From the IMG/VR virus record IMGVR_UViG_2061766007_000442: 64,000 nucleotides of DNA. One strand, given 5' to 3'. Below the pieces are notes generated by a model. That model saw nothing but the letters and a program-made list of their open reading frames with translations. It searched no databases and was not told the DNA's origin. Both the position numbers and the translations under genes were made by a program. Positions 1-64,000 of the stretch are shown here, piece by piece. Source of the stretch: an uncultured virus (IMG/VR IMGVR_UViG_2061766007_000442) (taxonomy: Duplodnaviria; Heunggongvirae; Uroviricota; Caudoviricetes). How positions within the stretch are numbered: the stretch's first letter is position 1; the number at the start of each line of letters is the position of its first letter.

Positions 1-216
1 CAAATCTAAACTGTCATTACGCGCAGTATCAAATCTAAAATGGTCATACTCTTTTTCATGTACTTCCACTCCAAGAGAACGAAGTTTCTCTACAGTATCG
101 TCCGTTGACCCTGTATCTAAAACTACAATATGGTCCGCGGCAGACATAGATTTTACTCACGCATCCACAAATTTAGATTCGTCTTTTGCAATTGCATAAA
201 CACAAATCTTATTCAT
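1..216 (-). CDS. GT2-family glycosyltransferase, N-terminus (runs off window; code 4)
   Basis: MNKICVYAIAKDESKFVDA[TGA=W]VKSMSAADHIVVLDTGSTDDT carries the GT-A motif DTGSTD. The TGA at 157-159 sits at the Trp typical of this family. The RBS/leader is GAGATAAAAGGATG. Confidence 0.85.
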
Positions 217-240
217 CCTTTTATCTCCTTGTTTCTATAA

Positions 241-807
241 TTAACTTATAGTGTATCAAGTTAATGCATTATTAACTTGTTCATCCACATAATTCACAAC
301 TGTTGTTGCAGTAGCTGCAGTAGGAATAATACCAATGGTATTTAATGTATTACTAACAGTAGTATTATTATAAGATATATTTTGAGCATTTAATTGTACT
401 GTATTCATACTATTTAATATACCATTAACTATGCGAATACCAGTTATTGCACTTCCTGCAGGTGCCATTATTCTTGAATCTAAAGCATTAATTGCTTGTT
501 CAATTTTTTCGTCAACATTTCCACCAATACCTATTGCTGATTCTAAATTATCAATAGCTTCTGCAACAGTTTCTTTTGATGATGGCAATGCTATAGAAAA
601 AGTAACAGTACCACCTTCTCAATTAATAGGACAAACTATATCACTATTAATATCATTTAACAAAATACGTCCAAAACCAGTATCGGGAGATACTGGATAC
701 AAATATGCTCTTTCTGCTGAAGATAAATCAGTATGTAAAGTATAATCATATATATCGCCATTAATATTAACTTTAATTATATCTTCAGAACTTAAATTTT
801 CAGCCAT
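241..807 (-). CDS. Putative tail fibre-associated protein, 188 aa (code 4)
   Basis: ORFs 619..807 and 256..588 join in frame through TGA at 619 and 256. TAA stop at 241. Confidence 0.6.
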
Positions 808-950
808 TAATTCAGCGATAATATCAGATGCATCTCCATCATAAGCATTATAAAAACCTTCTGCTGGTTGTTGAAATGTAATAGAACCAAAATCTTTATC
901 TGCGCTAATTTCTCGATAAATAATTTTAGAAGCCGCAACTTCTCCAACAG
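807..950 (-). CDS. C-terminal end of the protein whose body is the displaced segment 1744-2716
   Basis: The reverse complement of 930-950 (CTGTTGGAGAAGTTGCGGCTT) equals the end of the plus segment at 2696-2716. It reads VGEVAASKIIY...DISLN*. Confidence 0.7.
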   Translation of the reverse strand: MLEKLRLLKLFIEKLAQIKILVLLHFNNQQKVFIMLMMEMHLILSLN

Positions 951-1040
951 NNNNNNNNNNNNNNNNNNNNNNNNNNNNNNNNNNNNNNNNNNNNNNNNNN
1001 NNNNNNNNNNNNNNNNNNNNNNNNNNNNNNNNNNNNNNNN

Positions 1041-1466
1041 AAAAGAGTTGCCGCCCGCAGTTTTATAATATAAATAACGTCTTTCTACAGACTGTAATGT
1101 TAAATCATCAATTGATTTAATTTGATAACAATGTTTGTGATGAGCGTCTATTAAAAATGAACGTGTATTTTCTTGTAGTCTCTCTTGGACTAATTTCAAA
1201 TTATCTTTAATATATTCTTGTTCTTCATGTGTTTTTTGATTTTGTAATTCAAGATTATCAATCTTTTTATCTAAACTTTCTAAAGAACTAGATACATTAC
1301 GCGCTCATCTATCTTTATCATTCGTAATGTCAAGTCTATCTCGAATCTTTTTTCAAATTCATTCCGCAGCTGACCATACACTTTTGATAGCCAAAACCAT
1401 TACAATCACAAGAACTATGACTTCTTCTACGGAGAGGTGTGTAAAAAGAAAATTTGCTTCAGCCAT
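1041..1466 (-). CDS. Holin-like / lysis-cassette membrane protein (code 4; C-terminus displaced to 1666-1743)
   Basis: AAGGAG RBS and ATG at 1466, followed by one N-terminal hydrophobic helix and a coiled coil. The C-terminal YLYYKTAGGNSF continues as IDGLMDEIRKLP, a pattern seen in holin-associated proteins of Gram-positive phages. In-frame TGA at codons 36, 38 and 54. Confidence 0.55.
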
Positions 1467-1743
1467 ATACTCTCCTTAGGTTTGTCTAATATAGTCTATA
1501 TAAATTAAAAAAGGGCAAAGCCTAATTACTAAGCTTTGCCCATTCTATTTTATATGAATTTCATTAATCACAATTAAACGTTAATGTTGTATTATAAAGA
1601 GTAGTAGTACCAACACAACAAGCTCGTCCTTTACAAACGGCTGGGGTTGGTGTGGNNNNNNNNNNCATTGATGGTTTAATGGATGAAATACGTAAGCTAC
1701 CCCGCATTAATACATATACTGTCGACGATGACGGGAGGGAGTA

Positions 1744-2716
1744 ATGGTAGCCGATTTAAAAGCAACGGTTGTCAATATGAAAACACTCACTCAACATATT
1801 GATGACCCTGTTGTAGTAAATGCGGCTGATGCAGACGGGAGACGATTAAGAATTGTTTTTACCCAAGAAGCTGCGGCTCAACTAGCCCCGCATACTAAAG
1901 TTTATCTCTCTTGGCATCATCAGCAAAACAATATTAAAGGTTATAATGTTTTTACTGAACTTCCAAGAGAAAACAAAAAACAGCCACCTGCTTGGGAAAT
2001 ATGTTTTCCGAAATCTATGTTATATTGCGGGGACGTGTTAGCGTGTATTGAATTGGTAGACGATGTTTCAATTGCGGCTTCTACTAATTTTATGATACAT
2101 GTTTTAGAAGATCCTAATGATGGTGTGCCTTATATATTTTCTGATGATTATTCAGAATTTCAAAATGCTGTTATTGTATTAAGTACTTTAGCTGAACAGG
2201 TTCAAGAACAAATGGAGCAATATCAGGCAATGCTTGATAATTTGGCAGAAGTAGCATTTTCTGGAGAGGCTGCGGATGTAGCTACTACTACTGCTACCGG
2301 TTTAACTGCTACAAATGTTGAAGATGCTTTAGCTGAATTAAATGCAGCTATTGATAATGCAATTGCTTCAAATGTAACTATTGAAAAAATTACTGGTAGT
2401 ATAAATGATGATTATATTTATCGTTATATTTTTAAACAAAATGATGCCATAATTGAAAATGGTATTATTGATATTAATAAAGATATGGTAGTTACTAGTG
2501 GTGAATTAGTTTATCCTAGTATTGAAAATCCTATTATTATTAATAATATTTCAATTACAGATGGTACTTATATAAAAATGACTATCGCAGATGGAGAGTT
2601 TTTTTATATTGACGTAGCTTCTTTAATTGAATATAATTCAGTACAAAGTACAGATGAAATTATATTAATAGACACTAATCATACAATTACTGCTTCTGTT
2701 GGAGAAGTTGCGGCTT
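1744..2716 (+). CDS. Baseplate upper (BppU-like)/tail fibre protein; segment apparently inverted by scaffolding
   Basis: Long ORF with GGAGG RBS. The N-terminus (DADGRRLRIVF...) resembles BppU-type N-domains. Both ends match the flanks of the 951-1040 gap in the opposite orientation. Confidence 0.55.
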
Positions 2717-2726
2717 NNNNNNNNNN

Positions 2727-3440
2727 TTCTGTTTGGTCATTTTGACTGGTTCAATGCAATGTTACCACACCACTTTTTAAATTATTATCATCAAAAATAA
2801 CAGAACATTGTTCTGTTTGATTCTTTATTATAGTCTGTGGTGTATCAATAGGAGAAGGTCGATTAGTGAAATTTTCCGCAAAACCATTGTCATGATAATT
2901 TTTTCCACTAGTAAATAGACAATATCCATTTTGTCTAATTATATATTGTCCAGAAATATCAACACTAGAAATATTATCAGGTAATATATAAGATATATTA
3001 ATCATAGATTCTCATTCTTTACCATTTTCTAATAATTGTCCTTGCGTGATTAATTTTGGAATAAAAATACTACCATTAGCTGGTATTTGTCGTCACATAT
3101 TTTCTAATTGTTCTTTTTCTGTTGTATAAGGAATACCGCCTTGTTCTCAATCAGGCATACCTACTTCAATATTAGTGTCATTTCTTGTCCTACCAAAATA
3201 TACACCGCCTTCGTCCATATCAAAATGATATAATTGGTTATTTGTGTCATACGTTATTGGTCCGACAAAAGATGAAAAATCATTATCTTCAGCTATATTA
3301 AATAATCCACCCTGTTCAATAGGAATAACACCAATGGTATCACTTTTATGTTCATGTCATTTAGAAGAAGCACCAAAATCTTTATAAGTTAATTGTTTAA
3401 AAGCATTAAGTTGAGAAGGTTTATAAAATAATCGTGGCAT
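2727..3440 (-). CDS. Putative tail fibre protein (partial; code 4)
   Basis: AAGGAGG RBS and ATG at 3440. Open to the gap at 2726 with five in-frame TGA. Contains PIEQGG-type fibre motifs. Confidence 0.55.
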
Positions 3441-3451
3441 CTAAACCTCCT

Positions 3452-4286
3452 TTAAATATTTCGTAAAACAATTTGATTAGTTAAATTATCTAAACCTTTA
3501 TCTAATAATATAGTAACAGGATAATTTTCTATAAATTGTTCTGGCAATATTCCAGAACTTAATTTTATTTGTATATTTAAAATATGTCCTGTTTGATAAG
3601 TACTAGTATCAGAAATTGGTCCTCCTGTGCAACTGTCTATAGTAACATCTCCACAAAAAGTTTTAGGGTCAACTAGACCGCCTGTATTAATAGGTGTAGG
3701 AGTATTAGTTTGATTATATCCATATAATTGTACATAATTTCTAGAAGTTTGTGAAGCTCCTACAACAAAGCTAGCATCGTGAAATCCTAATAATGCAGGA
3801 TGTTGCGTATTATTATATGTGTAAGTTGGATAATAAAAAGTTGTGCTACGAGTAGTGCCCATGTTAGGCTGTTGAATAATATGAAGGTATAAATCTAAAG
3901 TACCCCTAGTATTGGGCATTAATTGATATGGTAAATAAATTGAAAATTCAATAATAGGTGCTCACACATCTTCTGTTTTATCCATAATATAATGTGCACT
4001 AAAAATATGATGATAATTTAAATTAATATAATGAGGTGTATCAGTAGACATTGCTCCTATATCAAAATTACAAATAGCTTGATATTGATTATTTGCACTT
4101 GTACCGCCCGCACTTATGGGTCAAGTTTGAAAAGATGGTGGATTATTTGCACCATTAAAATATCCAAATACTCCATTATTAATATTAATAGGATTAATTC
4201 CTGTTGGAGAGGCATATAATATTTTACCAGCTTTTCAATTATTTAAAGAGGTCATATTTGTGCCGCCTTGTTCAGCAGGAAAAACT
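3452..4286 (-). CDS. Putative tail fibre protein, C-terminal part (code 4)
   Basis: Frame is open from the gap at 4287 through TGA codons into ORF 3452..3919. PAEQGGT and PISAGGT fibre-type repeats. Confidence 0.5.
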
Positions 4287-5279
4287 NNNNNNNNNNNNNN
4301 NNNNNNNNNNNNNNNNNNNNNNNNNNNNNNNNNNNNNNNNNNNNNNNNNNNNNNNNNNNNNNNNNNNNNNNNNNNNNNNNNNNNNNNNNNNNNNNNNNNN
4401 NNNNNNNNNNNNNNNNNNNNNNNNNNNNNNNNNNNNNNNNNNNNNNNNNNNNNNNNNNNNNNNNNNNNNNNNNNNNNNNNNNNNNNNNNNNNNNNNNNNN
4501 NNNNNNNNNNNNNNNNNNNNNNNNNNNNNNNNNNNNNNNNNNNNNNNNNNNNNNNNNNNNNNNNNNNNNNNNNNNNNNNNNNNNNNNNNNNNNNNNNNNN
4601 NNNNNNNNNNNNNNNNNNNNNNNAATTGTTAATGGATTGTCTTCATCTTTAGCATATAATACTACAGGACTGTAATAATGAATATTACTAGATGGTGGAG
4701 TTATATTTAATTGAATAATTAAACTATTATTTGTTATTCTAATAATTGAATAATTTTTAGTATTACCCGTGATTAAAGAATATCAATTATTATTATTTAA
4801 TTTTTCTCCCATTGTTCATATTTTAACATTGCCATTTNNNNNNNNNNGAGAAAATATGCAACTTCAACATCAATATATGTTAACTATTGTTGAAGAAACA
4901 CATGAATTAAATATAAATATGCAACAAATTCTTGAAGATATTCAGCAAGAAGTCGATGATATTTTAGTAGAATTTCAACANNNNNNNNNNNNNNNNNNGA
5001 AGATGAAATCAATGCATGATTAGACAATGCAGAAGCTACATTAAGTTATTATAGTAGAATATTAGCAAATTTTGAAAATAGATTGCGAACTGCTGAAACT
5101 AATGCGGCAGATGCTATTAATGCTATAAATAACCTCGCGGCAGTAGCAACATCAGGCGCGGCCGCANNNNNNNNNNNNNNNNNNNNNNNNNTTGAATTAA
5201 ATAATTTAATTAGTACAACTGTTACTAATGCGTTAACTTGACATACGTTATAGGTTAATTAGAGAAAAGAGATAAAAGG

Positions 5280-6106
5280 ATGAATAAGATTTGTGTTTAT
5301 GCAATTGCAAAAGACGAANNNNNNNNNNNNNNNNNNNNNNNNNNNNNNNNNNNNNNNNNNNNNNNNNNNNNNNNNNNNNNNNNNNNNNNNNNNNNNNNNN
5401 NNNNNNNNNNNNNNNNNNNNNNNNNNNNNAAGTATGACCATTTTAGATTTGATACTGCGCGTAATGACAGTTTAGATTTAGTTTCTGACGAATATAATAT
5501 TCGTGTATGTACAGATTTAGATGAATTGTTTGAACAAGAAAATTGGGCAGACATTCTTCGAGAAAAATGAGATGAAAATAACCCCAGAGTTATTTATCAT
5601 TATGTATGAAACCATACCGCAGATGGTGAAAATGGTCTTGAATTTGATATTAATAAAATTCATGGCACAGACCCAGATTTGCGGTGGGCAGGTGCGGTGC
5701 ATGAGCACCTTACTTTTATGTCTACTGGTGAACGAATGTTCACTAAATACATAGATTTGAGAAAAGAAATTACTTTGCATCATTATGCAGATTTAACCAA
5801 AGATAGAAGATTCTATATTGAGTTAGCAGAAGAAAGAATTAAAGACCAACCAAATGATATGCAGGCTTATGTTTTATTGGGTAATGAATACCGAGTAAAA
5901 GGATCGCCCGAAAAAGCTATAGAAAAGTATGAAACTGTTTTGAAAAAGTTTTCTAAAGAAATGAATACTGTAGAACAAGCAGCTGTTTATTATGCTCTTG
6001 GAGATGCATATCATAAAACTGGAAATGCGGTTATGGCGATGACTTCATTCTCACATGGTATGGCAATTCATAAGACATATAGAGATAATTATTTTGGTTT
6101 AGCAGT
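5280..6106 (+). CDS. GT2 glycosyltransferase with C-terminal TPR repeats (partial; code 4; variant copy of the gene at 1-216)
   Basis: Motifs RFDTARNDSL, CTDLDE (DxD) and RWAGAVHE, then TPR-like helices (YVLLGNEY, YYALGDAY). ORFs 5280..5570 and 5679..6122 join via two TGA at expected Trp positions (LREK-W, YHYV-W). Confidence 0.8.
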
Positions 6107-6274
6107 NNNNNNNNNNGTTTGATATTAATAAAATTCATGGTATAGACCCAGATTTGCGGTGGGCAGGTGCAGTGCATGAGCACCTTACTTTTATGTCTAC
6201 TGGTGAACGAATGTTCACTAANNNNNNNNNNNNNNNNNNNNNNNNNNNNNNNNNNNNNNNNNNNNNNNNNNNNN

Positions 6275-7238
6275 AATTCATAGGGTAAATATAAAATACA
6301 ATCTATTTTATTAAAACTAGTATTACTGCAATATCCATATATCATAGCAGGAAAAATAGTTATAGAATCTCCTCAAGTTAATAGATTATATCATCTTTGA
6401 GAACGATAATAATNNNNNNNNNNNNNNNNNNNNNNNNNNNNNNNNNNNNATTTATATCTGGAATAGAGAATATATCATAAAAATCAGTATATTTTTGAAA
6501 TATGGTTAAAAGATTATTAGATTGTTTAATAATTTTAATATTACTTAATTCAATTTGAAAATCTAATATTTCTTTTGTAACAATACATAGTCCTAAAACA
6601 GTATTATTATTATAATATATTCCTAATGAAGTAATTAACATATTATTATCATCAACAATGTCTGTTGAGCCATATATAATATTTTCTATATTCATATCTG
6701 GTGTAATAGTAATAGAACAGTTAGTAACATTATGATAAGTTTCATCTTCAAAATAAGGGATATTTACTTGAAAAGTAACAGTTATATTTTCATTTGGCAT
6801 TGTAAATTTTAAAGGATAACTATAATAATAATTTTGTATATCGGTATCAATATAACCTGTTTTTATTGGATAATTATATTTATATTCATGCGCAGTTGTA
6901 ATATTGGTATTTAATAATACTCCTTCTGGCGTAGGTTCAATAATATTTTGATAAGTTTCTATATTAGAATGTCACCAAGGCATTGTATCATATTGCAAAT
7001 TATTATCATTAATAGTTTTAGCATATATATAATTAGAATTTGGATGAGGAACATAAAATAAAGCATTATTATTATTTACTCATAAATTATTTATATTTTG
7101 TCCAAACCCTCCATTATGTTGAAAATCAATACTTTGAATTTCATCTAAAGTATGATAATGATGTAATGCGGCAGCTTGTATATCTGAAAAAGTTAAATGT
7201 TGATAGTTATTATTTATTTTATAATAAACGTTTGCCAT
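6275..7238 (-). CDS. Hypothetical virion/tail fibre protein (partial; code 4)
   Basis: AAGGAG RBS and ATG at 7238, in frame with ORF 6378..6800 through two TGA codons. Confidence 0.5.
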
Positions 7239-7332
7239 ATTGTATACTCCTTTATATTATGACAAACATTGTGTCTGTCTTAATTAATAAATATAAAAGG
7301 GTAAACTTATAAATAGTTTACCCTTTTTAATA

Positions 7333-8196
7333 TTATCCCGTACGTTTTCAAATATAAACTCCAAAATAGGGTGGAATGTTGTTATGTGCTGTAGGAGCTA
7401 TAGAAATTGTAGGAGTTACTGTTCCTACAGAACCTTTACTTACATTAAAGGTTTGATAACTAGCAGTAGATGAACCTTTATTAGTTGCAGTATATTGAAG
7501 TGATGCTCCTGACTGTTGAGCATAAGAATTATATACTAATTTTGATTTTCCTGATGTTGCGAAATAACTCGTTGCCTTAGAACCTCCACGAACTGCTACA
7601 TTAAGAGATTCTTGATGATTATGCCAAGCGGTAGTAACAGTTGGTTGAGTAAAACTATGTGTATGTTCAGGTAAAGCACATTGTGATTGAGTTAATGTAA
7701 CCATAGCTTCTCCGCCAGTAGTACTTGTAATATATGCTGCATCACCTGTTGCACCCTCGCTCATGCCAGCAAGAAAACGTCCAGATGCAATTTTTTCTCA
7801 TCTACCACCAAAATGTGATGCTGGAGTAAAATTTGCATCAATGGTTAAATATATACTTCCAATAGGATAAAGCAATTGTCCTAATTCTTGAGAGGTATAA
7901 TCTGTTCTAAATAATTCTCTAGCTTGAGATAATGTTGTTACACCAGTGCCGCCTTGATCAACAGTAACAGGATTATTTAATCCTGTTCCAGATTCTTTTT
8001 GAATAATACTAGAATCATTTCCATTATATTCATCATTATCTATGTATAATTTTGTATCATATTGAATATTGCTAGTACTATCACTAGGTTCTCCTTTTCC
8101 TGATACAATAAGATTATTAGATGCGGCACCTACGTCGGCCGCGGAAATTTCAACCCATTGGTTAGTTTCAGTGTCTTTATATCTAATTTTTGCCAT
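7333..8196 (-). CDS. Tail fibre/baseplate protein with gp10-like C-terminal domain, 287 aa (code 4)
   Basis: YPIGSIY...HFGGR[TGA]EKIASGRFLAG...HNNIPPYFGVYI[TGA]KRTG*. Both TGAs occupy the hallmark Trp of the GGxW and VYxWKRT motifs. Confidence 0.8.
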
Positions 8197-8213
8197 ATAA
8201 AATTCTCCTTATA

Positions 8214-10419
8214 CTAATCATCTGGGTCAATTCAAATATTTTGTCCGCTATTACTTGAACCTATACTATTGTTAGCTTCAATTAATACATCTCGTATATC
8301 TCTACCAACGACAAAACAACCATTTTTAATATAAACAGGAGTATATTCATTACCTAAATTTATTAATTCTCCTGATTCACTGTCACATAAACGCATCCCA
8401 TTAATATATTCTGCTAATTGATAAGTTATAGTTGCATTATTTAAAGTAATAGTGGCATTAATATCTGTATATAATTCTTTAATTAAATTCAAAAAACGTT
8501 TATCTGTTTTTAAATCATTTTTACTAATAAAATATGTTGATTCATTATTAATAATTTGATTTGTGTTAACAATAAATCAAACTTTTCCTCCTGTAAAATC
8601 AACATCTTCATAATTAATTAAATTATTATTTCAATATGGATAATGTAACTGTATTGGAGGAATGTTATTAGTGCTGTTTCAAGAATATGATAATGTTAAT
8701 TCATTTGCTACATTATTTCGTGATCTTAGTCTCATTCTTGACCAAATATCACTATAACCATAAATACTTATTAAATTAGAAGTATTATAGTCATTATTAT
8801 TTAATCGTGTAATAGCATAAACATCACTTGCAGTACCAGTATATATTAATTGTCCTGATATAGCAGATCATGCTAAATAAATATTTATATCATTATATTG
8901 TATATTATTTTGATTAATAACATAATCTAAAAATCGTTGTATGAAATTATTATTATTATTATTTGTAATGCCTATACTAACTTCTGTATTATCATTATTT
9001 GTAGTTAAAGTAACTTCTCCTGTAATTGATTGATTGTCTGCAATTTGAATTGAAATAGTTGCCGTTGTTGTTGTTGTTGAAATTGATGAAAAACCTATAT
9101 CACATATATTTAAATTATTGGTATATATATGAATATTATCAATATTCAGATTATCAAATTCAATATCGTCAGGGTCAGAAATAATAGTTTGAGGATTATC
9201 TATACTTATTATATTTTTTTGATTGTCTTGATCATTATATACTTTATTATTTATTGCTATAGAATCTGTATTATTAGTTCAATGATATGCATTAAATTGT
9301 TTATATCTATTAAAATCTATATTAGTATCACCAATAAAATCTAATCATTTCATGGTTAATGTACCAGAATATGATGATAATGTTTCTAAAGTACGTAATA
9401 ATATATTATTATTTTTAATAGTTATTCCAACTTTTATTAATGTATCTATTTTTCAATAATTGTTTTGATTATCATAAATTAAATGCAAAACATATTTAGT
9501 ATTTTGTGAATCTCGTACCATAAATCAAGTATAATCATATGATTTATCTATAATAGTATCTAATTTATTAAAACGATTTAATAATATTCCATTTCCATAT
9601 AATTTTATGGAAACACTTGTGTCAAAAGAAGTATCATTAATCGCTATTAGTTGTCCATCCTCATTAAATGTTAAATTATTAATAATATTTTCACTTCATG
9701 TATTAAATATATCATTATCAATGTTAATATTATTATTATTTTTCATNNNNNNNNNNNNNNNNNNNNNNNNNNNNNNNNNNAAAATTATATGATAAGGATA
9801 CAGTTGTAGTTTCTGTCACTGTAGAATCAATTTGATAAGTATCTAAAGTAAAACTATTATCTGATTTAACATTAGGAACCAATAAATAATCTCCACTTTT
9901 TATATAATCATTAATATCAATAATATCATTTGATACAGCAGTATTAATTTCTTTTGTTAAAAATCTATCTGTTCAATCATCAGATTCAGAAGGTATAATA
10001 GTTATGTTTGTTCCATTTTCTCCATAATAACCAGATGTTGTTACTGATCTTACTATATCATTTACTACAATACTAACACTTGAGTCCTCTGTTGTTTCAT
10101 CAAAAGTTAAAGTGGGATTCATACGATGGACTTCTGAATCCATATTTAAAGCATTTCAATTAATACTATTTTTATTGATAACATTATAAGATTCATCATT
10201 AATAACTGTTTGTGTATTATTTATTCAAATATTGCTTGTTTCTTGTTGCTTATAATTATAAGATTTTGATTTTACTATAAATGAAGTAGGACTAACTGTA
10301 CCAGTAATTGTATAAGTGTTTGCAATTGTATTAGTCGGTCCATAATCTCTAGTTATAATTCATTTATCTCCAGAAGGATGACGTATTTTTTCTCTAAAAA
10401 TATAATTATCTGTAGTCAT
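8214..10419 (-). CDS. Large Asn/Ile-rich tail-associated protein (code 4; one gap)
   Basis: AGGAGG RBS and ATG at 10419. The portions read are open only when TGA=W. Ends ...GQNI-W-IDPDD-TAG at 8214. Confidence 0.5.
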
Positions 10420-10433
10420 TTATCATCCTCCTT

Positions 10434-10715
10434 TTAATCATATGCTACAGTAATAAAAGCATAATTATCTCAATTTTTTGCACCAATATTTATTGTGACC
10501 GATGCATCGTATAAATTATTAAATTCTAATATATCACATTCATTAATTAAATATGAATATGTAACTGTTTCTGACATAGAATTAGTAGTAGAAATAGACA
10601 CCTCATAAGGACTAGCAGTTAAAGGATTTAAGAATAAATGTTCCATTCCTATGTGCATATTAGTTGCAGTAATAGTATGTGTTGGATTAGTTTTATTTAA
10701 TTGTATTATTTTCAT
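10434..10715 (-). CDS. Small virion protein, 93 aa (code 4)
   Basis: ORF 10470..10715 reads through TGA to TAA at 10434, just before the next RBS. Confidence 0.6.
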
Positions 10716-12489
10716 GGTCTATCTCCAAATTGTTCTATTTCTGCTTTTGTTGGATCAGCTGCGGCTAAACCAGTAAAAAATACTGGATTTATACTACTAT
10801 TAAATTCAATATCTTTTTTATCATTATCTTCAAAATATATCATATTAGTGTTTAAATAGACAGAATCATAAATTGTTTGTCCTATTTGTACTCAAAAATT
10901 ATTTTCTACATTTGTATCTTCCTCTATTTTTTCCCGTATACTAATAAATATATCTATANNNNNNNNNNTGCAGCTGTTTTCTCTTCTGCTGTTGATTGAT
11001 CATTATTTATAATATTCTCTAAATCATTTTTAATAAATGTTAAACTATCTGTACTAGGATTCGCTGGTGTTCCTGTTGTACCATAAAGTTCTTTATAATT
11101 TTCGATACCTTCGTTTATAATAATATATGAATTTAATATATCTTCATCAGGTAAACATATATAAAATAAACCTTGTGTTTCTTTAAAGCCTTCAGGAATA
11201 TCCTCTTGTCCTTCTCTTTTCTTTACATCTGTAACTGCTATTATGCCCAAATTTCCAGTAAATTTACCCTCTTGATCCGGATATACTGGATCTGTTGTAA
11301 TTCTAATTTTATCGTTTTCGTCTCATTCTCCTTCTAATTTAACAGTTCAAGGACCAAGACTAGGCGGGCCAACCGGACCTATGTATTTTTCTTCATTTGG
11401 CGCATTAGAATATTGCACATATAAATCATAAGTCCCTTTATTATAATTTGATTTTACTGAAACATTTTCAATTTCAACTACATCACCTAAATAATATAAA
11501 TCTTCTGGAGTAATTAATACTTTTTGATTTTCATCATCAATTCCTCAATAATGAAATTTACCCGCATATACTTTACTTGATGTAATATTTTCAACTACAT
11601 CACCATGTGTATAAGGTGTTTCTCCACCTGGAGTATATTGTATGGTTTCTATGTCATAAAAAACATTTCCATCAGTAACTTCATATATGCCTTCATTTGT
11701 AATATAAGGACCTGAATCTCCTACTGGTATTTTAAACTGGTCTTGTAAATAAAAAGGATTATCATTATCTATTGGAACTCTAATTACCTCAGCTGTTTCA
11801 GTATTACCTATAGATGTAATTTTAGGCTGCGCAAAATCTATATAAGGAATTTCAAAACCTATCCCAAGAGTAGATAATGGTCATTCAGAATTTGCATCTA
11901 TATTACGAACACTTTGAAAAGTATAAAAACCATATTTAAATGCGGGAGTCTTTTCTTCTTTAAAATACTTACTACCTGGTTTATAAATAGAATTTACACT
12001 CTCATCTGTATTTATATATATATCTGTTCCTTGCGTTGGGGTTGCAAAAGTATAACTAACAGTATCACCAGTTTTCTTTTGATAATAAAATACACTACCT
12101 TCTTCTATTTTACCCATCGCGGCTGTTCGCATATCAGATATACTATTTAATTCTACAAAAGGAACACCACCCGCAGGTCCGGTAATACGTCCTACGTATT
12201 CCGCATAATTAGTGTCATCAGCATCTACTGGTACACGATATGCTGTACGACGAAACACCTTACCGTTATCAGGATTATTGCGATTTTGGGTTTGAATTAA
12301 ACAATATTCATCATATCGTATATTATTATAAGGTCTAGTTGTGTCATTTGTTCATTGATTAATATCTGAATTATTATTTTTTAATGGATAATATCCATGA
12401 CCAAAACAATAATTCATTTCATCAATACTATCAAATCTATCTTTAATTATAAAGGAGATACCCTGTTTACCTCCATAAAAGCTATCCAT
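10706..12489 (-). CDS. Tail-associated protein (MDSFYGGKQG...; code 4)
   Basis: GGGAGG RBS and ATG at 12489. Joins ORFs 11881..12258 and 10954..11250 via TGA. Short GPVGP collagen-like patch. Confidence 0.6.
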
Positions 12490-12502
12490 GTAGTACCTCC
12501 CT

Positions 12503-13508
12503 TTAATTATTTGTCATATATTGTACATCAACTGTGTATCTATCAGTTGGAGTGGCTGTTACTGTATTAGCTATANNNNNNNNNNNNNNNNNNNNNNNNN
12601 NCATAATATCCACTTGGACCTATAGATAATTCTTGTCCATTAATAAGCATTAATTGTTCAGACCTACCTCATATTCCAATATTAGTAATAGTATCTGCAC
12701 TATTAATATTTACCGGAGCAACCGTACCGACATTTACTGTAATATCTGTTGGATTAATATAACGACCAGTCATCATTACTCCAGTAGATTCTTCTGTTCA
12801 TCGCAAATCTCTATCTATCTCATTTGGTTTTAAATATAAATAAATAGCATTACAACTAGTTGATGGTGAAAATAAAAATTCTATAGATGCTTTTTCTTCA
12901 GTAGTATCAAAATTATTTGCCGATTTAAAAGTATTTTTCTTAATTATATCTCAATAATTTTTATATTCGCCATCTTCTTTAACTATTCGACCTTCAAAAT
13001 CTCGATAATAAATCTTTTGTTTATTAGTATTTGAAGTATCTTCATAATAATAAAAAGTATTCATATTATTTATATCAATTTCATCATTAGGAATAGAAGA
13101 TATAGCTTTTGCCATTGCTGCATTTATATAAGTATTATTATCTTCTTTAATATAATAATGTCATATAGTGCTAGTTGACATTTTATCTAAATTAGTTTTT
13201 GGTATAGTAATATATTTTATAAATTGATAGTATTGGCTATCTTTTAAATTTTGTGCAGCAGTATTATTTAAATTCATTAATCTAATACCATAATTAAAAT
13301 CATAATTTTTATCTTGTGGCATAGTTAATTTGACTAAATAACAATTTTCTGAAGATAAATTTGTATTAAAATAAATAACTAATTGCTGCATTTTATCTTC
13401 TGTTTGATCATTTAATGAATAAGGGATAGATAATATAGAAGGGGTAGAACTAACTGTTTCAATATTACTACCAGAATATGCATATTGTTTTACATAATAA
13501 TTTGCCAT
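12503..13508 (-). CDS. Tail-associated protein (code 4)
   Basis: AGGAGG RBS. Continues past TGA at 13161 to IGI-W-GRSEQLMLINGQELSIGPSGYY. TAA at 12503. Confidence 0.6.
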
Positions 13509-13517
13509 ACCCCCTCC

Positions 13518-16500
13518 TTAAAATCTTTCCGCAATTTCATTGCACGTAATTGACATATTAGCTCCAGGACCTAACGTTAAATTAATACTTTGTATTACAA
13601 AATCTCCATAAGTGTTGGTTGTAATATCATTAATTGTAATACGATTATTTGGTTCTAAATAAAATACAGGTATACTAGTTAAAGAAATAGATTTTTGATA
13701 ACGAGTATGTAAATATAACTCGTATTTTATTTGATCAAAAGCACCATTTCTATATCCACCTGTAATTAATTTATTATATATATCTGAATTTACTTGTGTT
13801 CATGGATAATAATTATTAATTGCTTCTTGACGTAATTCATTTAAATTTAAATTACTTTCTAAAGCACTCCCATATCTATAAATTTCATCATTAACCGCAT
13901 GTCCAATAGTACCTAAATCAGCAACATTACTAGGTAAAAATACTACATTAGGTATTTCTGGTTGGAACAAACAATTAATTTCTTCTTTTACAATTACATT
14001 AGAACGTCTGCCAATATTATTTACACTTCATTCACCAAATGAAGTATCAATTTCATCTAAGAAATCTAAATAATATGACCCAGCTAAGGCTAATGTTTGA
14101 TGGTCAATTGCTTTATCTTTTTCTTGAGCATAAAATTTTTGATTTTGTAAATCGTAAACTTGCGGTCAAAAAGCATATAATTCTGTAAAATAATAACCCT
14201 TATCTGTACCATGAATTACACCCTTTAAACCGTCTAAATATAATTTAGTACGTCAATCATAAGCATAATATTGATGTTCTGGTTGTAAATTATCATATTG
14301 TTGTAATACAGATACAATTTGATACATTTCACCATCTCAATAATAATATTGACCATTTTGTTTATAAATTAAATTAAAATTACCAACTTGCGGCAGCTCT
14401 TGAATATTTTCTACATAAGCCGCACACACTAAATTATTTCTGGGATGAATATATAATATCATTTCATCTTCCGTTGTTGGATATACTTCATAATAAGAAG
14501 AACCATAATATAAATTAATGTTATAATCTATTGTACCGTCATTTGCTTCTAAATCTGCAATTTCTTGTTCTAATTGTTGAATTTGATTATTTTCATTTGG
14601 TTGATGATATGCCATAAATGCATTGTAAAATTCTCCAAACAAACTATTTTCATAAAATGCATAATCATTATTGGGATTTAACGTCACAATATTTTCCATA
14701 TTACTATCAATAAAACTATATTTATAATTTGATAATGATTCAAATTCTACAATTTGATCAAGATTATGCGAAAATCATTCAAGATTAGAACTGTTAATAG
14801 ATACTAAACATTCATGATTATTTTCTATACCAAGTTGAATTCCTTCTTTGCCATCTAATTCAACAATTTTATTATCTCGTTGTTGTTGCAATTGTAAAAT
14901 AAAATTATATAAAGTAACTAAATTTTTCTTAATATTCGCATAGCGTTTAGTTAATTGTTGCTGCTGCTCTTTTAATACATTAATTTGAGTATTAATTTTA
15001 TCCATACTTTCATGAGCAATTTTTAATGCTTCAACTGAAGAAGTATATAAACTTTTATTTTCTGGATAAGTTAATCCAGCATAATCATATATTTGTTTAT
15101 CAATATCATTTAACTCTGTATTATATTCTTCAATTTTAGTAATATATGTATTAATTTGTTGAATATTTTNNNNNNNNNNNNNNNNNNNNNNNNNNNNNNN
15201 NNNNNNNNTATTTGTTCTTGAACTTCTATTAATTCAGGAAATTCAGCAGTTTCGATAAAATAAATTAATGTATCATATTTTAATGTAAAATTATTAACAT
15301 TATTTAAATATATAANNNNNNNNNNNNNNNNNNNNNNNNNNNNNNNNNNNNNNNNNNNNNNNNNNNNNNNNNNNNNNNNNNNNNNNNNNNNNNNNNNNNN
15401 NNNNNNNNNNNNNNNNNNNNNNNNNNNNTATGTCGTTGAGGTATTTTAATTTGATAAGATGATATTAAATTATTATAACTTATATTAGATGGTGGTATAG
15501 GATATTTTGAGCCAGCATACATTAAAAATCATGCTTCTGCATATAATTGATGCGGAGCTTCATTATTTTTTAGTTCTTCCAAATCNNNNNNNNNNNNNNN
15601 NNNNNNNNNNNNNNNNNNNTGTTTTGTTAATTCTTTATCTTTAACATCTATTAAATCATTTTTAGTGTCTATATAAGTTTTTGCGTTGCGAACATCATAC
15701 AATAATTGTTCTAAATATTGAATATTTGCATATTGTTCTTGCAATAATTTATTTAATTGTTTAGTTTTTTCTTCTATTTTTTTAGAATTATCCACAATAA
15801 CGCGAATGGTAGGTCTAGTATCTGTACCTATAATTCTTGGCTTTTTATCAATTGCTAAATGATACCTAATTGGTGTAGTAATATCACTATCCGCAATAGT
15901 AGTTTGCCCTTCTACAATATAATCATTTTTTATATTTTCATATTGTGGATTAACAGTAATAGAAGTTAATAACTTTTCATCGTCAAATGTATAAATACTA
16001 CGACTATTATTTGTTTCTACTAAATAATCATTTTCAGCCATTTCGTCTAATAAAGTTCTGGCCTGTGTAGTTACATAATAATTTTTAATTTCTCTAAAAT
16101 GAAAAGTACCAAATACATCATAAAAATATTCATAATTACCAATAATATTTTTAATTTTATCTAAAATAGCGGTTACTGTCTCTCCTGGTGCACCCGTTAA
16201 TTCATCTATAATTACAAAATCATCCATAATATAACCAACATCCATACCTTTATAAAAAGTATGTAATGGCTCACTATCAGGTTTTGTTAAAGAAAAATGC
16301 GGAGTATCTGGCTCCATTGAAATAGTCGTTTCTACATCATCAAGCTGATATAAAGGAGTATCTCCATATCATTGCATAATACGTCGAATACGAAGTGGCA
16401 CACCCTCAATAACTATTCTATTTAAATCTTCCCCGCCATAATGATTGACTAATTCTTTAATAATATTATAAATTAAAACCTTTTTTTGTATATACTCTCC

Positions 16501-17034
16501 GCTTGGCAATTGAGTATCCATAGTATCAAAAATAACTGTAGTAGGAAGAGTACCACCTACATCTCCATTTAACATAGCCATTTTATCTTTTAATGATAAT
16601 GTAATATTTGTAGATGAATTCGCACTACTATTAATAGAAAAACTACCTATAAAAAATACCCCTTCAGGAAACCAAAAGATAGGATATTCAGGGTAATGCG
16701 ACGTCTCATTTTTTACACCGATTTCAATGAACACTTTTTTATTAATAGCAAAATCTGCTTTACCATTATCTACAGAATAAGAACGAGCATCCACCGCACA
16801 TGTTAATTGAGCTGTGCGGCGGATGGGTGAATCTTCAACTTTAGAAATAGAACCAGAAGAAATTTCTCCTTCTATCGCTTTAATTGGTTCTTCGTCTCAA
16901 TTTAATAATGTAATTTTTATATATTGACGTTGATTCACAAAACTATCTATTTCATTTAATATATTTCTTTTTTCTCGTTCTATATCGGTTTGATAAATAA
17001 AACTATCTTGAAGATAAGGATATTCTTTATGCAT
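13518..17034 (-). CDS. Tail tip/baseplate hub-like protein, ~1,170 aa (code 4; gaps)
   Basis: ATG at 17034 overlaps the upstream stop. KITLLN-W-DEEPI...SPIRRT at the N-terminus and IPVFYLEPNNRITI at the C-terminus are typical of siphoviral hub proteins. Joins ORFs 16369, 15529, 14775 and 14337. Confidence 0.65.
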
Positions 17035-20000
17035 TATCATATCTCCTTTTCTAAATCTCCTTGATAGTTAATTATACCATAAATTGGTACTTTAGCTATT
17101 ATAATATCATCAACACCATCAATCATTTCTATTGGATACCAGTTACCATCTATATAATAAATTTGTTGTATGTCATTTTTTGTATAAATGCCATTGATTT
17201 TTGGATGATTAATATCTCCTATAATATCTTTATAGCATTGTCATTCTTCAATATGGTAAGGATATGCTGTTGTTTGTCCTTCGCCTAACGTATCATTAGG
17301 ATTAATAATAACCATACGACGACCAAGAATTTTTAATGATTCTAAAGGCCAATCTTCAAAAGCATCAAAAATACCAGTAGAACCAACAGTTAAATATGAA
17401 ATAGAATTTGAATTATTACTATCATTTTCTTTGTATTCTATATATTCTATATGGGTATAAGGTGTTACATCTAACATTAATCCTTTACAACCAGTTAAAT
17501 GAATACGTTCAGATAAAATACCATTTTGATAAGTTAATTTTTCATAGTCTTGATAAATAGAATCAATAATATTAATATTTAAAGGTAAAATATTTTTATT
17601 ATATTGCCCAATAATTTTCTTTAAATGNNNNNNNNNNNNNNNNNNNNNCAGCTGGTTTAGTTTTATATTGACATTCACATAAAACATTAGCTTCCTGATA
17701 AGTATTTACATCTGACAAGATTTGAATATTTTGTACAGCCAAATCATCTGGTATATGATAAAACCCTTTTTGATTAATAAAAATTTGTTGAGGAATATTT
17801 GAATTTCTTGGCGTAACGGCGATAACATATCCTAGCCATTCTGTTTCTTGTTCAATGTTTTTATTTATACTTGGAGCAAAACCAGTAGATTCATTATAAG
17901 TATAATAATGCGGAGGTGTTGTAAATTGGATAGTAATATTTTTTAATCGAATAGAACTATTAATTATATCATTTGTTTTACCTTGAGCAATATCTCTGCC
18001 GTACATTTCATTTAATTTATCTTTTAAAGTTAAACTATTTCATAGGTCACCGGTATTATATGTATCTGCACTACCATTTACTCAATTAATATTATTTCAT
18101 CCAGAATTAATTTTAATTTGAATTAATTGGGGTGCTTCTAAATCTTTATCATCTTCATTATCTGCGAATAGATTAAAACTAGAAGAGGTGATATATGCAG
18201 GTTCAATTGTCGGAATATCAATAATACCCAATTGTTTTAATTCATCTAAAGAGTATCCATCTCCAACTTCATACATAGTAGCTGAAAAATTATATAACAT
18301 TCTACCTAATTGCGAATCTGGGGTTAAATTAATATCAGTTAACATTACAGCTATATTACCTTCTGGCATAGAACGATATAATTTAGGTTCGCCATCATTT
18401 AATCAAGCTACTAATTGTTCTCTGAATTCACGTTCCCAATATCAATGATTATGAGGATAAGAATCGTGTGGATTATTTAAATAAATCGCTTCTTTATCTG
18501 CATTTTTATCATTATCTATATAAGGATATTTAGAACTAAAAGGTACTTGTTTTTTAGTATTAATAGTTGAATAATATTTTTCACCATCAGCCGCAGTATC
18601 ATTACGAATTAAATATTCTGTATTAAATTCTACATCATAATTTTGTACATTAACATCTTCTAATTCACTTAAAAATTTTCTATTAAAATCTTCTTCCGCA
18701 GAAATTAATCCTGAAATTTGATATGTTTTATAGTTCATTATAGCATTTTCAACAAATTTAGGATAACGTCCACCCAAAGTGTCTATCTTTTGTCTATTTA
18801 TTGTTGGTTTTCAAGAAGATACTTGCCCATTATATCGAATTGCAATTTGTCTATTTTGCCGCATCAATAACATTTCATAAAATTTAGGATAAATAATTTT
18901 GCTAAAATATACTTTATCTCATATTTCAGAACCTGTATCACTTATAGCACAAAATTGCGCAGAATATTGATATTGATATAAGCTACCTATGCTATAGTCA
19001 TCAAAAGGAATTTCTAAAGGGGCGTTAGAAGTATATTCATATTGAGATTGATAAATTAAATCTCATGTTTTAAAATTATTTTTACTTGAAGCTCGTCTAA
19101 AATATATAATACCATAATTAACTGACTGATTAAAAGTAGCAGAAAAACGAATTTTTGCTATTCCATCTTCTTGATTAACATCAATTTCTTTTGTATCAGT
19201 GCTATCAATATTTCATCTTATAGTATTCAAAATATTATCATAATCTTCTATTTTTAAAGGATAATTTTTATAAAAATAATATCCATTATTAGTATAACAT
19301 TCAACTTTAATAATAAGTTCATCATTTTTATGAGTATCCATTAAATTTAAAAGACAATCTATACTTGTATTTTCTTCTTTTAATAAATTGGGTCTAGCAT
19401 AAATTCAATTTGTAGTATCTATTTCTTGTTCATCTAATAATGCAGTAATACGATAAGATTGTAAACGTTCAGTTTCAGGTCAACTAGCCCCTTCTTTTGT
19501 AGATTGAATAAAATTAATATATCCACTAATATGAAACGTACCCGGATATGTTGTTTTAATCGCTTCTTGATCAGTTGTTAATTGTGCTATAGCAATAATT
19601 GGCTCTAAAATTGGCTTAATTAAAGTTACACTAGACCATTCTGAAAAATATTCTCTATAATTTAATAAATAAGTATTATCATCTGAAGCATTTTTTCATT
19701 CATTGGTATTTTCATTTCTATCAAAACGAATTTGTACCTGATAATATTGATTATTATTCCAACATTTATCTTTTGCTTTATTTAACCATTCTGGATCTAA
19801 AATAACAGCATAAACATTATTTTTAGAATCATATTGAAAAATACCTTGTTGTTGCAAACTATCATTTTCTTTATCAAAAGTAGGAAATTCAGCAATTAAA
19901 ATACCATTCATAATTTTACCTAATACTTCTGAATTTCGTTTAATAGTTTGATTTTGAATTAAAACATTAGAATTATTACGTTGATCTGCAACAGAAATAT

Positions 20001-20136
20001 GTATAGCTTTTATATCATTTGAACTATTAAAAGGAGACAAAGAAAAACTTATAAATGCATAAGTATCATATACAAAAGCAGGTTGAAATGTCTCTATTAA
20101 AGGAGGGTATAAGGTATTTACCACGGTATCTGCCAT
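17034..20136 (-). CDS. Minor tail protein, ~1,030 aa (code 4)
   Basis: ORFs 19696..20136, 18442..18777, 18097..18369 and 17599..18006 share one frame, and the first three end at TGA. The gene ends TGA-TAA at 17034. Confidence 0.65.
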
Positions 20137-20153
20137 ATTTTATCCCTCCTTAA

Positions 20154-20591
20154 TTATTCTCCTGATGTTGGAGTAACTGTTTCTCCTTGCTCGCTGGGTG
20201 TACTTTCTTCAGTAGATGAAGAATTATTATTATTTATTATTTCTATATCATCATTAATTTCAAATAACATTTTTACTTTAAAATTAGGATCATAAGATTC
20301 AGAATTTTTATCGGTATGTTCATATTGTAAAAATTTTCCATTTTCCATAAAATCTTGTCATGCATTTTTAAAATTTTGTCATTCTTCAAAAAAATCTTGC
20401 AAAGTACCCCAGGTTTCTTTTACTGCTTCTGTATCAGTTATTGGTTTATAAATAATTATTTGATCACTATCTGCACCAAAAGGAGCATATCATTCATTTT
20501 GTTCTAATTGAGTAATGACAGCATCAACATATACTGCATCACCCTGTTCATTAAAAACAGGAACTTGTGCTCTTAATTTACCATTAGCCAT
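20154..20591 (-). CDS. Hypothetical protein, 145 aa (code 4)
   Basis: ATG at 20591 is in frame with ORF 20154..20348 through three TGA. Ser/Thr/Pro-rich C-terminus. Confidence 0.6.
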
Positions 20592-20829
20592 TTTCAACTT
20601 CTTCCTCTTGCGGAGTTTGTGTTTGAATATCTTCTTGCAAAGCTGCTACGTCTATTTGTTGACGAGTTAATTCTGTAAGATATTCTACAATAACTTTATC
20701 TTTTAAGTTTAATAATACTTTTGTTAAAGCATCAGTCATTTCTGTAGCAGAAATATTATAATTCTGCATAAAGTCATCTGCCCATTGTTGGGCAGATGCT
20801 TGTACTTCTAAATGTTGTTGTATATTCAT
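20584..20829 (-). CDS. Hypothetical protein, 81 aa
   Basis: ORF with GAGATAAAAGGATG leader; its stop overlaps the next start. Confidence 0.65.
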   Translation of the reverse strand: MNIQQHLEVQASAQQWADDFMQNYNISATEMTDALTKVLLNLKDKVIVEYLTELTRQQIDVAALQEDIQTQTPQEEEVENG

Positions 20830-20840
20830 CCTTTTATCTC

Positions 20841-23800
20841 CTATTTTTTCTTCTCTAACTCTGATACTCTCTTCCGTAAACTATCAAAAGCATCTCAAGT
20901 AGGAACGGCAAATATTGTTGTTCCTATAATAACCGTTCGCTGACCAAATAAAGTAAAAGTACCAACATTACTTGTTTTTAAATAATTATCTAAATCAGAT
21001 GATTTAGCATATCCTGTTAAACTTACTTTTGGAATTATAAAAGAAAAACTACCGCTATGCTTACCAATACTAGGACGACCATTAGTAACATTGATACCAG
21101 GTATTTCCCATTCAATTTTATGAGTGGTACCGCTACTATCTGAACTACTACTATGTGTTATTTTATCGGTATCATATATTCATTTTTTGTTTTTATCTTG
21201 ATGATGTGATTGTCTACTATTAGTATTACATGTATTGATTATATTAGTACCATCACCTTTTATTAAACCGTCTCCTTTACTACCAACAATTAAATTAGTG
21301 CCTAAATGTACTCCCGCTTCTCCGCTTGTATTATAATAATAACTATTAATATAACTTTGACCTGTTTGTAATTTAAAAACTCCAACACCGGTTGGCTGCA
21401 TTTGAAATAAAACGGCGCCATTTTGATTGACAATATTGTTACCATCAATAGTCTTAGTGTTTATATTACCATTAAAAGCTCTTAAGATTAAACCTCCATT
21501 AGTGTGAGCAGCATCAATTAAAACACTAGGTCCTGTTATTGCTGAAATATTTCCTACACTACTACCACCGCTAATATTAATTTTTTGTTTAGCCTTAAAA
21601 TTACTAGTATTACTTAATATAAATTGATTATTAGTTTGATTAATAAAACTAATATCGTTATTAGTAGTAGTAATTTTATTATTTGTATTATTAGTAGTCA
21701 TAGAAAAACTATTAGTTAAAACACTATTTAATTTTGTACTAGTTAATATTATTGCTTCGCCTGCAGAAACAGTTAAATTTCGATTAATCTCAGTTTTTCA
21801 ATTACCAGTATGAATTAAACTTCCCTGTTGACTAGAATTACTAGAACTTTGTAAAGTTAAAATACTTTGATTAGTTTCAATAGGATTGGCGGCACCCAAA
21901 GCAGATAAAATAATTTTATTGTCATCAGGGCCAGTTTGTGACAGCTCTATCTTACTAATCTTTTCTGTTGGCTCTTTTTCTGCATTTTTACCAACAAAAA
22001 TACCTGTATTCAAATTTTCATAATCCTGTCCCGCATATATTCTAATAGGACGTCTACCTTCATCATTATTATTATTATCATTTAAAATTTTAGTAGAAGA
22101 AATAAATACAGGGGTAGTAGGAGCATTGGTTAATTTATCAATAAAAAATTGTATAACACTACCATTATTATTTTCAAAATCTGCTCCAACATATACGTCA
22201 GTTAAATTAAAAGCTTGAATATCGTGCAATCCTAAACTAACCAAACCAGTACCAACACCTTCTGATACAAATTTACCAGTAGCATCAATACCTGCTTTTT
22301 TATAACGATGTCATACTTTAGTATCTTCATTAATAATATTTTCATTTATTAATGATACTTTAATTAATTCATTAGAATCATTATATTCTATATTTACAGG
22401 AATAATCTTATCATTAAAATTATCTTGTTTAGGAATAAAAGTTATATAATTTCAAACACTTTGTTTTAAATTATTATTTTGTCAATCTCGATATTGATTT
22501 AACAAACCAATGACATATTCTTCTGTTTCACGCTCACGTTTATCAACTGTTGTATTTATTAATTGCCAATAAGAATTATGACCATCTTCATACAAAAATG
22601 CCAATGGTCTAAATACTTGTTTGCTTATATTACCCACAGTTTTTAAATATCGTTGAGTTAAAACAAGAGTATTATCTCTATCAATATAATGATAATTTAA
22701 AGAAGTAGCATCTAAAAATATTTTAAAATATTCATCAAATTCATCTACTGTTATTGGATATTTTTTAGTGTTAGCATAATTATTTAATGTATCACAAACA
22801 CCATATCCATTATAAATACGAGAAGAGTGTTCATATAAACTAAAAAATCTTGAATCATTAGGGTCTATTTGTAATTCAAAAGTATCACCTTCACGTACAG
22901 TAGTATTAAGATTTAAATAATTAACTCTTTGGTCATTTTGATCTTGTTCTGTTAATATTCTACCTTTGAATGAAGCATATGCAGGTAAAGCACTTAACAA
23001 AATACCCTGTTTAGTATGCGGAATTGACCCGTGCGCATACTGAGGTGCATCTTCGTATGGCGCTCCAAGAGAAGTAGCAGAAGTTTGTTTAGTATAAGCT
23101 TTCGTTTGTAACATAGCTTCTTCTTCACTACCAGTAGATACACGATAAATACTTCTAGAATCAAAATTTCATTTTGAAATACTACTTGTACCACCAGGGC
23201 GAAGTTCAATGCGGCCCTCCGTAAGAGGATTTGACATATCTGCCGCATCTTCTTCAGGCAAACCAAATGTAGCATTACCGGTTGCCGCATCTAAGAAAAT
23301 AGAGCGTTTACCATGACTATACCCAAGCAAACCAATTTCTTCTTGACCAGCCGCATCATCAAAAGTTTTCTCTGTCCCCATTAATACACCAGTAAAAGTA
23401 TTATCCTCTACGTGTTTAATGCCTGCACCAATCTGCGGAGCTAATACATAGCCCTCTTCTTCGTTAATTTCAACACTATTGCCATCTCAAGCATTTAACG
23501 ACGCCAAACCATATGTATTTAATGACATATGAAATGGAATAATTAATTCATGTTCTAATATTCCTTCATCAATATTTTCTATAATATTTTTATAAATTTT
23601 AACTTTTACATATTGATTTGGATATGCTCCACTATAAACTTCATTTGGAACAATAGAACAATATGTAGGATCAGTATCGTCTGCTGTAATACCAGTTAAA
23701 AAATTAATTTGATCAGTATATTTTCTAACAATTTTTTGTATATTAGTANNNNNNNNNNNNNNNNNNNNNNNNNNNNNTGGCAATAAAATAGAACCTAATG

Positions 23801-26800
23801 TATTATATTCTAGAGAATCTTCAAATAAAATTGCTTCAATTTTAGTTCAATCTAATTCTTCTATATTAATTTCAAGATAATCATCAATAGATTGTTGAAT
23901 ATTTTTATTCTGTGCATCAATTGTCTCAATATTATTATCTAATTCTTGAAAAGTTCTATCATAGATAATTTTATNNNNNNNNNNNNNNNNNNNNNNNNNN
24001 NNNNNNNNNNNNNNNNNNNNNNAAGATTTTCTTCAGTTAAACCATCATCATCAATAATAAAATTTAAATTTAATAATTTTTCTTCTAAATTATTTAATAA
24101 TATTTCTATCATTGTAATGTTTTCTGGCTCTAATGGATTATCTAAANNNNNNNNNNNNNNNNNNNNNNNNNNNNNNNNNNNNNNNNNNNNNAGTCTTCTA
24201 TTTGTCAATCATCATTAGTTACATATTTATCTAATTGAGTAACCAATTTAGAAAAAATATCATTGCTATCGTTTACTCTTTGATTATAAAAATTTTCTCA
24301 ATTCTTTTTACGTGTATTAACTAAATCATTATATTGTTGTTCAATCTCATTTTTTTGAATTATTAAATTATCATATTGATTTTGAATAGTTTGTTCAACT
24401 ATTGTTTGAAAACTTGTTTTTTGTATAGTTTCTATTTTATCTAATTCTTCTTGTCGCTCAGCCTCTAATTTTTCTACCATATCTTCAATTTGGCCTTCGC
24501 GATTAGTTAAATAAGAAACATTTTTTCCAATAGAAAAAGCAGGAAATTCTTCATTAGTATTAGTGCTAGAATTAATCCCACCATGTGCTTCTCAAATAAT
24601 TGTGCGGGGAGCATCTAAATTATCAAATAATAAACCAATCCCCATATTTTCATCATATAAAGGATTGCGGCCGTCAGAGTTATATACTACCTGCCGCAAG
24701 GTTCTGTTTTTATCAATACCAACATAATAATTTGAAGAATTTATATATTTAATATCAGTACAAATAGGATAAAAATTATAATAGGTTTGAAATTTCTCTT
24801 CATCTATTGGAAGATCGGCTTGAGCTTTAATAATATAATTAGTATAAGAATCTTTTGGNNNNNNNNNNNNNNNNNNNNNNNNNNNNNNNNNNTAAAATAG
24901 CTTGTTTAGTTCCACTATCTATATCTTGCGTATTTTGAGTGGTTCAATGTTTAGAAGTTAATCCATTATTTAAAATAGACCAATTAACTTTACGATATTC
25001 GCTACTATCAATTAAATTATTTTTTCTATATAATTGTAATTGAAGAATAGCTTCATTCATACTTAAACCGTTATTTCATAACATATCGTATGTATTATTT
25101 GCTTGTTGTTCAATTTTAAGAGTTAGTAATTCTTTAGCTAAAACATTATTATTATAATCATCTTCTATATTTGAATATTTGTTATTAACTACATCAATTT
25201 TTGCCACGACGTCTGTACCATTGGTACCATCATCACCAATTTTACCAAAGAAAAAATTGGTGGGCTGTCTATATGTTACTAATCCGTCTCCATCATTAAA
25301 TTCAACTATACAAATAATTTGATTATTTGTGCATCCATANNNNNNNNNNNNNACATACAGAATTTTTTAATATATCATTTTGTTCTGTTAATGGATTATA
25401 ATTTAAATCATTAATAGTGGTATGTATTAAACTATTTTCTATTGGTATTTGCCAATAAATATTGTATTTTAATGGATTAATAATACCACCATTAGGGTCA
25501 TAAAAATTACAACTTAATGGTTGAGGAATTGTAGGATCTTCATAAATTATACTGGTTGGAGAAATACCGGCTTCATTATATTGAAATACTTGATTACCAT
25601 TTACAATTTCAATATAATAATTTTTTAAATTAACTGAATATCCACTTGTTAAAATTAAATCAACTTCTCCAACAGATGTATTTAATGTTGGTATATTAAT
25701 AGCACATATAATTTTTATACTAGAACGATTCGGTACACTATCTGCTCCAACAAAAATATAATTAGCATTAGGATACCATATAATATTTTCAATCGCAGCC
25801 AATGTTGATTGTAAAGTTTGTTTATCAAATAATGAATCAGTAGTTTTTATTTCTTCTTTTAATGATTCTATCCCATCTGCATCTAAAATTTTATATTTAG
25901 TTCCATTTTCTAGTTCTTTATACCATACAAATTCATAATTGTCTAAAATAGTTTCATTATTATCAATAATACAAGTAATTTTCTTTTGTCCAGACCCTTC
26001 TCCAAAAGATAGTCCTGAATCTGAAACTAACTCAATATTATGCTTATATTTATCATTATAAATAATAAATTCTTGCTGCACTATTGTGCCAGATTCATAC
26101 ATGCCTATAACTTTATATTTATTGCGATATACATAAGTATCTTTAGCTCGAATAACTAAAGTTGGAGAACGATAATAAGAGATATTATTATCAGAAGTAA
26201 TTAATTCTCAACCCGCTCCAGCATAAATATTATATTTTGAATCTTTAGATGTAATATTATTATTTTGTTTAAATCACATAATTTTTGAATAATTAGTTAC
26301 ATCTGTATTATCTTGATAAATTAATTTTGCTGTTACTTCTAAAGTATCAGTATCATTTGCTTTATCTGTAAAATATATATCTTCACATTCTAAATCTAAA
26401 CGATAATCTCCATTTGTATTATCTAAATATTTAATACATGTAATAGATATATCTGAAACTTGAATATCATTTTGAAATATTTGCTCTGGAATTTCTGGAT
26501 TGGTTTTAAAATTATTACAATATAATACAATACTATTAATGCGTACAAAANNNNNNNNNNNNNNNNNNNNNNNNNNNATACTGATATGTTGGAGTAGAAT
26601 AATGATAAACATTACCTGTCATATTATTTGTATTTAAATATATACTATATTCTTCTTCTTGAAAAGCGTAAGAGGCATCTGTAAATCATTTTTCATATTG
26701 GTCTTGCAATTGATTAAAGGTAATAGGAGAACCATCGGTATTAATAGTATANNNNNNNNNNNNNNNNNNNNNNNNNNNNNNNNNNNNNNNNNNNNNNNNN

Positions 26801-27628
26801 NNNNNNNNAAAATGTTAAACTATTAACATAAGTTTGCATTTGATTATAAATACTAGACATTTGTTGTTGCACTTCTTGTACAGTATCGTATTCTTGAAAT
26901 AGCATATCTATTTTATCTTTAAAATAATTTAAACGTAAATTATCTATAGTTGTTTTTGGCTCTTGAACATTTCAACGAGCCTGCATGTTTTCAAAAGAGG
27001 TTGTCCCATTTTTTAATGCAATATTAAAAATCAAACCATAATCTTCATTACCAGTTAATGTTTGTGTACCATTAAAATTAGTTCTAAATTTTCCAGAAAA
27101 AATAAAACCTTTAGTTTCTTCTAAATATACTTTTAATTTATTATTGTCAACAGATAATAAATTATCAGTTTCAGATTGATTAGCATCATATAAAACTTTA
27201 TTTTTATTTGTATTGTCAACACTATAAGAACGCAAACCATAATTATTAACAGTATTTATTTTAGGGGTTAAAATATTTTGTCCAATAACCCCATATCCAT
27301 TATATAATGCTGCAATATTTTCTTCTTCTTTTTTATTTGTTTGAGTTCCAGTATTTGCTTTACCAATAATTGTCTTTTTATTATTAAAATCATTTTCTGG
27401 AATTAATACATATACTGATGTATTAGGTACATATATATCATCATTAAGTGCATATGCATCAAATACACCAGACCCATATCTTAATCTATATTTTCCATTA
27501 GATAAGCTAAGACATTGTTCTACGGTAGCTTCAATGGTTTTATCTAAATGTAAATCTTCAATGCGTTTTCCGACTATTACATCAATAGCCTTATACACAC
27601 TATCTTTTATCGTAGCCGCCATTCGCAT
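20841..27628 (-). CDS. Very large tail protein (~2,200 aa; code 4; several gaps)
   Basis: Fragments 26972, 26274, 24592, 24298, 23487, 23169, 22482, 21798 and 21180 all end at TGA and continue in frame (e.g. GLASLNA-W-DGNSV). TAG at 20841. Lies directly downstream of the tape measure gene. Continuity across gaps is assumed. Confidence 0.6.
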
Positions 27629-27747
27629 TCTCCTTATATAAAAAATAAAACGGGGATAGTAAGATATACTATCCCCGCACTATGTTTTTCCTTATATCTC
27701 ACTCTTATTATTTCAAAGTTTTAATATAAGTTTTATTTATTTTTACC

Positions 27748-30700
27748 CTATCAAGGTGTATCATTTTTATTATAAGCATATTGATATGAAGTATCGGATA
27801 ACCCTAATAAAGCATTTTCAATTTCTTGAGCAGAATTTACATTTGGGAAATTAGCAGTAATTTCTACTCTTTGCTCAACATTTGAACCCTGAATTGTATT
27901 TTGTACTGCTCGTCCAATAGAAGCAACTAAACCATTACCGATGGCTGCGCCTTTAAGTTGTTCTGTAATTTGTCTCACAGCATCAACAGCCGCAAGTACG
28001 TTGCGGGTGTCATCAGCATTAAGAACTAACTCTTTTTCATGAAGCATCGCCATGCGGCCGCCTTTGCCTCATGCACCAGTATAACCACCAGTATCGAACA
28101 TTTGTTCTGGTTTAATCCATCCTAATGGCCCGCCACCAGGAGTTTCAATATGAACATAATATGCACCATAGCTACCTTGTGAACTATTACCATAAGGAGC
28201 TTTAGAGAATTTAGAAATCTTTACAGCGCCAGCCATCCCCGCAAGTTGGCTACCATAAGTACCATGACCCCAAGAATCTTCATGGTATATACCTCTAAAT
28301 CCTGTGCGGTCACCAGCTTTGCGGTCTGCTACAGCTTTACCTGTTCCGCTACCAGCCCCACTTCCAGAGCCACTACCTGACCCTCCATTTTTCAAATCAT
28401 TAATAGTAGTTTGTAATTGAGTATTAGTAGCTTGTAATTGTTTATTTTTAGCATTTAATTTATTTAATTCTTGTATATATTCACTAGCTTCATTTTTTGA
28501 ATCTGTTAGTTGCCTTTGTAGTGTAGCTACTGCATCTGCCGCATTAGTAATTGAACCACTCTTCTGCTCTAACAAATCAAAGAATTCTCCCATTGTTTCT
28601 GTCATATCTTCAATAGAAGTATTAACATCATTTACTTCATCTTCCATTTCATTTAATGGTCTAGCAATTGCTGCGTTAGCATCGCTTACCGCAGCTTCAA
28701 AATCTCAAACATTAGAAACAATAATGTCACGGGTTTCGTTTGCTTCATCTTGGAACTTACCTAAGCCGTCATCACCAATTCAGAACTTAACAGATGTATC
28801 AAATCTATCATCAACCATATCGAGAGTATCTGTTATGCCAGTCTGTAAATCTTGTGCAATATCTTGAACGGCTAAAGCATTTTCAACTTGNNNNNNNNNN
28901 GTTTAATGGTCTAGCAATTGCTGCATTAGCATCACTCACAGCAGCTTCAAAATCTCAAACATTAGAAACAATAGTATCACGAGTTTCATTTGCTTCATCT
29001 TGGAATTTACCTAAGCCATCATCGCCAATTCAGAACTTAACAGATGTATCAAACCTATCATCAACCATATCGAGAGTATCTGTTATACCAGTCTGTAAGT
29101 CTTGTGCAATATCTTGAACAGCTGAAGCATTTTCAACTTGCATTTGGAACGCCGCATCTATAAAGCTTTGAATCATATTTTTCTGTGACGTATCTAACTG
29201 CTCGCCCATTGCATTAAGATATTCATAACCGTCATCTATAATGCTTTGTGTAATAGCCGCAATTTGTTCTCTAGTAAGAGTCTGGTCATTAGCGGCTTTG
29301 CGAAGAGCATCACCCATATCTTGAATTTTCTTAATATAATTATCTTGAACATCTGCTTGCTGCTCTTTACTCATGTTATAAGCGTTCATAGTTGCATCGA
29401 GCAAATCATTTTCAGCTTCTCCAGTTTTATTCTGGTCGGCCGCATACACATATTGATAATTACCCTGACTGTCTCTACGAAGCTTCATAGTATTTTTGGC
29501 AGCTCGCGCGTCCTCTAAAGCAATAGTCTTTTGCAAAATTTCAAGTTGAGCATTTGCATAATCAACATCATACTTAGATAGATTTGTTTTCTCCCGCAAA
29601 TAAGCTAATTGTTCATTCATTTGGTCTGTGATTTGTTGCTGAATTGCAGGGTCTGTCGCATCATTTAACATTTGTTGATATTTATTTTGAAGTTTTTGAA
29701 TTTCATATGCTTTATTTAAATCATCTAAATACAAATCTTCATTCTCTTGGATACGTTCTCATTGGTCAGCCATATATTCTAATGGTACATTAACACCATT
29801 AATCATACCATTGAAATTATTTAACCAATTATCAACAGCCAAATCATTAGCTGCTTCTTTGGCATCTTTATAGGCTTCTGCGATTTTTTCTCTAGTATCA
29901 AGAATATCATTATCTATTTCACGTTCTTTATCTAAGGCATCTAAATATTCTTCTTGTGCCGTTTTATTTTCTGGGTCAGCTTCAGCTAACTGTCGCCGCA
30001 ATTCTACCATTTGATGATGTAGTTCACGTTCTTTTTCAAGTTCTTTTAATCTATTTTCTTCGTTTTGTGCTTGCATATTATATAAATTAACTTGTTGAGC
30101 TGTCGCTTGATCACCATAAATTAATTCACTAATATTTTGAATATGCTCAATTTTATCTCCAATAGCATCTAAATCATCTTGTCGCTTTTGGATATTATTA
30201 TCAAGCATTTCTGACATATCTTCAATATCTTTTTTAGCATCTTGAATAGCACCGTCTAAATTAGAGAATAAATCATTAGCATCATCTAATGCTTCTTTCA
30301 TCATGTCTTGCAAAGCTTGTTCATTATAACTCTTTTGACCATCTAACATGTAATAGCCATTAGTTGCTCATTGTTCTTGCATTTCTGCAATTTCTTTTAA
30401 TCTTTGTTGATTAAGTGCCAATACAGAAGTTCCACCTTCTGCTTCTGCTTCTTTTAAGAGAGCAATCTGTTTCTTATAATAATCTTTCATTTCTTTTGAA
30501 GTAGCTTTAGCAAGTCTATCTTCATAATCAGCAATCCACTGTGCTAATTCATTTTGAAGCCCTTCGCCGCCAATTAATTCTTCGATGCGGCCCATGTCAA
30601 TATTGAAGTTTAATTCTGGAAGTTCGCCGCCAAGATTATTAAATGTTTTATTGATTTCACGTTCAGTTTTACGAATTTCATCTAGGCTTTCGGCAGCTTC

Positions 30701-33700
30701 TCTGCGGGCCTTGCGAGCCTCTTCTGCAATATCTTCTAGTCTATCTTGAATTTCTTTTAATGCTTTGTCTGTAGCAGGAATATCTTTAGACCATAATGTA
30801 TCATAACGTTGATATAATTTTTCAAAAGTAGATTGTTGTTTTTCTATACGTTGTATAGCTTCTTCGGCTGCTTTTTGTCCTGCTTCTGTGGTAGCTGCAT
30901 TATATTTTTTATAAGCATCCGCACGTGCTTTTTCAAGATTATCAAATATTTTAGCGTAATTTTGTAATTGACCATTAGCAGCAAATTTAGCACCATAGTC
31001 TTTAGCTAATTGATCACGTAATTCTTTGGCTTCAGCTTTTTGAATTTCAAGTTTCTTTTCATACCAAGGTACTTGTTCTTTAAGTAATTTAGTTTCTTTT
31101 GCAAGATTATCTGCTCAACGAGTACCAATAAGACGATCTTGATCCATTGTAAGATTTTGAATTGAAGAATCAATTTTATCAATGGCGGTGTTGACTTTTT
31201 CATAGCGGTCTTTTTCTTTCTTTTCAAAATCTTTTTTCTTTGGCTCGTAGGATTTACCTTTTCCTCCGCCGCCACCTTTACCGCCACCGCCGCCACCACT
31301 GCCACCACTACGACCATGAGCAGCATTATTATATTTAGCACTACCTGTGGAACTTTTACGTATACTTCCTGATTTAATTTTAACTTTACCGCCACTACTT
31401 TTACCTGTTTTTTGGCCTGTAAATTGAATACCAGAAGCTGTGGTTTTTTTAGTTCCAGAGGCTGGAACAGGTTTTGGTACACTTTCTATTGAATATGATC
31501 TAACTGTGGCAGATGCTCCTTCACCGGTTGGTGGCAATGCATCATTTCTTTCAACTGGTTTAAGAGTTGTTTCTCAATTAACACCAGTTTGAGTTTCCTC
31601 TTCTTCGCTTTCTACAGGAACAAGTTCAGCATCTAATCCCATAGAAGCAAGCAATGATTCTGCTTCTGAAGCAGTCATATCTGCAGCATCAATAATACTA
31701 TTTAATTCTTCTTCTAATCCTTCAGATTCAACATGAGCTCCAATACGTATTTCATCATAATTAGATTGATCAATTAATCTATCTAATTCTGCAAATTCGG
31801 CCTGAGCACTTGCTTCATCAAAACCAGCATGAACCAATATATCTTGAGCAGCTCTTGCTGCCAATTCATCGTAAGCATCTATATCACCGTGTATTGCTTT
31901 TTCTAATAGTTCAAGATTTTCAGGATCTGCCGTAAAACTACCACTTAAATCAGTATCTTCAGATAAATCCAACAAATCTTTATAAACTTCATTTAATTCT
32001 GAAGTGGTAGTTGCTACACTTTGTGCATCAGCATCTGCATCGTTTAAAACATCTCTTCAATCATCGATACTTTCAGTAGTTCTTTCTATAGCTGAATCAA
32101 ATCTTAAAATTTCTTCAGCTGCTTCACCAGAAAGTTCAGCATTATCTACTAATGCTTCATCAAAATCTTCTAAATCTCCAGCAGCGCTGGCTAAATATTC
32201 TGATAATTGTTTATATGATTCTAAATCAACATCAGAATCTATTTCTTCTTCTGTAGTTGCTTCTAATTGATCTTTAACTGATTGAGTATTTAAAGTTAAA
32301 TCAATAGGATGTTCATTAAGATAATTTTGTAATTGATCATATAAATCATCTACATTATTAAATCCTAATTCTATAGCTGTTTCGTTACTAATTTTATTTA
32401 AATCAAATGTTTCTCCGCTCGCAGCAAAAGCAGCTAAAGCTTCATTATCAAATGTACCTTCTCCTGCAAAAATATCAGCAAACTTATCTCCACCAGCTTC
32501 TGCTGCATTTTCATAAGCATCTAATAATGGTTTTGTAATTGCTCCAGAATTTTCTTGAATATTGTCTGCAATAGCTTGAGCAATATATGCATTACGAATT
32601 TGTTCTTCTAATTCTTTAGTAGATAAATCATTAATAGCTGTTGCTTCTTGTTTATCTGCATTGTATCATTTGCCATTACGAGTATTATAAGTTATACCCT
32701 CTCCAAATACATTATGTTCAGCTGCTCATTGATTTCTTGCAGTTTCATCTAATTGTGCTTTATTATAAGCTTCAATACCAGCTTGAATATATTTATTAGT
32801 ACTACTATCTCCATATTCTGAAGCCTGTAAAGCTGCATCAATTTCTCTTTCAGCCTGCCCTTGTAACCCTGCAGATAATTGTTGATAATTTTCATCATTA
32901 GCTAATAACATAGAAGCCCGAGCTTGCGCTGTTCTTTCTAATTGAGCACTATTTTTTTCTAATGCTTGATAAACATCGCCTAATGCTTTAATATTATCAT
33001 TTGTTGATGTAATTTCTTCTGCTATTGTTTCTGATATTCCAGCATCAATTAATGCTTGTTTTCAAGCTTCTTTATCATCACCAAGGGTATCAACTTTTTC
33101 ACCATAAACTTGTGCAGCTGTTTCTAAAATTTTCCACATTGCTTCATCATCTACAGAAGCGGTAACAAGACCTCCAGAACCCCCATTTGTATAAGTAGTA
33201 TTAGCCGTTTCAATACGACCAAAATCTTGATGAATTGCATCCATCATAATTTTATGGCGTTCTGCTTCTAAAACACCAGCTTGAGATCTTGCAACATTAA
33301 CTTGCGCACCTTCCATTGCACTTTGCGCATTTTTTTGTGCAATATCTAATCCTTCTTCACTAATTGTTAATTGTCCATATTTACCACGGTCTATATAATC
33401 AATTAATTCTGGATATTCTTCAATTAAATCTAATATTTGCTGATTTGCTTCAAGCAATGCATCAGTTCATTCTATAGTACCTCGTGTTAAATTTTTAAAA
33501 GGATCTTGAGTATCATCTGTTAATTTTTCAATAGCTTCATTTAATTTATCTAATCTTTCAGTTGCAATATCTAATTGTTCGTTTGTTGCTGTTAAATCAT
33601 CCTTTGCATCTTGTAATGCTGTATCAAATCTATAATAATTATCATGAGCTTGTTTTACAGATAAAGCAATAGCACCAATGGTAGCAGCTATAACTCCAAC

Positions 33701-36682
33701 AGCTGCAATAAAAGGTCAAACAGGAGCTATAGCAGCTCAAATTGAAGCAGCTAATTCTTTAAAAGCTCAACTAGCACCTTTAGTTGTAATTGTCATACCA
33801 GTTTCAGTAGCTGCTGTTACAACGTTAGCTTCAGATTGTCCTGATAAAGCTGCTATTAATGCAATTTCTTGTTTAGTTAATTCTTTTTTACCTTTAGTAA
33901 CTGCAATAGTGGTCATTACATTTTGTAAATCTTCTTGTGAACTAGCTTTTTTTGCCATTACGCCAGCTTGAACCCCTATTGTTTCTTTAATCAAAGCAGT
34001 TCTATTTTTTTGCTTGCTTAATGTATTGGCTTCTTGAGCAATTGTTTCTAAATTAACCGCTAAAATACTATCTCGAGTTAATTTAATTAAATTAGCTATT
34101 AATGGACCAACCATAGCTGTTGCCAAGCCAAATCCCATTAATCCTTGTTCTAATTTTTCAAATGGACTCAAAGTTTCATCATGTATAGATTCCATAGCAC
34201 TACGTATACTTTGTATAGCAAAAACAATGGACATCGCTCCACTTCCAATATTAGCTACAGTATTAGCAAATTGTTGTGCAGATGCGGCCGCCGCAAAACC
34301 TTGCATTTCAGCAGAAGAAACTTGAGCTGCTGCACCCATTTGTTCCATTGCAATTTTATCTTGTTCTAAAACTCCACGTATATGTATACCTTCTTGACCA
34401 AGTCTTTTTAGGGATTCATAAAATTGAGTAGTGTTCATACTAGCATTTTTAATTGCTTGAGTTAATTCACTTTTTTGTTTTATTTCTCCTTGTTCAATTT
34501 TAGTTAATATTTCACTAGTTTTTGCTAATTGTTGTTTTCTTTCTGCTGATAATGCTTCTGATGCTGATAATTCTTTAATAATACCATTTAAAGCAGCTGC
34601 TTGTGATTGTCAACGTTGCATATTTGTTGTTTGTTCACTGACATGTTTAGAAGTTTGTGTAAAACCATCAGCTAACCTAGTAAGACCAGTAGCTAATGTT
34701 TGCATATCTCTTTCTAAAGCTTTATATAATTCATCTGTTGCAGCATTATATGCAACGCCATCTGCTTCTGCCTCGGCTAACATTTTAACTGCAGTTGCAT
34801 ACCTTTTAGCCATATCAGCTCCACCTTCAAGCTGATTACCAGTAGCTCTAATAGCAATTTCTACTGTTTCTAAAGTAGATTTAAATTTATCTTCTGCAAT
34901 TGCAGCTTCTGTCATAATAGAAATATGTTTGCCAGCACTTTCATTTAATCTATTCAATTGTTCTTGAGAAAAACTTCCCATATTTTTTTGAACAGCAGCA
35001 ATATTATTTGCCATACTATTCATGTATTTAGAATCAGTATTAACCCCTAATCCAGACAATTGTTGTTTAGCTTGAAAAATTTGAGTATTCATATTTTGTT
35101 GTGCTAATTGATTTGTCTGTCTATTTAAAACTGTGTTTCCAATACCACGAGCAATATTATTAGCAAATACTTTCGTCAAAACAGCCCCAAGAGCTGTTAA
35201 AGCTGCATCTCCACCACCAATAGCTTGAATTAAATTATCAAAAGTATCAGCAAGTGCTTGTGCAGCATCAATTAATCCATAAAAATCATCAGTATTAAAT
35301 GCTTTAGTAAAAATACCTTCTACCGTTGCACTTAAAGCATTTAAACGACCCTCCATTGAATTACGATAAGTTTCTTGCATCCTATCATAAGTATCAGTAC
35401 CAACTTCTGCTTGTGAAACTTTTAATGATTTTTCATAAATATCAGCACTATTCATTAATGCTTCAAAACGCGCTAATTGAAAACGTCCAGCAACAGTTTT
35501 AGCTAAAGCTGCTCTTTGAGTTTGATCTAAATCTTGTCATACTCCCATTAAATCTTGAATAATATCACCGGCATCTCTTAAATTACCAGCTTGATCAAGA
35601 ACTTCTACACCAACTTTTTCAATTGCTTTGGCAAATGATCCTAAATCAACACCATCTTCTAAAGTTTCACCTAATTTAACATCAGCAATACGTGAATAAA
35701 TAGTTTTTAAACCATTACCAATATTTTCTGGTGCTTCACGAGTAGTAGCTTCAATGGCTGCAATATGAGCAGCAAATTGATCCATATCTACACCAACTGT
35801 AGTAGCTACTGCCGCAGCTTTCTGAGAAGCGACTGATAATTCTTCAACACTAACCGCAGCATTGTTCGCTACAGCTGCTCATTTAGATACAGCATTGCCT
35901 AAATCTTCTAACGGAATTTTAAAAGCGTTCATATAGGCAGTAATTTCATCAGAAGCCATCGCAGAATCTTGTCCAGAAACATTTGCTAAGTGAACAGCAT
36001 ACTCACCTAATTGAGTAGAAGTTTCCAAACTATGACCTTGACGAATAAATACCTCTGTTGCATTAGTCATTTGAACAGTTGTACCACCAAGTTTTTTAGC
36101 AGCTTCATTTGCTTGAATAGCAAAATTATTCATAGATTCTCGCGATGAAGCTGTAACCATTTGGATATTAGTTAAAGATTTATCTAAATCTTTAACATAT
36201 TGTACAGATTTATGAATACTATTCATCATACCGCTAAATACACTAGCAATCATACCCCATCTAAACGTATTGCCAAATGTATTCATAATTTTATCTGTAG
36301 CTGAAGAAACTTGCTTCATTCCAGTATTAATCTTGGTTAATTGGCCATACATTTGACCAAATGCTCGCACTCCTTGCGGCCCCATGCGTGAAAAACTTTG
36401 ATAATATCCATTTAAAGTTTGTCCGCCACGTATTAATTCAGAGTTAAATTTTTTCAAATCTAACATACCTAATTTACCATTAAAAGCACGTGTTAAAGCA
36501 GTTTCTACTTGTTTAATATCTTTCATAGTTTGTTGAAAGACACTTTGTGGAATTAATCCAGAAGCATTTTTAGTAACTAAACTAGTTTGTAAAGAAGCTA
36601 ACTCTGCTTTTAATTTGGCTATACCAGAACTATCTAATGTTGTTCTAATTTGATACTCTACAGTATTTGAATACTTCGCCAA
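27748..36682 (-). CDS. Tail tape measure protein, ~2,890 aa (code 4; ~250 nt duplicated at 28651-28900)
   Basis: TTG start after AAAGGTG. TP901-type TMP core (TTREAPENIGNGLKTIYSR), long Ala/Gln helical regions and a hydrophobic segment. C-terminal FDTGGYTGA-[TGA]-G...MAMLHEKELVL. About 20 in-frame TGA. Confidence 0.9.
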
Positions 36683-36873
36683 TGTTCTCACCTTTCTATA
36701 TGAATAGTCTAGTGAGAACTCCAAGAGTCTCACTGAACTTCCTTTTATCTCTAACTAATTAAAGTAGTATATACCCTAACTAATATAAAAGAAAATAAAA
36801 GAAAATAATAAAAAAACGCCCTGCGGCAGCTACACCACAGGGCATCTGATTAATTTTAGCTAAAATTAATTAA

Positions 36874-37401
36874 TTATAAAAGGCTATCTTCAAGTTTTGT
36901 TTCTATTTTTTCTTCCATAGGTAAACGGTTATTCATTCCCCATTCATCTGCAATTTTTAATATATCAAATACTCCAGATTCAGTAGAAGCATCTCGTAAT
37001 TGAGTTGCAGCATTTTGAACGATAGTGCCACTTAATTCTTGAATAGTATTTAATAAACCACGAGCAGAAATAGTATATTTATTATATTCTTCAAACCAAC
37101 GCTGTGCATTTTCACTTAAATCATCAAGCGCTTCCGCATAATTAATAACTAATTCATCTATTGTACCATCTTCAACTAAGCGTTCTCAAGCTTCAATAAT
37201 ACCTTTGGCAACCAATGAAGAAATTTCATCTTTACGGTCATCATTAAGTACAATCGCTGCGAAACAATACAAAGCACGTTCAAAAATAAATGAATTTAAA
37301 AATCCATTTTCTTCTGCGGCTTGAATAGCAAATGTAATAATATCAAACTGTGCAGCAGAAGATAATGCAGATGTTTTTTCTTTATTTAAATCTAATGACA
37401 T
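36874..37401 (-). CDS. Putative tail assembly chaperone, 175 aa (code 4)
   Basis: AGGAGG RBS, reads through TGA at 37186, located just before the tape measure gene. Confidence 0.5.
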
Positions 37402-37429
37402 TATTCCTCCTTTTATCTCTATATAAAAT

Positions 37430-37458
37430 ATTATACCATAAAATTTTTTATTTGTCTA
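37430..37458 (-). promoter_or_regulatory. sigma70-type promoter
   Basis: TAGACA-17-TATAAT with extended -10 TG. Confidence 0.5.
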
Positions 37459-38790
37459 TATACCTTTTAACAAACTATAATTTAATGAAATAGAAATTTT
37501 AGCACTTTGTCATTTTTGTTGAATATTAGTCATCACTTGTTCAGAACGTTGCTGACGTTCTTCAGGACTTGGTTGATATGCTTTTCATTGTTCTGCTACA
37601 AAAGTACTTCTTGTAAGAACAAATTTATTCTCAACAAATGATAAATCTGCTAAACTATTATCCATAAAAACTTGAATAAGAACTTGAGATATAGGAAATA
37701 CTTCTTTATTTATAATCAAATAATTAACTGAACTACCTATATTAGAATAATCACCTGCTATATAATCTGCTAATAATAATCTATATGCATTTGTAATTGT
37801 TTCTTTTCATGCATCTTGTAATATTGCATTAGTTCAATGTCCAGAGGGTTTTAAATTTTTTGTTTGCGCAGTATCAGAATCGCTAGCTACACCAGCTGCT
37901 AAATTAAGTAAAAATTCTAAACTTCCTGGATAAGCCGTATTTAACATAGCATTTAAAGTAGTGTTTTGAATATGTACTTTATTTCCTTTTGCAATTTTAG
38001 AACTAAAACCAACATGCGTCCAATTAGCTTGAACATTACCACCATTTTCATTCATTTTTACCATTAAATGTACATCTTCTTTTGATTGTGTGGACAGTGA
38101 TGCTAAAGCTCGTTCTAAACGTGCAATTTCTGTTTGTAATTTAGGATCATTGGTTTGTTTACCTAATCCACTAATACCAGAAGTACCTCCAACATTAACT
38201 GCTAAAAATGCTTTATTACCTCTTGATAATGCACTTACTAATCCAGCTATATTAGCAAGTTCTCCTAAAGCACCACGAACATTATTAAATATACCATCTA
38301 AAATATTTAAAATACTAGATTCTGTTTTATTTTTCTTTTTAGCTTTAACATGTCCAAAAGAAGTAGATTGAGTTTTAATTCTATTTTCTAATTCTTCTAA
38401 TGATAATTGTGCTCTTTCCAACTGCCTAATAGAATCTTGAGTATATCCTCCTATGCTAGTAGCATAATTCATAACTCTTTCCATTAAACTATTTACATGA
38501 GTGTTTAATATATGAATATAATCACCATTATTTCTAAATTTTGATTCTACATTCCTTAATTGTGACATTAAAACATTAATATCATTAACTAATTGTACAC
38601 CTTGTTGTGCTTCTTTACTAGATGTTATAATATCTCCAATATTAATATCTAACAAATCTTTCATTGCATGTTCAACAGGCACACTAGCTTTAATTTTATT
38701 GATATATTTACCTGCAATATTTCCTTTAATTGCATTTACTAAAGTCATAGGATCACGATTAAAATCACCATAAAATAAATTAAGATACAT
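37456..38790 (-). CDS. Hypothetical virion-region protein, 444 aa (code 4)
   Basis: ORF 37834..38790 continues through four TGA to TAG at 37456. GGAGGTG RBS. Confidence 0.65.
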
Positions 38791-38824
38791 TAAAACTCAC
38801 CTCCTTCTACTTTAATTATACAAG

Positions 38825-38856
38825 AAAAAGGGGCGTCCGCACGGGACACCCCTTTT
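38825..38856. terminator. Intrinsic terminator after tail tube gene
   Basis: AAAAGGGGCGTCC-gcac-GGGACACCCCTTTT hairpin with T-tracts on both sides. Confidence 0.7.
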
Positions 38857-38870
38857 CAATTTGAACATAT

Positions 38871-40166
38871 TTAGTCTTTTGTATAATATGTCTTTCCTGT
38901 AGCAGGTGTAGTATCCTCAGTAAGAGTATATACATCTCCATCCTTCTCATACCATCCTTGTTCAGAAGGATTACCTGAAGGATTAGTAACTGCAGTATAT
39001 GTATCTTCAGTGTCACCTTGATCATCATCTGTATCACTACTACCAAAAATACTCTTACGCTCATAAATATTATTATAATATTCATCGCTATCCATAATTC
39101 TATCATTATCAAATGGAGCAGCAGTAGCGGTTGCACTATAACGACCAGCATGACCAAGAATACTTTCATCAGCATAATTGTGACCAGCAGCTTGAGGATC
39201 AATAATCTGAAGAGCAGCCATAACTTTCTTTGTCTTGTCAAACTTAGTATAAGCTGGGAAAGCGTCAATTGTAAACGTAAATGTTGACGGATCACCAGAG
39301 TTGGCCATTGTAAATGTAAAGTTAGACTGAATCTTACCACGTGGAATTATAAACTCAGCAGGGAAGTCCTGACCAGTAGCTTCATCACGGAATAGTGTTG
39401 AAGCCTCAATGTAATAATAACCACCAAATGTTTCAGCATCAATCTGAAGTTCTTGTGCAGTAGCACCATAAACTGCGTAACAATCAATACGAACTGTATC
39501 GCCAGCTTTAATATCTCCTTCAGTATATTGACCAGTAGCCCTATTAGGTGCTGTATAAGTAAGCATAAATTTAATTTTATCATTTGCAGCTAATGCATTT
39601 TCACCATTTTTAATGACACCCTTGGCATCAATATTAACTGCAGTATCATCTTCTTCACCAACGATAAAAATTTCACCAGCAGTAATAGCGCTAAGAGAAA
39701 GTTTTTGAGCACCAGCACTATCAAGAGTGGTTGCATAGATAGGAGCTTCAATAGAAGCTACTAATTGAGCACCATTACGAATATCCCCATCAAGAATGGC
39801 ATAATATGCACCCTCTGTACCTTCAACAACAAGGTCATATGTTTGATGAACATAAATTTTCTTACCGTTAGCAGCGTCAGAACCCTTAACAACACCAGCG
39901 CCAGAAAGCATATGGAAACTTAAGGGAGACATTAGTGCATCTTCAACGGTAAATGTAAGTGTTTTCTCACCGTCCCAACCAATTAGACGAGGATTACCTT
40001 TACCACCCTGAGCATATACAGTTGTTGAAGCACCTTCGAGTGAAGATGTTTTTGCTGTGTCCAAATAAAGGACCGGCTGCATGGCATCAAAGTGTTGGTT
40101 ACCAATGTCTACAGCGGCAAGGGGCTTGAAAACAACATCGCAAATCTCGCGAACACCAAATCGCAT
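38871..40166 (-). CDS. Major tail (tube) protein, 431 aa
   Basis: MRFGVREICDVVFK...YAQGGKGNPRLIGWDGEK...QSNFTFTMANSGDPSTFTFTIDAFP. Position in the operon fits. No TGA. Confidence 0.8.
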   Translation of the reverse strand: MRFGVREICDVVFKPLAAVDIGNQHFDAMQPVLYLDTAKTSSLEGASTTVYAQGGKGNPRLIGWDGEKTLTFTVEDALMSPLSFHMLSGAGVVKGSDAANGKKIYVHQTYDLVVEGTEGAYYAILDGDIRNGAQLVASIEAPIYATTLDSAGAQKLSLSAITAGEIFIVGEEDDTAVNIDAKGVIKNGENALAANDKIKFMLTYTAPNRATGQYTEGDIKAGDTVRIDCYAVYGATAQELQIDAETFGGYYYIEASTLFRDEATGQDFPAEFIIPRGKIQSNFTFTMANSGDPSTFTFTIDAFPAYTKFDKTKKVMAALQIIDPQAAGHNYADESILGHAGRYSATATAAPFDNDRIMDSDEYYNNIYERKSIFGSSDTDDDQGDTEDTYTAVTNPSGNPSEQGWYEKDGDVYTLTEDTTPATGKTYYTKD

Positions 40167-40280
40167 GTGTTTTCCTCCTTTAGAAAAAATTTGTATACAT
40201 ATTTTTCCTTAGTAATTATTTTAACTCGCGCAAATTAAAATAATTTCTATATAATAAATTTGGCCAAGGCACCAAAATTA

Positions 40281-41048
40281 TTATTTATATAGTGTTCTAA
40301 ACCACTCATCAGGCTCTTCCATTTTAGAAACATCCATCAAAGGGGTTGTAGCAACCTTAGAATAAAAATCGCTAGAGACTTTTGCAAAATAACGATTAAA
40401 AGCATCATATAATTGAAAAGGTGTATAATTATAAAAGATATTTACATCCATCTGCATTCCAATAGCAAGAATAGAAGTATACCTTCCAAATAATGAGTGT
40501 GCGCCTTCATCCCTTTGATGCGCTACCTTTTCTCGACCACGTTTAATCTTTGCGGCAATCTCCGCGGCTTTTTGGTTAACAGGATTATAATCTTTATCTT
40601 GTTCATTTTGCGGCTCAAATAAATCATTTATTATATTTGATAAAAATTCAAAATTAAATGGTGTTATGCGGCCGCACGGTTTTTTCTTTCCTTCTTCTTC
40701 TTCAATCAAAAAAAGAATAGACGAATCGTCAAATTTAATTTCATAGTCAGGAAAAATTAATTCAAATAACTTATCAACTGAACTTTTAATCAAAGGTTCG
40801 TTTTTAAGTATCATCATAAGTAATTGAAAATCTGATATTATTTCTAATTGAGAATTGCCCTCCCGTACTTCTTTTGTTAAATTTTCAGGGTGAGCAAGAA
40901 TATTAGTAATAACTAAAAATTCGTCTTCTCCAAACATTACCACGTCCCGCACCTTTGGTTGTGTTAAAATAATATTACAATCAGGTATCGGAATAGGTGC
41001 ACCAGATAAATATAATCCTACTTGTTTTATATCTCCTTTTATCGCCAT
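40281..41048 (-). CDS. Conserved tail-region protein, 255 aa
   Basis: Intact ORF between the tail terminator-like gene and the tail tube. Confidence 0.6.
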   Translation of the reverse strand: MAIKGDIKQVGLYLSGAPIPIPDCNIILTQPKVRDVVMFGEDEFLVITNILAHPENLTKEVREGNSQLEIISDFQLLMMILKNEPLIKSSVDKLFELIFPDYEIKFDDSSILFLIEEEEGKKKPCGRITPFNFEFLSNIINDLFEPQNEQDKDYNPVNQKAAEIAAKIKRGREKVAHQRDEGAHSLFGRYTSILAIGMQMDVNIFYNYTPFQLYDAFNRYFAKVSSDFYSKVATTPLMDVSKMEEPDEWFRTLYK

Positions 41049-41059
41049 AATACACCGGC

Positions 41060-41674
41060 CTAACTCTCAGGGTAGGTGTAAGCAGATGGTATATCATCAT
41101 TAACTTTTTCTCTGTCATCATTACCATGCGTTGCACGATAACGAATTAACATACCACCCAAATATTCATTAAGAACTACCTCTTGTGCTCCCATAAACTG
41201 TAAAGTACCAATACCACTTAGTCTAGTTTGATTCATCAAACCATCAATGTACCCCGCAATCTGATATGGACGCAATTTATAATCTTCTAATTCTCAATAA
41301 TCCAAATGACAAATAATAGTAAAACTAATAATACAATCTCTATAATGCGGATTTTCTGTAGGTGTAAAACTATCAAATTCTAAAAGAATATAAGATTTTA
41401 CTTCTTCGTGCTCAGGAAATGTCAATTTTGGCACTGTCCGCAAATACTTACCATCTTTAAGGTCATGTAATGTTTTCTTATCTATTATCTCTTGGAATTG
41501 TCGTTGAGTATCATCAAGGCAATTTGGCGTATTGACTACCAACAACCTTTTCAATTTATCACTATAAGGTCTACTTTCTACAAATAGTTTACGCCAAATT
41601 GTCTCTTGATCAACCTCGCAAGAAAGGAAGGTATTTTTGAAGTTTTTAGCTAACAATACCGATGCGTTCTTCAT
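41060..41674 (-). CDS. Putative tail completion/terminator protein, 204 aa (code 4)
   Basis: ORFs 41294..41674 and 41060..41275 join: ICHLDY-[TGA]-ELEDYKLRPY. Confidence 0.65.
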
Positions 41675-42912
41675 CCTTACCTCCCCATAAACTCTTTATT
41701 TTAACTGGTAATGTAGTAACTATTTCCTCACCATTATCATTATAAGTGCAAGTAAGAGTAAATTCACCCTTCTTACCAGTTAATACCTCAATCACACACT
41801 TGGTGCCATCTTGTTCAACTATTCTAACTAACTTAGAATCAACACTAAAGACACCTTCAGCTTCATATGTATAAAAGTCATATGGATAGACCTCCGCAGG
41901 TCCTTCAATATAAGGTTCAACCCAGTCAATTATAACATCCATACTATCGTCGCCATATGAAACAGTGTAACCACCAATTGCACCAGGATATATTCTTACT
42001 TTNNNNNNNNNNCCCTTCAATATAAGGTTCAGCCCAGTCAATTATAACATCCATACTATCATCACCATATGAAACAGTGTAACCACCAATTGCACCAGGA
42101 TATATTCTTACTTTACACATTTGACCTTCATCAACTATATCAGTAATAACAACCCTAGGATTACCAGTAACTTTCCACTCAATATTATCTTTATAATACT
42201 CTTTTGGAATGAAATAACCAACTGTTACATCTTGTTTGACAATTTCTTGACCAACAATATTGCTTTGGTCAGACATATTAATAACTTCTGGTAATTCTGC
42301 AATTGTATTATCATAATATTCTTGAACTTCTAGTTCTAATACTCCAGGTACAGAAATAGAATCTGTAACCTGAACTTCCCACATATGATTATCTACTTTA
42401 ATATGTGTAAATCTATCAAAAAACGCCCTCGTTTGAGGATTATTTTTAATAAAAATTGTACCAGATAAATTTAACTCATTAACATTGATACCACGTTTAA
42501 TAAACCAACGAATGTCAGTTTCAGTCGGTCCTTGAAAATAAATTCAATAAGTAGTATCATCAATGGTTAATGTATATCTACATCTAATAATTTCAGCCCT
42601 TAAATATGCTGTTTCAGTTAAAAAAGGAAGATAAACCATCCAGTGTGTACCATCATCTAAAACTTTAAATACATCACCAGGTTCTAGTTCTGAATCATAT
42701 TCAACCGAAACAATTTTCTTATCATAATCTGGTTTTAAATTATTTTCATTAATTAAAACCGGTCATGCTGCATGTAAAGGAGTCTCTATCATGCGGCTGT
42801 TATAATCGTTTTTTAGCGCTGCCCGCATACTTTTTAGCTTTTGACTGTTGATTCTGCCTATAGCATTACCACCCATTCATTGAATTCTAGCTGCTAGTGT
42901 GTTCATTGACAT
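41646..42912 (-). CDS. Putative head closure/neck protein (code 4; internal duplication at gap 42003-42012)
   Basis: ATG at 42912 and three TGA before ORF 41944..42384. Position in the head-tail module fits. Confidence 0.6.
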
Positions 42913-43219
42913 CGCGTTTCAACCTATCTACTAAACTGCAACACTCGAAAATAGTGCGGCGATACTTCATAAAATCTCCTTCTTCGCCTTCTTCAATTAA
43001 ACCTTCAAGTTTACAAATCAAAGAAAACAAATCTTGTTTTTCAGGAAATAAATTATACATACCTGTTAATTCAAGGGAGATTGTTTCAAGCGGTTTAATT
43101 CATTCTTCGCCCTCTTCCCGCATAGGTAGCAGTTTGAAAATTTGATTACCGACTCTTTTTAAACATTCTCCAAGAGTGTAAGAATCAGTATCAATACTAG
43201 ATTCAAACACACACAACAT
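42887..43219 (-). CDS. Hypothetical head-tail region protein, 110 aa (code 4; absent from ORF track)
   Basis: ATG overlaps the upstream TAA. QIFKLLPMREEGEE-[TGA]-IKPLETI; TAG at 42887. Confidence 0.65.
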
Positions 43220-43710
43220 TATAGTGGCTCAACAATCTGTGTATAGGCAGATAAGAAACTTCCATCTTTATCTTTTTTACTACGTCTGCGGTAGAGACGT
43301 TGTAGATGGAAACCTTTTTGTTCATATTGGGCTTTAAGTGCTGAAAGTTGTTTAATATGACTAGCTTGTGAAGTAAATTTAAAATCAGTACCGCTATATT
43401 TTTGTCTAATCAAATCTATAGTTGCAAGTTGATAACCAATTCACTCACTAATCATATATTCACGAATTATCATTTTTTCTTCAAGATTTAGTTTAACACC
43501 AAAAGTTTTATTTTCTAAATCAATAGAATCAAATAAATTCTTTTCTAGTGGAAATTCAAAGTGCGGCAATGCTGCCAAAAGAATTTCTTCCAATAATTCT
43601 TCTGTATCTTCCCTAGTCATTTCCATAAACATATCATCTGTAATACCAGCTAGGAAAAATTCAAATTGTTCTTGGAAAGGAGTGACTTCCGCAGTTGTCT
43701 CTTCTGGCAT
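43219..43710 (-). CDS. Putative head-tail adaptor, 163 aa (code 4)
   Basis: ORFs 43441..43710 and 43219..43413 join: YMISE-[TGA]-IGYQL...DFKFTSQASH. Confidence 0.7.
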
Positions 43711-43730
43711 TATAGCTCCTTTCTTAACAA

Positions 43731-44273
43731 TTATTTGCGAACTCGCCTTCCGCTAGACAATGTTTGAGTTTCAACTCTACGAGTGTGCGGTGCTTCAGCT
43801 GCCGCGGGATTATCTGCTTCAAGCTGTTCTTTTAACTGAATCATATTATTAATATCGACACCAGTAATATCTTGAATTGCTTTTCTTCTATTGGTGTCGG
43901 GAATTCTCAACTGTACAGCCCTGTCAATTAGCAATTCTTTAATACCATCAGGGCCAAACTCTAATGCATCCATTAGTTCATCCATAGGACGAGACGTAAG
44001 CGCCGCATCAACATCACGAAGTGTCCAATCATATTCTATCATGCTTGGGTCAACTCCAAATTCTTGACGAAGCTCTTGGTCTTTGATGCATAAATAATTA
44101 TGTAGAAGAATACGTCCACCATGTTGATAATTTAAACGACGTAATTCATCTACTTGAACTTTCTTTGTTTCAAAGGGATTAAAAACAACCCTACGATTTA
44201 ATTCATCAATCTTATAAACAACCATATGGTCTACAAGATTACGAACCTCGACAACATCTTTGTCTTGTAACAT
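43731..44273 (-). CDS. Head-associated hypothetical protein, 180 aa
   Basis: Intact ORF with GAGATAAAAGGAG leader, following the capsid unit. Confidence 0.65.
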   Translation of the reverse strand: MLQDKDVVEVRNLVDHMVVYKIDELNRRVVFNPFETKKVQVDELRRLNYQHGGRILLHNYLCIKDQELRQEFGVDPSMIEYDWTLRDVDAALTSRPMDELMDALEFGPDGIKELLIDRAVQLRIPDTNRRKAIQDITGVDINNMIQLKEQLEADNPAAAEAPHTRRVETQTLSSGRRVRK

Positions 44274-44308
44274 AATTTTCTCCTTTTATCTCTTTTTTTA
44301 AAAAAATA

Positions 44309-44336
44309 AGGGGAGGGAGAAAACGTCTCCCTCCCC
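44309..44336 (-). terminator. Intrinsic terminator closing the capsid(+extension) transcript
   Basis: GGGGAGGGAGA-cgttt-TCTCCCTCCCC followed by TTATTTTTT on the minus strand. Confidence 0.75.
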
Positions 44337-44428
44337 GAATTAAATTAATGTTCGGACACAATACCAATATATATGTTATATTATTTATAATAATATGTTT
44401 GGTTTATGTGACCATTGAACATATTATA

Positions 44429-45025
44429 TTATTGCTTTGTAACAATTGCAATATTATTATCTATTGTTATGTTACTGGTACTTGCAACATAATTTGCGAT
44501 AGCATATATGGTTTTTTCTGCAGGATTAAAAATACCACTGTAAATTACAATTGTTGCTTTATTGGTACGTCCATTTACTGCTTCGGTTGCACCATATACA
44601 TTTACATTATCCATATAACAAGATACATTGTTACTAGCTGCTGTCATTATAATAGCTGTATAACCATCTTTTATATTTTTAATGTTAATATTAGATAATC
44701 TTAACGTTCCATGTTCTCCTAAAATAGTTGGAGTAATACTTTCTGATTGTATTGTTCCATGTGTATCACTAATATTATCTGTATTAGCAAGGTCAGTAAT
44801 AGTAACTTCAATATCATCTCTAATTATTAGGTGACCACCATCATTCAAAATTAAAGAATAACCATGCAAATCAATATTAACAGAATTAGTTATTAGTAAA
44901 TCATTATCACAATTAATATTATCTGTTACAACAATTCAAGTATTACTATTAGCATTATTAATTGCAGTTTTAAGAGAATTAAAATTATCTACATATATCT
45001 CATTAGTATCGTCGCCCGGGTCTAC
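44429..45025 (-). CDS. 198-codon in-frame extension of the capsid gene (candidate readthrough product; beta-rich surface domain)
   Basis: Same frame as the capsid, immediately after TAG at 45026-45028. No RBS-linked start. One internal TGA (44936-44938). The SLKTAINNA...IDLHGYSL pattern resembles the start of beta-helix-like surface-protein domains. Confidence 0.6.
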
Positions 45026-46298
45026 CTACGGAGTAGTTGTACTTGTAGGTGTAGCTGTACCAGTGGGTGTTACTGTACCAGTAGGTGTTACTGTACCAGT
45101 AGGTGTTACTGTACTACTATCATCAGGAAGGTTATGTAAACGTGTTTCCTTCTTGAGATCTGTGTTGCGATAGCTAAGCATGAAGTTTGTGAAGAATGTA
45201 GCAATACCAAACTTCTGATATGTCTGGAAGTCTGTGCTCCAGTCATCATTATCTTCGCATGTACGGACGCAAGCGCCACCCTCGAAGACTAGCTTAACAG
45301 GCTTCTCGGCACCAACAGGCATAATGTAAGCTTGGGCAGGATCGATAACCTTCTCAGTATTGGTTTCATCAACNNNNNNNNNNACATGTGCGGACGCAAG
45401 CGCCACCTTCGAAGACTAGCTTAACAGGCTTCTCGGCACCAACAGGCATGATGTAAGCTTGGGCAGGATCGATAACCTTCTCGGTATTGGTTTCATCAAC
45501 CATAGACTGAGGAAGGATAATAACTTGGTGACCCTTGTAGTTGCCAAGCATACCATTGGCCCAGAGAGTGTCCTTCATGTTATCGGAGACCCAGCCCTCA
45601 GCAGGAAGCATCTTAGCAGCAAATTCAGCTGTGCAATAGATAGCAGAGCGGCCATAAGCATCGCCAATAGCTAGAAGTTCGTCCATTGTGGCCTCATCGA
45701 AACCAGCAACCTCCGCACGTTGAACGGCAGGAAGGTTCTGAACTGTAGCCTCAAGAGCCTTAGCAATCTCACGATAAATGTATTCATCCATACCCTCGAT
45801 AACGAGAGAGGTTAGGTCAGAGAATTGGATGCGGCCATCAAGGAATTCCTCGAAACCGATGCGAGCAGCGCCACCGATAGCAGCTGTCTGAACTTCAATC
45901 TCACGACCATCAAGCATGAAGACTTCGTAACGACCAGCGAGACCAACGCGGGTAACGAAATTCTTCTTAGCACGCTGACGAGCAGCCTCTGTGATGCGCT
46001 GACGGAAGATAGCCTTATCGCCCTGAGCAACACGCTGAACCTCAGCAAATTGCATATATTGCTGTTCAACCTTTGCAGGTAGAACTTCATTAATTGATTC
46101 CTCAATTAGACGGAAAATTGTATTCTGATTTTCCTTGTATGTACGATAGTCAGGTGCAAGAGCACGGAACTCTGTAGCTAAAGCTTCGTTGACCTGATCT
46201 AAAGAAAATGTTTCTTCACCAAAGGAGTAAGCAACTGGAGCCTTTGGATCGGCAGAAACAGCAATGCGAGCTAAGTCGCGTAGTTCTTTATAATCCAT
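45026..46298 (-). CDS. Major capsid protein (~381 aa after removing a ~127-nt assembly duplication)
   Basis: Follows portal, protease and decoration-like genes. GGAGGG RBS, high-expression codon bias, no TGA, and a C-terminal (TVTPTG)n tail. Confidence 0.85.
45029..45118 (-). repeat. 18-nt tandem repeat encoding a Thr/Pro-rich linker STVTPTGTVTPTGTVTPTGTATPTSTTTP
   Basis: Repeated ACTGTACCAGT(A/G)GGTGTT units. Confidence 0.9.
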
Positions 46299-46318
46299 TA
46301 TATGCTTCCCTCCTTCAA

Positions 46319-46828
46319 TTAGCTAAGAGATGTGACAGACTTGATGCACTGTAATTTAACAGCCGGTTGACCATCAGGAAGTGTGTACTCCTTGACAACA
46401 CGGAAAACAACGTCGCCATTACTACCAGCGGCAAGAATACCGTCGTCGCCAGGTGTAACGTCGTCGCCGACCTCAAGTTCTGTATTATCTGCGAACATAT
46501 TTGTTGTGAAAATATCACCAGCTACAATGCCGAAAACACGAGGATAGATCTTACCATCATAAGAGTCTTCTACCTTCTGTGCCCAGTCCTTGTGCATCTG
46601 GTGACGCTCATCATAAAGCTTTTCCTCGTTATAAACAAGCATCCAAGCGCCGTCACCATCGAAGTTGACTTCACCCGCAGCATAGTCATATTTAACAAAC
46701 ATACCGTTTTCAAGGACTTCAATGCCCTCTGCGGCGGGAAGCTGCGCATAGACGCGACCATCACGAGGAGCGGATAAATGATTAGGCTCTACCTGACCAT
46801 ATCCATCGCGTTTAATGGTAATTGCCAT
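46319..46828 (-). CDS. Head decoration/capsid accessory protein, 169 aa
   Basis: Lies between scaffold and capsid. Same GC-rich codon bias as the capsid; TAA stop. Confidence 0.65.
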   Translation of the reverse strand: MAITIKRDGYGQVEPNHLSAPRDGRVYAQLPAAEGIEVLENGMFVKYDYAAGEVNFDGDGAWMLVYNEEKLYDERHQMHKDWAQKVEDSYDGKIYPRVFGIVAGDIFTTNMFADNTELEVGDDVTPGDDGILAAGSNGDVVFRVVKEYTLPDGQPAVKLQCIKSVTSLS

Positions 46829-46850
46829 GTTAGCACTTTCCTCCTTTAAT

Positions 46851-48239
46851 TTACTTGTTTACTGTTTGACGGAGTGCTTGAACCAAACTAGGAACAAACC
46901 CCGCAACTTCATCATCTAGTGAGAATGTCATTGTCGGATCTTCTTCTTCCTTAACAGGCTGCTCGGCCTCGAAGCTAATATCTTCAGGCTGACCAGTTAA
47001 AGATTCAAAATCGACATTCTTGTGGACATAGATGACTGCCAGCTTAGACTCAATTTCTTCTAAGCTATACTCTGATTTGTGCTCAATAACATCTGCTTTA
47101 TCTTCATCAGAAAGCATATGATATGAGTTAATCAATGCATCCTTTTGCTGATTTTCAATGCCTAGCTTGAATTCACGTAACTCTTCTACCTCTGCGCGTA
47201 AGGAAGAAAGTTCGCTCTCCATAGCTTCAAATTCCTCTAATGAGTGATTTGTTGGCTTTTCTTCGTCCTCTTCTTCATCATCCTCATCTTCAGGCTCTAC
47301 TTCTTCGTCCTCGGAATCGTCCTTGTCGTCATCCTTAACGAATTCAGTTTCACCCTCGGGTTCGTCAGAAGAATCGTCAGCAGCACCGTCCGCATTACTA
47401 TAATCAACGACTTCTTCAGCTACAGGCTCTTCGACTGTTTCTTCAACAGCGAATTCCTCTGCAGGAGCTTCGGCCGCAGATTCATCAACAATTTCTGTTT
47501 GCTCTGCAAACTCGTCAGGCATACTCGACCCTCCTTTGCTTTGTAACGCTTCTTTTAATTCATTCATCATCGTAAATAAGGTTCGCTCAAATTCTTGCCT
47601 ATTGGAAAAATCTTTGCTAACCTCAGGAGATGTAACAGCACTACCTTCAAAGCAAGGTTCTACGTCATCCCCAAGAATGCACAGCTTACTAAAAACTGCG
47701 TCATTAATAATGAAAAACTCAACTCCGAGATTATTATCCGTTGCCCAATGTCCATCTAAAGTTTTATCATCAAGTTCCATTGACTGTGGTTGGCCTTGTG
47801 TAATTACTTTGTTAAGTTCTTCAAACTGACCAGACCATAAATAGCCTGTAGTCATTAAATAAGTGCGTTCAACTTGGTTCTGGAATTCATCAGTATCAAT
47901 AAAATTCTGGAACCATACTGGCGCATCTGGAGAAACAAAACCATAAGGAATTGTCTTACAAGAAAAAGTAAGTTCTCCATCTTCAATGTGCATGATATGG
48001 CCATGATCACCAAAATCTTCTTTCTGGTCATTCCAAGCAGCCACAATAGGTGTCCCCCGCAATGTCTTAGCCATATCCTCCGCAGTTGAACGATTAATAT
48101 AGGAACCATTGCGATTATGTCCAAGATAAAATACTTTAATTTCACACTTAGACATAAGAGGGTTAATATCCAAAGGTTCTAAATTAATAAACTGCGGCCC
48201 TTGAATTGCATTAACTTCAGAAATATTCTTTAAAGCCAT
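46851..48239 (-). CDS. Prohead protease/scaffold protein, 462 aa
   Basis: N-terminal HNRNGS...QSMEL...LCILGDDVEPCFEGS protease-like region and a highly acidic scaffold-like C-half. Confidence 0.75.
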   Translation of the reverse strand: MALKNISEVNAIQGPQFINLEPLDINPLMSKCEIKVFYLGHNRNGSYINRSTAEDMAKTLRGTPIVAAWNDQKEDFGDHGHIMHIEDGELTFSCKTIPYGFVSPDAPVWFQNFIDTDEFQNQVERTYLMTTGYLWSGQFEELNKVITQGQPQSMELDDKTLDGHWATDNNLGVEFFIINDAVFSKLCILGDDVEPCFEGSAVTSPEVSKDFSNRQEFERTLFTMMNELKEALQSKGGSSMPDEFAEQTEIVDESAAEAPAEEFAVEETVEEPVAEEVVDYSNADGAADDSSDEPEGETEFVKDDDKDDSEDEEVEPEDEDDEEEDEEKPTNHSLEEFEAMESELSSLRAEVEELREFKLGIENQQKDALINSYHMLSDEDKADVIEHKSEYSLEEIESKLAVIYVHKNVDFESLTGQPEDISFEAEQPVKEEEDPTMTFSLDDEVAGFVPSLVQALRQTVNK

Positions 48240-48250
48240 ACAACCCTCTC

Positions 48251-49804
48251 CTAACTCGCAGATTCTCTATTTTGTATTGTTTTTTCGGATTTTTGGTCAT
48301 CTGGTAATTCAGGGCGACCACCTTCCGAAGTAGGAGCATTACTATCACCTTTCTCTGTTTTATTATTATTACCACTCATAGTAGATGACATTTGCGGTGG
48401 AATAAATAACTCTTCCAAATGCAATAATTCATTCTCAAAATAAGCAGTTGCCATAACAGTACTTTGTGACTGCCCCAAAGCAACCTGTGGTAATAACTTA
48501 GAGAAACCAATTTGTGTTTGCTCTTTATATGTCTTAGATAAGTCTTTATAATTATAAATAGTAGTTGGTAACATAGTTACTTTATACTTTAAACGCTTTG
48601 TATTTTTATTAAAAGGCTTAAGTAAGCTTTCCGCATATTCCTCAAACTGTAATAATAAATCTGTCATTGTAGCTTCGTCGTTAGCAATTGATTTCTCCAA
48701 AGCAATATTACCATCTGTATTAAATTGCTTTTGACTAACACCAGCTTCATTATAAACAGTTCTTTCAACTTTGTCAAGTTGGTCAGCAGAACTCATATTA
48801 CCATTATCAGATAAATCTTCGACTTTAACATCTGCCAAAGTGGTTAAAACGCTAATTCCAATAGCGTCTCCAACCATTTCAACAGCATTATTATGAAATG
48901 CTTGAATTTCAGGTATATCAAAAATAGATTCACCATTTTTATCTAATGGCATCTCTTGAATAACTAAACGTAAAAGCTGTTGCTCCATACGTTTTTTATC
49001 TAAATCCTGGGCATCTTCTAAGTCTAAGAGCTTAGGGATAACCGCAACAAATAACGGAATATCGGTGTTACTAAGATTAAACTTAACAGTCCTATCTGGA
49101 TCCAGTACAAACCACCCTGATTCATCACCATTAAAATCTTTCTTTAGCGTACCGCGCTTATATGATAAATAAGCTTTTCTAAATTCTTCTGGGAATAATT
49201 TAAGTACTCTAATTTTATAATCAGCATCCGCAAATTTATCGTCAAAATATTTAATGTTAAACTCAACAATTGGTTTGCCATTAATTTTATAACGACTGCG
49301 GCAATAGTCTGGATGCAATTCTTGTAAATAAGCAGCTTCTCTTTGTTCTACCTTATAGCCATAATAACATCCATTTTTTACAACTTTAAGTGCGATTTCC
49401 CCAAAGTTCTTTCTTAGTCTACAATTATCCAAGAGGTTAGAAGCTTTATATCAACCTTCGATAATCTTCTCAGGTTTAATTTTATCATCATAAACTATCG
49501 GAGTAATCATTCAATCGTAACGATATAAATAAGCAATATATCTACAAAGACGCATATAAATACCATTCATAGCAAAATATCTTTGAGATATATCCCGCAA
49601 AGTTTTAATATCTTGTTCAGCTAAAGCTCTAACAATATCTTTACGTCTAAATGGACGATGGCGATGTCTATCAAATTTATAATCTACATCAAAAAATACA
49701 TCATTAGATAAAGTAGTTTTACCTATTTTAATTTTATTAAAATCCCTAGAGGTATGCGGGGATTCTGACTGCGAAGTTATTTTAAAATCGTTTGCGGTAG
49801 CCAC
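48251..49804 (-). CDS. Portal protein, 517 aa (code 4)
   Basis: ORFs 49511..49804 and 48251..49432 join via two TGA (YRYD-W, IEG-W). C-terminal GGRP motif; located between terminase and protease. Confidence 0.8.
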
Positions 49805-49815
49805 CGCTCACCTCC

Positions 49816-50172
49816 TTAATAACCTGCCGCCTTCATAATATACTCATACGTTATTTTAGGTTCATCATAATAAGGTATAGTAATTAATTTAATATTATGA
49901 TCTAAGCAGTATTTTCGTTTTTGTGTATCGTTGTATTTTTGCCTGCTGACACCACGTTGCCCACCAAATTTGCTTACGCTAGTATAGTGTTGTCGCCCTT
50001 GGGCTTCAATTAGAAAATCTAATGACCCATCCTCCGCAAAGCAAGCAAAATCAAAACGTAAAGCTCTTCCGCTTGACGCTATTAAATCATCGAAACTATA
50101 TTCCTCTTCAAAAGGAATACCATAATCAGTTAAAATATTATGTATTTTAACTTCTAAACTCGAAGCTAACAT
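49816..50172 (-). CDS. PD-(D/E)xK / Vsr-like endonuclease-fold protein, 118 aa
   Basis: LRFDF...LIEAQGRQHY...DTQKRKYC...IKLITIPY pattern. Confidence 0.7.
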   Translation of the reverse strand: MLASSLEVKIHNILTDYGIPFEEEYSFDDLIASSGRALRFDFACFAEDGSLDFLIEAQGRQHYTSVSKFGGQRGVSRQKYNDTQKRKYCLDHNIKLITIPYYDEPKITYEYIMKAAGY

Positions 50173-50229
50173 CAGTTTCTCCTTTTGCGCTATCTAATAA
50201 ATATTAAAATTATCTTATTTTAAATTATT

Positions 50230-51993
50230 CTATCTTACCCCAATTTTTTTACTATAAAACATTAAATCATTTGGATTAATCTTTGGACGTTTGCCTCGTT
50301 TATCTTCTTGTAATTTACACCAATATAAACCATAAATTAAAGCAGAAAATTTGTCCTTCTTGATTTTTTTAGAAGATTGTTTTAATATAATATGTGCACC
50401 ATCGTTTTCTTGAATTAAGTTTAACATTTGGTCTTTCAAGATAGAGGTCTGCACAAACGGTTGCAGGTACTCTGCACGCTTTACCGCACTCATCTTTTTA
50501 CCTTGCTCTTGGGCAAGTAATTTATTCTTTGCAATATTTTCATCTACTAAGAATTTAATGCGGCCTGCGCTCATTTGGGATTGACAATATGCATACATTT
50601 CTGAGTTCAAACTTTGATTTGCTTTCATAATATACATGGCGTTATGAATTGTATTTTCTGTCTCCATAGACTTATATACTCTATCTTCATCATTATAAAC
50701 GCCTCAATTAAATAATATCTCGCCTGTATCTGGGTCAGTTGTATCCATAGTCAACATATCTACGAGTCCCGCGCCCAGGCCGTTACCGTCGATGACGGCT
50801 ATGCGGCATTTAAATTGATTAAATAATCTTTTAATTTTAATCGCTTGCATACCAAAATGTTCTTCATCAAAAGAATAAATATTTACTAGACGTTTCAACA
50901 TTGCACCGGACGCCGCAGGTGTAACCTTGATAATACACACTTCAGTAGTACATCCAAAACGTCCAACGTCAACGCCCATAATATAATATCCCTCTTTAGA
51001 AGTTTTATTACTATATTTATATTCTGGAAGATTAATAATTCTATTTTTATCAAATTTAGATGATTCAAAAAAGGCAGACTCAATATCGCCAGTTCATTTA
51101 GATTCATACTCACGTTCAAATGATGCTTCGTTAAATGTACCATCTAATTTTAAGTCTTTAACAAAACTTTTTTGTAATAATCCTTCAATAACAGGAACGC
51201 GCCAAGAACCACCAAGAATCATTGCTTCTTTTGGACGCGCAACTGCTTTACATAATAATTGAATTAGTTTTTCATATGAGAACGTATTTTTGTAGCCCGC
51301 AGTAGTAACAAAAATTTGTGACTTGTTTAATACTTCGTCATCATCTGGTCCTCAACCAGGAATTCGTCTATTGACATTCAATGTTGGTATAATTACTTCA
51401 TTTAGAATATCTTGATCAATACCAACGCACTCTTCCATTAAACCAGCTTGGAAACGCCTACCCCTTGTTTTCTCGGTCGCCGCAACATTCTCTAATGTTG
51501 AACCATTCTTAAAAGTATATATAACACTATCTTTAGTTTGCGACGTACGCGCTCTCGTGCCTCGTGTATCTCATATAATTTCTTTTTCAAAAGCAGGTAT
51601 TAACTTACAAATTTCACCCACTTTGCTAGATAGAATTTGTGCAGACTGTTCTTTGCCGCCCGCAACAGTGAATAATTGTGAACCGGGATATAAAATAGCT
51701 TTAATCATTAAACACATAACTGACATAAAAGATTTTGACCATGCACGCACAAATGTAGCAAAAACATATCTGTGCCGCATAACAACTCTTAAGAATAATC
51801 TTTGATAAAAGAAAAAGTGAAATGAATTATCTGGGTTTAAACTACATAAAAAATCTACAAATCTATCTGGATAAACTCTTCAAAAAGCTATAATTTTTCT
51901 TAAATTATCTATATTCTTTAAAATAGTTTCTTTAGTAATCTCTTCTTCTTGTTCTCTAGTTTTTTGATTGGAGATAAGTGTATCTAGTGACAT
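50230..51993 (-). CDS. terL: Terminase large subunit, 587 aa (code 4)
   Basis: Walker A-like RAWSKS, Walker B LMEE, coupling motif VTTAG, FEREYESK-[TGA=W], nuclease MGVDVGR and KDKFSAL. One uninterrupted frame with five TGA. Confidence 0.92.
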
Positions 51994-51995
51994 AA

Positions 51996-53806
51996 CTACT
52001 CCTCTCCAAGAGACTCTAACAACTTCTCTGCGTCTTTTTCTATTTCATTTTCTAAAAACATCTGAAATTCTTCAGCCTCGTCGTCCGTCAATGCGTCGGC
52101 CGCAAGTTCTTCACTAGATGTAACTAAACCTTCTTCAAGACTTAAGTCACCTTCTTGTTCTGCTTTCTCTAACTTTNNNNNNNNNNGAACATCTGAAATT
52201 CTTCAGCCTCGTCATCTGTCAACGCGTCGGCCGCAAGTTCTTCACTAGATGTGACTAAACCTTCTTCAAGACTTAAGTCACCTTCTTGTTCTGCTTTTTC
52301 TAACTTTTCAATATAAGACTCAATCAAATCACCTAAACCAAGTTCAGTAGTAACTAAACCATATGTGTATGATTTCAAATCTCTAATAGTAAAATCTATT
52401 TTGTCTTGCGGATATTCATCTGGGTCAATGTACTGTGGAATCGGCCCACCTTCTTGCTCGCATAAAGCAATTAATTCTCCAACAGAATCAAGATAACGTT
52501 GTTTATCTTCTTTGTTTTGAGCTTCAGTAAATTTACCAGACTTCCGCAACTGGTCAAATACTGTAGCTAAACTTTTATAACCATTAACATCGCCAACATC
52601 TAATGTTTCATCCATTTTCAAAGAAGTTTTACACATTTTCTTTAATACTTCTTCGCGGTCAACATTTAATTCATATTCATTAGCATAACGTTTATACATT
52701 GTCTCCATTGCAATTCATTGCGCAGGTGTATAAACTGTACCTCACTTTAACATTAAGAATTGTATATCATCATCTGTAAGGGAATCAGTAATAGCAGATT
52801 CATCAATTTGATATTTAGGTAAGTCAGGTATCTCGAACTCAGGTGTGGAGTTCGACGACGCTGTCCCCGCAGACAATGTATTATATTGTGCTTCTGTTAT
52901 TTCTCCATTTTCTAGCTTAGTTAATAACTCTTGTTCTCTCTCTTGGGCAGCTGCGATTGCTGCGTCTGATTCTTGCTGTTGCTTCTTGTCCGCAAAATTT
53001 AGTTTATCAGTATCCGCATAACTATANNNNNNNNNNGTCCCCGCAGACAAAGTATTATATTGTGCTTCTGTTATTTCTCCATTTTCTAGCTTGGTTAATA
53101 ACTCTTGTTCTCTCTCTTGGGCAGCTGCAATTGCTGCGTCTGATTCTTGTTGTTGCTTCTTGTCCGCAAAATTTAGTTTATCAGTATCCGCATAACTATA
53201 CTGCTTATATTGAACCATGTTCATCGCCCGCAAATAGCGCCCTATTACAGACTTAGGGCCGAATGAACCAGGATTCTTTTTATATGTTTCATTACATAGT
53301 TGTACTCATTTTTTCTCGATGTAAGGTACATCAAACTTTTCTAAAATTCATGTAAAGGTTTCAGGTTTGCGGTTATCTATATACATAGTTAAACANNNNN
53401 NNNNNTAAATCTCTAATAGTAAAATCTATTTTATCTTGCGGATATTCATCTGGGTCAATATACTGTGGAATCGGCCCACCCTCTTGCTCACATAAAGCAA
53501 TTAATTCTCCAACAGAATCAAGATAACGTTGTTTATCTTCNNNNNNNNNNCTATTACAGACTTGGGGCCGAATGAACCAGGATTCTTTTTATATGTTTCG
53601 TTACAAAGTTGTACTCATTTTTTCTCGATGTAAGGTACATCAAATTTTTCTAAGATTCATGTAAAGGTTTCAGGTTTGCGGTTATCTATATACATAGTTA
53701 AACAATCTTTACAAATATCGTCGCGGTGTCCTGTTTTTAGCTTAAAGAATTCAGTCTCCGGTCGCGACCTCCCGCACTTTGTACAGGTTATGCGTTCTGT
53801 TGCCAT
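51996..53806 (-). CDS. Zn-finger-containing protein, probable terminase small subunit (code 4; several duplicated fragments)
   Basis: MATERITCTKCG...ICKDC, then FT-W-ILEKFDVPY and LMLK-W-G via TGA. Lies directly upstream of terL. Confidence 0.55.
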
Positions 53807-53853
53807 AGCTGCTCCTTTTTTCTCTATAAAAAAAGCCCCGCAGGGCTTTTATT

Positions 53854-54927
53854 TTATTTGGTTTTTCCATTTTTACAATCTTTGCATTGAGAATACCAAC
53901 CATCTTTAGAAGAATTCTTGGAGAAGAAAGCAGGGTGTCCTAACTTGACCTTCCCGCATTTGGTGCACTCTTTCCAATAGCCATATTCAACATTAGTATA
54001 GTATCATACTAGATAATCTTTTTGTGCTTGTTCAGCTAATAAACGTGGTATTCTTTTGCGTCAAAGAGAAGAGTAATATTGTTCAGAATGTCACTCTCCA
54101 TAGTCATCATATATAGCTAGTTGTATTTGTTCATTAGTAAGACCATCTATTTTTCAAATAACTAAGTCGTAAAGAATGGGATAGTCTTCTGCGAGAACAT
54201 CATCAACAAGGTTTTCTAAGTCTATTAATAGTCAATGCATGTCGCATTGAGTATCATCCCAACATTCTTCTTTTAATTTAGAATAATAGCAAAGTAGGAA
54301 AGAAATGTGGTTGGGGTTTAATAATGATAATATTGCATCTGATACAGGCATTTGATTTTCATCAAAGTGTACTTTTTCATCTATGTCTAGCTTAGTTAAA
54401 GTTTTTAATTGAGCGGAGCGGACTCGGCCGTTTGCTCCTTTTCAAGATGCTTTAAGTAGGTAGGCTTGTTGTCAAGTTTCAATTATTGTTTTCTTGAGAG
54501 AGTAACGTGCGGGGCCCCTTGCATGTTGGAACTGACGTTGCAAGGAATCTATTGTGTTGATGAGGTCCCGCATCCCTGGAATAAGGTCTTTTTCCTCTTC
54601 TGTTATTGGGTCTTTTGGATCCAGGATTTGATTTTTGTCATTGTTTATCATGGCGTAGATGCCATCTTCTCCATTTTCTAAGTTGGAGACTATTTCCTCG
54701 TAGGATACCTGACGTTTATTAATTGTTGCTTCACGATTCTTTGTTAATGTAGGATATTCAGATTTTTTTTCTCTCTTTGTTTGATTGCGGTCTTGCGTAA
54801 ATAATATATAATTAGACATGTATAATAAATATTGTGGTGTAAGCTTTTCGTCAGGAGTTTCAGAAAGTAATTTATTAACACACTCTATTCTTTCTTCTGG
54901 AGTGGTTAAGCTGTAGTCTAGTTGCAT
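53854..54927 (-). CDS. Putative transcription regulator (sigma region 4-like HTH plus C-terminal Zn ribbon), 357 aa (code 4)
   Basis: AGGAG RBS and ATG at 54927; seven in-frame TGA. KIDGLTNEQIQ...YYSSL-W-RKRI is helix-turn-helix-like, followed by CTKC...CKDC. Confidence 0.5.
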
Positions 54928-54990
54928 GTAAGACACTCCTGTCGTGCTAAAATACATTAGCATTGTGATTTCATTTTTTCTTACAATAGT

Positions 54991-55020
54991 ATTATACCAT
55001 TTTTTTCTTACCTTTGTCAA
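54991..55020 (-). promoter_or_regulatory. sigma70-type promoter at the head of the late operon
   Basis: TTGACA-18-TATAAT with extended -10 TG and AT-rich upstream DNA. Confidence 0.7.
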
Positions 55021-55309
55021 ATTTTTTTATGTTTTAGTTAAAAAAAATATTAATCTTTGATAAAAATAAATTTATTGTGCTAAAGCACAATATATAAATC
55101 ATGGTTTCACCATGATTTAAATTTCGGTCAATATCGGTTATTAGATTTTACCCTTGAAAAAATAGAAAATATTTGTTATAATAGATTTATGATTAAGGAT
55201 TGGAAATTTCGCTGTGAATGTGGGTTGGACGTGGCGATCTCTCAAATCGTCTTCTATAAGGATCATTCCCCAAACCCGGCCCCCTATGGTACCTTGTAGC
55301 TGAGCGCAC

Positions 55310-55401
55310 CGAACAAATGTTCGGACAATATCTTGGGCGCGGCGAACAAATGTTCGACCATGCCCCCCNNNNNNNNNNCTGTTTAATCGAACAAATGTTC
55401 G
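55310..55401. promoter_or_regulatory. Three LexA (Cheo/SOS) boxes CGAACAAATGTTCG
   Basis: Exact copies at 55310, 55343 and 55388 match the Gram-positive consensus CGAAC-N4-GTTCG. Confidence 0.7.
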
Positions 55402-55467
55402 AAGTTGGCCTGCAAAAATTGTTAGCCTAGGTTAACAAATTTTTTTCATGTTTTTTTCAAAAAAGGG

Positions 55468-55496
55468 TTGACAAGCGACGTTCCTAATACTACACT
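55468..55496 (+). promoter_or_regulatory. Early sigma70-type promoter
   Basis: TTGACA-17-TACACT. Confidence 0.7.
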
Positions 55497-55532
55497 TAAA
55501 GTGTAAGTTGGAACAACCGCAAGGAGGAAGTT

Positions 55533-55832
55533 ATGAAGCACACGATGGACACCACGAAGCAGAAGGGTCGCACTATCTACACCTATGGCGAGAAGAAGCA
55601 TGGTGGATATTATGTGACCATTAATGCTCATGAGCAGGGCTATGCTTGGATGGCAGTTTGGTACTGCGACGAAGAAGCTGGTGACTGCGATGTTGCTACC
55701 GAGTTCGGGATGACGATGCACAAGGTGGAACTCCGCAGGGCTGCTGGTAGGATGATGGCCCGGCTGTGCGAGGGTGGCTACCACCTCGACGCCATCCGGC
55801 TGCTGACCGACCTGGTGCAGGACGTGGCTTAG
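55533..55832 (+). CDS. Early hypothetical protein, 99 aa
   Basis: AAGGAGG RBS, GC-rich codons, TAG stop. Confidence 0.75.
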   Translation: MKHTMDTTKQKGRTIYTYGEKKHGGYYVTINAHEQGYAWMAVWYCDEEAGDCDVATEFGMTMHKVELRRAAGRMMARLCEGGYHLDAIRLLTDLVQDVA

Positions 55833-55869
55833 TGCCACGTCTTGCATCACACACAAAGGAGTAAAGACT

Positions 55870-56145
55870 ATGACGTTTATTGAACTGTATCAGATTGCTC
55901 ACGAGATGCTTGAGTTGTATTGTCCTAATGCGGCAGGGCATTACAAGAATCAGACCGCTAGGATGATGATTAACACAGCTAGGTATTTCACGGGCGCAAC
56001 GAACAAATGTTTGGTTGAGGATTACATGCGNNNNNNNNNNACCAGGTATTTCACGGGCGCAACGAACAAATGTTTGGTTGAGGATTACATGCGGACGCTA
56101 GCGGAAGCGTTCGCCAATGGTTATGATTGTAGACGATTCCAATAG
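55870..56145 (+). CDS. Early hypothetical protein (internal assembly duplication)
   Basis: AAGGAG RBS; TAG stop. Confidence 0.65.
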   Translation: MTFIELYQIAHEMLELYCPNAAGHYKNQTARMMINTARYFTGATNKCLVEDYMXXXXTRYFTGATNKCLVEDYMRTLAEAFANGYDCRRFQ

Positions 56146-56157
56146 AAAGGATGAAAG

Positions 56158-56424
56158 ATGTATGACGTTGATGGTGCGGCTGTGCGGGCGCTGGTAGAGA
56201 CGCTCCCACCGCACGTGTTTGATGAGGTCGTGTCAGACCTGCCAGAGCTATTAGAAGGACTACAAGAATGGCAGGTGAGAGAGTACATTAAGTTCATTGA
56301 GACAGATGAGGGCTACACTCCTGACGATGTGGCTAAGGAGCAGGGCTATGAAGATGTTGAGGACATGTATCAATCGGGGCCTTACTTCATGGTGTTCGAT
56401 GATGGTGTGCTAATCATCGAGTAG
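56158..56424 (+). CDS. Early acidic hypothetical protein, 88 aa
   Basis: GAAAGGA RBS; very Asp/Glu-rich. Confidence 0.7.
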   Translation: MYDVDGAAVRALVETLPPHVFDEVVSDLPELLEGLQEWQVREYIKFIETDEGYTPDDVAKEQGYEDVEDMYQSGPYFMVFDDGVLIIE

Positions 56425-56434
56425 CTTAAAGCAC

Positions 56435-56877
56435 CGAACAAATGTTCGTATGAGGGCGAAAAATTATAGCACACCCGAACAGNNNNNNNNNNAGGCTATG
56501 GGGCGACCGAACAAATGTTCGTATGAGGGCGAAAAATTATAGCACACCCGAACAGCAATGTCAAGAGTTTTTCGCAACTTTTTTTAAATTTTTTTTCTAA
56601 GCCCAAATCGAACAAATGTTCGGTTCTACACACACACTACACTCTCTCGCAATGCCGTAAGGTTAGGCACGACNNNNNNNNNNCGGTTGCACACCGCAAG
56701 AAGCTAACAACATGCAGGCAGAGATTGATGCTCTGCAAATGCAGCTTGACGAAGCGACGGACGCTAACGAGCGGCTAGCAGATGCCTACATTGACCTCGA
56801 AGCAGAGAACAANNNNNNNNNNGTTTTTGCAACTTTTTTTAAATTTTTTTTCCAAGCCCAAATCGAACAAATGTTCG
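56435..56877. promoter_or_regulatory. LexA boxes flanking a leftward consensus promoter
   Basis: CGAACAAATGTTCG at 56435, 56508, 56609 and 56864 (probably two sites seen in two haplotypes). Minus-strand TTGACA-17-TATAAT at 56564-56536. Confidence 0.65.
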
Positions 56878-57115
56878 ATTCTACACACACACTACACTCT
56901 CTCGCAATGCCGTAAGGTTAGGCACGACCCGCTTGTTATGTCTTGGCTGCTCTGTCTTTCTCTCTCCTTTCTACACTTTTAGTGTACTATGTTATGTGTT
57001 GTGTGTCAATAAGAAAATAAAAAAAAATAAAAAAATTTATTTTGTAATTATGTATTGACACATGGGACTCGATGGGGTACACTATCATTAGGTGAAGTAA
57101 AGAAAGGGGTTTGTT

Positions 57116-57574
57116 ATGAAGTACATCATTGGTATTATCGTGGCTATGTGTGCGGCGGTCTGCCTTGTTGGTTGCACACCGCAAGAAGCCAACAACATGC
57201 AGGCAGAGATTGACGCTCTGCAAATGCAGCTTGATGAAGCGACGGATGCTAACGAGCGGCTAGCAGATGCCTACATTGACCTCGAAGCAGAGAACAAAGA
57301 ACTGCGAGAGTACAACGCCGCATTGATGGCAGATAATCAGGCACTTGCTAACCGTGAGCCGGAAGTCATCTACCAGACGGAATATGTAGAAGTTCCCGCC
57401 GAAGATAACTACATTGAGTGCGGTGGTTGCGCGGCTCATGTGCATGACTGGTATTACATCCAAAACATGCAGGGTACAGACGTTGTGCCAGTCTGCCGAG
57501 ACTGCTATGAGGCAAGCATCGCCTACTACAACGGCGAGACGGTAGAGCAGACCGTTATTGAAGTAGAAGATTAA
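57116..57574 (+). CDS. Predicted lipoprotein with coiled coil and CxxC..CxxC motif, 152 aa
   Basis: Signal peptide with lipobox LVGC; CGGC...CRDC. Own promoter TTGACA-17-TACACT at 57055 and a hairpin at 57576-57600. Confidence 0.75.
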   Translation: MKYIIGIIVAMCAAVCLVGCTPQEANNMQAEIDALQMQLDEATDANERLADAYIDLEAENKELREYNAALMADNQALANREPEVIYQTEYVEVPAEDNYIECGGCAAHVHDWYYIQNMQGTDVVPVCRDCYEASIAYYNGETVEQTVIEVED

Positions 57575-58211
57575 AGGGGTGGGGCTTTAAGCCCCGCCCT
57601 ATGANNNNNNNNNNGGTTGCGCGGCTCATGTGCATGACTGGTATTACATCCAGAACATGCAAGGTACAGATGTTGTGCCAGTCTGCCGGGACTGCTACGA
57701 AGCAAGCATCGCCTACTACAACGGTGAGACGGTCGAACAGACCATTATTGAAGTAGAAGATTAAAGGGGTGGGGCTTTAAGCCCCGCCCTATGAGGGCGA
57801 AAAATTTTACCATGCGCCACCAGAAAAGTCAAGCGTTTTTTTGAAAAAATTTAAAAAAAATATATTTATCCCGATAGAGTTCAGGAAACCCGGCACCACC
57901 TTTCGCCAGAGTGTGGGGCGTTGTTTTTTCTTTGTGATTACATTATGACACATCAAGCCCCGCATGTCAACAGTTTTTTAGAAAAAATTTTTTTATTTTG
58001 TTAGAAAAAAACACTTGCACAACATTATTATTATGTTTAATTAAAGTAGCCTAAAGAAAGGGGTATTAAAATGTTCGACGTGGCTATGGTATTTTGTTTG
58101 GTTGGTTGGATTGCTATTTGTGCGGTGTTCTGTGTCTGTGCGTGTTGTGCGGTGCAGTATTTCCGCAACGGNNNNNNNNNNGTAATGGTAGGATTTTAGA
58201 AGGGGTTAAAA

Positions 58212-58388
58212 ATGTTGTGGGGTCTAATTCTGTTTTGTGTGTCTGTGTTTCTTGTTTCGTGGTTTAACTACATGCAACACCACTATTGGCACATTATGAC
58301 CATGTCCGCCAAGGTTTTTGTTTTTGCCTTGCCTGTTTTTGTTTGGATTATCACTTGCATTGTTTGGAGCATTGTGCTATTCTATTAG
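58212..58388 (+). CDS. Small two-helix membrane protein, 58 aa (variant copy 58683-58859)
   Basis: GAAGGGG RBS; MLWGLILFCVSVFLVSWFNY...; TAG stop. Confidence 0.6.
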   Translation: MLWGLILFCVSVFLVSWFNYMQHHYWHIMTMSAKVFVFALPVFVWIITCIVWSIVLFY

Positions 58389-58419
58389 TGTCAAATTAGA
58401 CCAAAGAAAGGGGTTTAAA

Positions 58420-58583
58420 ATGTTGGGTGCAGATATGTATGATGGAGTGCAGAAGGTGAAAGAAGGAATTGAAGCCCTTTGTTTTAACGTGAATGTCGCT
58501 ACCGATAATATTAACATGGTAATGTGTTGCGACATGACCAACGAAGAAAAAAGAGAACGGCTTGACAAGGCGTGGAAGGCTCT
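58420..58583 (+). CDS. Early hypothetical protein (partial)
   Basis: GAAAGGGG RBS; MLGADMYDG...; ends in a gap. Confidence 0.55.
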
Positions 58584-58892
58584 NNNNNNNNNNTGATTTT
58601 GTCAAGTGCTTTGTCTGTGCGGTGGTTTGTGTGTTCGCCGCATGGCCTATGATAATGGTAGGATTTTAGAAGGGGGTTTAAAATGTTGTGGGGTCTGATT
58701 CTGTTTTGTGTGTCTGTGTTTCTTGTTTCGTGGTTTAACTACATGCAGCACCACTATTGGCACATTATGACCATGCCCGCCAAGGTTTTTGTTTTTGCCT
58801 TGCCCGTTTTTGTTTGGATTATCACTTGCATTGTTTGGAGTATTGTGCTATTCTATTAGTGTCAAGTTAGACCAAAAAAAGGGGGTAGAACA

Positions 58893-59144
58893 ATGTTGAA
58901 AGCATCTGAAGCTAGAGCAATTACTAACAATCATCAAGCATCATATCTGGAATGGAGCATTGAACAAGCGATTAATCATCGAGCAGGTTGTGGAAAAAAT
59001 AAACTATGCCGCTATTATGGCTCCGAGCTGGACACTAATCTCATTACCGAAGAAGATGTAACTACCGTCATTCACAAGCTACAACTTTATGGGTATGAAG
59101 TAACTGTTGACAAGCCCAACGGATATTTGTATATTTATTGGTAA
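58893..59144 (+). CDS. Early hypothetical protein, 83 aa (divergent copy 59826-60077)
   Basis: RBS, and two diverged copies conserve the reading frame. Confidence 0.75.
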   Translation: MLKASEARAITNNHQASYLEWSIEQAINHRAGCGKNKLCRYYGSELDTNLITEEDVTTVIHKLQLYGYEVTVDKPNGYLYIYW

Positions 59145-59244
59145 AAACTTCTAAAAACCCCTTGACATTATGGGTCGAGGGGTTTATTATGTTATTGTAA
59201 GGTTAAGTAAAGGGCTTGACCACAACAAAGAAAAGGGGTAAAAA

Positions 59245-59505
59245 ATGGCACTGTACACAATCCGCAACCACGAGTATTTGCTCGATTCGCTTGCAGAAGC
59301 AATTGAGAAAGCTACGAACAACACTAACGAAGTCAAGACAAAGATAAACCACGCACTTGTTGACGCACGACACCTGTGCTTTTATCTTGACGTACTTAAC
59401 GATAAGCTACCGGGATATTCCGAGGAACAAAAGCGTGCTTATCTTGAGGATGCAGAAATAATAGTCCATCATCTTAACGATATTCTTCTGGAAATTCTCT
59501 ACTAG
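59245..59505 (+). CDS. Early hypothetical protein, 86 aa (divergent copy 60163-60423)
   Basis: Promoter TTGACA-17-TATTAT at 59162, RBS, terminator at 59525-59549. Confidence 0.75.
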   Translation: MALYTIRNHEYLLDSLAEAIEKATNNTNEVKTKINHALVDARHLCFYLDVLNDKLPGYSEEQKRAYLEDAEIIVHHLNDILLEILY

Positions 59506-59719
59506 ATTTTATCCACTCCAACACAAAACCCCGCTTAAGCGGGGTTTTTCTTTATCCCCGTGGGAGGGCGAAAAATTTTAGCACACCGCACCACAAAAAG
59601 TCAAGCAACTTTCGGTAAAAAAATACAACTATTAGTTTCTCCTAAAACTGTTGACACACTCCAAGAGATAAAGTAATATTTTCAGTGTTAGAAATAAACA
59701 GTTGATGAAAGGTTGACAA

Positions 59720-59784
59720 ATGGCACGCAAAAAGTATTACATGGTTATTGACACGGAGACATGCGGAGACTATGTGTTTGACAT
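59720..59784 (+). CDS. DEDDh 3'-5' exonuclease, N-terminal fragment
   Basis: MARKKYYMVIDTETCG is an Exo I motif. Promoter at 59651. Cut by a gap. Confidence 0.6.
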
Positions 59785-60518
59785 NNNNNNNNNNAAGAGT
59801 TAGACCAAAGAAAGGGGTTTTAAAAATGTTGAAAGCATCTGAAGCTAGAGCAATCACTAACAATCATCAAGCATCATATCTGGAATGGCGCATTGAACAA
59901 AATATTAATCGTGTGGCAGGTTGCGGAAAAAATAAACTATGCCTTTATTATGGCACTGAACTGGATGCTAATCTCATCACCGAAGAAGAAGTAACCGCCG
60001 CAATACACAAACTGCAACTTTATGGGTATGAAATAACGGCGGACAAAGCCAACGGATATTTGTACATTTGTTGGTAAAAAAACTTCTAAAAACCCCTTGA
60101 CATTATGGGTCGAGGGGTTTATTATGTTATTGTCAAGTTAAACAAAGAAAGGGGTTAGAACAATGGCACTGTACACAATCCGCAACCATGAGTATTTGCT
60201 CGATTCGCTGGCAGAAGAAATTAAGAAAGCTACGGATAACACAAACGAGATTAAGACAAGAATAAATGATGCACTTACCGAAGCTCAAAATTTGCGCTTT
60301 TATCTTGCTGTAGTCAATGGCAATTTGCCGGGATACTCCGAAGAAAAAAAGCGCGCCTATCTTAATGACGCAGTAGCAAAAACTCATCGTCTTTGTGATA
60401 TTCTTATCAATATTCTCTACTAGATTTTATCCATTCCAACACAAAAACCCCGCTTAGGCGGGGTTTTTCTTTATCCCCGTGGGAGGGCGAAAAATTTTAG
60501 CACACCGNNNNNNNNNNC

Positions 60519-60773
60519 CATTTTTGTATGGCTCATGAATTCTACACTAAGACGGGCAACATTCAAACGGGCGCGGAGATTATGTTTCGTTACATCACGA
60601 ACGATGCAACCTTTAACGAAGCACACACCGCGCACGAAGATTGTATTATTGAGTGTGCTATTCTTGAAAAGTGTTTCAAGCAAAAGAAACATTTTGAGAC
60701 AAAGACGGTTAACCCTTGTATGCACAATGCAGCATGGCGAAGTATCCAAGAAACACACAAGAGTATGTGTTAG
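60519..60773 (+). CDS. DEDDh 3'-5' exonuclease, C-terminal fragment
   Basis: EAHTAHEDCIIE is an Exo III-like motif. Probably the same gene as 59720, with a variant contig scaffolded in between. Confidence 0.6.
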   Translation, partial: HFCMAHEFYTKTGNIQTGAEIMFRYITNDATFNEAHTAHEDCIIECAILEKCFKQKKHFETKTVNPCMHNAAWRSIQETHKSMC

Positions 60774-60912
60774 ACTTACCCGCCCCGCACGTCTTACCCC
60801 TTGGCGTGCGGGGCACCTCAAAAAAATTTTAAAAAATTTCAAAAAAGTACTTGACAAGTACTTGCACATGCTTTATTATCTAATTGTAAGAAAAAAGAGA
60901 AAGGGGTTGGAA

Positions 60913-61164
60913 ATGTTCAAGAGATTCGATAACACGGAGTGGACGGCAGACGAGAAGGCCAACGCCGCCAAGGTTTGCAAGTTCAACGACAACGTCGCAG
61001 ACGTTCCCACCGAAGTCCTGATGGCAGCTATCGCCGAGGCAAACGACCGGATGCTCGCCGCTTGGATGTGCGCCAAGACTGACGCCGATTACAAAAAGGT
61101 TGAAGCCCGCATCATGAAGTGGTACGAAGCAACCTACACCGAACTCACAAAGCGGGTGGCTTAA
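60913..61164 (+). CDS. Early hypothetical protein, 83 aa
   Basis: Promoter TTGACA-17-TATTAT at 60851, GAAAGGGG RBS, terminator at 61163-61190. Confidence 0.75.
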   Translation: MFKRFDNTEWTADEKANAAKVCKFNDNVADVPTEVLMAAIAEANDRMLAAWMCAKTDADYKKVEARIMKWYEATYTELTKRVA

Positions 61165-61206
61165 AAACCCCTCACAACGAGGGGTTTTTTATTTTAAGCG
61201 AACAAC

Positions 61207-61220
61207 CGAACATTTGTTCG
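61207..61220. promoter_or_regulatory. LexA box just downstream of a leftward promoter
   Basis: CGAACATTTGTTCG; minus-strand TTGACT-17-TAAAAT at 61263-61235. Confidence 0.65.
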
Positions 61221-61339
61221 AGTGAGGTCGCAAAATTTTAACACACGCCGCACAAAAAGTCAAGGAAATAATGGTTGTTTTAGGAAACTCTTAGTTGTGC
61301 CCAAAACTATTGCTTTTCTATTGGATGTGTGCTATCATA

Positions 61340-61392
61340 TCAAGGGAGGGAGGGAGGGATAGAGAAAAAAAGTTAACCGCGGTTAACTTTTA
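61340..61392 (+). ncRNA. Candidate ~50-nt sRNA with (GGGA)x4
   Basis: Promoter TTGCTT-17-TATCAT (61310-61338), no ORF, and a 24-bp palindrome terminator at 61368-61391. Confidence 0.4.
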
Positions 61393-61399
61393 TGCAAAA

Positions 61400-61558
61400 C
61401 TAAACCCCGCCCGCGGTGTGCGCCCCAAAGCCGGCAAACGGGGGAAGACGCGGGCGGGGTGGCGAGATTAAAACGGGCTACCCTTAGTCTCGCCTTTCTT
61501 AAGGGCTTACCGTTTGCTCACAAGAATTTAACCACCTCCAAAACTCATGTTTTCTTTA
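61400..61558 (-). ncRNA. Candidate pseudoknotted RNA
   Basis: Minus-strand TTGACA-16-TATTAT at 61593-61566. Interleaved complementary segments and an 11-bp GC stem; no ORF. Confidence 0.4.
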
Positions 61559-61861
61559 CAATCACATAATAACACATTGTAACCATGTGTCAACACTTTT
61601 TTAAAAAAATCTTTATCCTTTTTTAAGGACAAACACTTTAGCGCAGTAGAGTATTGTAGTTATGTAGGAATTGTGAAGTTGTAAAAAAGTGCTTGACGTT
61701 GTAGCGGTATCGTGTAATAATAGTATTGTCAAAAGAGACAAGGCACTTTGAAAACTTGAAGTAGCGGGCGGCGCTGCCGCAGTAGTACTCCGGCGCCGCC
61801 CGACGAAAAAAAGTTAAAAAAAGTTGTTGACAGTCTCAAAAAGACATGATATAATAAAGAT

Positions 61862-62125
61862 GTAAGAAAGAAAGAAAGAAACTTGAAAAAAGAATAAAGA
61901 AGCCGTTGGAATTTTCCAACCACTCCCACAAAGATTATTTTGTTGAGAGAATAGTTTTTATGGGGGTGAATGGGTTTCGGGTTATCCCAACAACACCTAG
62001 GCTCTGCATGGTAAGCCGCTTAGCGGATAATTGCCACAACCGACAAAAATAAATCCGTAAGTCTTTGGGTGAGGTGTCACGGATGAGGGCACAAGAAACT
62101 AAAGCAGGAGAAAAACCCGAAAAAA
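61862..62125 (+). ncRNA. Candidate ~260-nt structured RNA
   Basis: Perfect TTGACA-17-TATAAT at 61827, multiple stems, no RBS-linked ORF. Confidence 0.4.
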
Positions 62126-62222
62126 GTTCTTGACTGTCACTAGTTGACATGATATAATTTAGGTAAAGAAAAAGCTAAAGGGGCTTTTTCAAGATAGCCG
62201 AAAGGCAGAAAGTAGGTGTACC

Positions 62223-62576
62223 ATGACCAAGAAGAATTCGATGACCCGCGCTGAGGCTCTGCAGAACGCTATTGCACTGTTCCCGTCTGACGCGCCCGAG
62301 GTTGAGGTGCTGGACAAGATGCTCCAGTCCATCACGAAGCCCCGCAAGAAGTCCGACGCCCCGAGCAAGGCAAGGGTCGAGAACGAGAAGCTGGCGCAGG
62401 ACATGCGCGACGCTATCCAGCGCAACGGCTCGCCCGTCAATGCCAAGTGGATTACCGAGCATGTGCGCGGTATCATGACCACGCAGAAAGCGGCAGCGGT
62501 CGCAAGGGTCGGCGTTGAGTTGGGTATCATCAACAAGATTGTTGACGGTCGCAACGTCTCGTACAACGTCTGCTAG
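62223..62576 (+). CDS. Small basic protein, possible winged-helix DNA-binding protein, 117 aa
   Basis: Promoter TTGACT-17-TATAAT at 62130 and AGGTG RBS. Very GC-rich codons. TTQKAAAVARVGVELGIINKIVDGRNVSY resembles a wHTH wing. Confidence 0.6.
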   Translation: MTKKNSMTRAEALQNAIALFPSDAPEVEVLDKMLQSITKPRKKSDAPSKARVENEKLAQDMRDAIQRNGSPVNAKWITEHVRGIMTTQKAAAVARVGVELGIINKIVDGRNVSYNVC

Positions 62577-62719
62577 TCCTTGCCCCGCCGGGCGGTGTAA
62601 AAGCCGCCCGGCAAGGCGGGGCAAAAAAAATTTAAAAAAGTTTCAGAAAACCTCTTGACAAACTAGGGTCGAGGGGTTATTCTATTATTGTAAGGTAAGA
62701 CAAAGAAAGGGGTTTACAA

Positions 62720-62899
62720 ATGTTTGAAGTGTTCGCAGAATTCGACCTTTTGTGGTATGGTTTCGCAGAAGCCTACTATCAGGGCAAGAACTACGAAGAT
62801 TGCAAGGCACAAGTCGTGCAAGCCTTGGAGACGTGCGGCGGGGGACATGCTGACATGTTTAACGCAGACGGGGAATTCATCGACGACGTGGAGGTGTAA
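62720..62899 (+). CDS. Small acidic early protein, 59 aa (below ORF-track cutoff)
   Basis: Promoter at 62655 and GAAAGGGG RBS; MFEVFAEFDLLWYG...DDVEV*. Confidence 0.65.
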   Translation: MFEVFAEFDLLWYGFAEAYYQGKNYEDCKAQVVQALETCGGGHADMFNADGEFIDDVEV

Positions 62900-63259
62900 A
62901 AAATTTTAAAAAATTTTCAAAAAAGCCCTTGCATTAGCAGGGGCTTTATGCTATTATTAAACCATAGAAAGAGGGATGCAGTCGAACCAAAGGCTGAGCA
63001 GGTTCACGAGGAGTCCGTTCAAAAAAAAAAAAAAAAAANNNNNNNNNNCTGCTGGATATTTGCGAGAAGTTCGCCGCCCTTGGCTTTGTTATCGGTGTCA
63101 TTAGCTGGACTGCCAAGAATGGCACAAAGGAATACAATAAAGCCGTTCGCGCCGCTAAAAGGGCTTGGCTCGATGCNNNNNNNNNNAAAAAGTACTTGAC
63201 ACACTCCAACAGATAGCCTACAATATCATTGTAAGGTTAAAGAAAGAAAGGGGCAAAAA

Positions 63260-63460
63260 ATGGCATTGTTCGTAACTGCAATTATCGTCATGGCTATGAC
63301 GGCTATTCCGGTCTACAACCTTATGGAGATTCCGTTTATGCGGCTTAGCAAGAAGCGCGGTCGTTACATTAAGACGGATATTCCCGTTTGGAAGTTCGCC
63401 GCCGTTCTGCTCATCGTCGCCGGTATCGTTGCCATTGTTCAGGCGTGGGCAATCTTCTAA
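63260..63460 (+). CDS. Small two-TM membrane protein, 66 aa
   Basis: Promoter TTGACA-17-TACAAT at 63196, RBS, two hydrophobic segments. Confidence 0.7.
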   Translation: MALFVTAIIVMAMTAIPVYNLMEIPFMRLSKKRGRYIKTDIPVWKFAAVLLIVAGIVAIVQAWAIF

Positions 63461-63551
63461 AAAAAGAATAAAGATTTTTCAAGAAAACCCCTTGCGAGGG
63501 GTTTTTCTTTGTGCTAAAATAGAAGTGTCAAGTTAAAGAAAGGGGTATCTA

Positions 63552-64000
63552 ATGAACGCGATTTATTTTGACATGGACGGGACTATTGCAGACCTTTACA
63601 ACGTCAATGGCTGGTTGGAGAAACTGCAAGCTAGCGACGTAACGCCCTATGAGGATGCTGCACCGCTGGTTGACATGCGGGAATTGCTGGACATTTGCGA
63701 GAAGTTCGCCGCCCTCGGCTTTGTTATCGGTGTCATTAGCTGGACTGCCAAGAATGGCACGAAGGAATACAATAAAGCCGTTCGCGCCGCTAAAAGGGCT
63801 TGGCTCGATGCTCATTTTCCGTGTGTTGACGAACTCCACGTAGTGAAGTATGGAACACCTAAGCACCGTACCGCCAAGATTAAAGGGGCTATTCTCGTTG
63901 ATGATAATGCGGACGTGCGCAAGGCTTGGGAAAGGTACACCGAAGAAAATTGCACGGTTGATGCAAGCGAACCTAAAAATCTTTTGGAAAATTTGCAAAA
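63552..64000 (+). CDS. HAD-superfamily 5'(3')-nucleotidase-like protein (runs off window)
   Basis: MNAIYFDMDGTIAD (HAD motif I), ISW, KRAWL and ILVDDN (motif IV). GAAAGGGG RBS. Confidence 0.8.
   Translation, partial: MNAIYFDMDGTIADLYNVNGWLEKLQASDVTPYEDAAPLVDMRELLDICEKFAALGFVIGVISWTAKNGTKEYNKAVRAAKRAWLDAHFPCVDELHVVKYGTPKHRTAKIKGAILVDDNADVRKAWERYTEENCTVDASEPKNLLENLQ

Follow-up and report, generated by a model that had tools for sequence, protein, structure and literature searches.

The stretch of DNA analyzed in this work (64,000 nucleotides, hereafter the window) raises two connected questions: whether the TGA codons interrupting most of its minus-strand reading frames specify an amino acid and, if so, in which kind of host and by which machinery they might be read. 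The window is a gapped scaffold, with 44 runs of N (1430 N) within 64 kb, so that some gene ends represent scaffolding artefacts; it is a 64-kb piece, and the genomes of its relatives G001-G004, complete or near-complete, measure 125-143 kb. The window represents about half the genome, with the virion and packaging genes, of a large tailed phage living in the rumen/gut of cattle and sheep; at least 47% of its sampled words are present in 18 DNA runs from 12 studies labelled as bovine or sheep gut or rumen metagenomes. Among the relatives used for comparison, G001 is the nearest complete one, G003 is a TGA-recoded genome with a completeness rating of 100%, and G005 uses the standard code.

The coding capacity of the window depends strongly on how TGA is read. 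Stop-to-stop ORFs with a minimum length of 300 aa cover 12.2% of it under table 11 and 61.2% with TGA as sense, far above the values given by TAG (16.8%) or TAA (19.9%) as sense; within positions 1-55000 the coverage rises from 14.2% to 71.2%. Thus, TAA and TAG keep their role as stops, the ORFs being barely lengthened by reading either as sense. When non-overlapping genes were chosen greedily, table 11 gave 103 genes (mean 138 aa, coverage 66.6%) and table 4 gave 66 (mean 287 aa, coverage 88.5%), all ending in TAA or TAG by construction, separated by a median intergenic gap of 68.5 nt and holding 168 in-frame TGAs in total. The sequence-only reading had remarked that most minus-strand fragments end at TGA, and this is borne out by the greedy table-11 ORFs, 54 of 85 of which stop at TGA in 1-55000 versus 3 of 18 in 55001-64000. 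On the minus strand, 136 in-frame TGA codons accompany 67 TGG, which it had also seen in use, so that about two thirds of Trp is spelled TGA, and 33 of the 41 genes lying on that strand up to 55.1 kb contain at least one. A GGAG, GAGG or AGGA motif lies at -20..-4 in 23 of these 41 genes, versus 8% of random 17-mers, in agreement with the claim that TAA/TAG stops adjoin ribosome-binding sites.

The recoded region corresponds to a late (virion and packaging) block on the minus strand (1..55020), formed by 41 minus-strand genes with a few plus-strand genes between them. Its conserved genes are broken by in-frame TGA only and reach full length once TGA is sense, as had been proposed for terminase, portal and tape measure. 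The operon is headed by a sigma-factor-like protein with a C-terminal zinc-ribbon/HNH-like tail (53854..55020, minus; phrog_5767, E 8.7e-37; seven TGA, four TGG), followed by a conserved protein of unknown function upstream of the terminase (52169..53386, minus; phrog_3314; four TGA), which contains an internal 10-N gap with duplicated flanks. The large terminase subunit (587 aa; 50230..51993, minus; phrog_2 and others) has five TGA, ends in TAG and is about 31-52% identical to the terminases of Enterococcus, Geobacillus, Alicyclobacillus and SPbeta-like Bacillus phages and of phAss-1. A small HNH/homing-endonuclease-like gene devoid of TGA (49816..50172, minus; phrog_9084, E 1.1e-25) separates it from the portal protein (517 aa; 48251..49804, minus; phrog_2739, E 3.9e-89), which has two TGA and likewise ends in TAG. 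Head-module genes lacking a function name in the library (45294..48239, minus; phrog_3313, phrog_35301 and phrog_4088), with few or no TGA, and a 431-aa virion structural protein with none (38871..40166, minus; phrog_2729, E 3.8e-50) precede the tape measure gene.

The tape measure protein (27748..36733, minus; PF10145, E 2.3e-28), of ~2,900 aa, is present in two pieces, both matching phrog_4211, i.e., 28805-36733 (2642 aa, 20 TGA) and 27748-28818 (356 aa, four TGA); they are split solely by a 10-N scaffold gap (28891-28900) with duplicated flanks, and the orthologue of G001 measures 2924 aa. Large, AT-rich tail, baseplate and fibre genes follow (8214..27628, minus), mostly without family matches; their G+C content is ~25% and their TGA use is the highest, the gene at 8214-9830, for instance, containing 11 TGA versus one TGG. 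The block also includes a baseplate/tail-fibre protein with a Gp10_C domain (7333..8196, minus; PF21939, E 3.1e-18), whose GGR-W-E and VYI-W-KRT sites are both TGA, and a plus-strand glycosyltransferase-like protein with TPR repeats (5280..6128; phrog_13126, E 3.1e-31, and TPR families; three TGA). All five Trp motifs quoted in the sequence-only reading carry TGA at the W position (51094-51096, 7798-7800, 7348-7350, 28069-28071 and 157-159).

The recoding claim is confined to 1..55020. The remaining 9 kb (55021..64000) has a G+C content of 42-45%, many 10-N gaps, small ORFs including a repeated family, and a weak synteny to the left end of G001. Its table-4 ORFs are mostly implausible Arg/Cys/Ser-rich strings without a family match; the sole match is a weak Rz-like one (ORF 57116-57574), which contains no TGA and therefore reads alike under either code.

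Which amino acid is specified was assessed by tallying the residues that five standard-code or TAG-recoded relatives place opposite 32 in-frame TGA sites of the window. Out of 96 cells, 43 are W, 16 Y, 8 F and 5 G, against a W background of 0.9%, and at 14 of the 32 sites Trp is in the majority; the BLOSUM62 sum is likewise highest for W (445), with Y second (174). The residues opposite the TGG codons of the window follow this pattern too (21 W, 15 Y and 13 F of 65 cells). At the codon level, TGA faces TGG in 44 of 75 positions aligned to the standard-code relative G005, and TGA or TGG in 86 of 111 aligned to the recoded G001; the same tally in four recoded relatives gave W in 47-55% of 113-183 cells each. 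These data, together with the ORF statistics, confirm the core claim of the sequence-only reading, that is, TGA is a second Trp codon beside TGG (code 4) across the late genes.

Two other explanations of the open frames must be confronted with the same data. Tables 4 and 25 yield identical ORFs, so ORF lengths fit equally well a TGA read as glycine, as in the phages of Absconditabacteria and Gracilibacteria, and a single terminase TGA does face Gly in five of five relatives. This site, however, lies in a variable loop with Gly on both flanks and accounts for all five Gly cells of the 96, against 43 for Trp; Gly falls outside the six best candidates by BLOSUM62 sum, and code 25 (TGA = Gly, Patescibacteria phages) is ruled out by the residue tally, leaving it with practically no credit. 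The poor quality of the scaffold, with its 44 N runs and duplicated gap flanks, might instead suggest that there is no recoding at all and that the TGAs are sequencing or assembly errors, marks of pseudogenes, selenocysteine sites or points of occasional readthrough. We reject this on the basis of the ORF statistics, the residue tally and the TGA/TGG interchange between orthologues, and regard it as exceedingly improbable: the frames are interrupted by TGA only, not by TAG or TAA, as many as 168 times, independent contigs of other samples have either TGA or TGG at these positions, and the positions coincide with the Trp sites of relatives.

The reading of TGA as Trp is shared by part of the family. 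Related terminases were found in 53 IMG/VR loci, 24 of which are TGA-recoded and one TAG-recoded according to an ORF-coverage test, the rest being standard; the GenBank phage phAss-1 is also TAG-recoded. For tRNA-bearing contigs, recoding was judged on 60-80 kb samples, since 10-kb flanks were ambiguous because tRNA clusters sit in ORF-poor regions. In the terminase tree the window falls inside a TGA-only subclade of seven rows (SH-aLRT 98), and its closest relatives are G001 and G009, whose terminases are 90-92% identical to its own. The TGA state requires at least two changes among 52 terminase rows, which suggests that TGA recoding was gained or lost at least twice in one terminase clade of ~50 loci.

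The sequence-only reading had stated that recoded gut phages have already been described, and this holds true for the 'Agate' phages of Borges et al. (bioRxiv 10.1101/2021.08.26.457843). The window, a candidate member of this clade, which was defined by terminase placement (at least 95% bootstrap), matches their description; hence, the phenomenon of TGA recoding is already known. According to that preprint, the 'Agate' clade has a mean genome size of 154 +/- 27 kb, and the TGA lineage analyzed consists of ~127-kb virulent phages of cattle and other animals, an animal-gut habitat also indicated for the window by the run labels. In those phages, TGA stands for Trp in structural and lysis genes, the replication machinery is in standard code, and intron/homing endonuclease genes are enriched in TGA. 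The window or its relatives match these features, and the whole split is present in G001 (TGA/TGG 111/62 in structural, 3/50 in replication and 14/4 in endonuclease genes). Codes 11, 15 and 4 are mixed within one terminase clade, a suppressor tRNA occurs in only some genomes, and the predicted hosts are Firmicutes, just as codes are mixed among the relatives of the window, tRNAs are found in some of them and Bacillota are indicated here. The split, two-armed suppressor tRNA described below goes unmentioned in the consulted portion of the 'Agate' description.

Other systems resemble the window in different respects. Babkin et al. 2023 (PMC10607447) describe phAss-1 (proposed Phassvirus), whose terminase is 42% identical to that of the window, as representing ~136-kb gut phages with recoded late genes, suppressor tRNAs, no dedicated synthetase and a suggested Clostridia/Bacillota host; in contrast to the window, the recoded codon of phAss-1 is TAG, read as Gln (code 15), and the phage has three tRNA(CUA). 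The late module is collinear with that of standard-code phages, namely Enterococcus phages H1, VRE9_4 and EF1, Geobacillus virus E3, Alicyclobacillus phage KKP_3916 and SPbeta-like Bacillus phages, which share terminase, portal, head genes and a tape measure of ~2,600-2,900 aa but have no in-frame TGA and carry TGG at the TGA sites of the window. In Mycoplasmatales/Entomoplasmatales, code 4 likewise assigns both TGA and TGG to Trp and keeps TAA and TAG as stops, and the genome is also AT-rich; there, however, the whole cell is permanently in code 4, whereas here the use of TGA is uneven between late and early genes (in G001) and relatives carry a phage-borne tRNA.

A remaining question concerns the decoder. 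No tRNA was detected in the window by ARAGORN (with and without introns), by Rfam (E up to 0.1) or by a hand scan for an NUUCARN hairpin followed by a T-loop, and a V-arm/T-arm motif scan returned three chance matches inside coding sequence; release factor and synthetase genes were likewise not found in it. The weak Rfam matches to BSnc120, STnc180 and beta_tmRNA (59-63 kb) were inspected and discarded as not tRNA-like. Five of six relatives, by contrast with the window, carry a tRNA(UCA), uninterrupted in G002, G004 and G006 and split in G001 and G009 by a 192-194-nt group I-like intron (41.9 bits, E 1.7e-9 against Intron_gpI) between anticodon positions 34 and 35; the split gene was missed by standard tRNA finders. 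All five share a second hairpin, a long extra arm shaped like a Trp (CCA) anticodon arm. G003, although rated 100% complete and TGA-recoded, shows neither tRNA(UCA) nor a group I intron at gathering score; hence, the phage tRNA is not universal in the family. The exact 33-nt core of the split tRNA occurs only in G001, G009, the longer source record of G009 and one 2.2-kb contig, none of which overlaps the window, and motif-free tRNA(UCA) scans returned at least 120 and at least 119 matches, counts representing a sample rather than a census. Searches for a TrpRS/TyrRS-type synthetase (PF00579) in G001-G004 and G006 and for a release factor with an RF-1 domain (PF00472) in G001-G005 gave no match. 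We also observed in G001 (107098-107168) a weak eleventh tRNA-like element (40.8 bits), whose anticodon stem pairs poorly and which lacks UCA.

As to the host, the codon usage of G001 is informative. Its nine Pfam-annotated replication and nucleotide genes contain 3 TGA versus 50 TGG and its nineteen late genes 111 versus 62 (Fisher p = 3e-15), and three GIY-YIG endonucleases encoded amid the replication genes contain 14 versus 4. The hosts of the cultured relatives belong to Enterococcus, Bacillus, Lactococcus, Geobacillus and Alicyclobacillus, all Bacillota, and the nearest matches of the G001 GH25 lysin among genome contigs are also all Bacillota (GH25 domains 43-51% identical), a phylum-level hint at most of a Bacillota host. 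A standard-code host is therefore supported indirectly, by the codon asymmetry of G001 and the hosts of distant cultured relatives. The idea of a standard-code host with phage-supplied decoding thus found no decoder gene in the window itself and gained indirect support from its relatives, with the TGA-poor replication genes of G001, a tRNA(UCA) in five of six and Bacillota matches.

It might be argued that the host itself reads TGA as Trp, being a Mycoplasmatales-like code-4 rumen bacterium mirrored by its phage with no switch involved. Recoding does occur in nearly every 10-kb bin of G001, G003 lacks a detectable tRNA(UCA), and the ~25% G+C of the tail genes is a composition typical of code-4 bacteria. 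Yet such a host leaves unexplained why the G001 replication genes avoid TGA while neighbouring endonuclease and late genes favour it, and why five of six relatives bring their own tRNA(UCA); the cultured relatives infect standard-code Bacillota, even though Mycoplasmatales have been classed within Bacillota (PMC13092985). Moreover, just 38-63% of the G001-G004 genes that reach 100 aa or more hold an in-frame TGA; Borges et al. (bioRxiv 10.1101/2021.08.26.457843) report a share of 26-71% in phages whose hosts use the standard code, as compared with ~90% where both phage and host use code 25. A code-4 host thus appears quite improbable. A further possibility is that the decoding of TGA as Trp needs no phage tRNA(UCA) and is performed, e.g., by a near-cognate host tRNA-Trp(CCA) with RF2 weakened by a phage factor. 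The lack of a decoder gene in the window and in the complete relative G003 would be in line with this, as would two published observations: just 35% of code-4 phages have a UGA suppressor tRNA (bioRxiv 10.1101/2021.08.26.457843), and tRNA-Trp(CCA) variants are documented to read UGA (PMC13092985). However, the window is only about half a genome, G001 and G009, with terminases 90-92% identical to its own, encode a split tRNA(UCA) that standard finders missed, and absence elsewhere may likewise be a failure of detection, so that we consider decoding without a phage tRNA improbable.

We therefore favor, with a probability of about 0.8, a phage of the cattle/sheep gut whose late genes use TGA for Trp, whose host is probably a standard-code Bacillota member, whose early genes are probably TGA-poor and whose decoding probably relies on a phage tRNA(UCA). 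As suggested by the nearest relatives, the early replication genes would be written without TGA and, thus, be readable by the host machinery, and the late genes would become readable once the tRNA with anticodon UCA is made. Recoding would in this way delay the translation of the virion and probably lysis genes, as in the delayed-translation model proposed for the 'Agate' phages (bioRxiv 10.1101/2021.08.26.457843). By synteny with the relatives, the tRNA(UCA) gene is expected past the right end of the window, at a distance of ~9-12 kb. With an intron inside its anticodon, the tRNA(UCA) of G001 and G009, their sole UGA-reading tRNA, would be functional only after splicing, and the CCA-shaped extra arm may be a handle for its charging by the host TrpRS. 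We can speculate, as a tentative and rather doubtful extension, that the code-4 switch is gated twice in one RNA, by the splicing of the anticodon-split tRNA(UCA) and by a CCA-loop decoy for the host TrpRS despite the UCA anticodon; a literature search returned no published description of a split or two-armed tRNA(UCA).

These findings have a direct bearing on annotation, in that table 11 breaks the genes of the window, and of no fewer than 24 related IMG/VR loci, into fragments; these records require table 4, which roughly doubles the mean gene length. The split two-armed tRNA(UCA) of the nearest relatives, lying outside the window, represents a candidate route by which a stop-reading tRNA might be charged by an unmodified host synthetase. 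If the same split tRNA lies just beyond the window, RNA splicing and an identity decoy would both be required for translating the entire 55-kb late operon.

When table 11 (the standard bacterial code) is applied, the long minus-strand block of the window is broken into short ORFs, 54 of the 85 greedy ORFs in 1-55000 stopping at TGA versus 3 of 18 in 55001-64000. With TGA read as sense, ORFs of 300 aa or longer cover 61.2% instead of 12.2%, compared with 16.8% (TAG) and 19.9% (TAA) in the control reassignments, and the greedy gene set changes from 103 genes (mean 138 aa) under table 11 to 66 genes (mean 287 aa) under table 4. A typical late module emerges, in which a sigma-factor-like protein, the large terminase (587 aa), the portal (517 aa) and the tape measure (about 2,900 aa, divided in two by one 10-N gap) are restored alongside a small HNH-like gene, head proteins, and baseplate and fibre proteins. 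The sequence-only reading, which had recognized full-length versions of these large proteins and proposed that TGA encodes tryptophan (code 4) throughout 1..54927, was right both on the observation and on the code; in every tryptophan motif that it quoted, W is encoded by TGA.

The amino acid was established by aligning the minus-strand table-4 proteins, after removal of three overlapping alternative-frame ORFs, to the late regions of relatives without TGA recoding (Enterococcus phage H1, Geobacillus virus E3, Alicyclobacillus phage KKP_3916, one unannotated human-faecal phage contig and a piece of the TAG-recoded phAss-1). Opposite 32 TGA sites (96 cells) we found W 43, Y 16, F 8, G 5 and others 24, the background of W among aligned subject residues being 0.9%; the TGG codons, used beside TGA as had been claimed, showed a matching profile (W 21, Y 15 and F 13 in 65 cells). 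The possibility that TGA encodes glycine (code 25) is excluded by this tally, since all five Gly cells come from a single terminase site, in a variable loop with Gly on either side. In codon alignments, the codon opposite a TGA of the window is TGG at 44 of 75 positions in the standard-code relative G005, and TGA (61) or TGG (25) at 86 of 111 positions in the recoded relative G001, where TGA also stands opposite 16 of 63 window TGG codons. This codon-by-codon exchange implies that TGA and TGG act as synonyms. The use of TGA peaks in the AT-rich part of the window (11 TGA and 1 TGG in 8214-9830; 6 and 0 in 13518-15005), the G+C content dropping to about 25% across the genes for tail fibres and baseplate (4000-28000) and reaching 40-45% at the right end (44000-64000).

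The 64-kb window is a scaffold that contains 1430 N in 44 runs (951-63186), many of which are 10-N joins with flanks repeating each other (e.g., 28891-28900, 53027-53036 and 58584-58593). These joins are unmerged contig overlaps, and they introduce spurious gene ends as well as duplicated stretches inside the translated proteins, as in the tape measure, 52169-53386 and 58237-59061. A repeat about 130 codons long, with several frames open on both strands, is located at 62160-62860; it is also present in G001 (170-585 and 127570-128025) and at several sites in the related genomes G002 and G004, recurring within and between genome ends of relatives.

Terminases of large Bacillota siphophages (Enterococcus, Geobacillus, Alicyclobacillus, SPbeta-like Bacillus and Lactococcus 949-like) share 31-52% identity with that of the window, and the terminase of the TAG-recoding phAss-1 (PMC10607447) shares 42%. 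Among 53 related IMG/VR loci, an ORF-coverage test assigned 24 as TGA-recoded, 1 as TAG-recoded and the rest as standard, phAss-1 (GenBank) being likewise TAG-recoded. In a quick maximum-likelihood terminase tree (52 rows, TGA = W for all rows, 7 loci with less than 70% cover left out), the window falls inside a TGA-only group of 7 (SH-aLRT 98), nested in a group of 24 that includes 6 standard-code rows; at least two changes of the TGA state are needed on this tree. The nearest long relative, G001 (130.6 kb, rated 90% complete), is collinear to the window, with a nucleotide identity of 70-86%. A group I intron with an ORF (93.4 bits; locus L089, 11190-11420) interrupts the terminase gene of G001 (9436-12545) but not that of the window, and longer terminase matches occur in several other IMG/VR relatives. 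As to habitat, the terminase-portal stretch occurs in 18 DNA runs from 12 studies labelled as bovine or sheep gut, or rumen, each run having 47% or more of the words sampled from it.

The idea that the host uses the standard code would rest on codon use in G001 rather than in the window. Nine replication/nucleotide genes of that relative (two pol III alpha parts, DnaB, an AAA_24 protein, ligase, GyrA, GyrB, a RecJ-like protein and NrdD) contain 3 TGA and 50 TGG, whereas 19 late genes contain 111 and 62 (Fisher p = 3e-15); three GIY-YIG endonuclease genes lying between the replication genes have 14 and 4. A standard-code host, having to translate the early genes first, would explain the split between late and replication genes, for which a host reading TGA as Trp would offer no reason. 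Genes of at least 100 aa with TGA amount to 38-63% in G001-G004, a figure with a high floor, since the standard-code G005 gives 30% under the same crude gene calls. The genome-collection matches of the G001 GH25 lysin are all Bacillota (43-51% identity), and NrdD points to an anaerobic host.

The sequence-only reading also envisaged that the phage supplies or induces UGA decoding, with a tRNA, a synthetase or a release factor to be sought. Only the tRNA was found, and in relatives: the window yielded neither a tRNA nor a notable RNA family match, the RF-1 domain was not found in G001-G005, nor was a PF00579 synthetase in G001-G004 and G006. A tRNA(UCA) of 94-97 nt is harbored by each of G002 (76722-76818), G004 (18170-18266) and G006 (94246-94339). 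In the two closest relatives, G001 and G009, standard tRNA tools detected none, but ARAGORN with introns allowed revealed a split one (G001 115149-115436, + strand, L094 15149-15436; G009 42993-43282, - strand, L128 2993-3282), whose 5' exon has the same sequence as the first 33 nt of the unsplit tRNA(UCA) on IMG/VR contig L156. The insert (192-194 nt, final base G) matches the group I intron model with 41.9 bits, short of the gathering score of 50 (E 1.7e-9 when 401 nt were searched). Joining the exons after U and after the final intron G yields the loop CUUCAAA, which places the split between anticodon positions 34 and 35; the ARAGORN anticodons 'tta' and 'gca', derived from different exon boundaries, were set aside. 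By synteny with G009, the tRNA(UCA) gene would lie about 9-12 kb past the right edge of the window; no contig joining the split tRNA to the window phage was found. In the TGA-recoded G003 (L103-L110, 143.5 kb, rated 100% complete), no UCA tRNA, tRNA-Trp, group I intron at gathering score, RF-1 domain or TrpRS-type synthetase was detected.

Other RNA elements were noted in the relatives. A second intron-containing tRNA lies in the tRNA cluster of G001 (106255-106940, +); its 595-nt insert carries an ORF and is similar, at its 3' end, to the tRNA(UCA) intron. The anticodon is UUA according to ARAGORN, possibly UUU by intron alignment, and a similar 3' exon occurs in G004 (about 70026-70045, -). 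A tRNA-like element at G001 107098-107168 (40.8 bits), not called by ARAGORN, has good acceptor and D arms, but pairing in its anticodon stem is poor and its T-loop is unusual. ROOL RNAs lie in or beside tRNA clusters (G001 112384-112985, 348 bits; G003 27575-28233, 284 bits), and a weak YrlA (Y-RNA-like) match (33.9 bits, below gathering) directly follows the tRNA(UCA) of G002 (76840-76956).

All five tRNAs(UCA) of the relatives bear a long variable arm with a loop similar in sequence to the anticodon loop of the tRNA-Trp(CCA) that the phages themselves encode (CUCCAAA in G004 and G005); in the split tRNA the arm is a hairpin with a CCA loop. Two IMG/VR scans without motif requirement returned at least 193 loci with tRNA(UCA). 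Among the matches listed, at least 42 distinct sequences were of 85 nt or more, 19 of which show UCCA within the loop predicted for the V-arm (one more, L224, has UCCA, but the hairpin finder picked another stem) and mostly begin with A and finish U72-G73; the remaining ones are mostly of selenocysteine type, with long stems and 3-5-nt loops, 4 being ambiguous. Pooling these scans with a motif-directed one (together loci L131-L169 and L170-L362) gave at least 41 distinct two-armed sequences, with 4-7 bp stems of 25 different inner sequences and, among the matches listed, the loops CUCCAAA (15), GUCCAAA (7) and close variants; the 100% stem pairing arises by construction, as stacking defined the stems. 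Seven of seven further contigs with the two-armed tRNA (60-80-kb samples), and 10 of 10 tested carriers overall, are TGA-recoded, versus 0 of 3 contigs with a Sec-type tRNA(UCA), which has no Trp-type loop. The extra arm might act as an identity decoy for the host TrpRS, a reading that fits the absence of a phage synthetase. Our literature search found no paper on such a decoy; Trp is not mentioned in the accessible part of Mukai et al. (PMC5389517), and the phrase 'variable arm' is absent from PMC12636597.

The window phage and its relatives fit, by description rather than by sequence, the published 'Agate' phages of animal guts, which, according to the preprint (bioRxiv 10.1101/2021.08.26.457843), include virulent TGA-recoded phages of about 127 kb from cattle, mix codes 11, 15 and 4 in one clade, and keep the standard code in replication genes, their intron endonuclease genes being TGA-rich. 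TGA recoding itself is an already known phenomenon, and the window phage most likely belongs to a group that has been described before.
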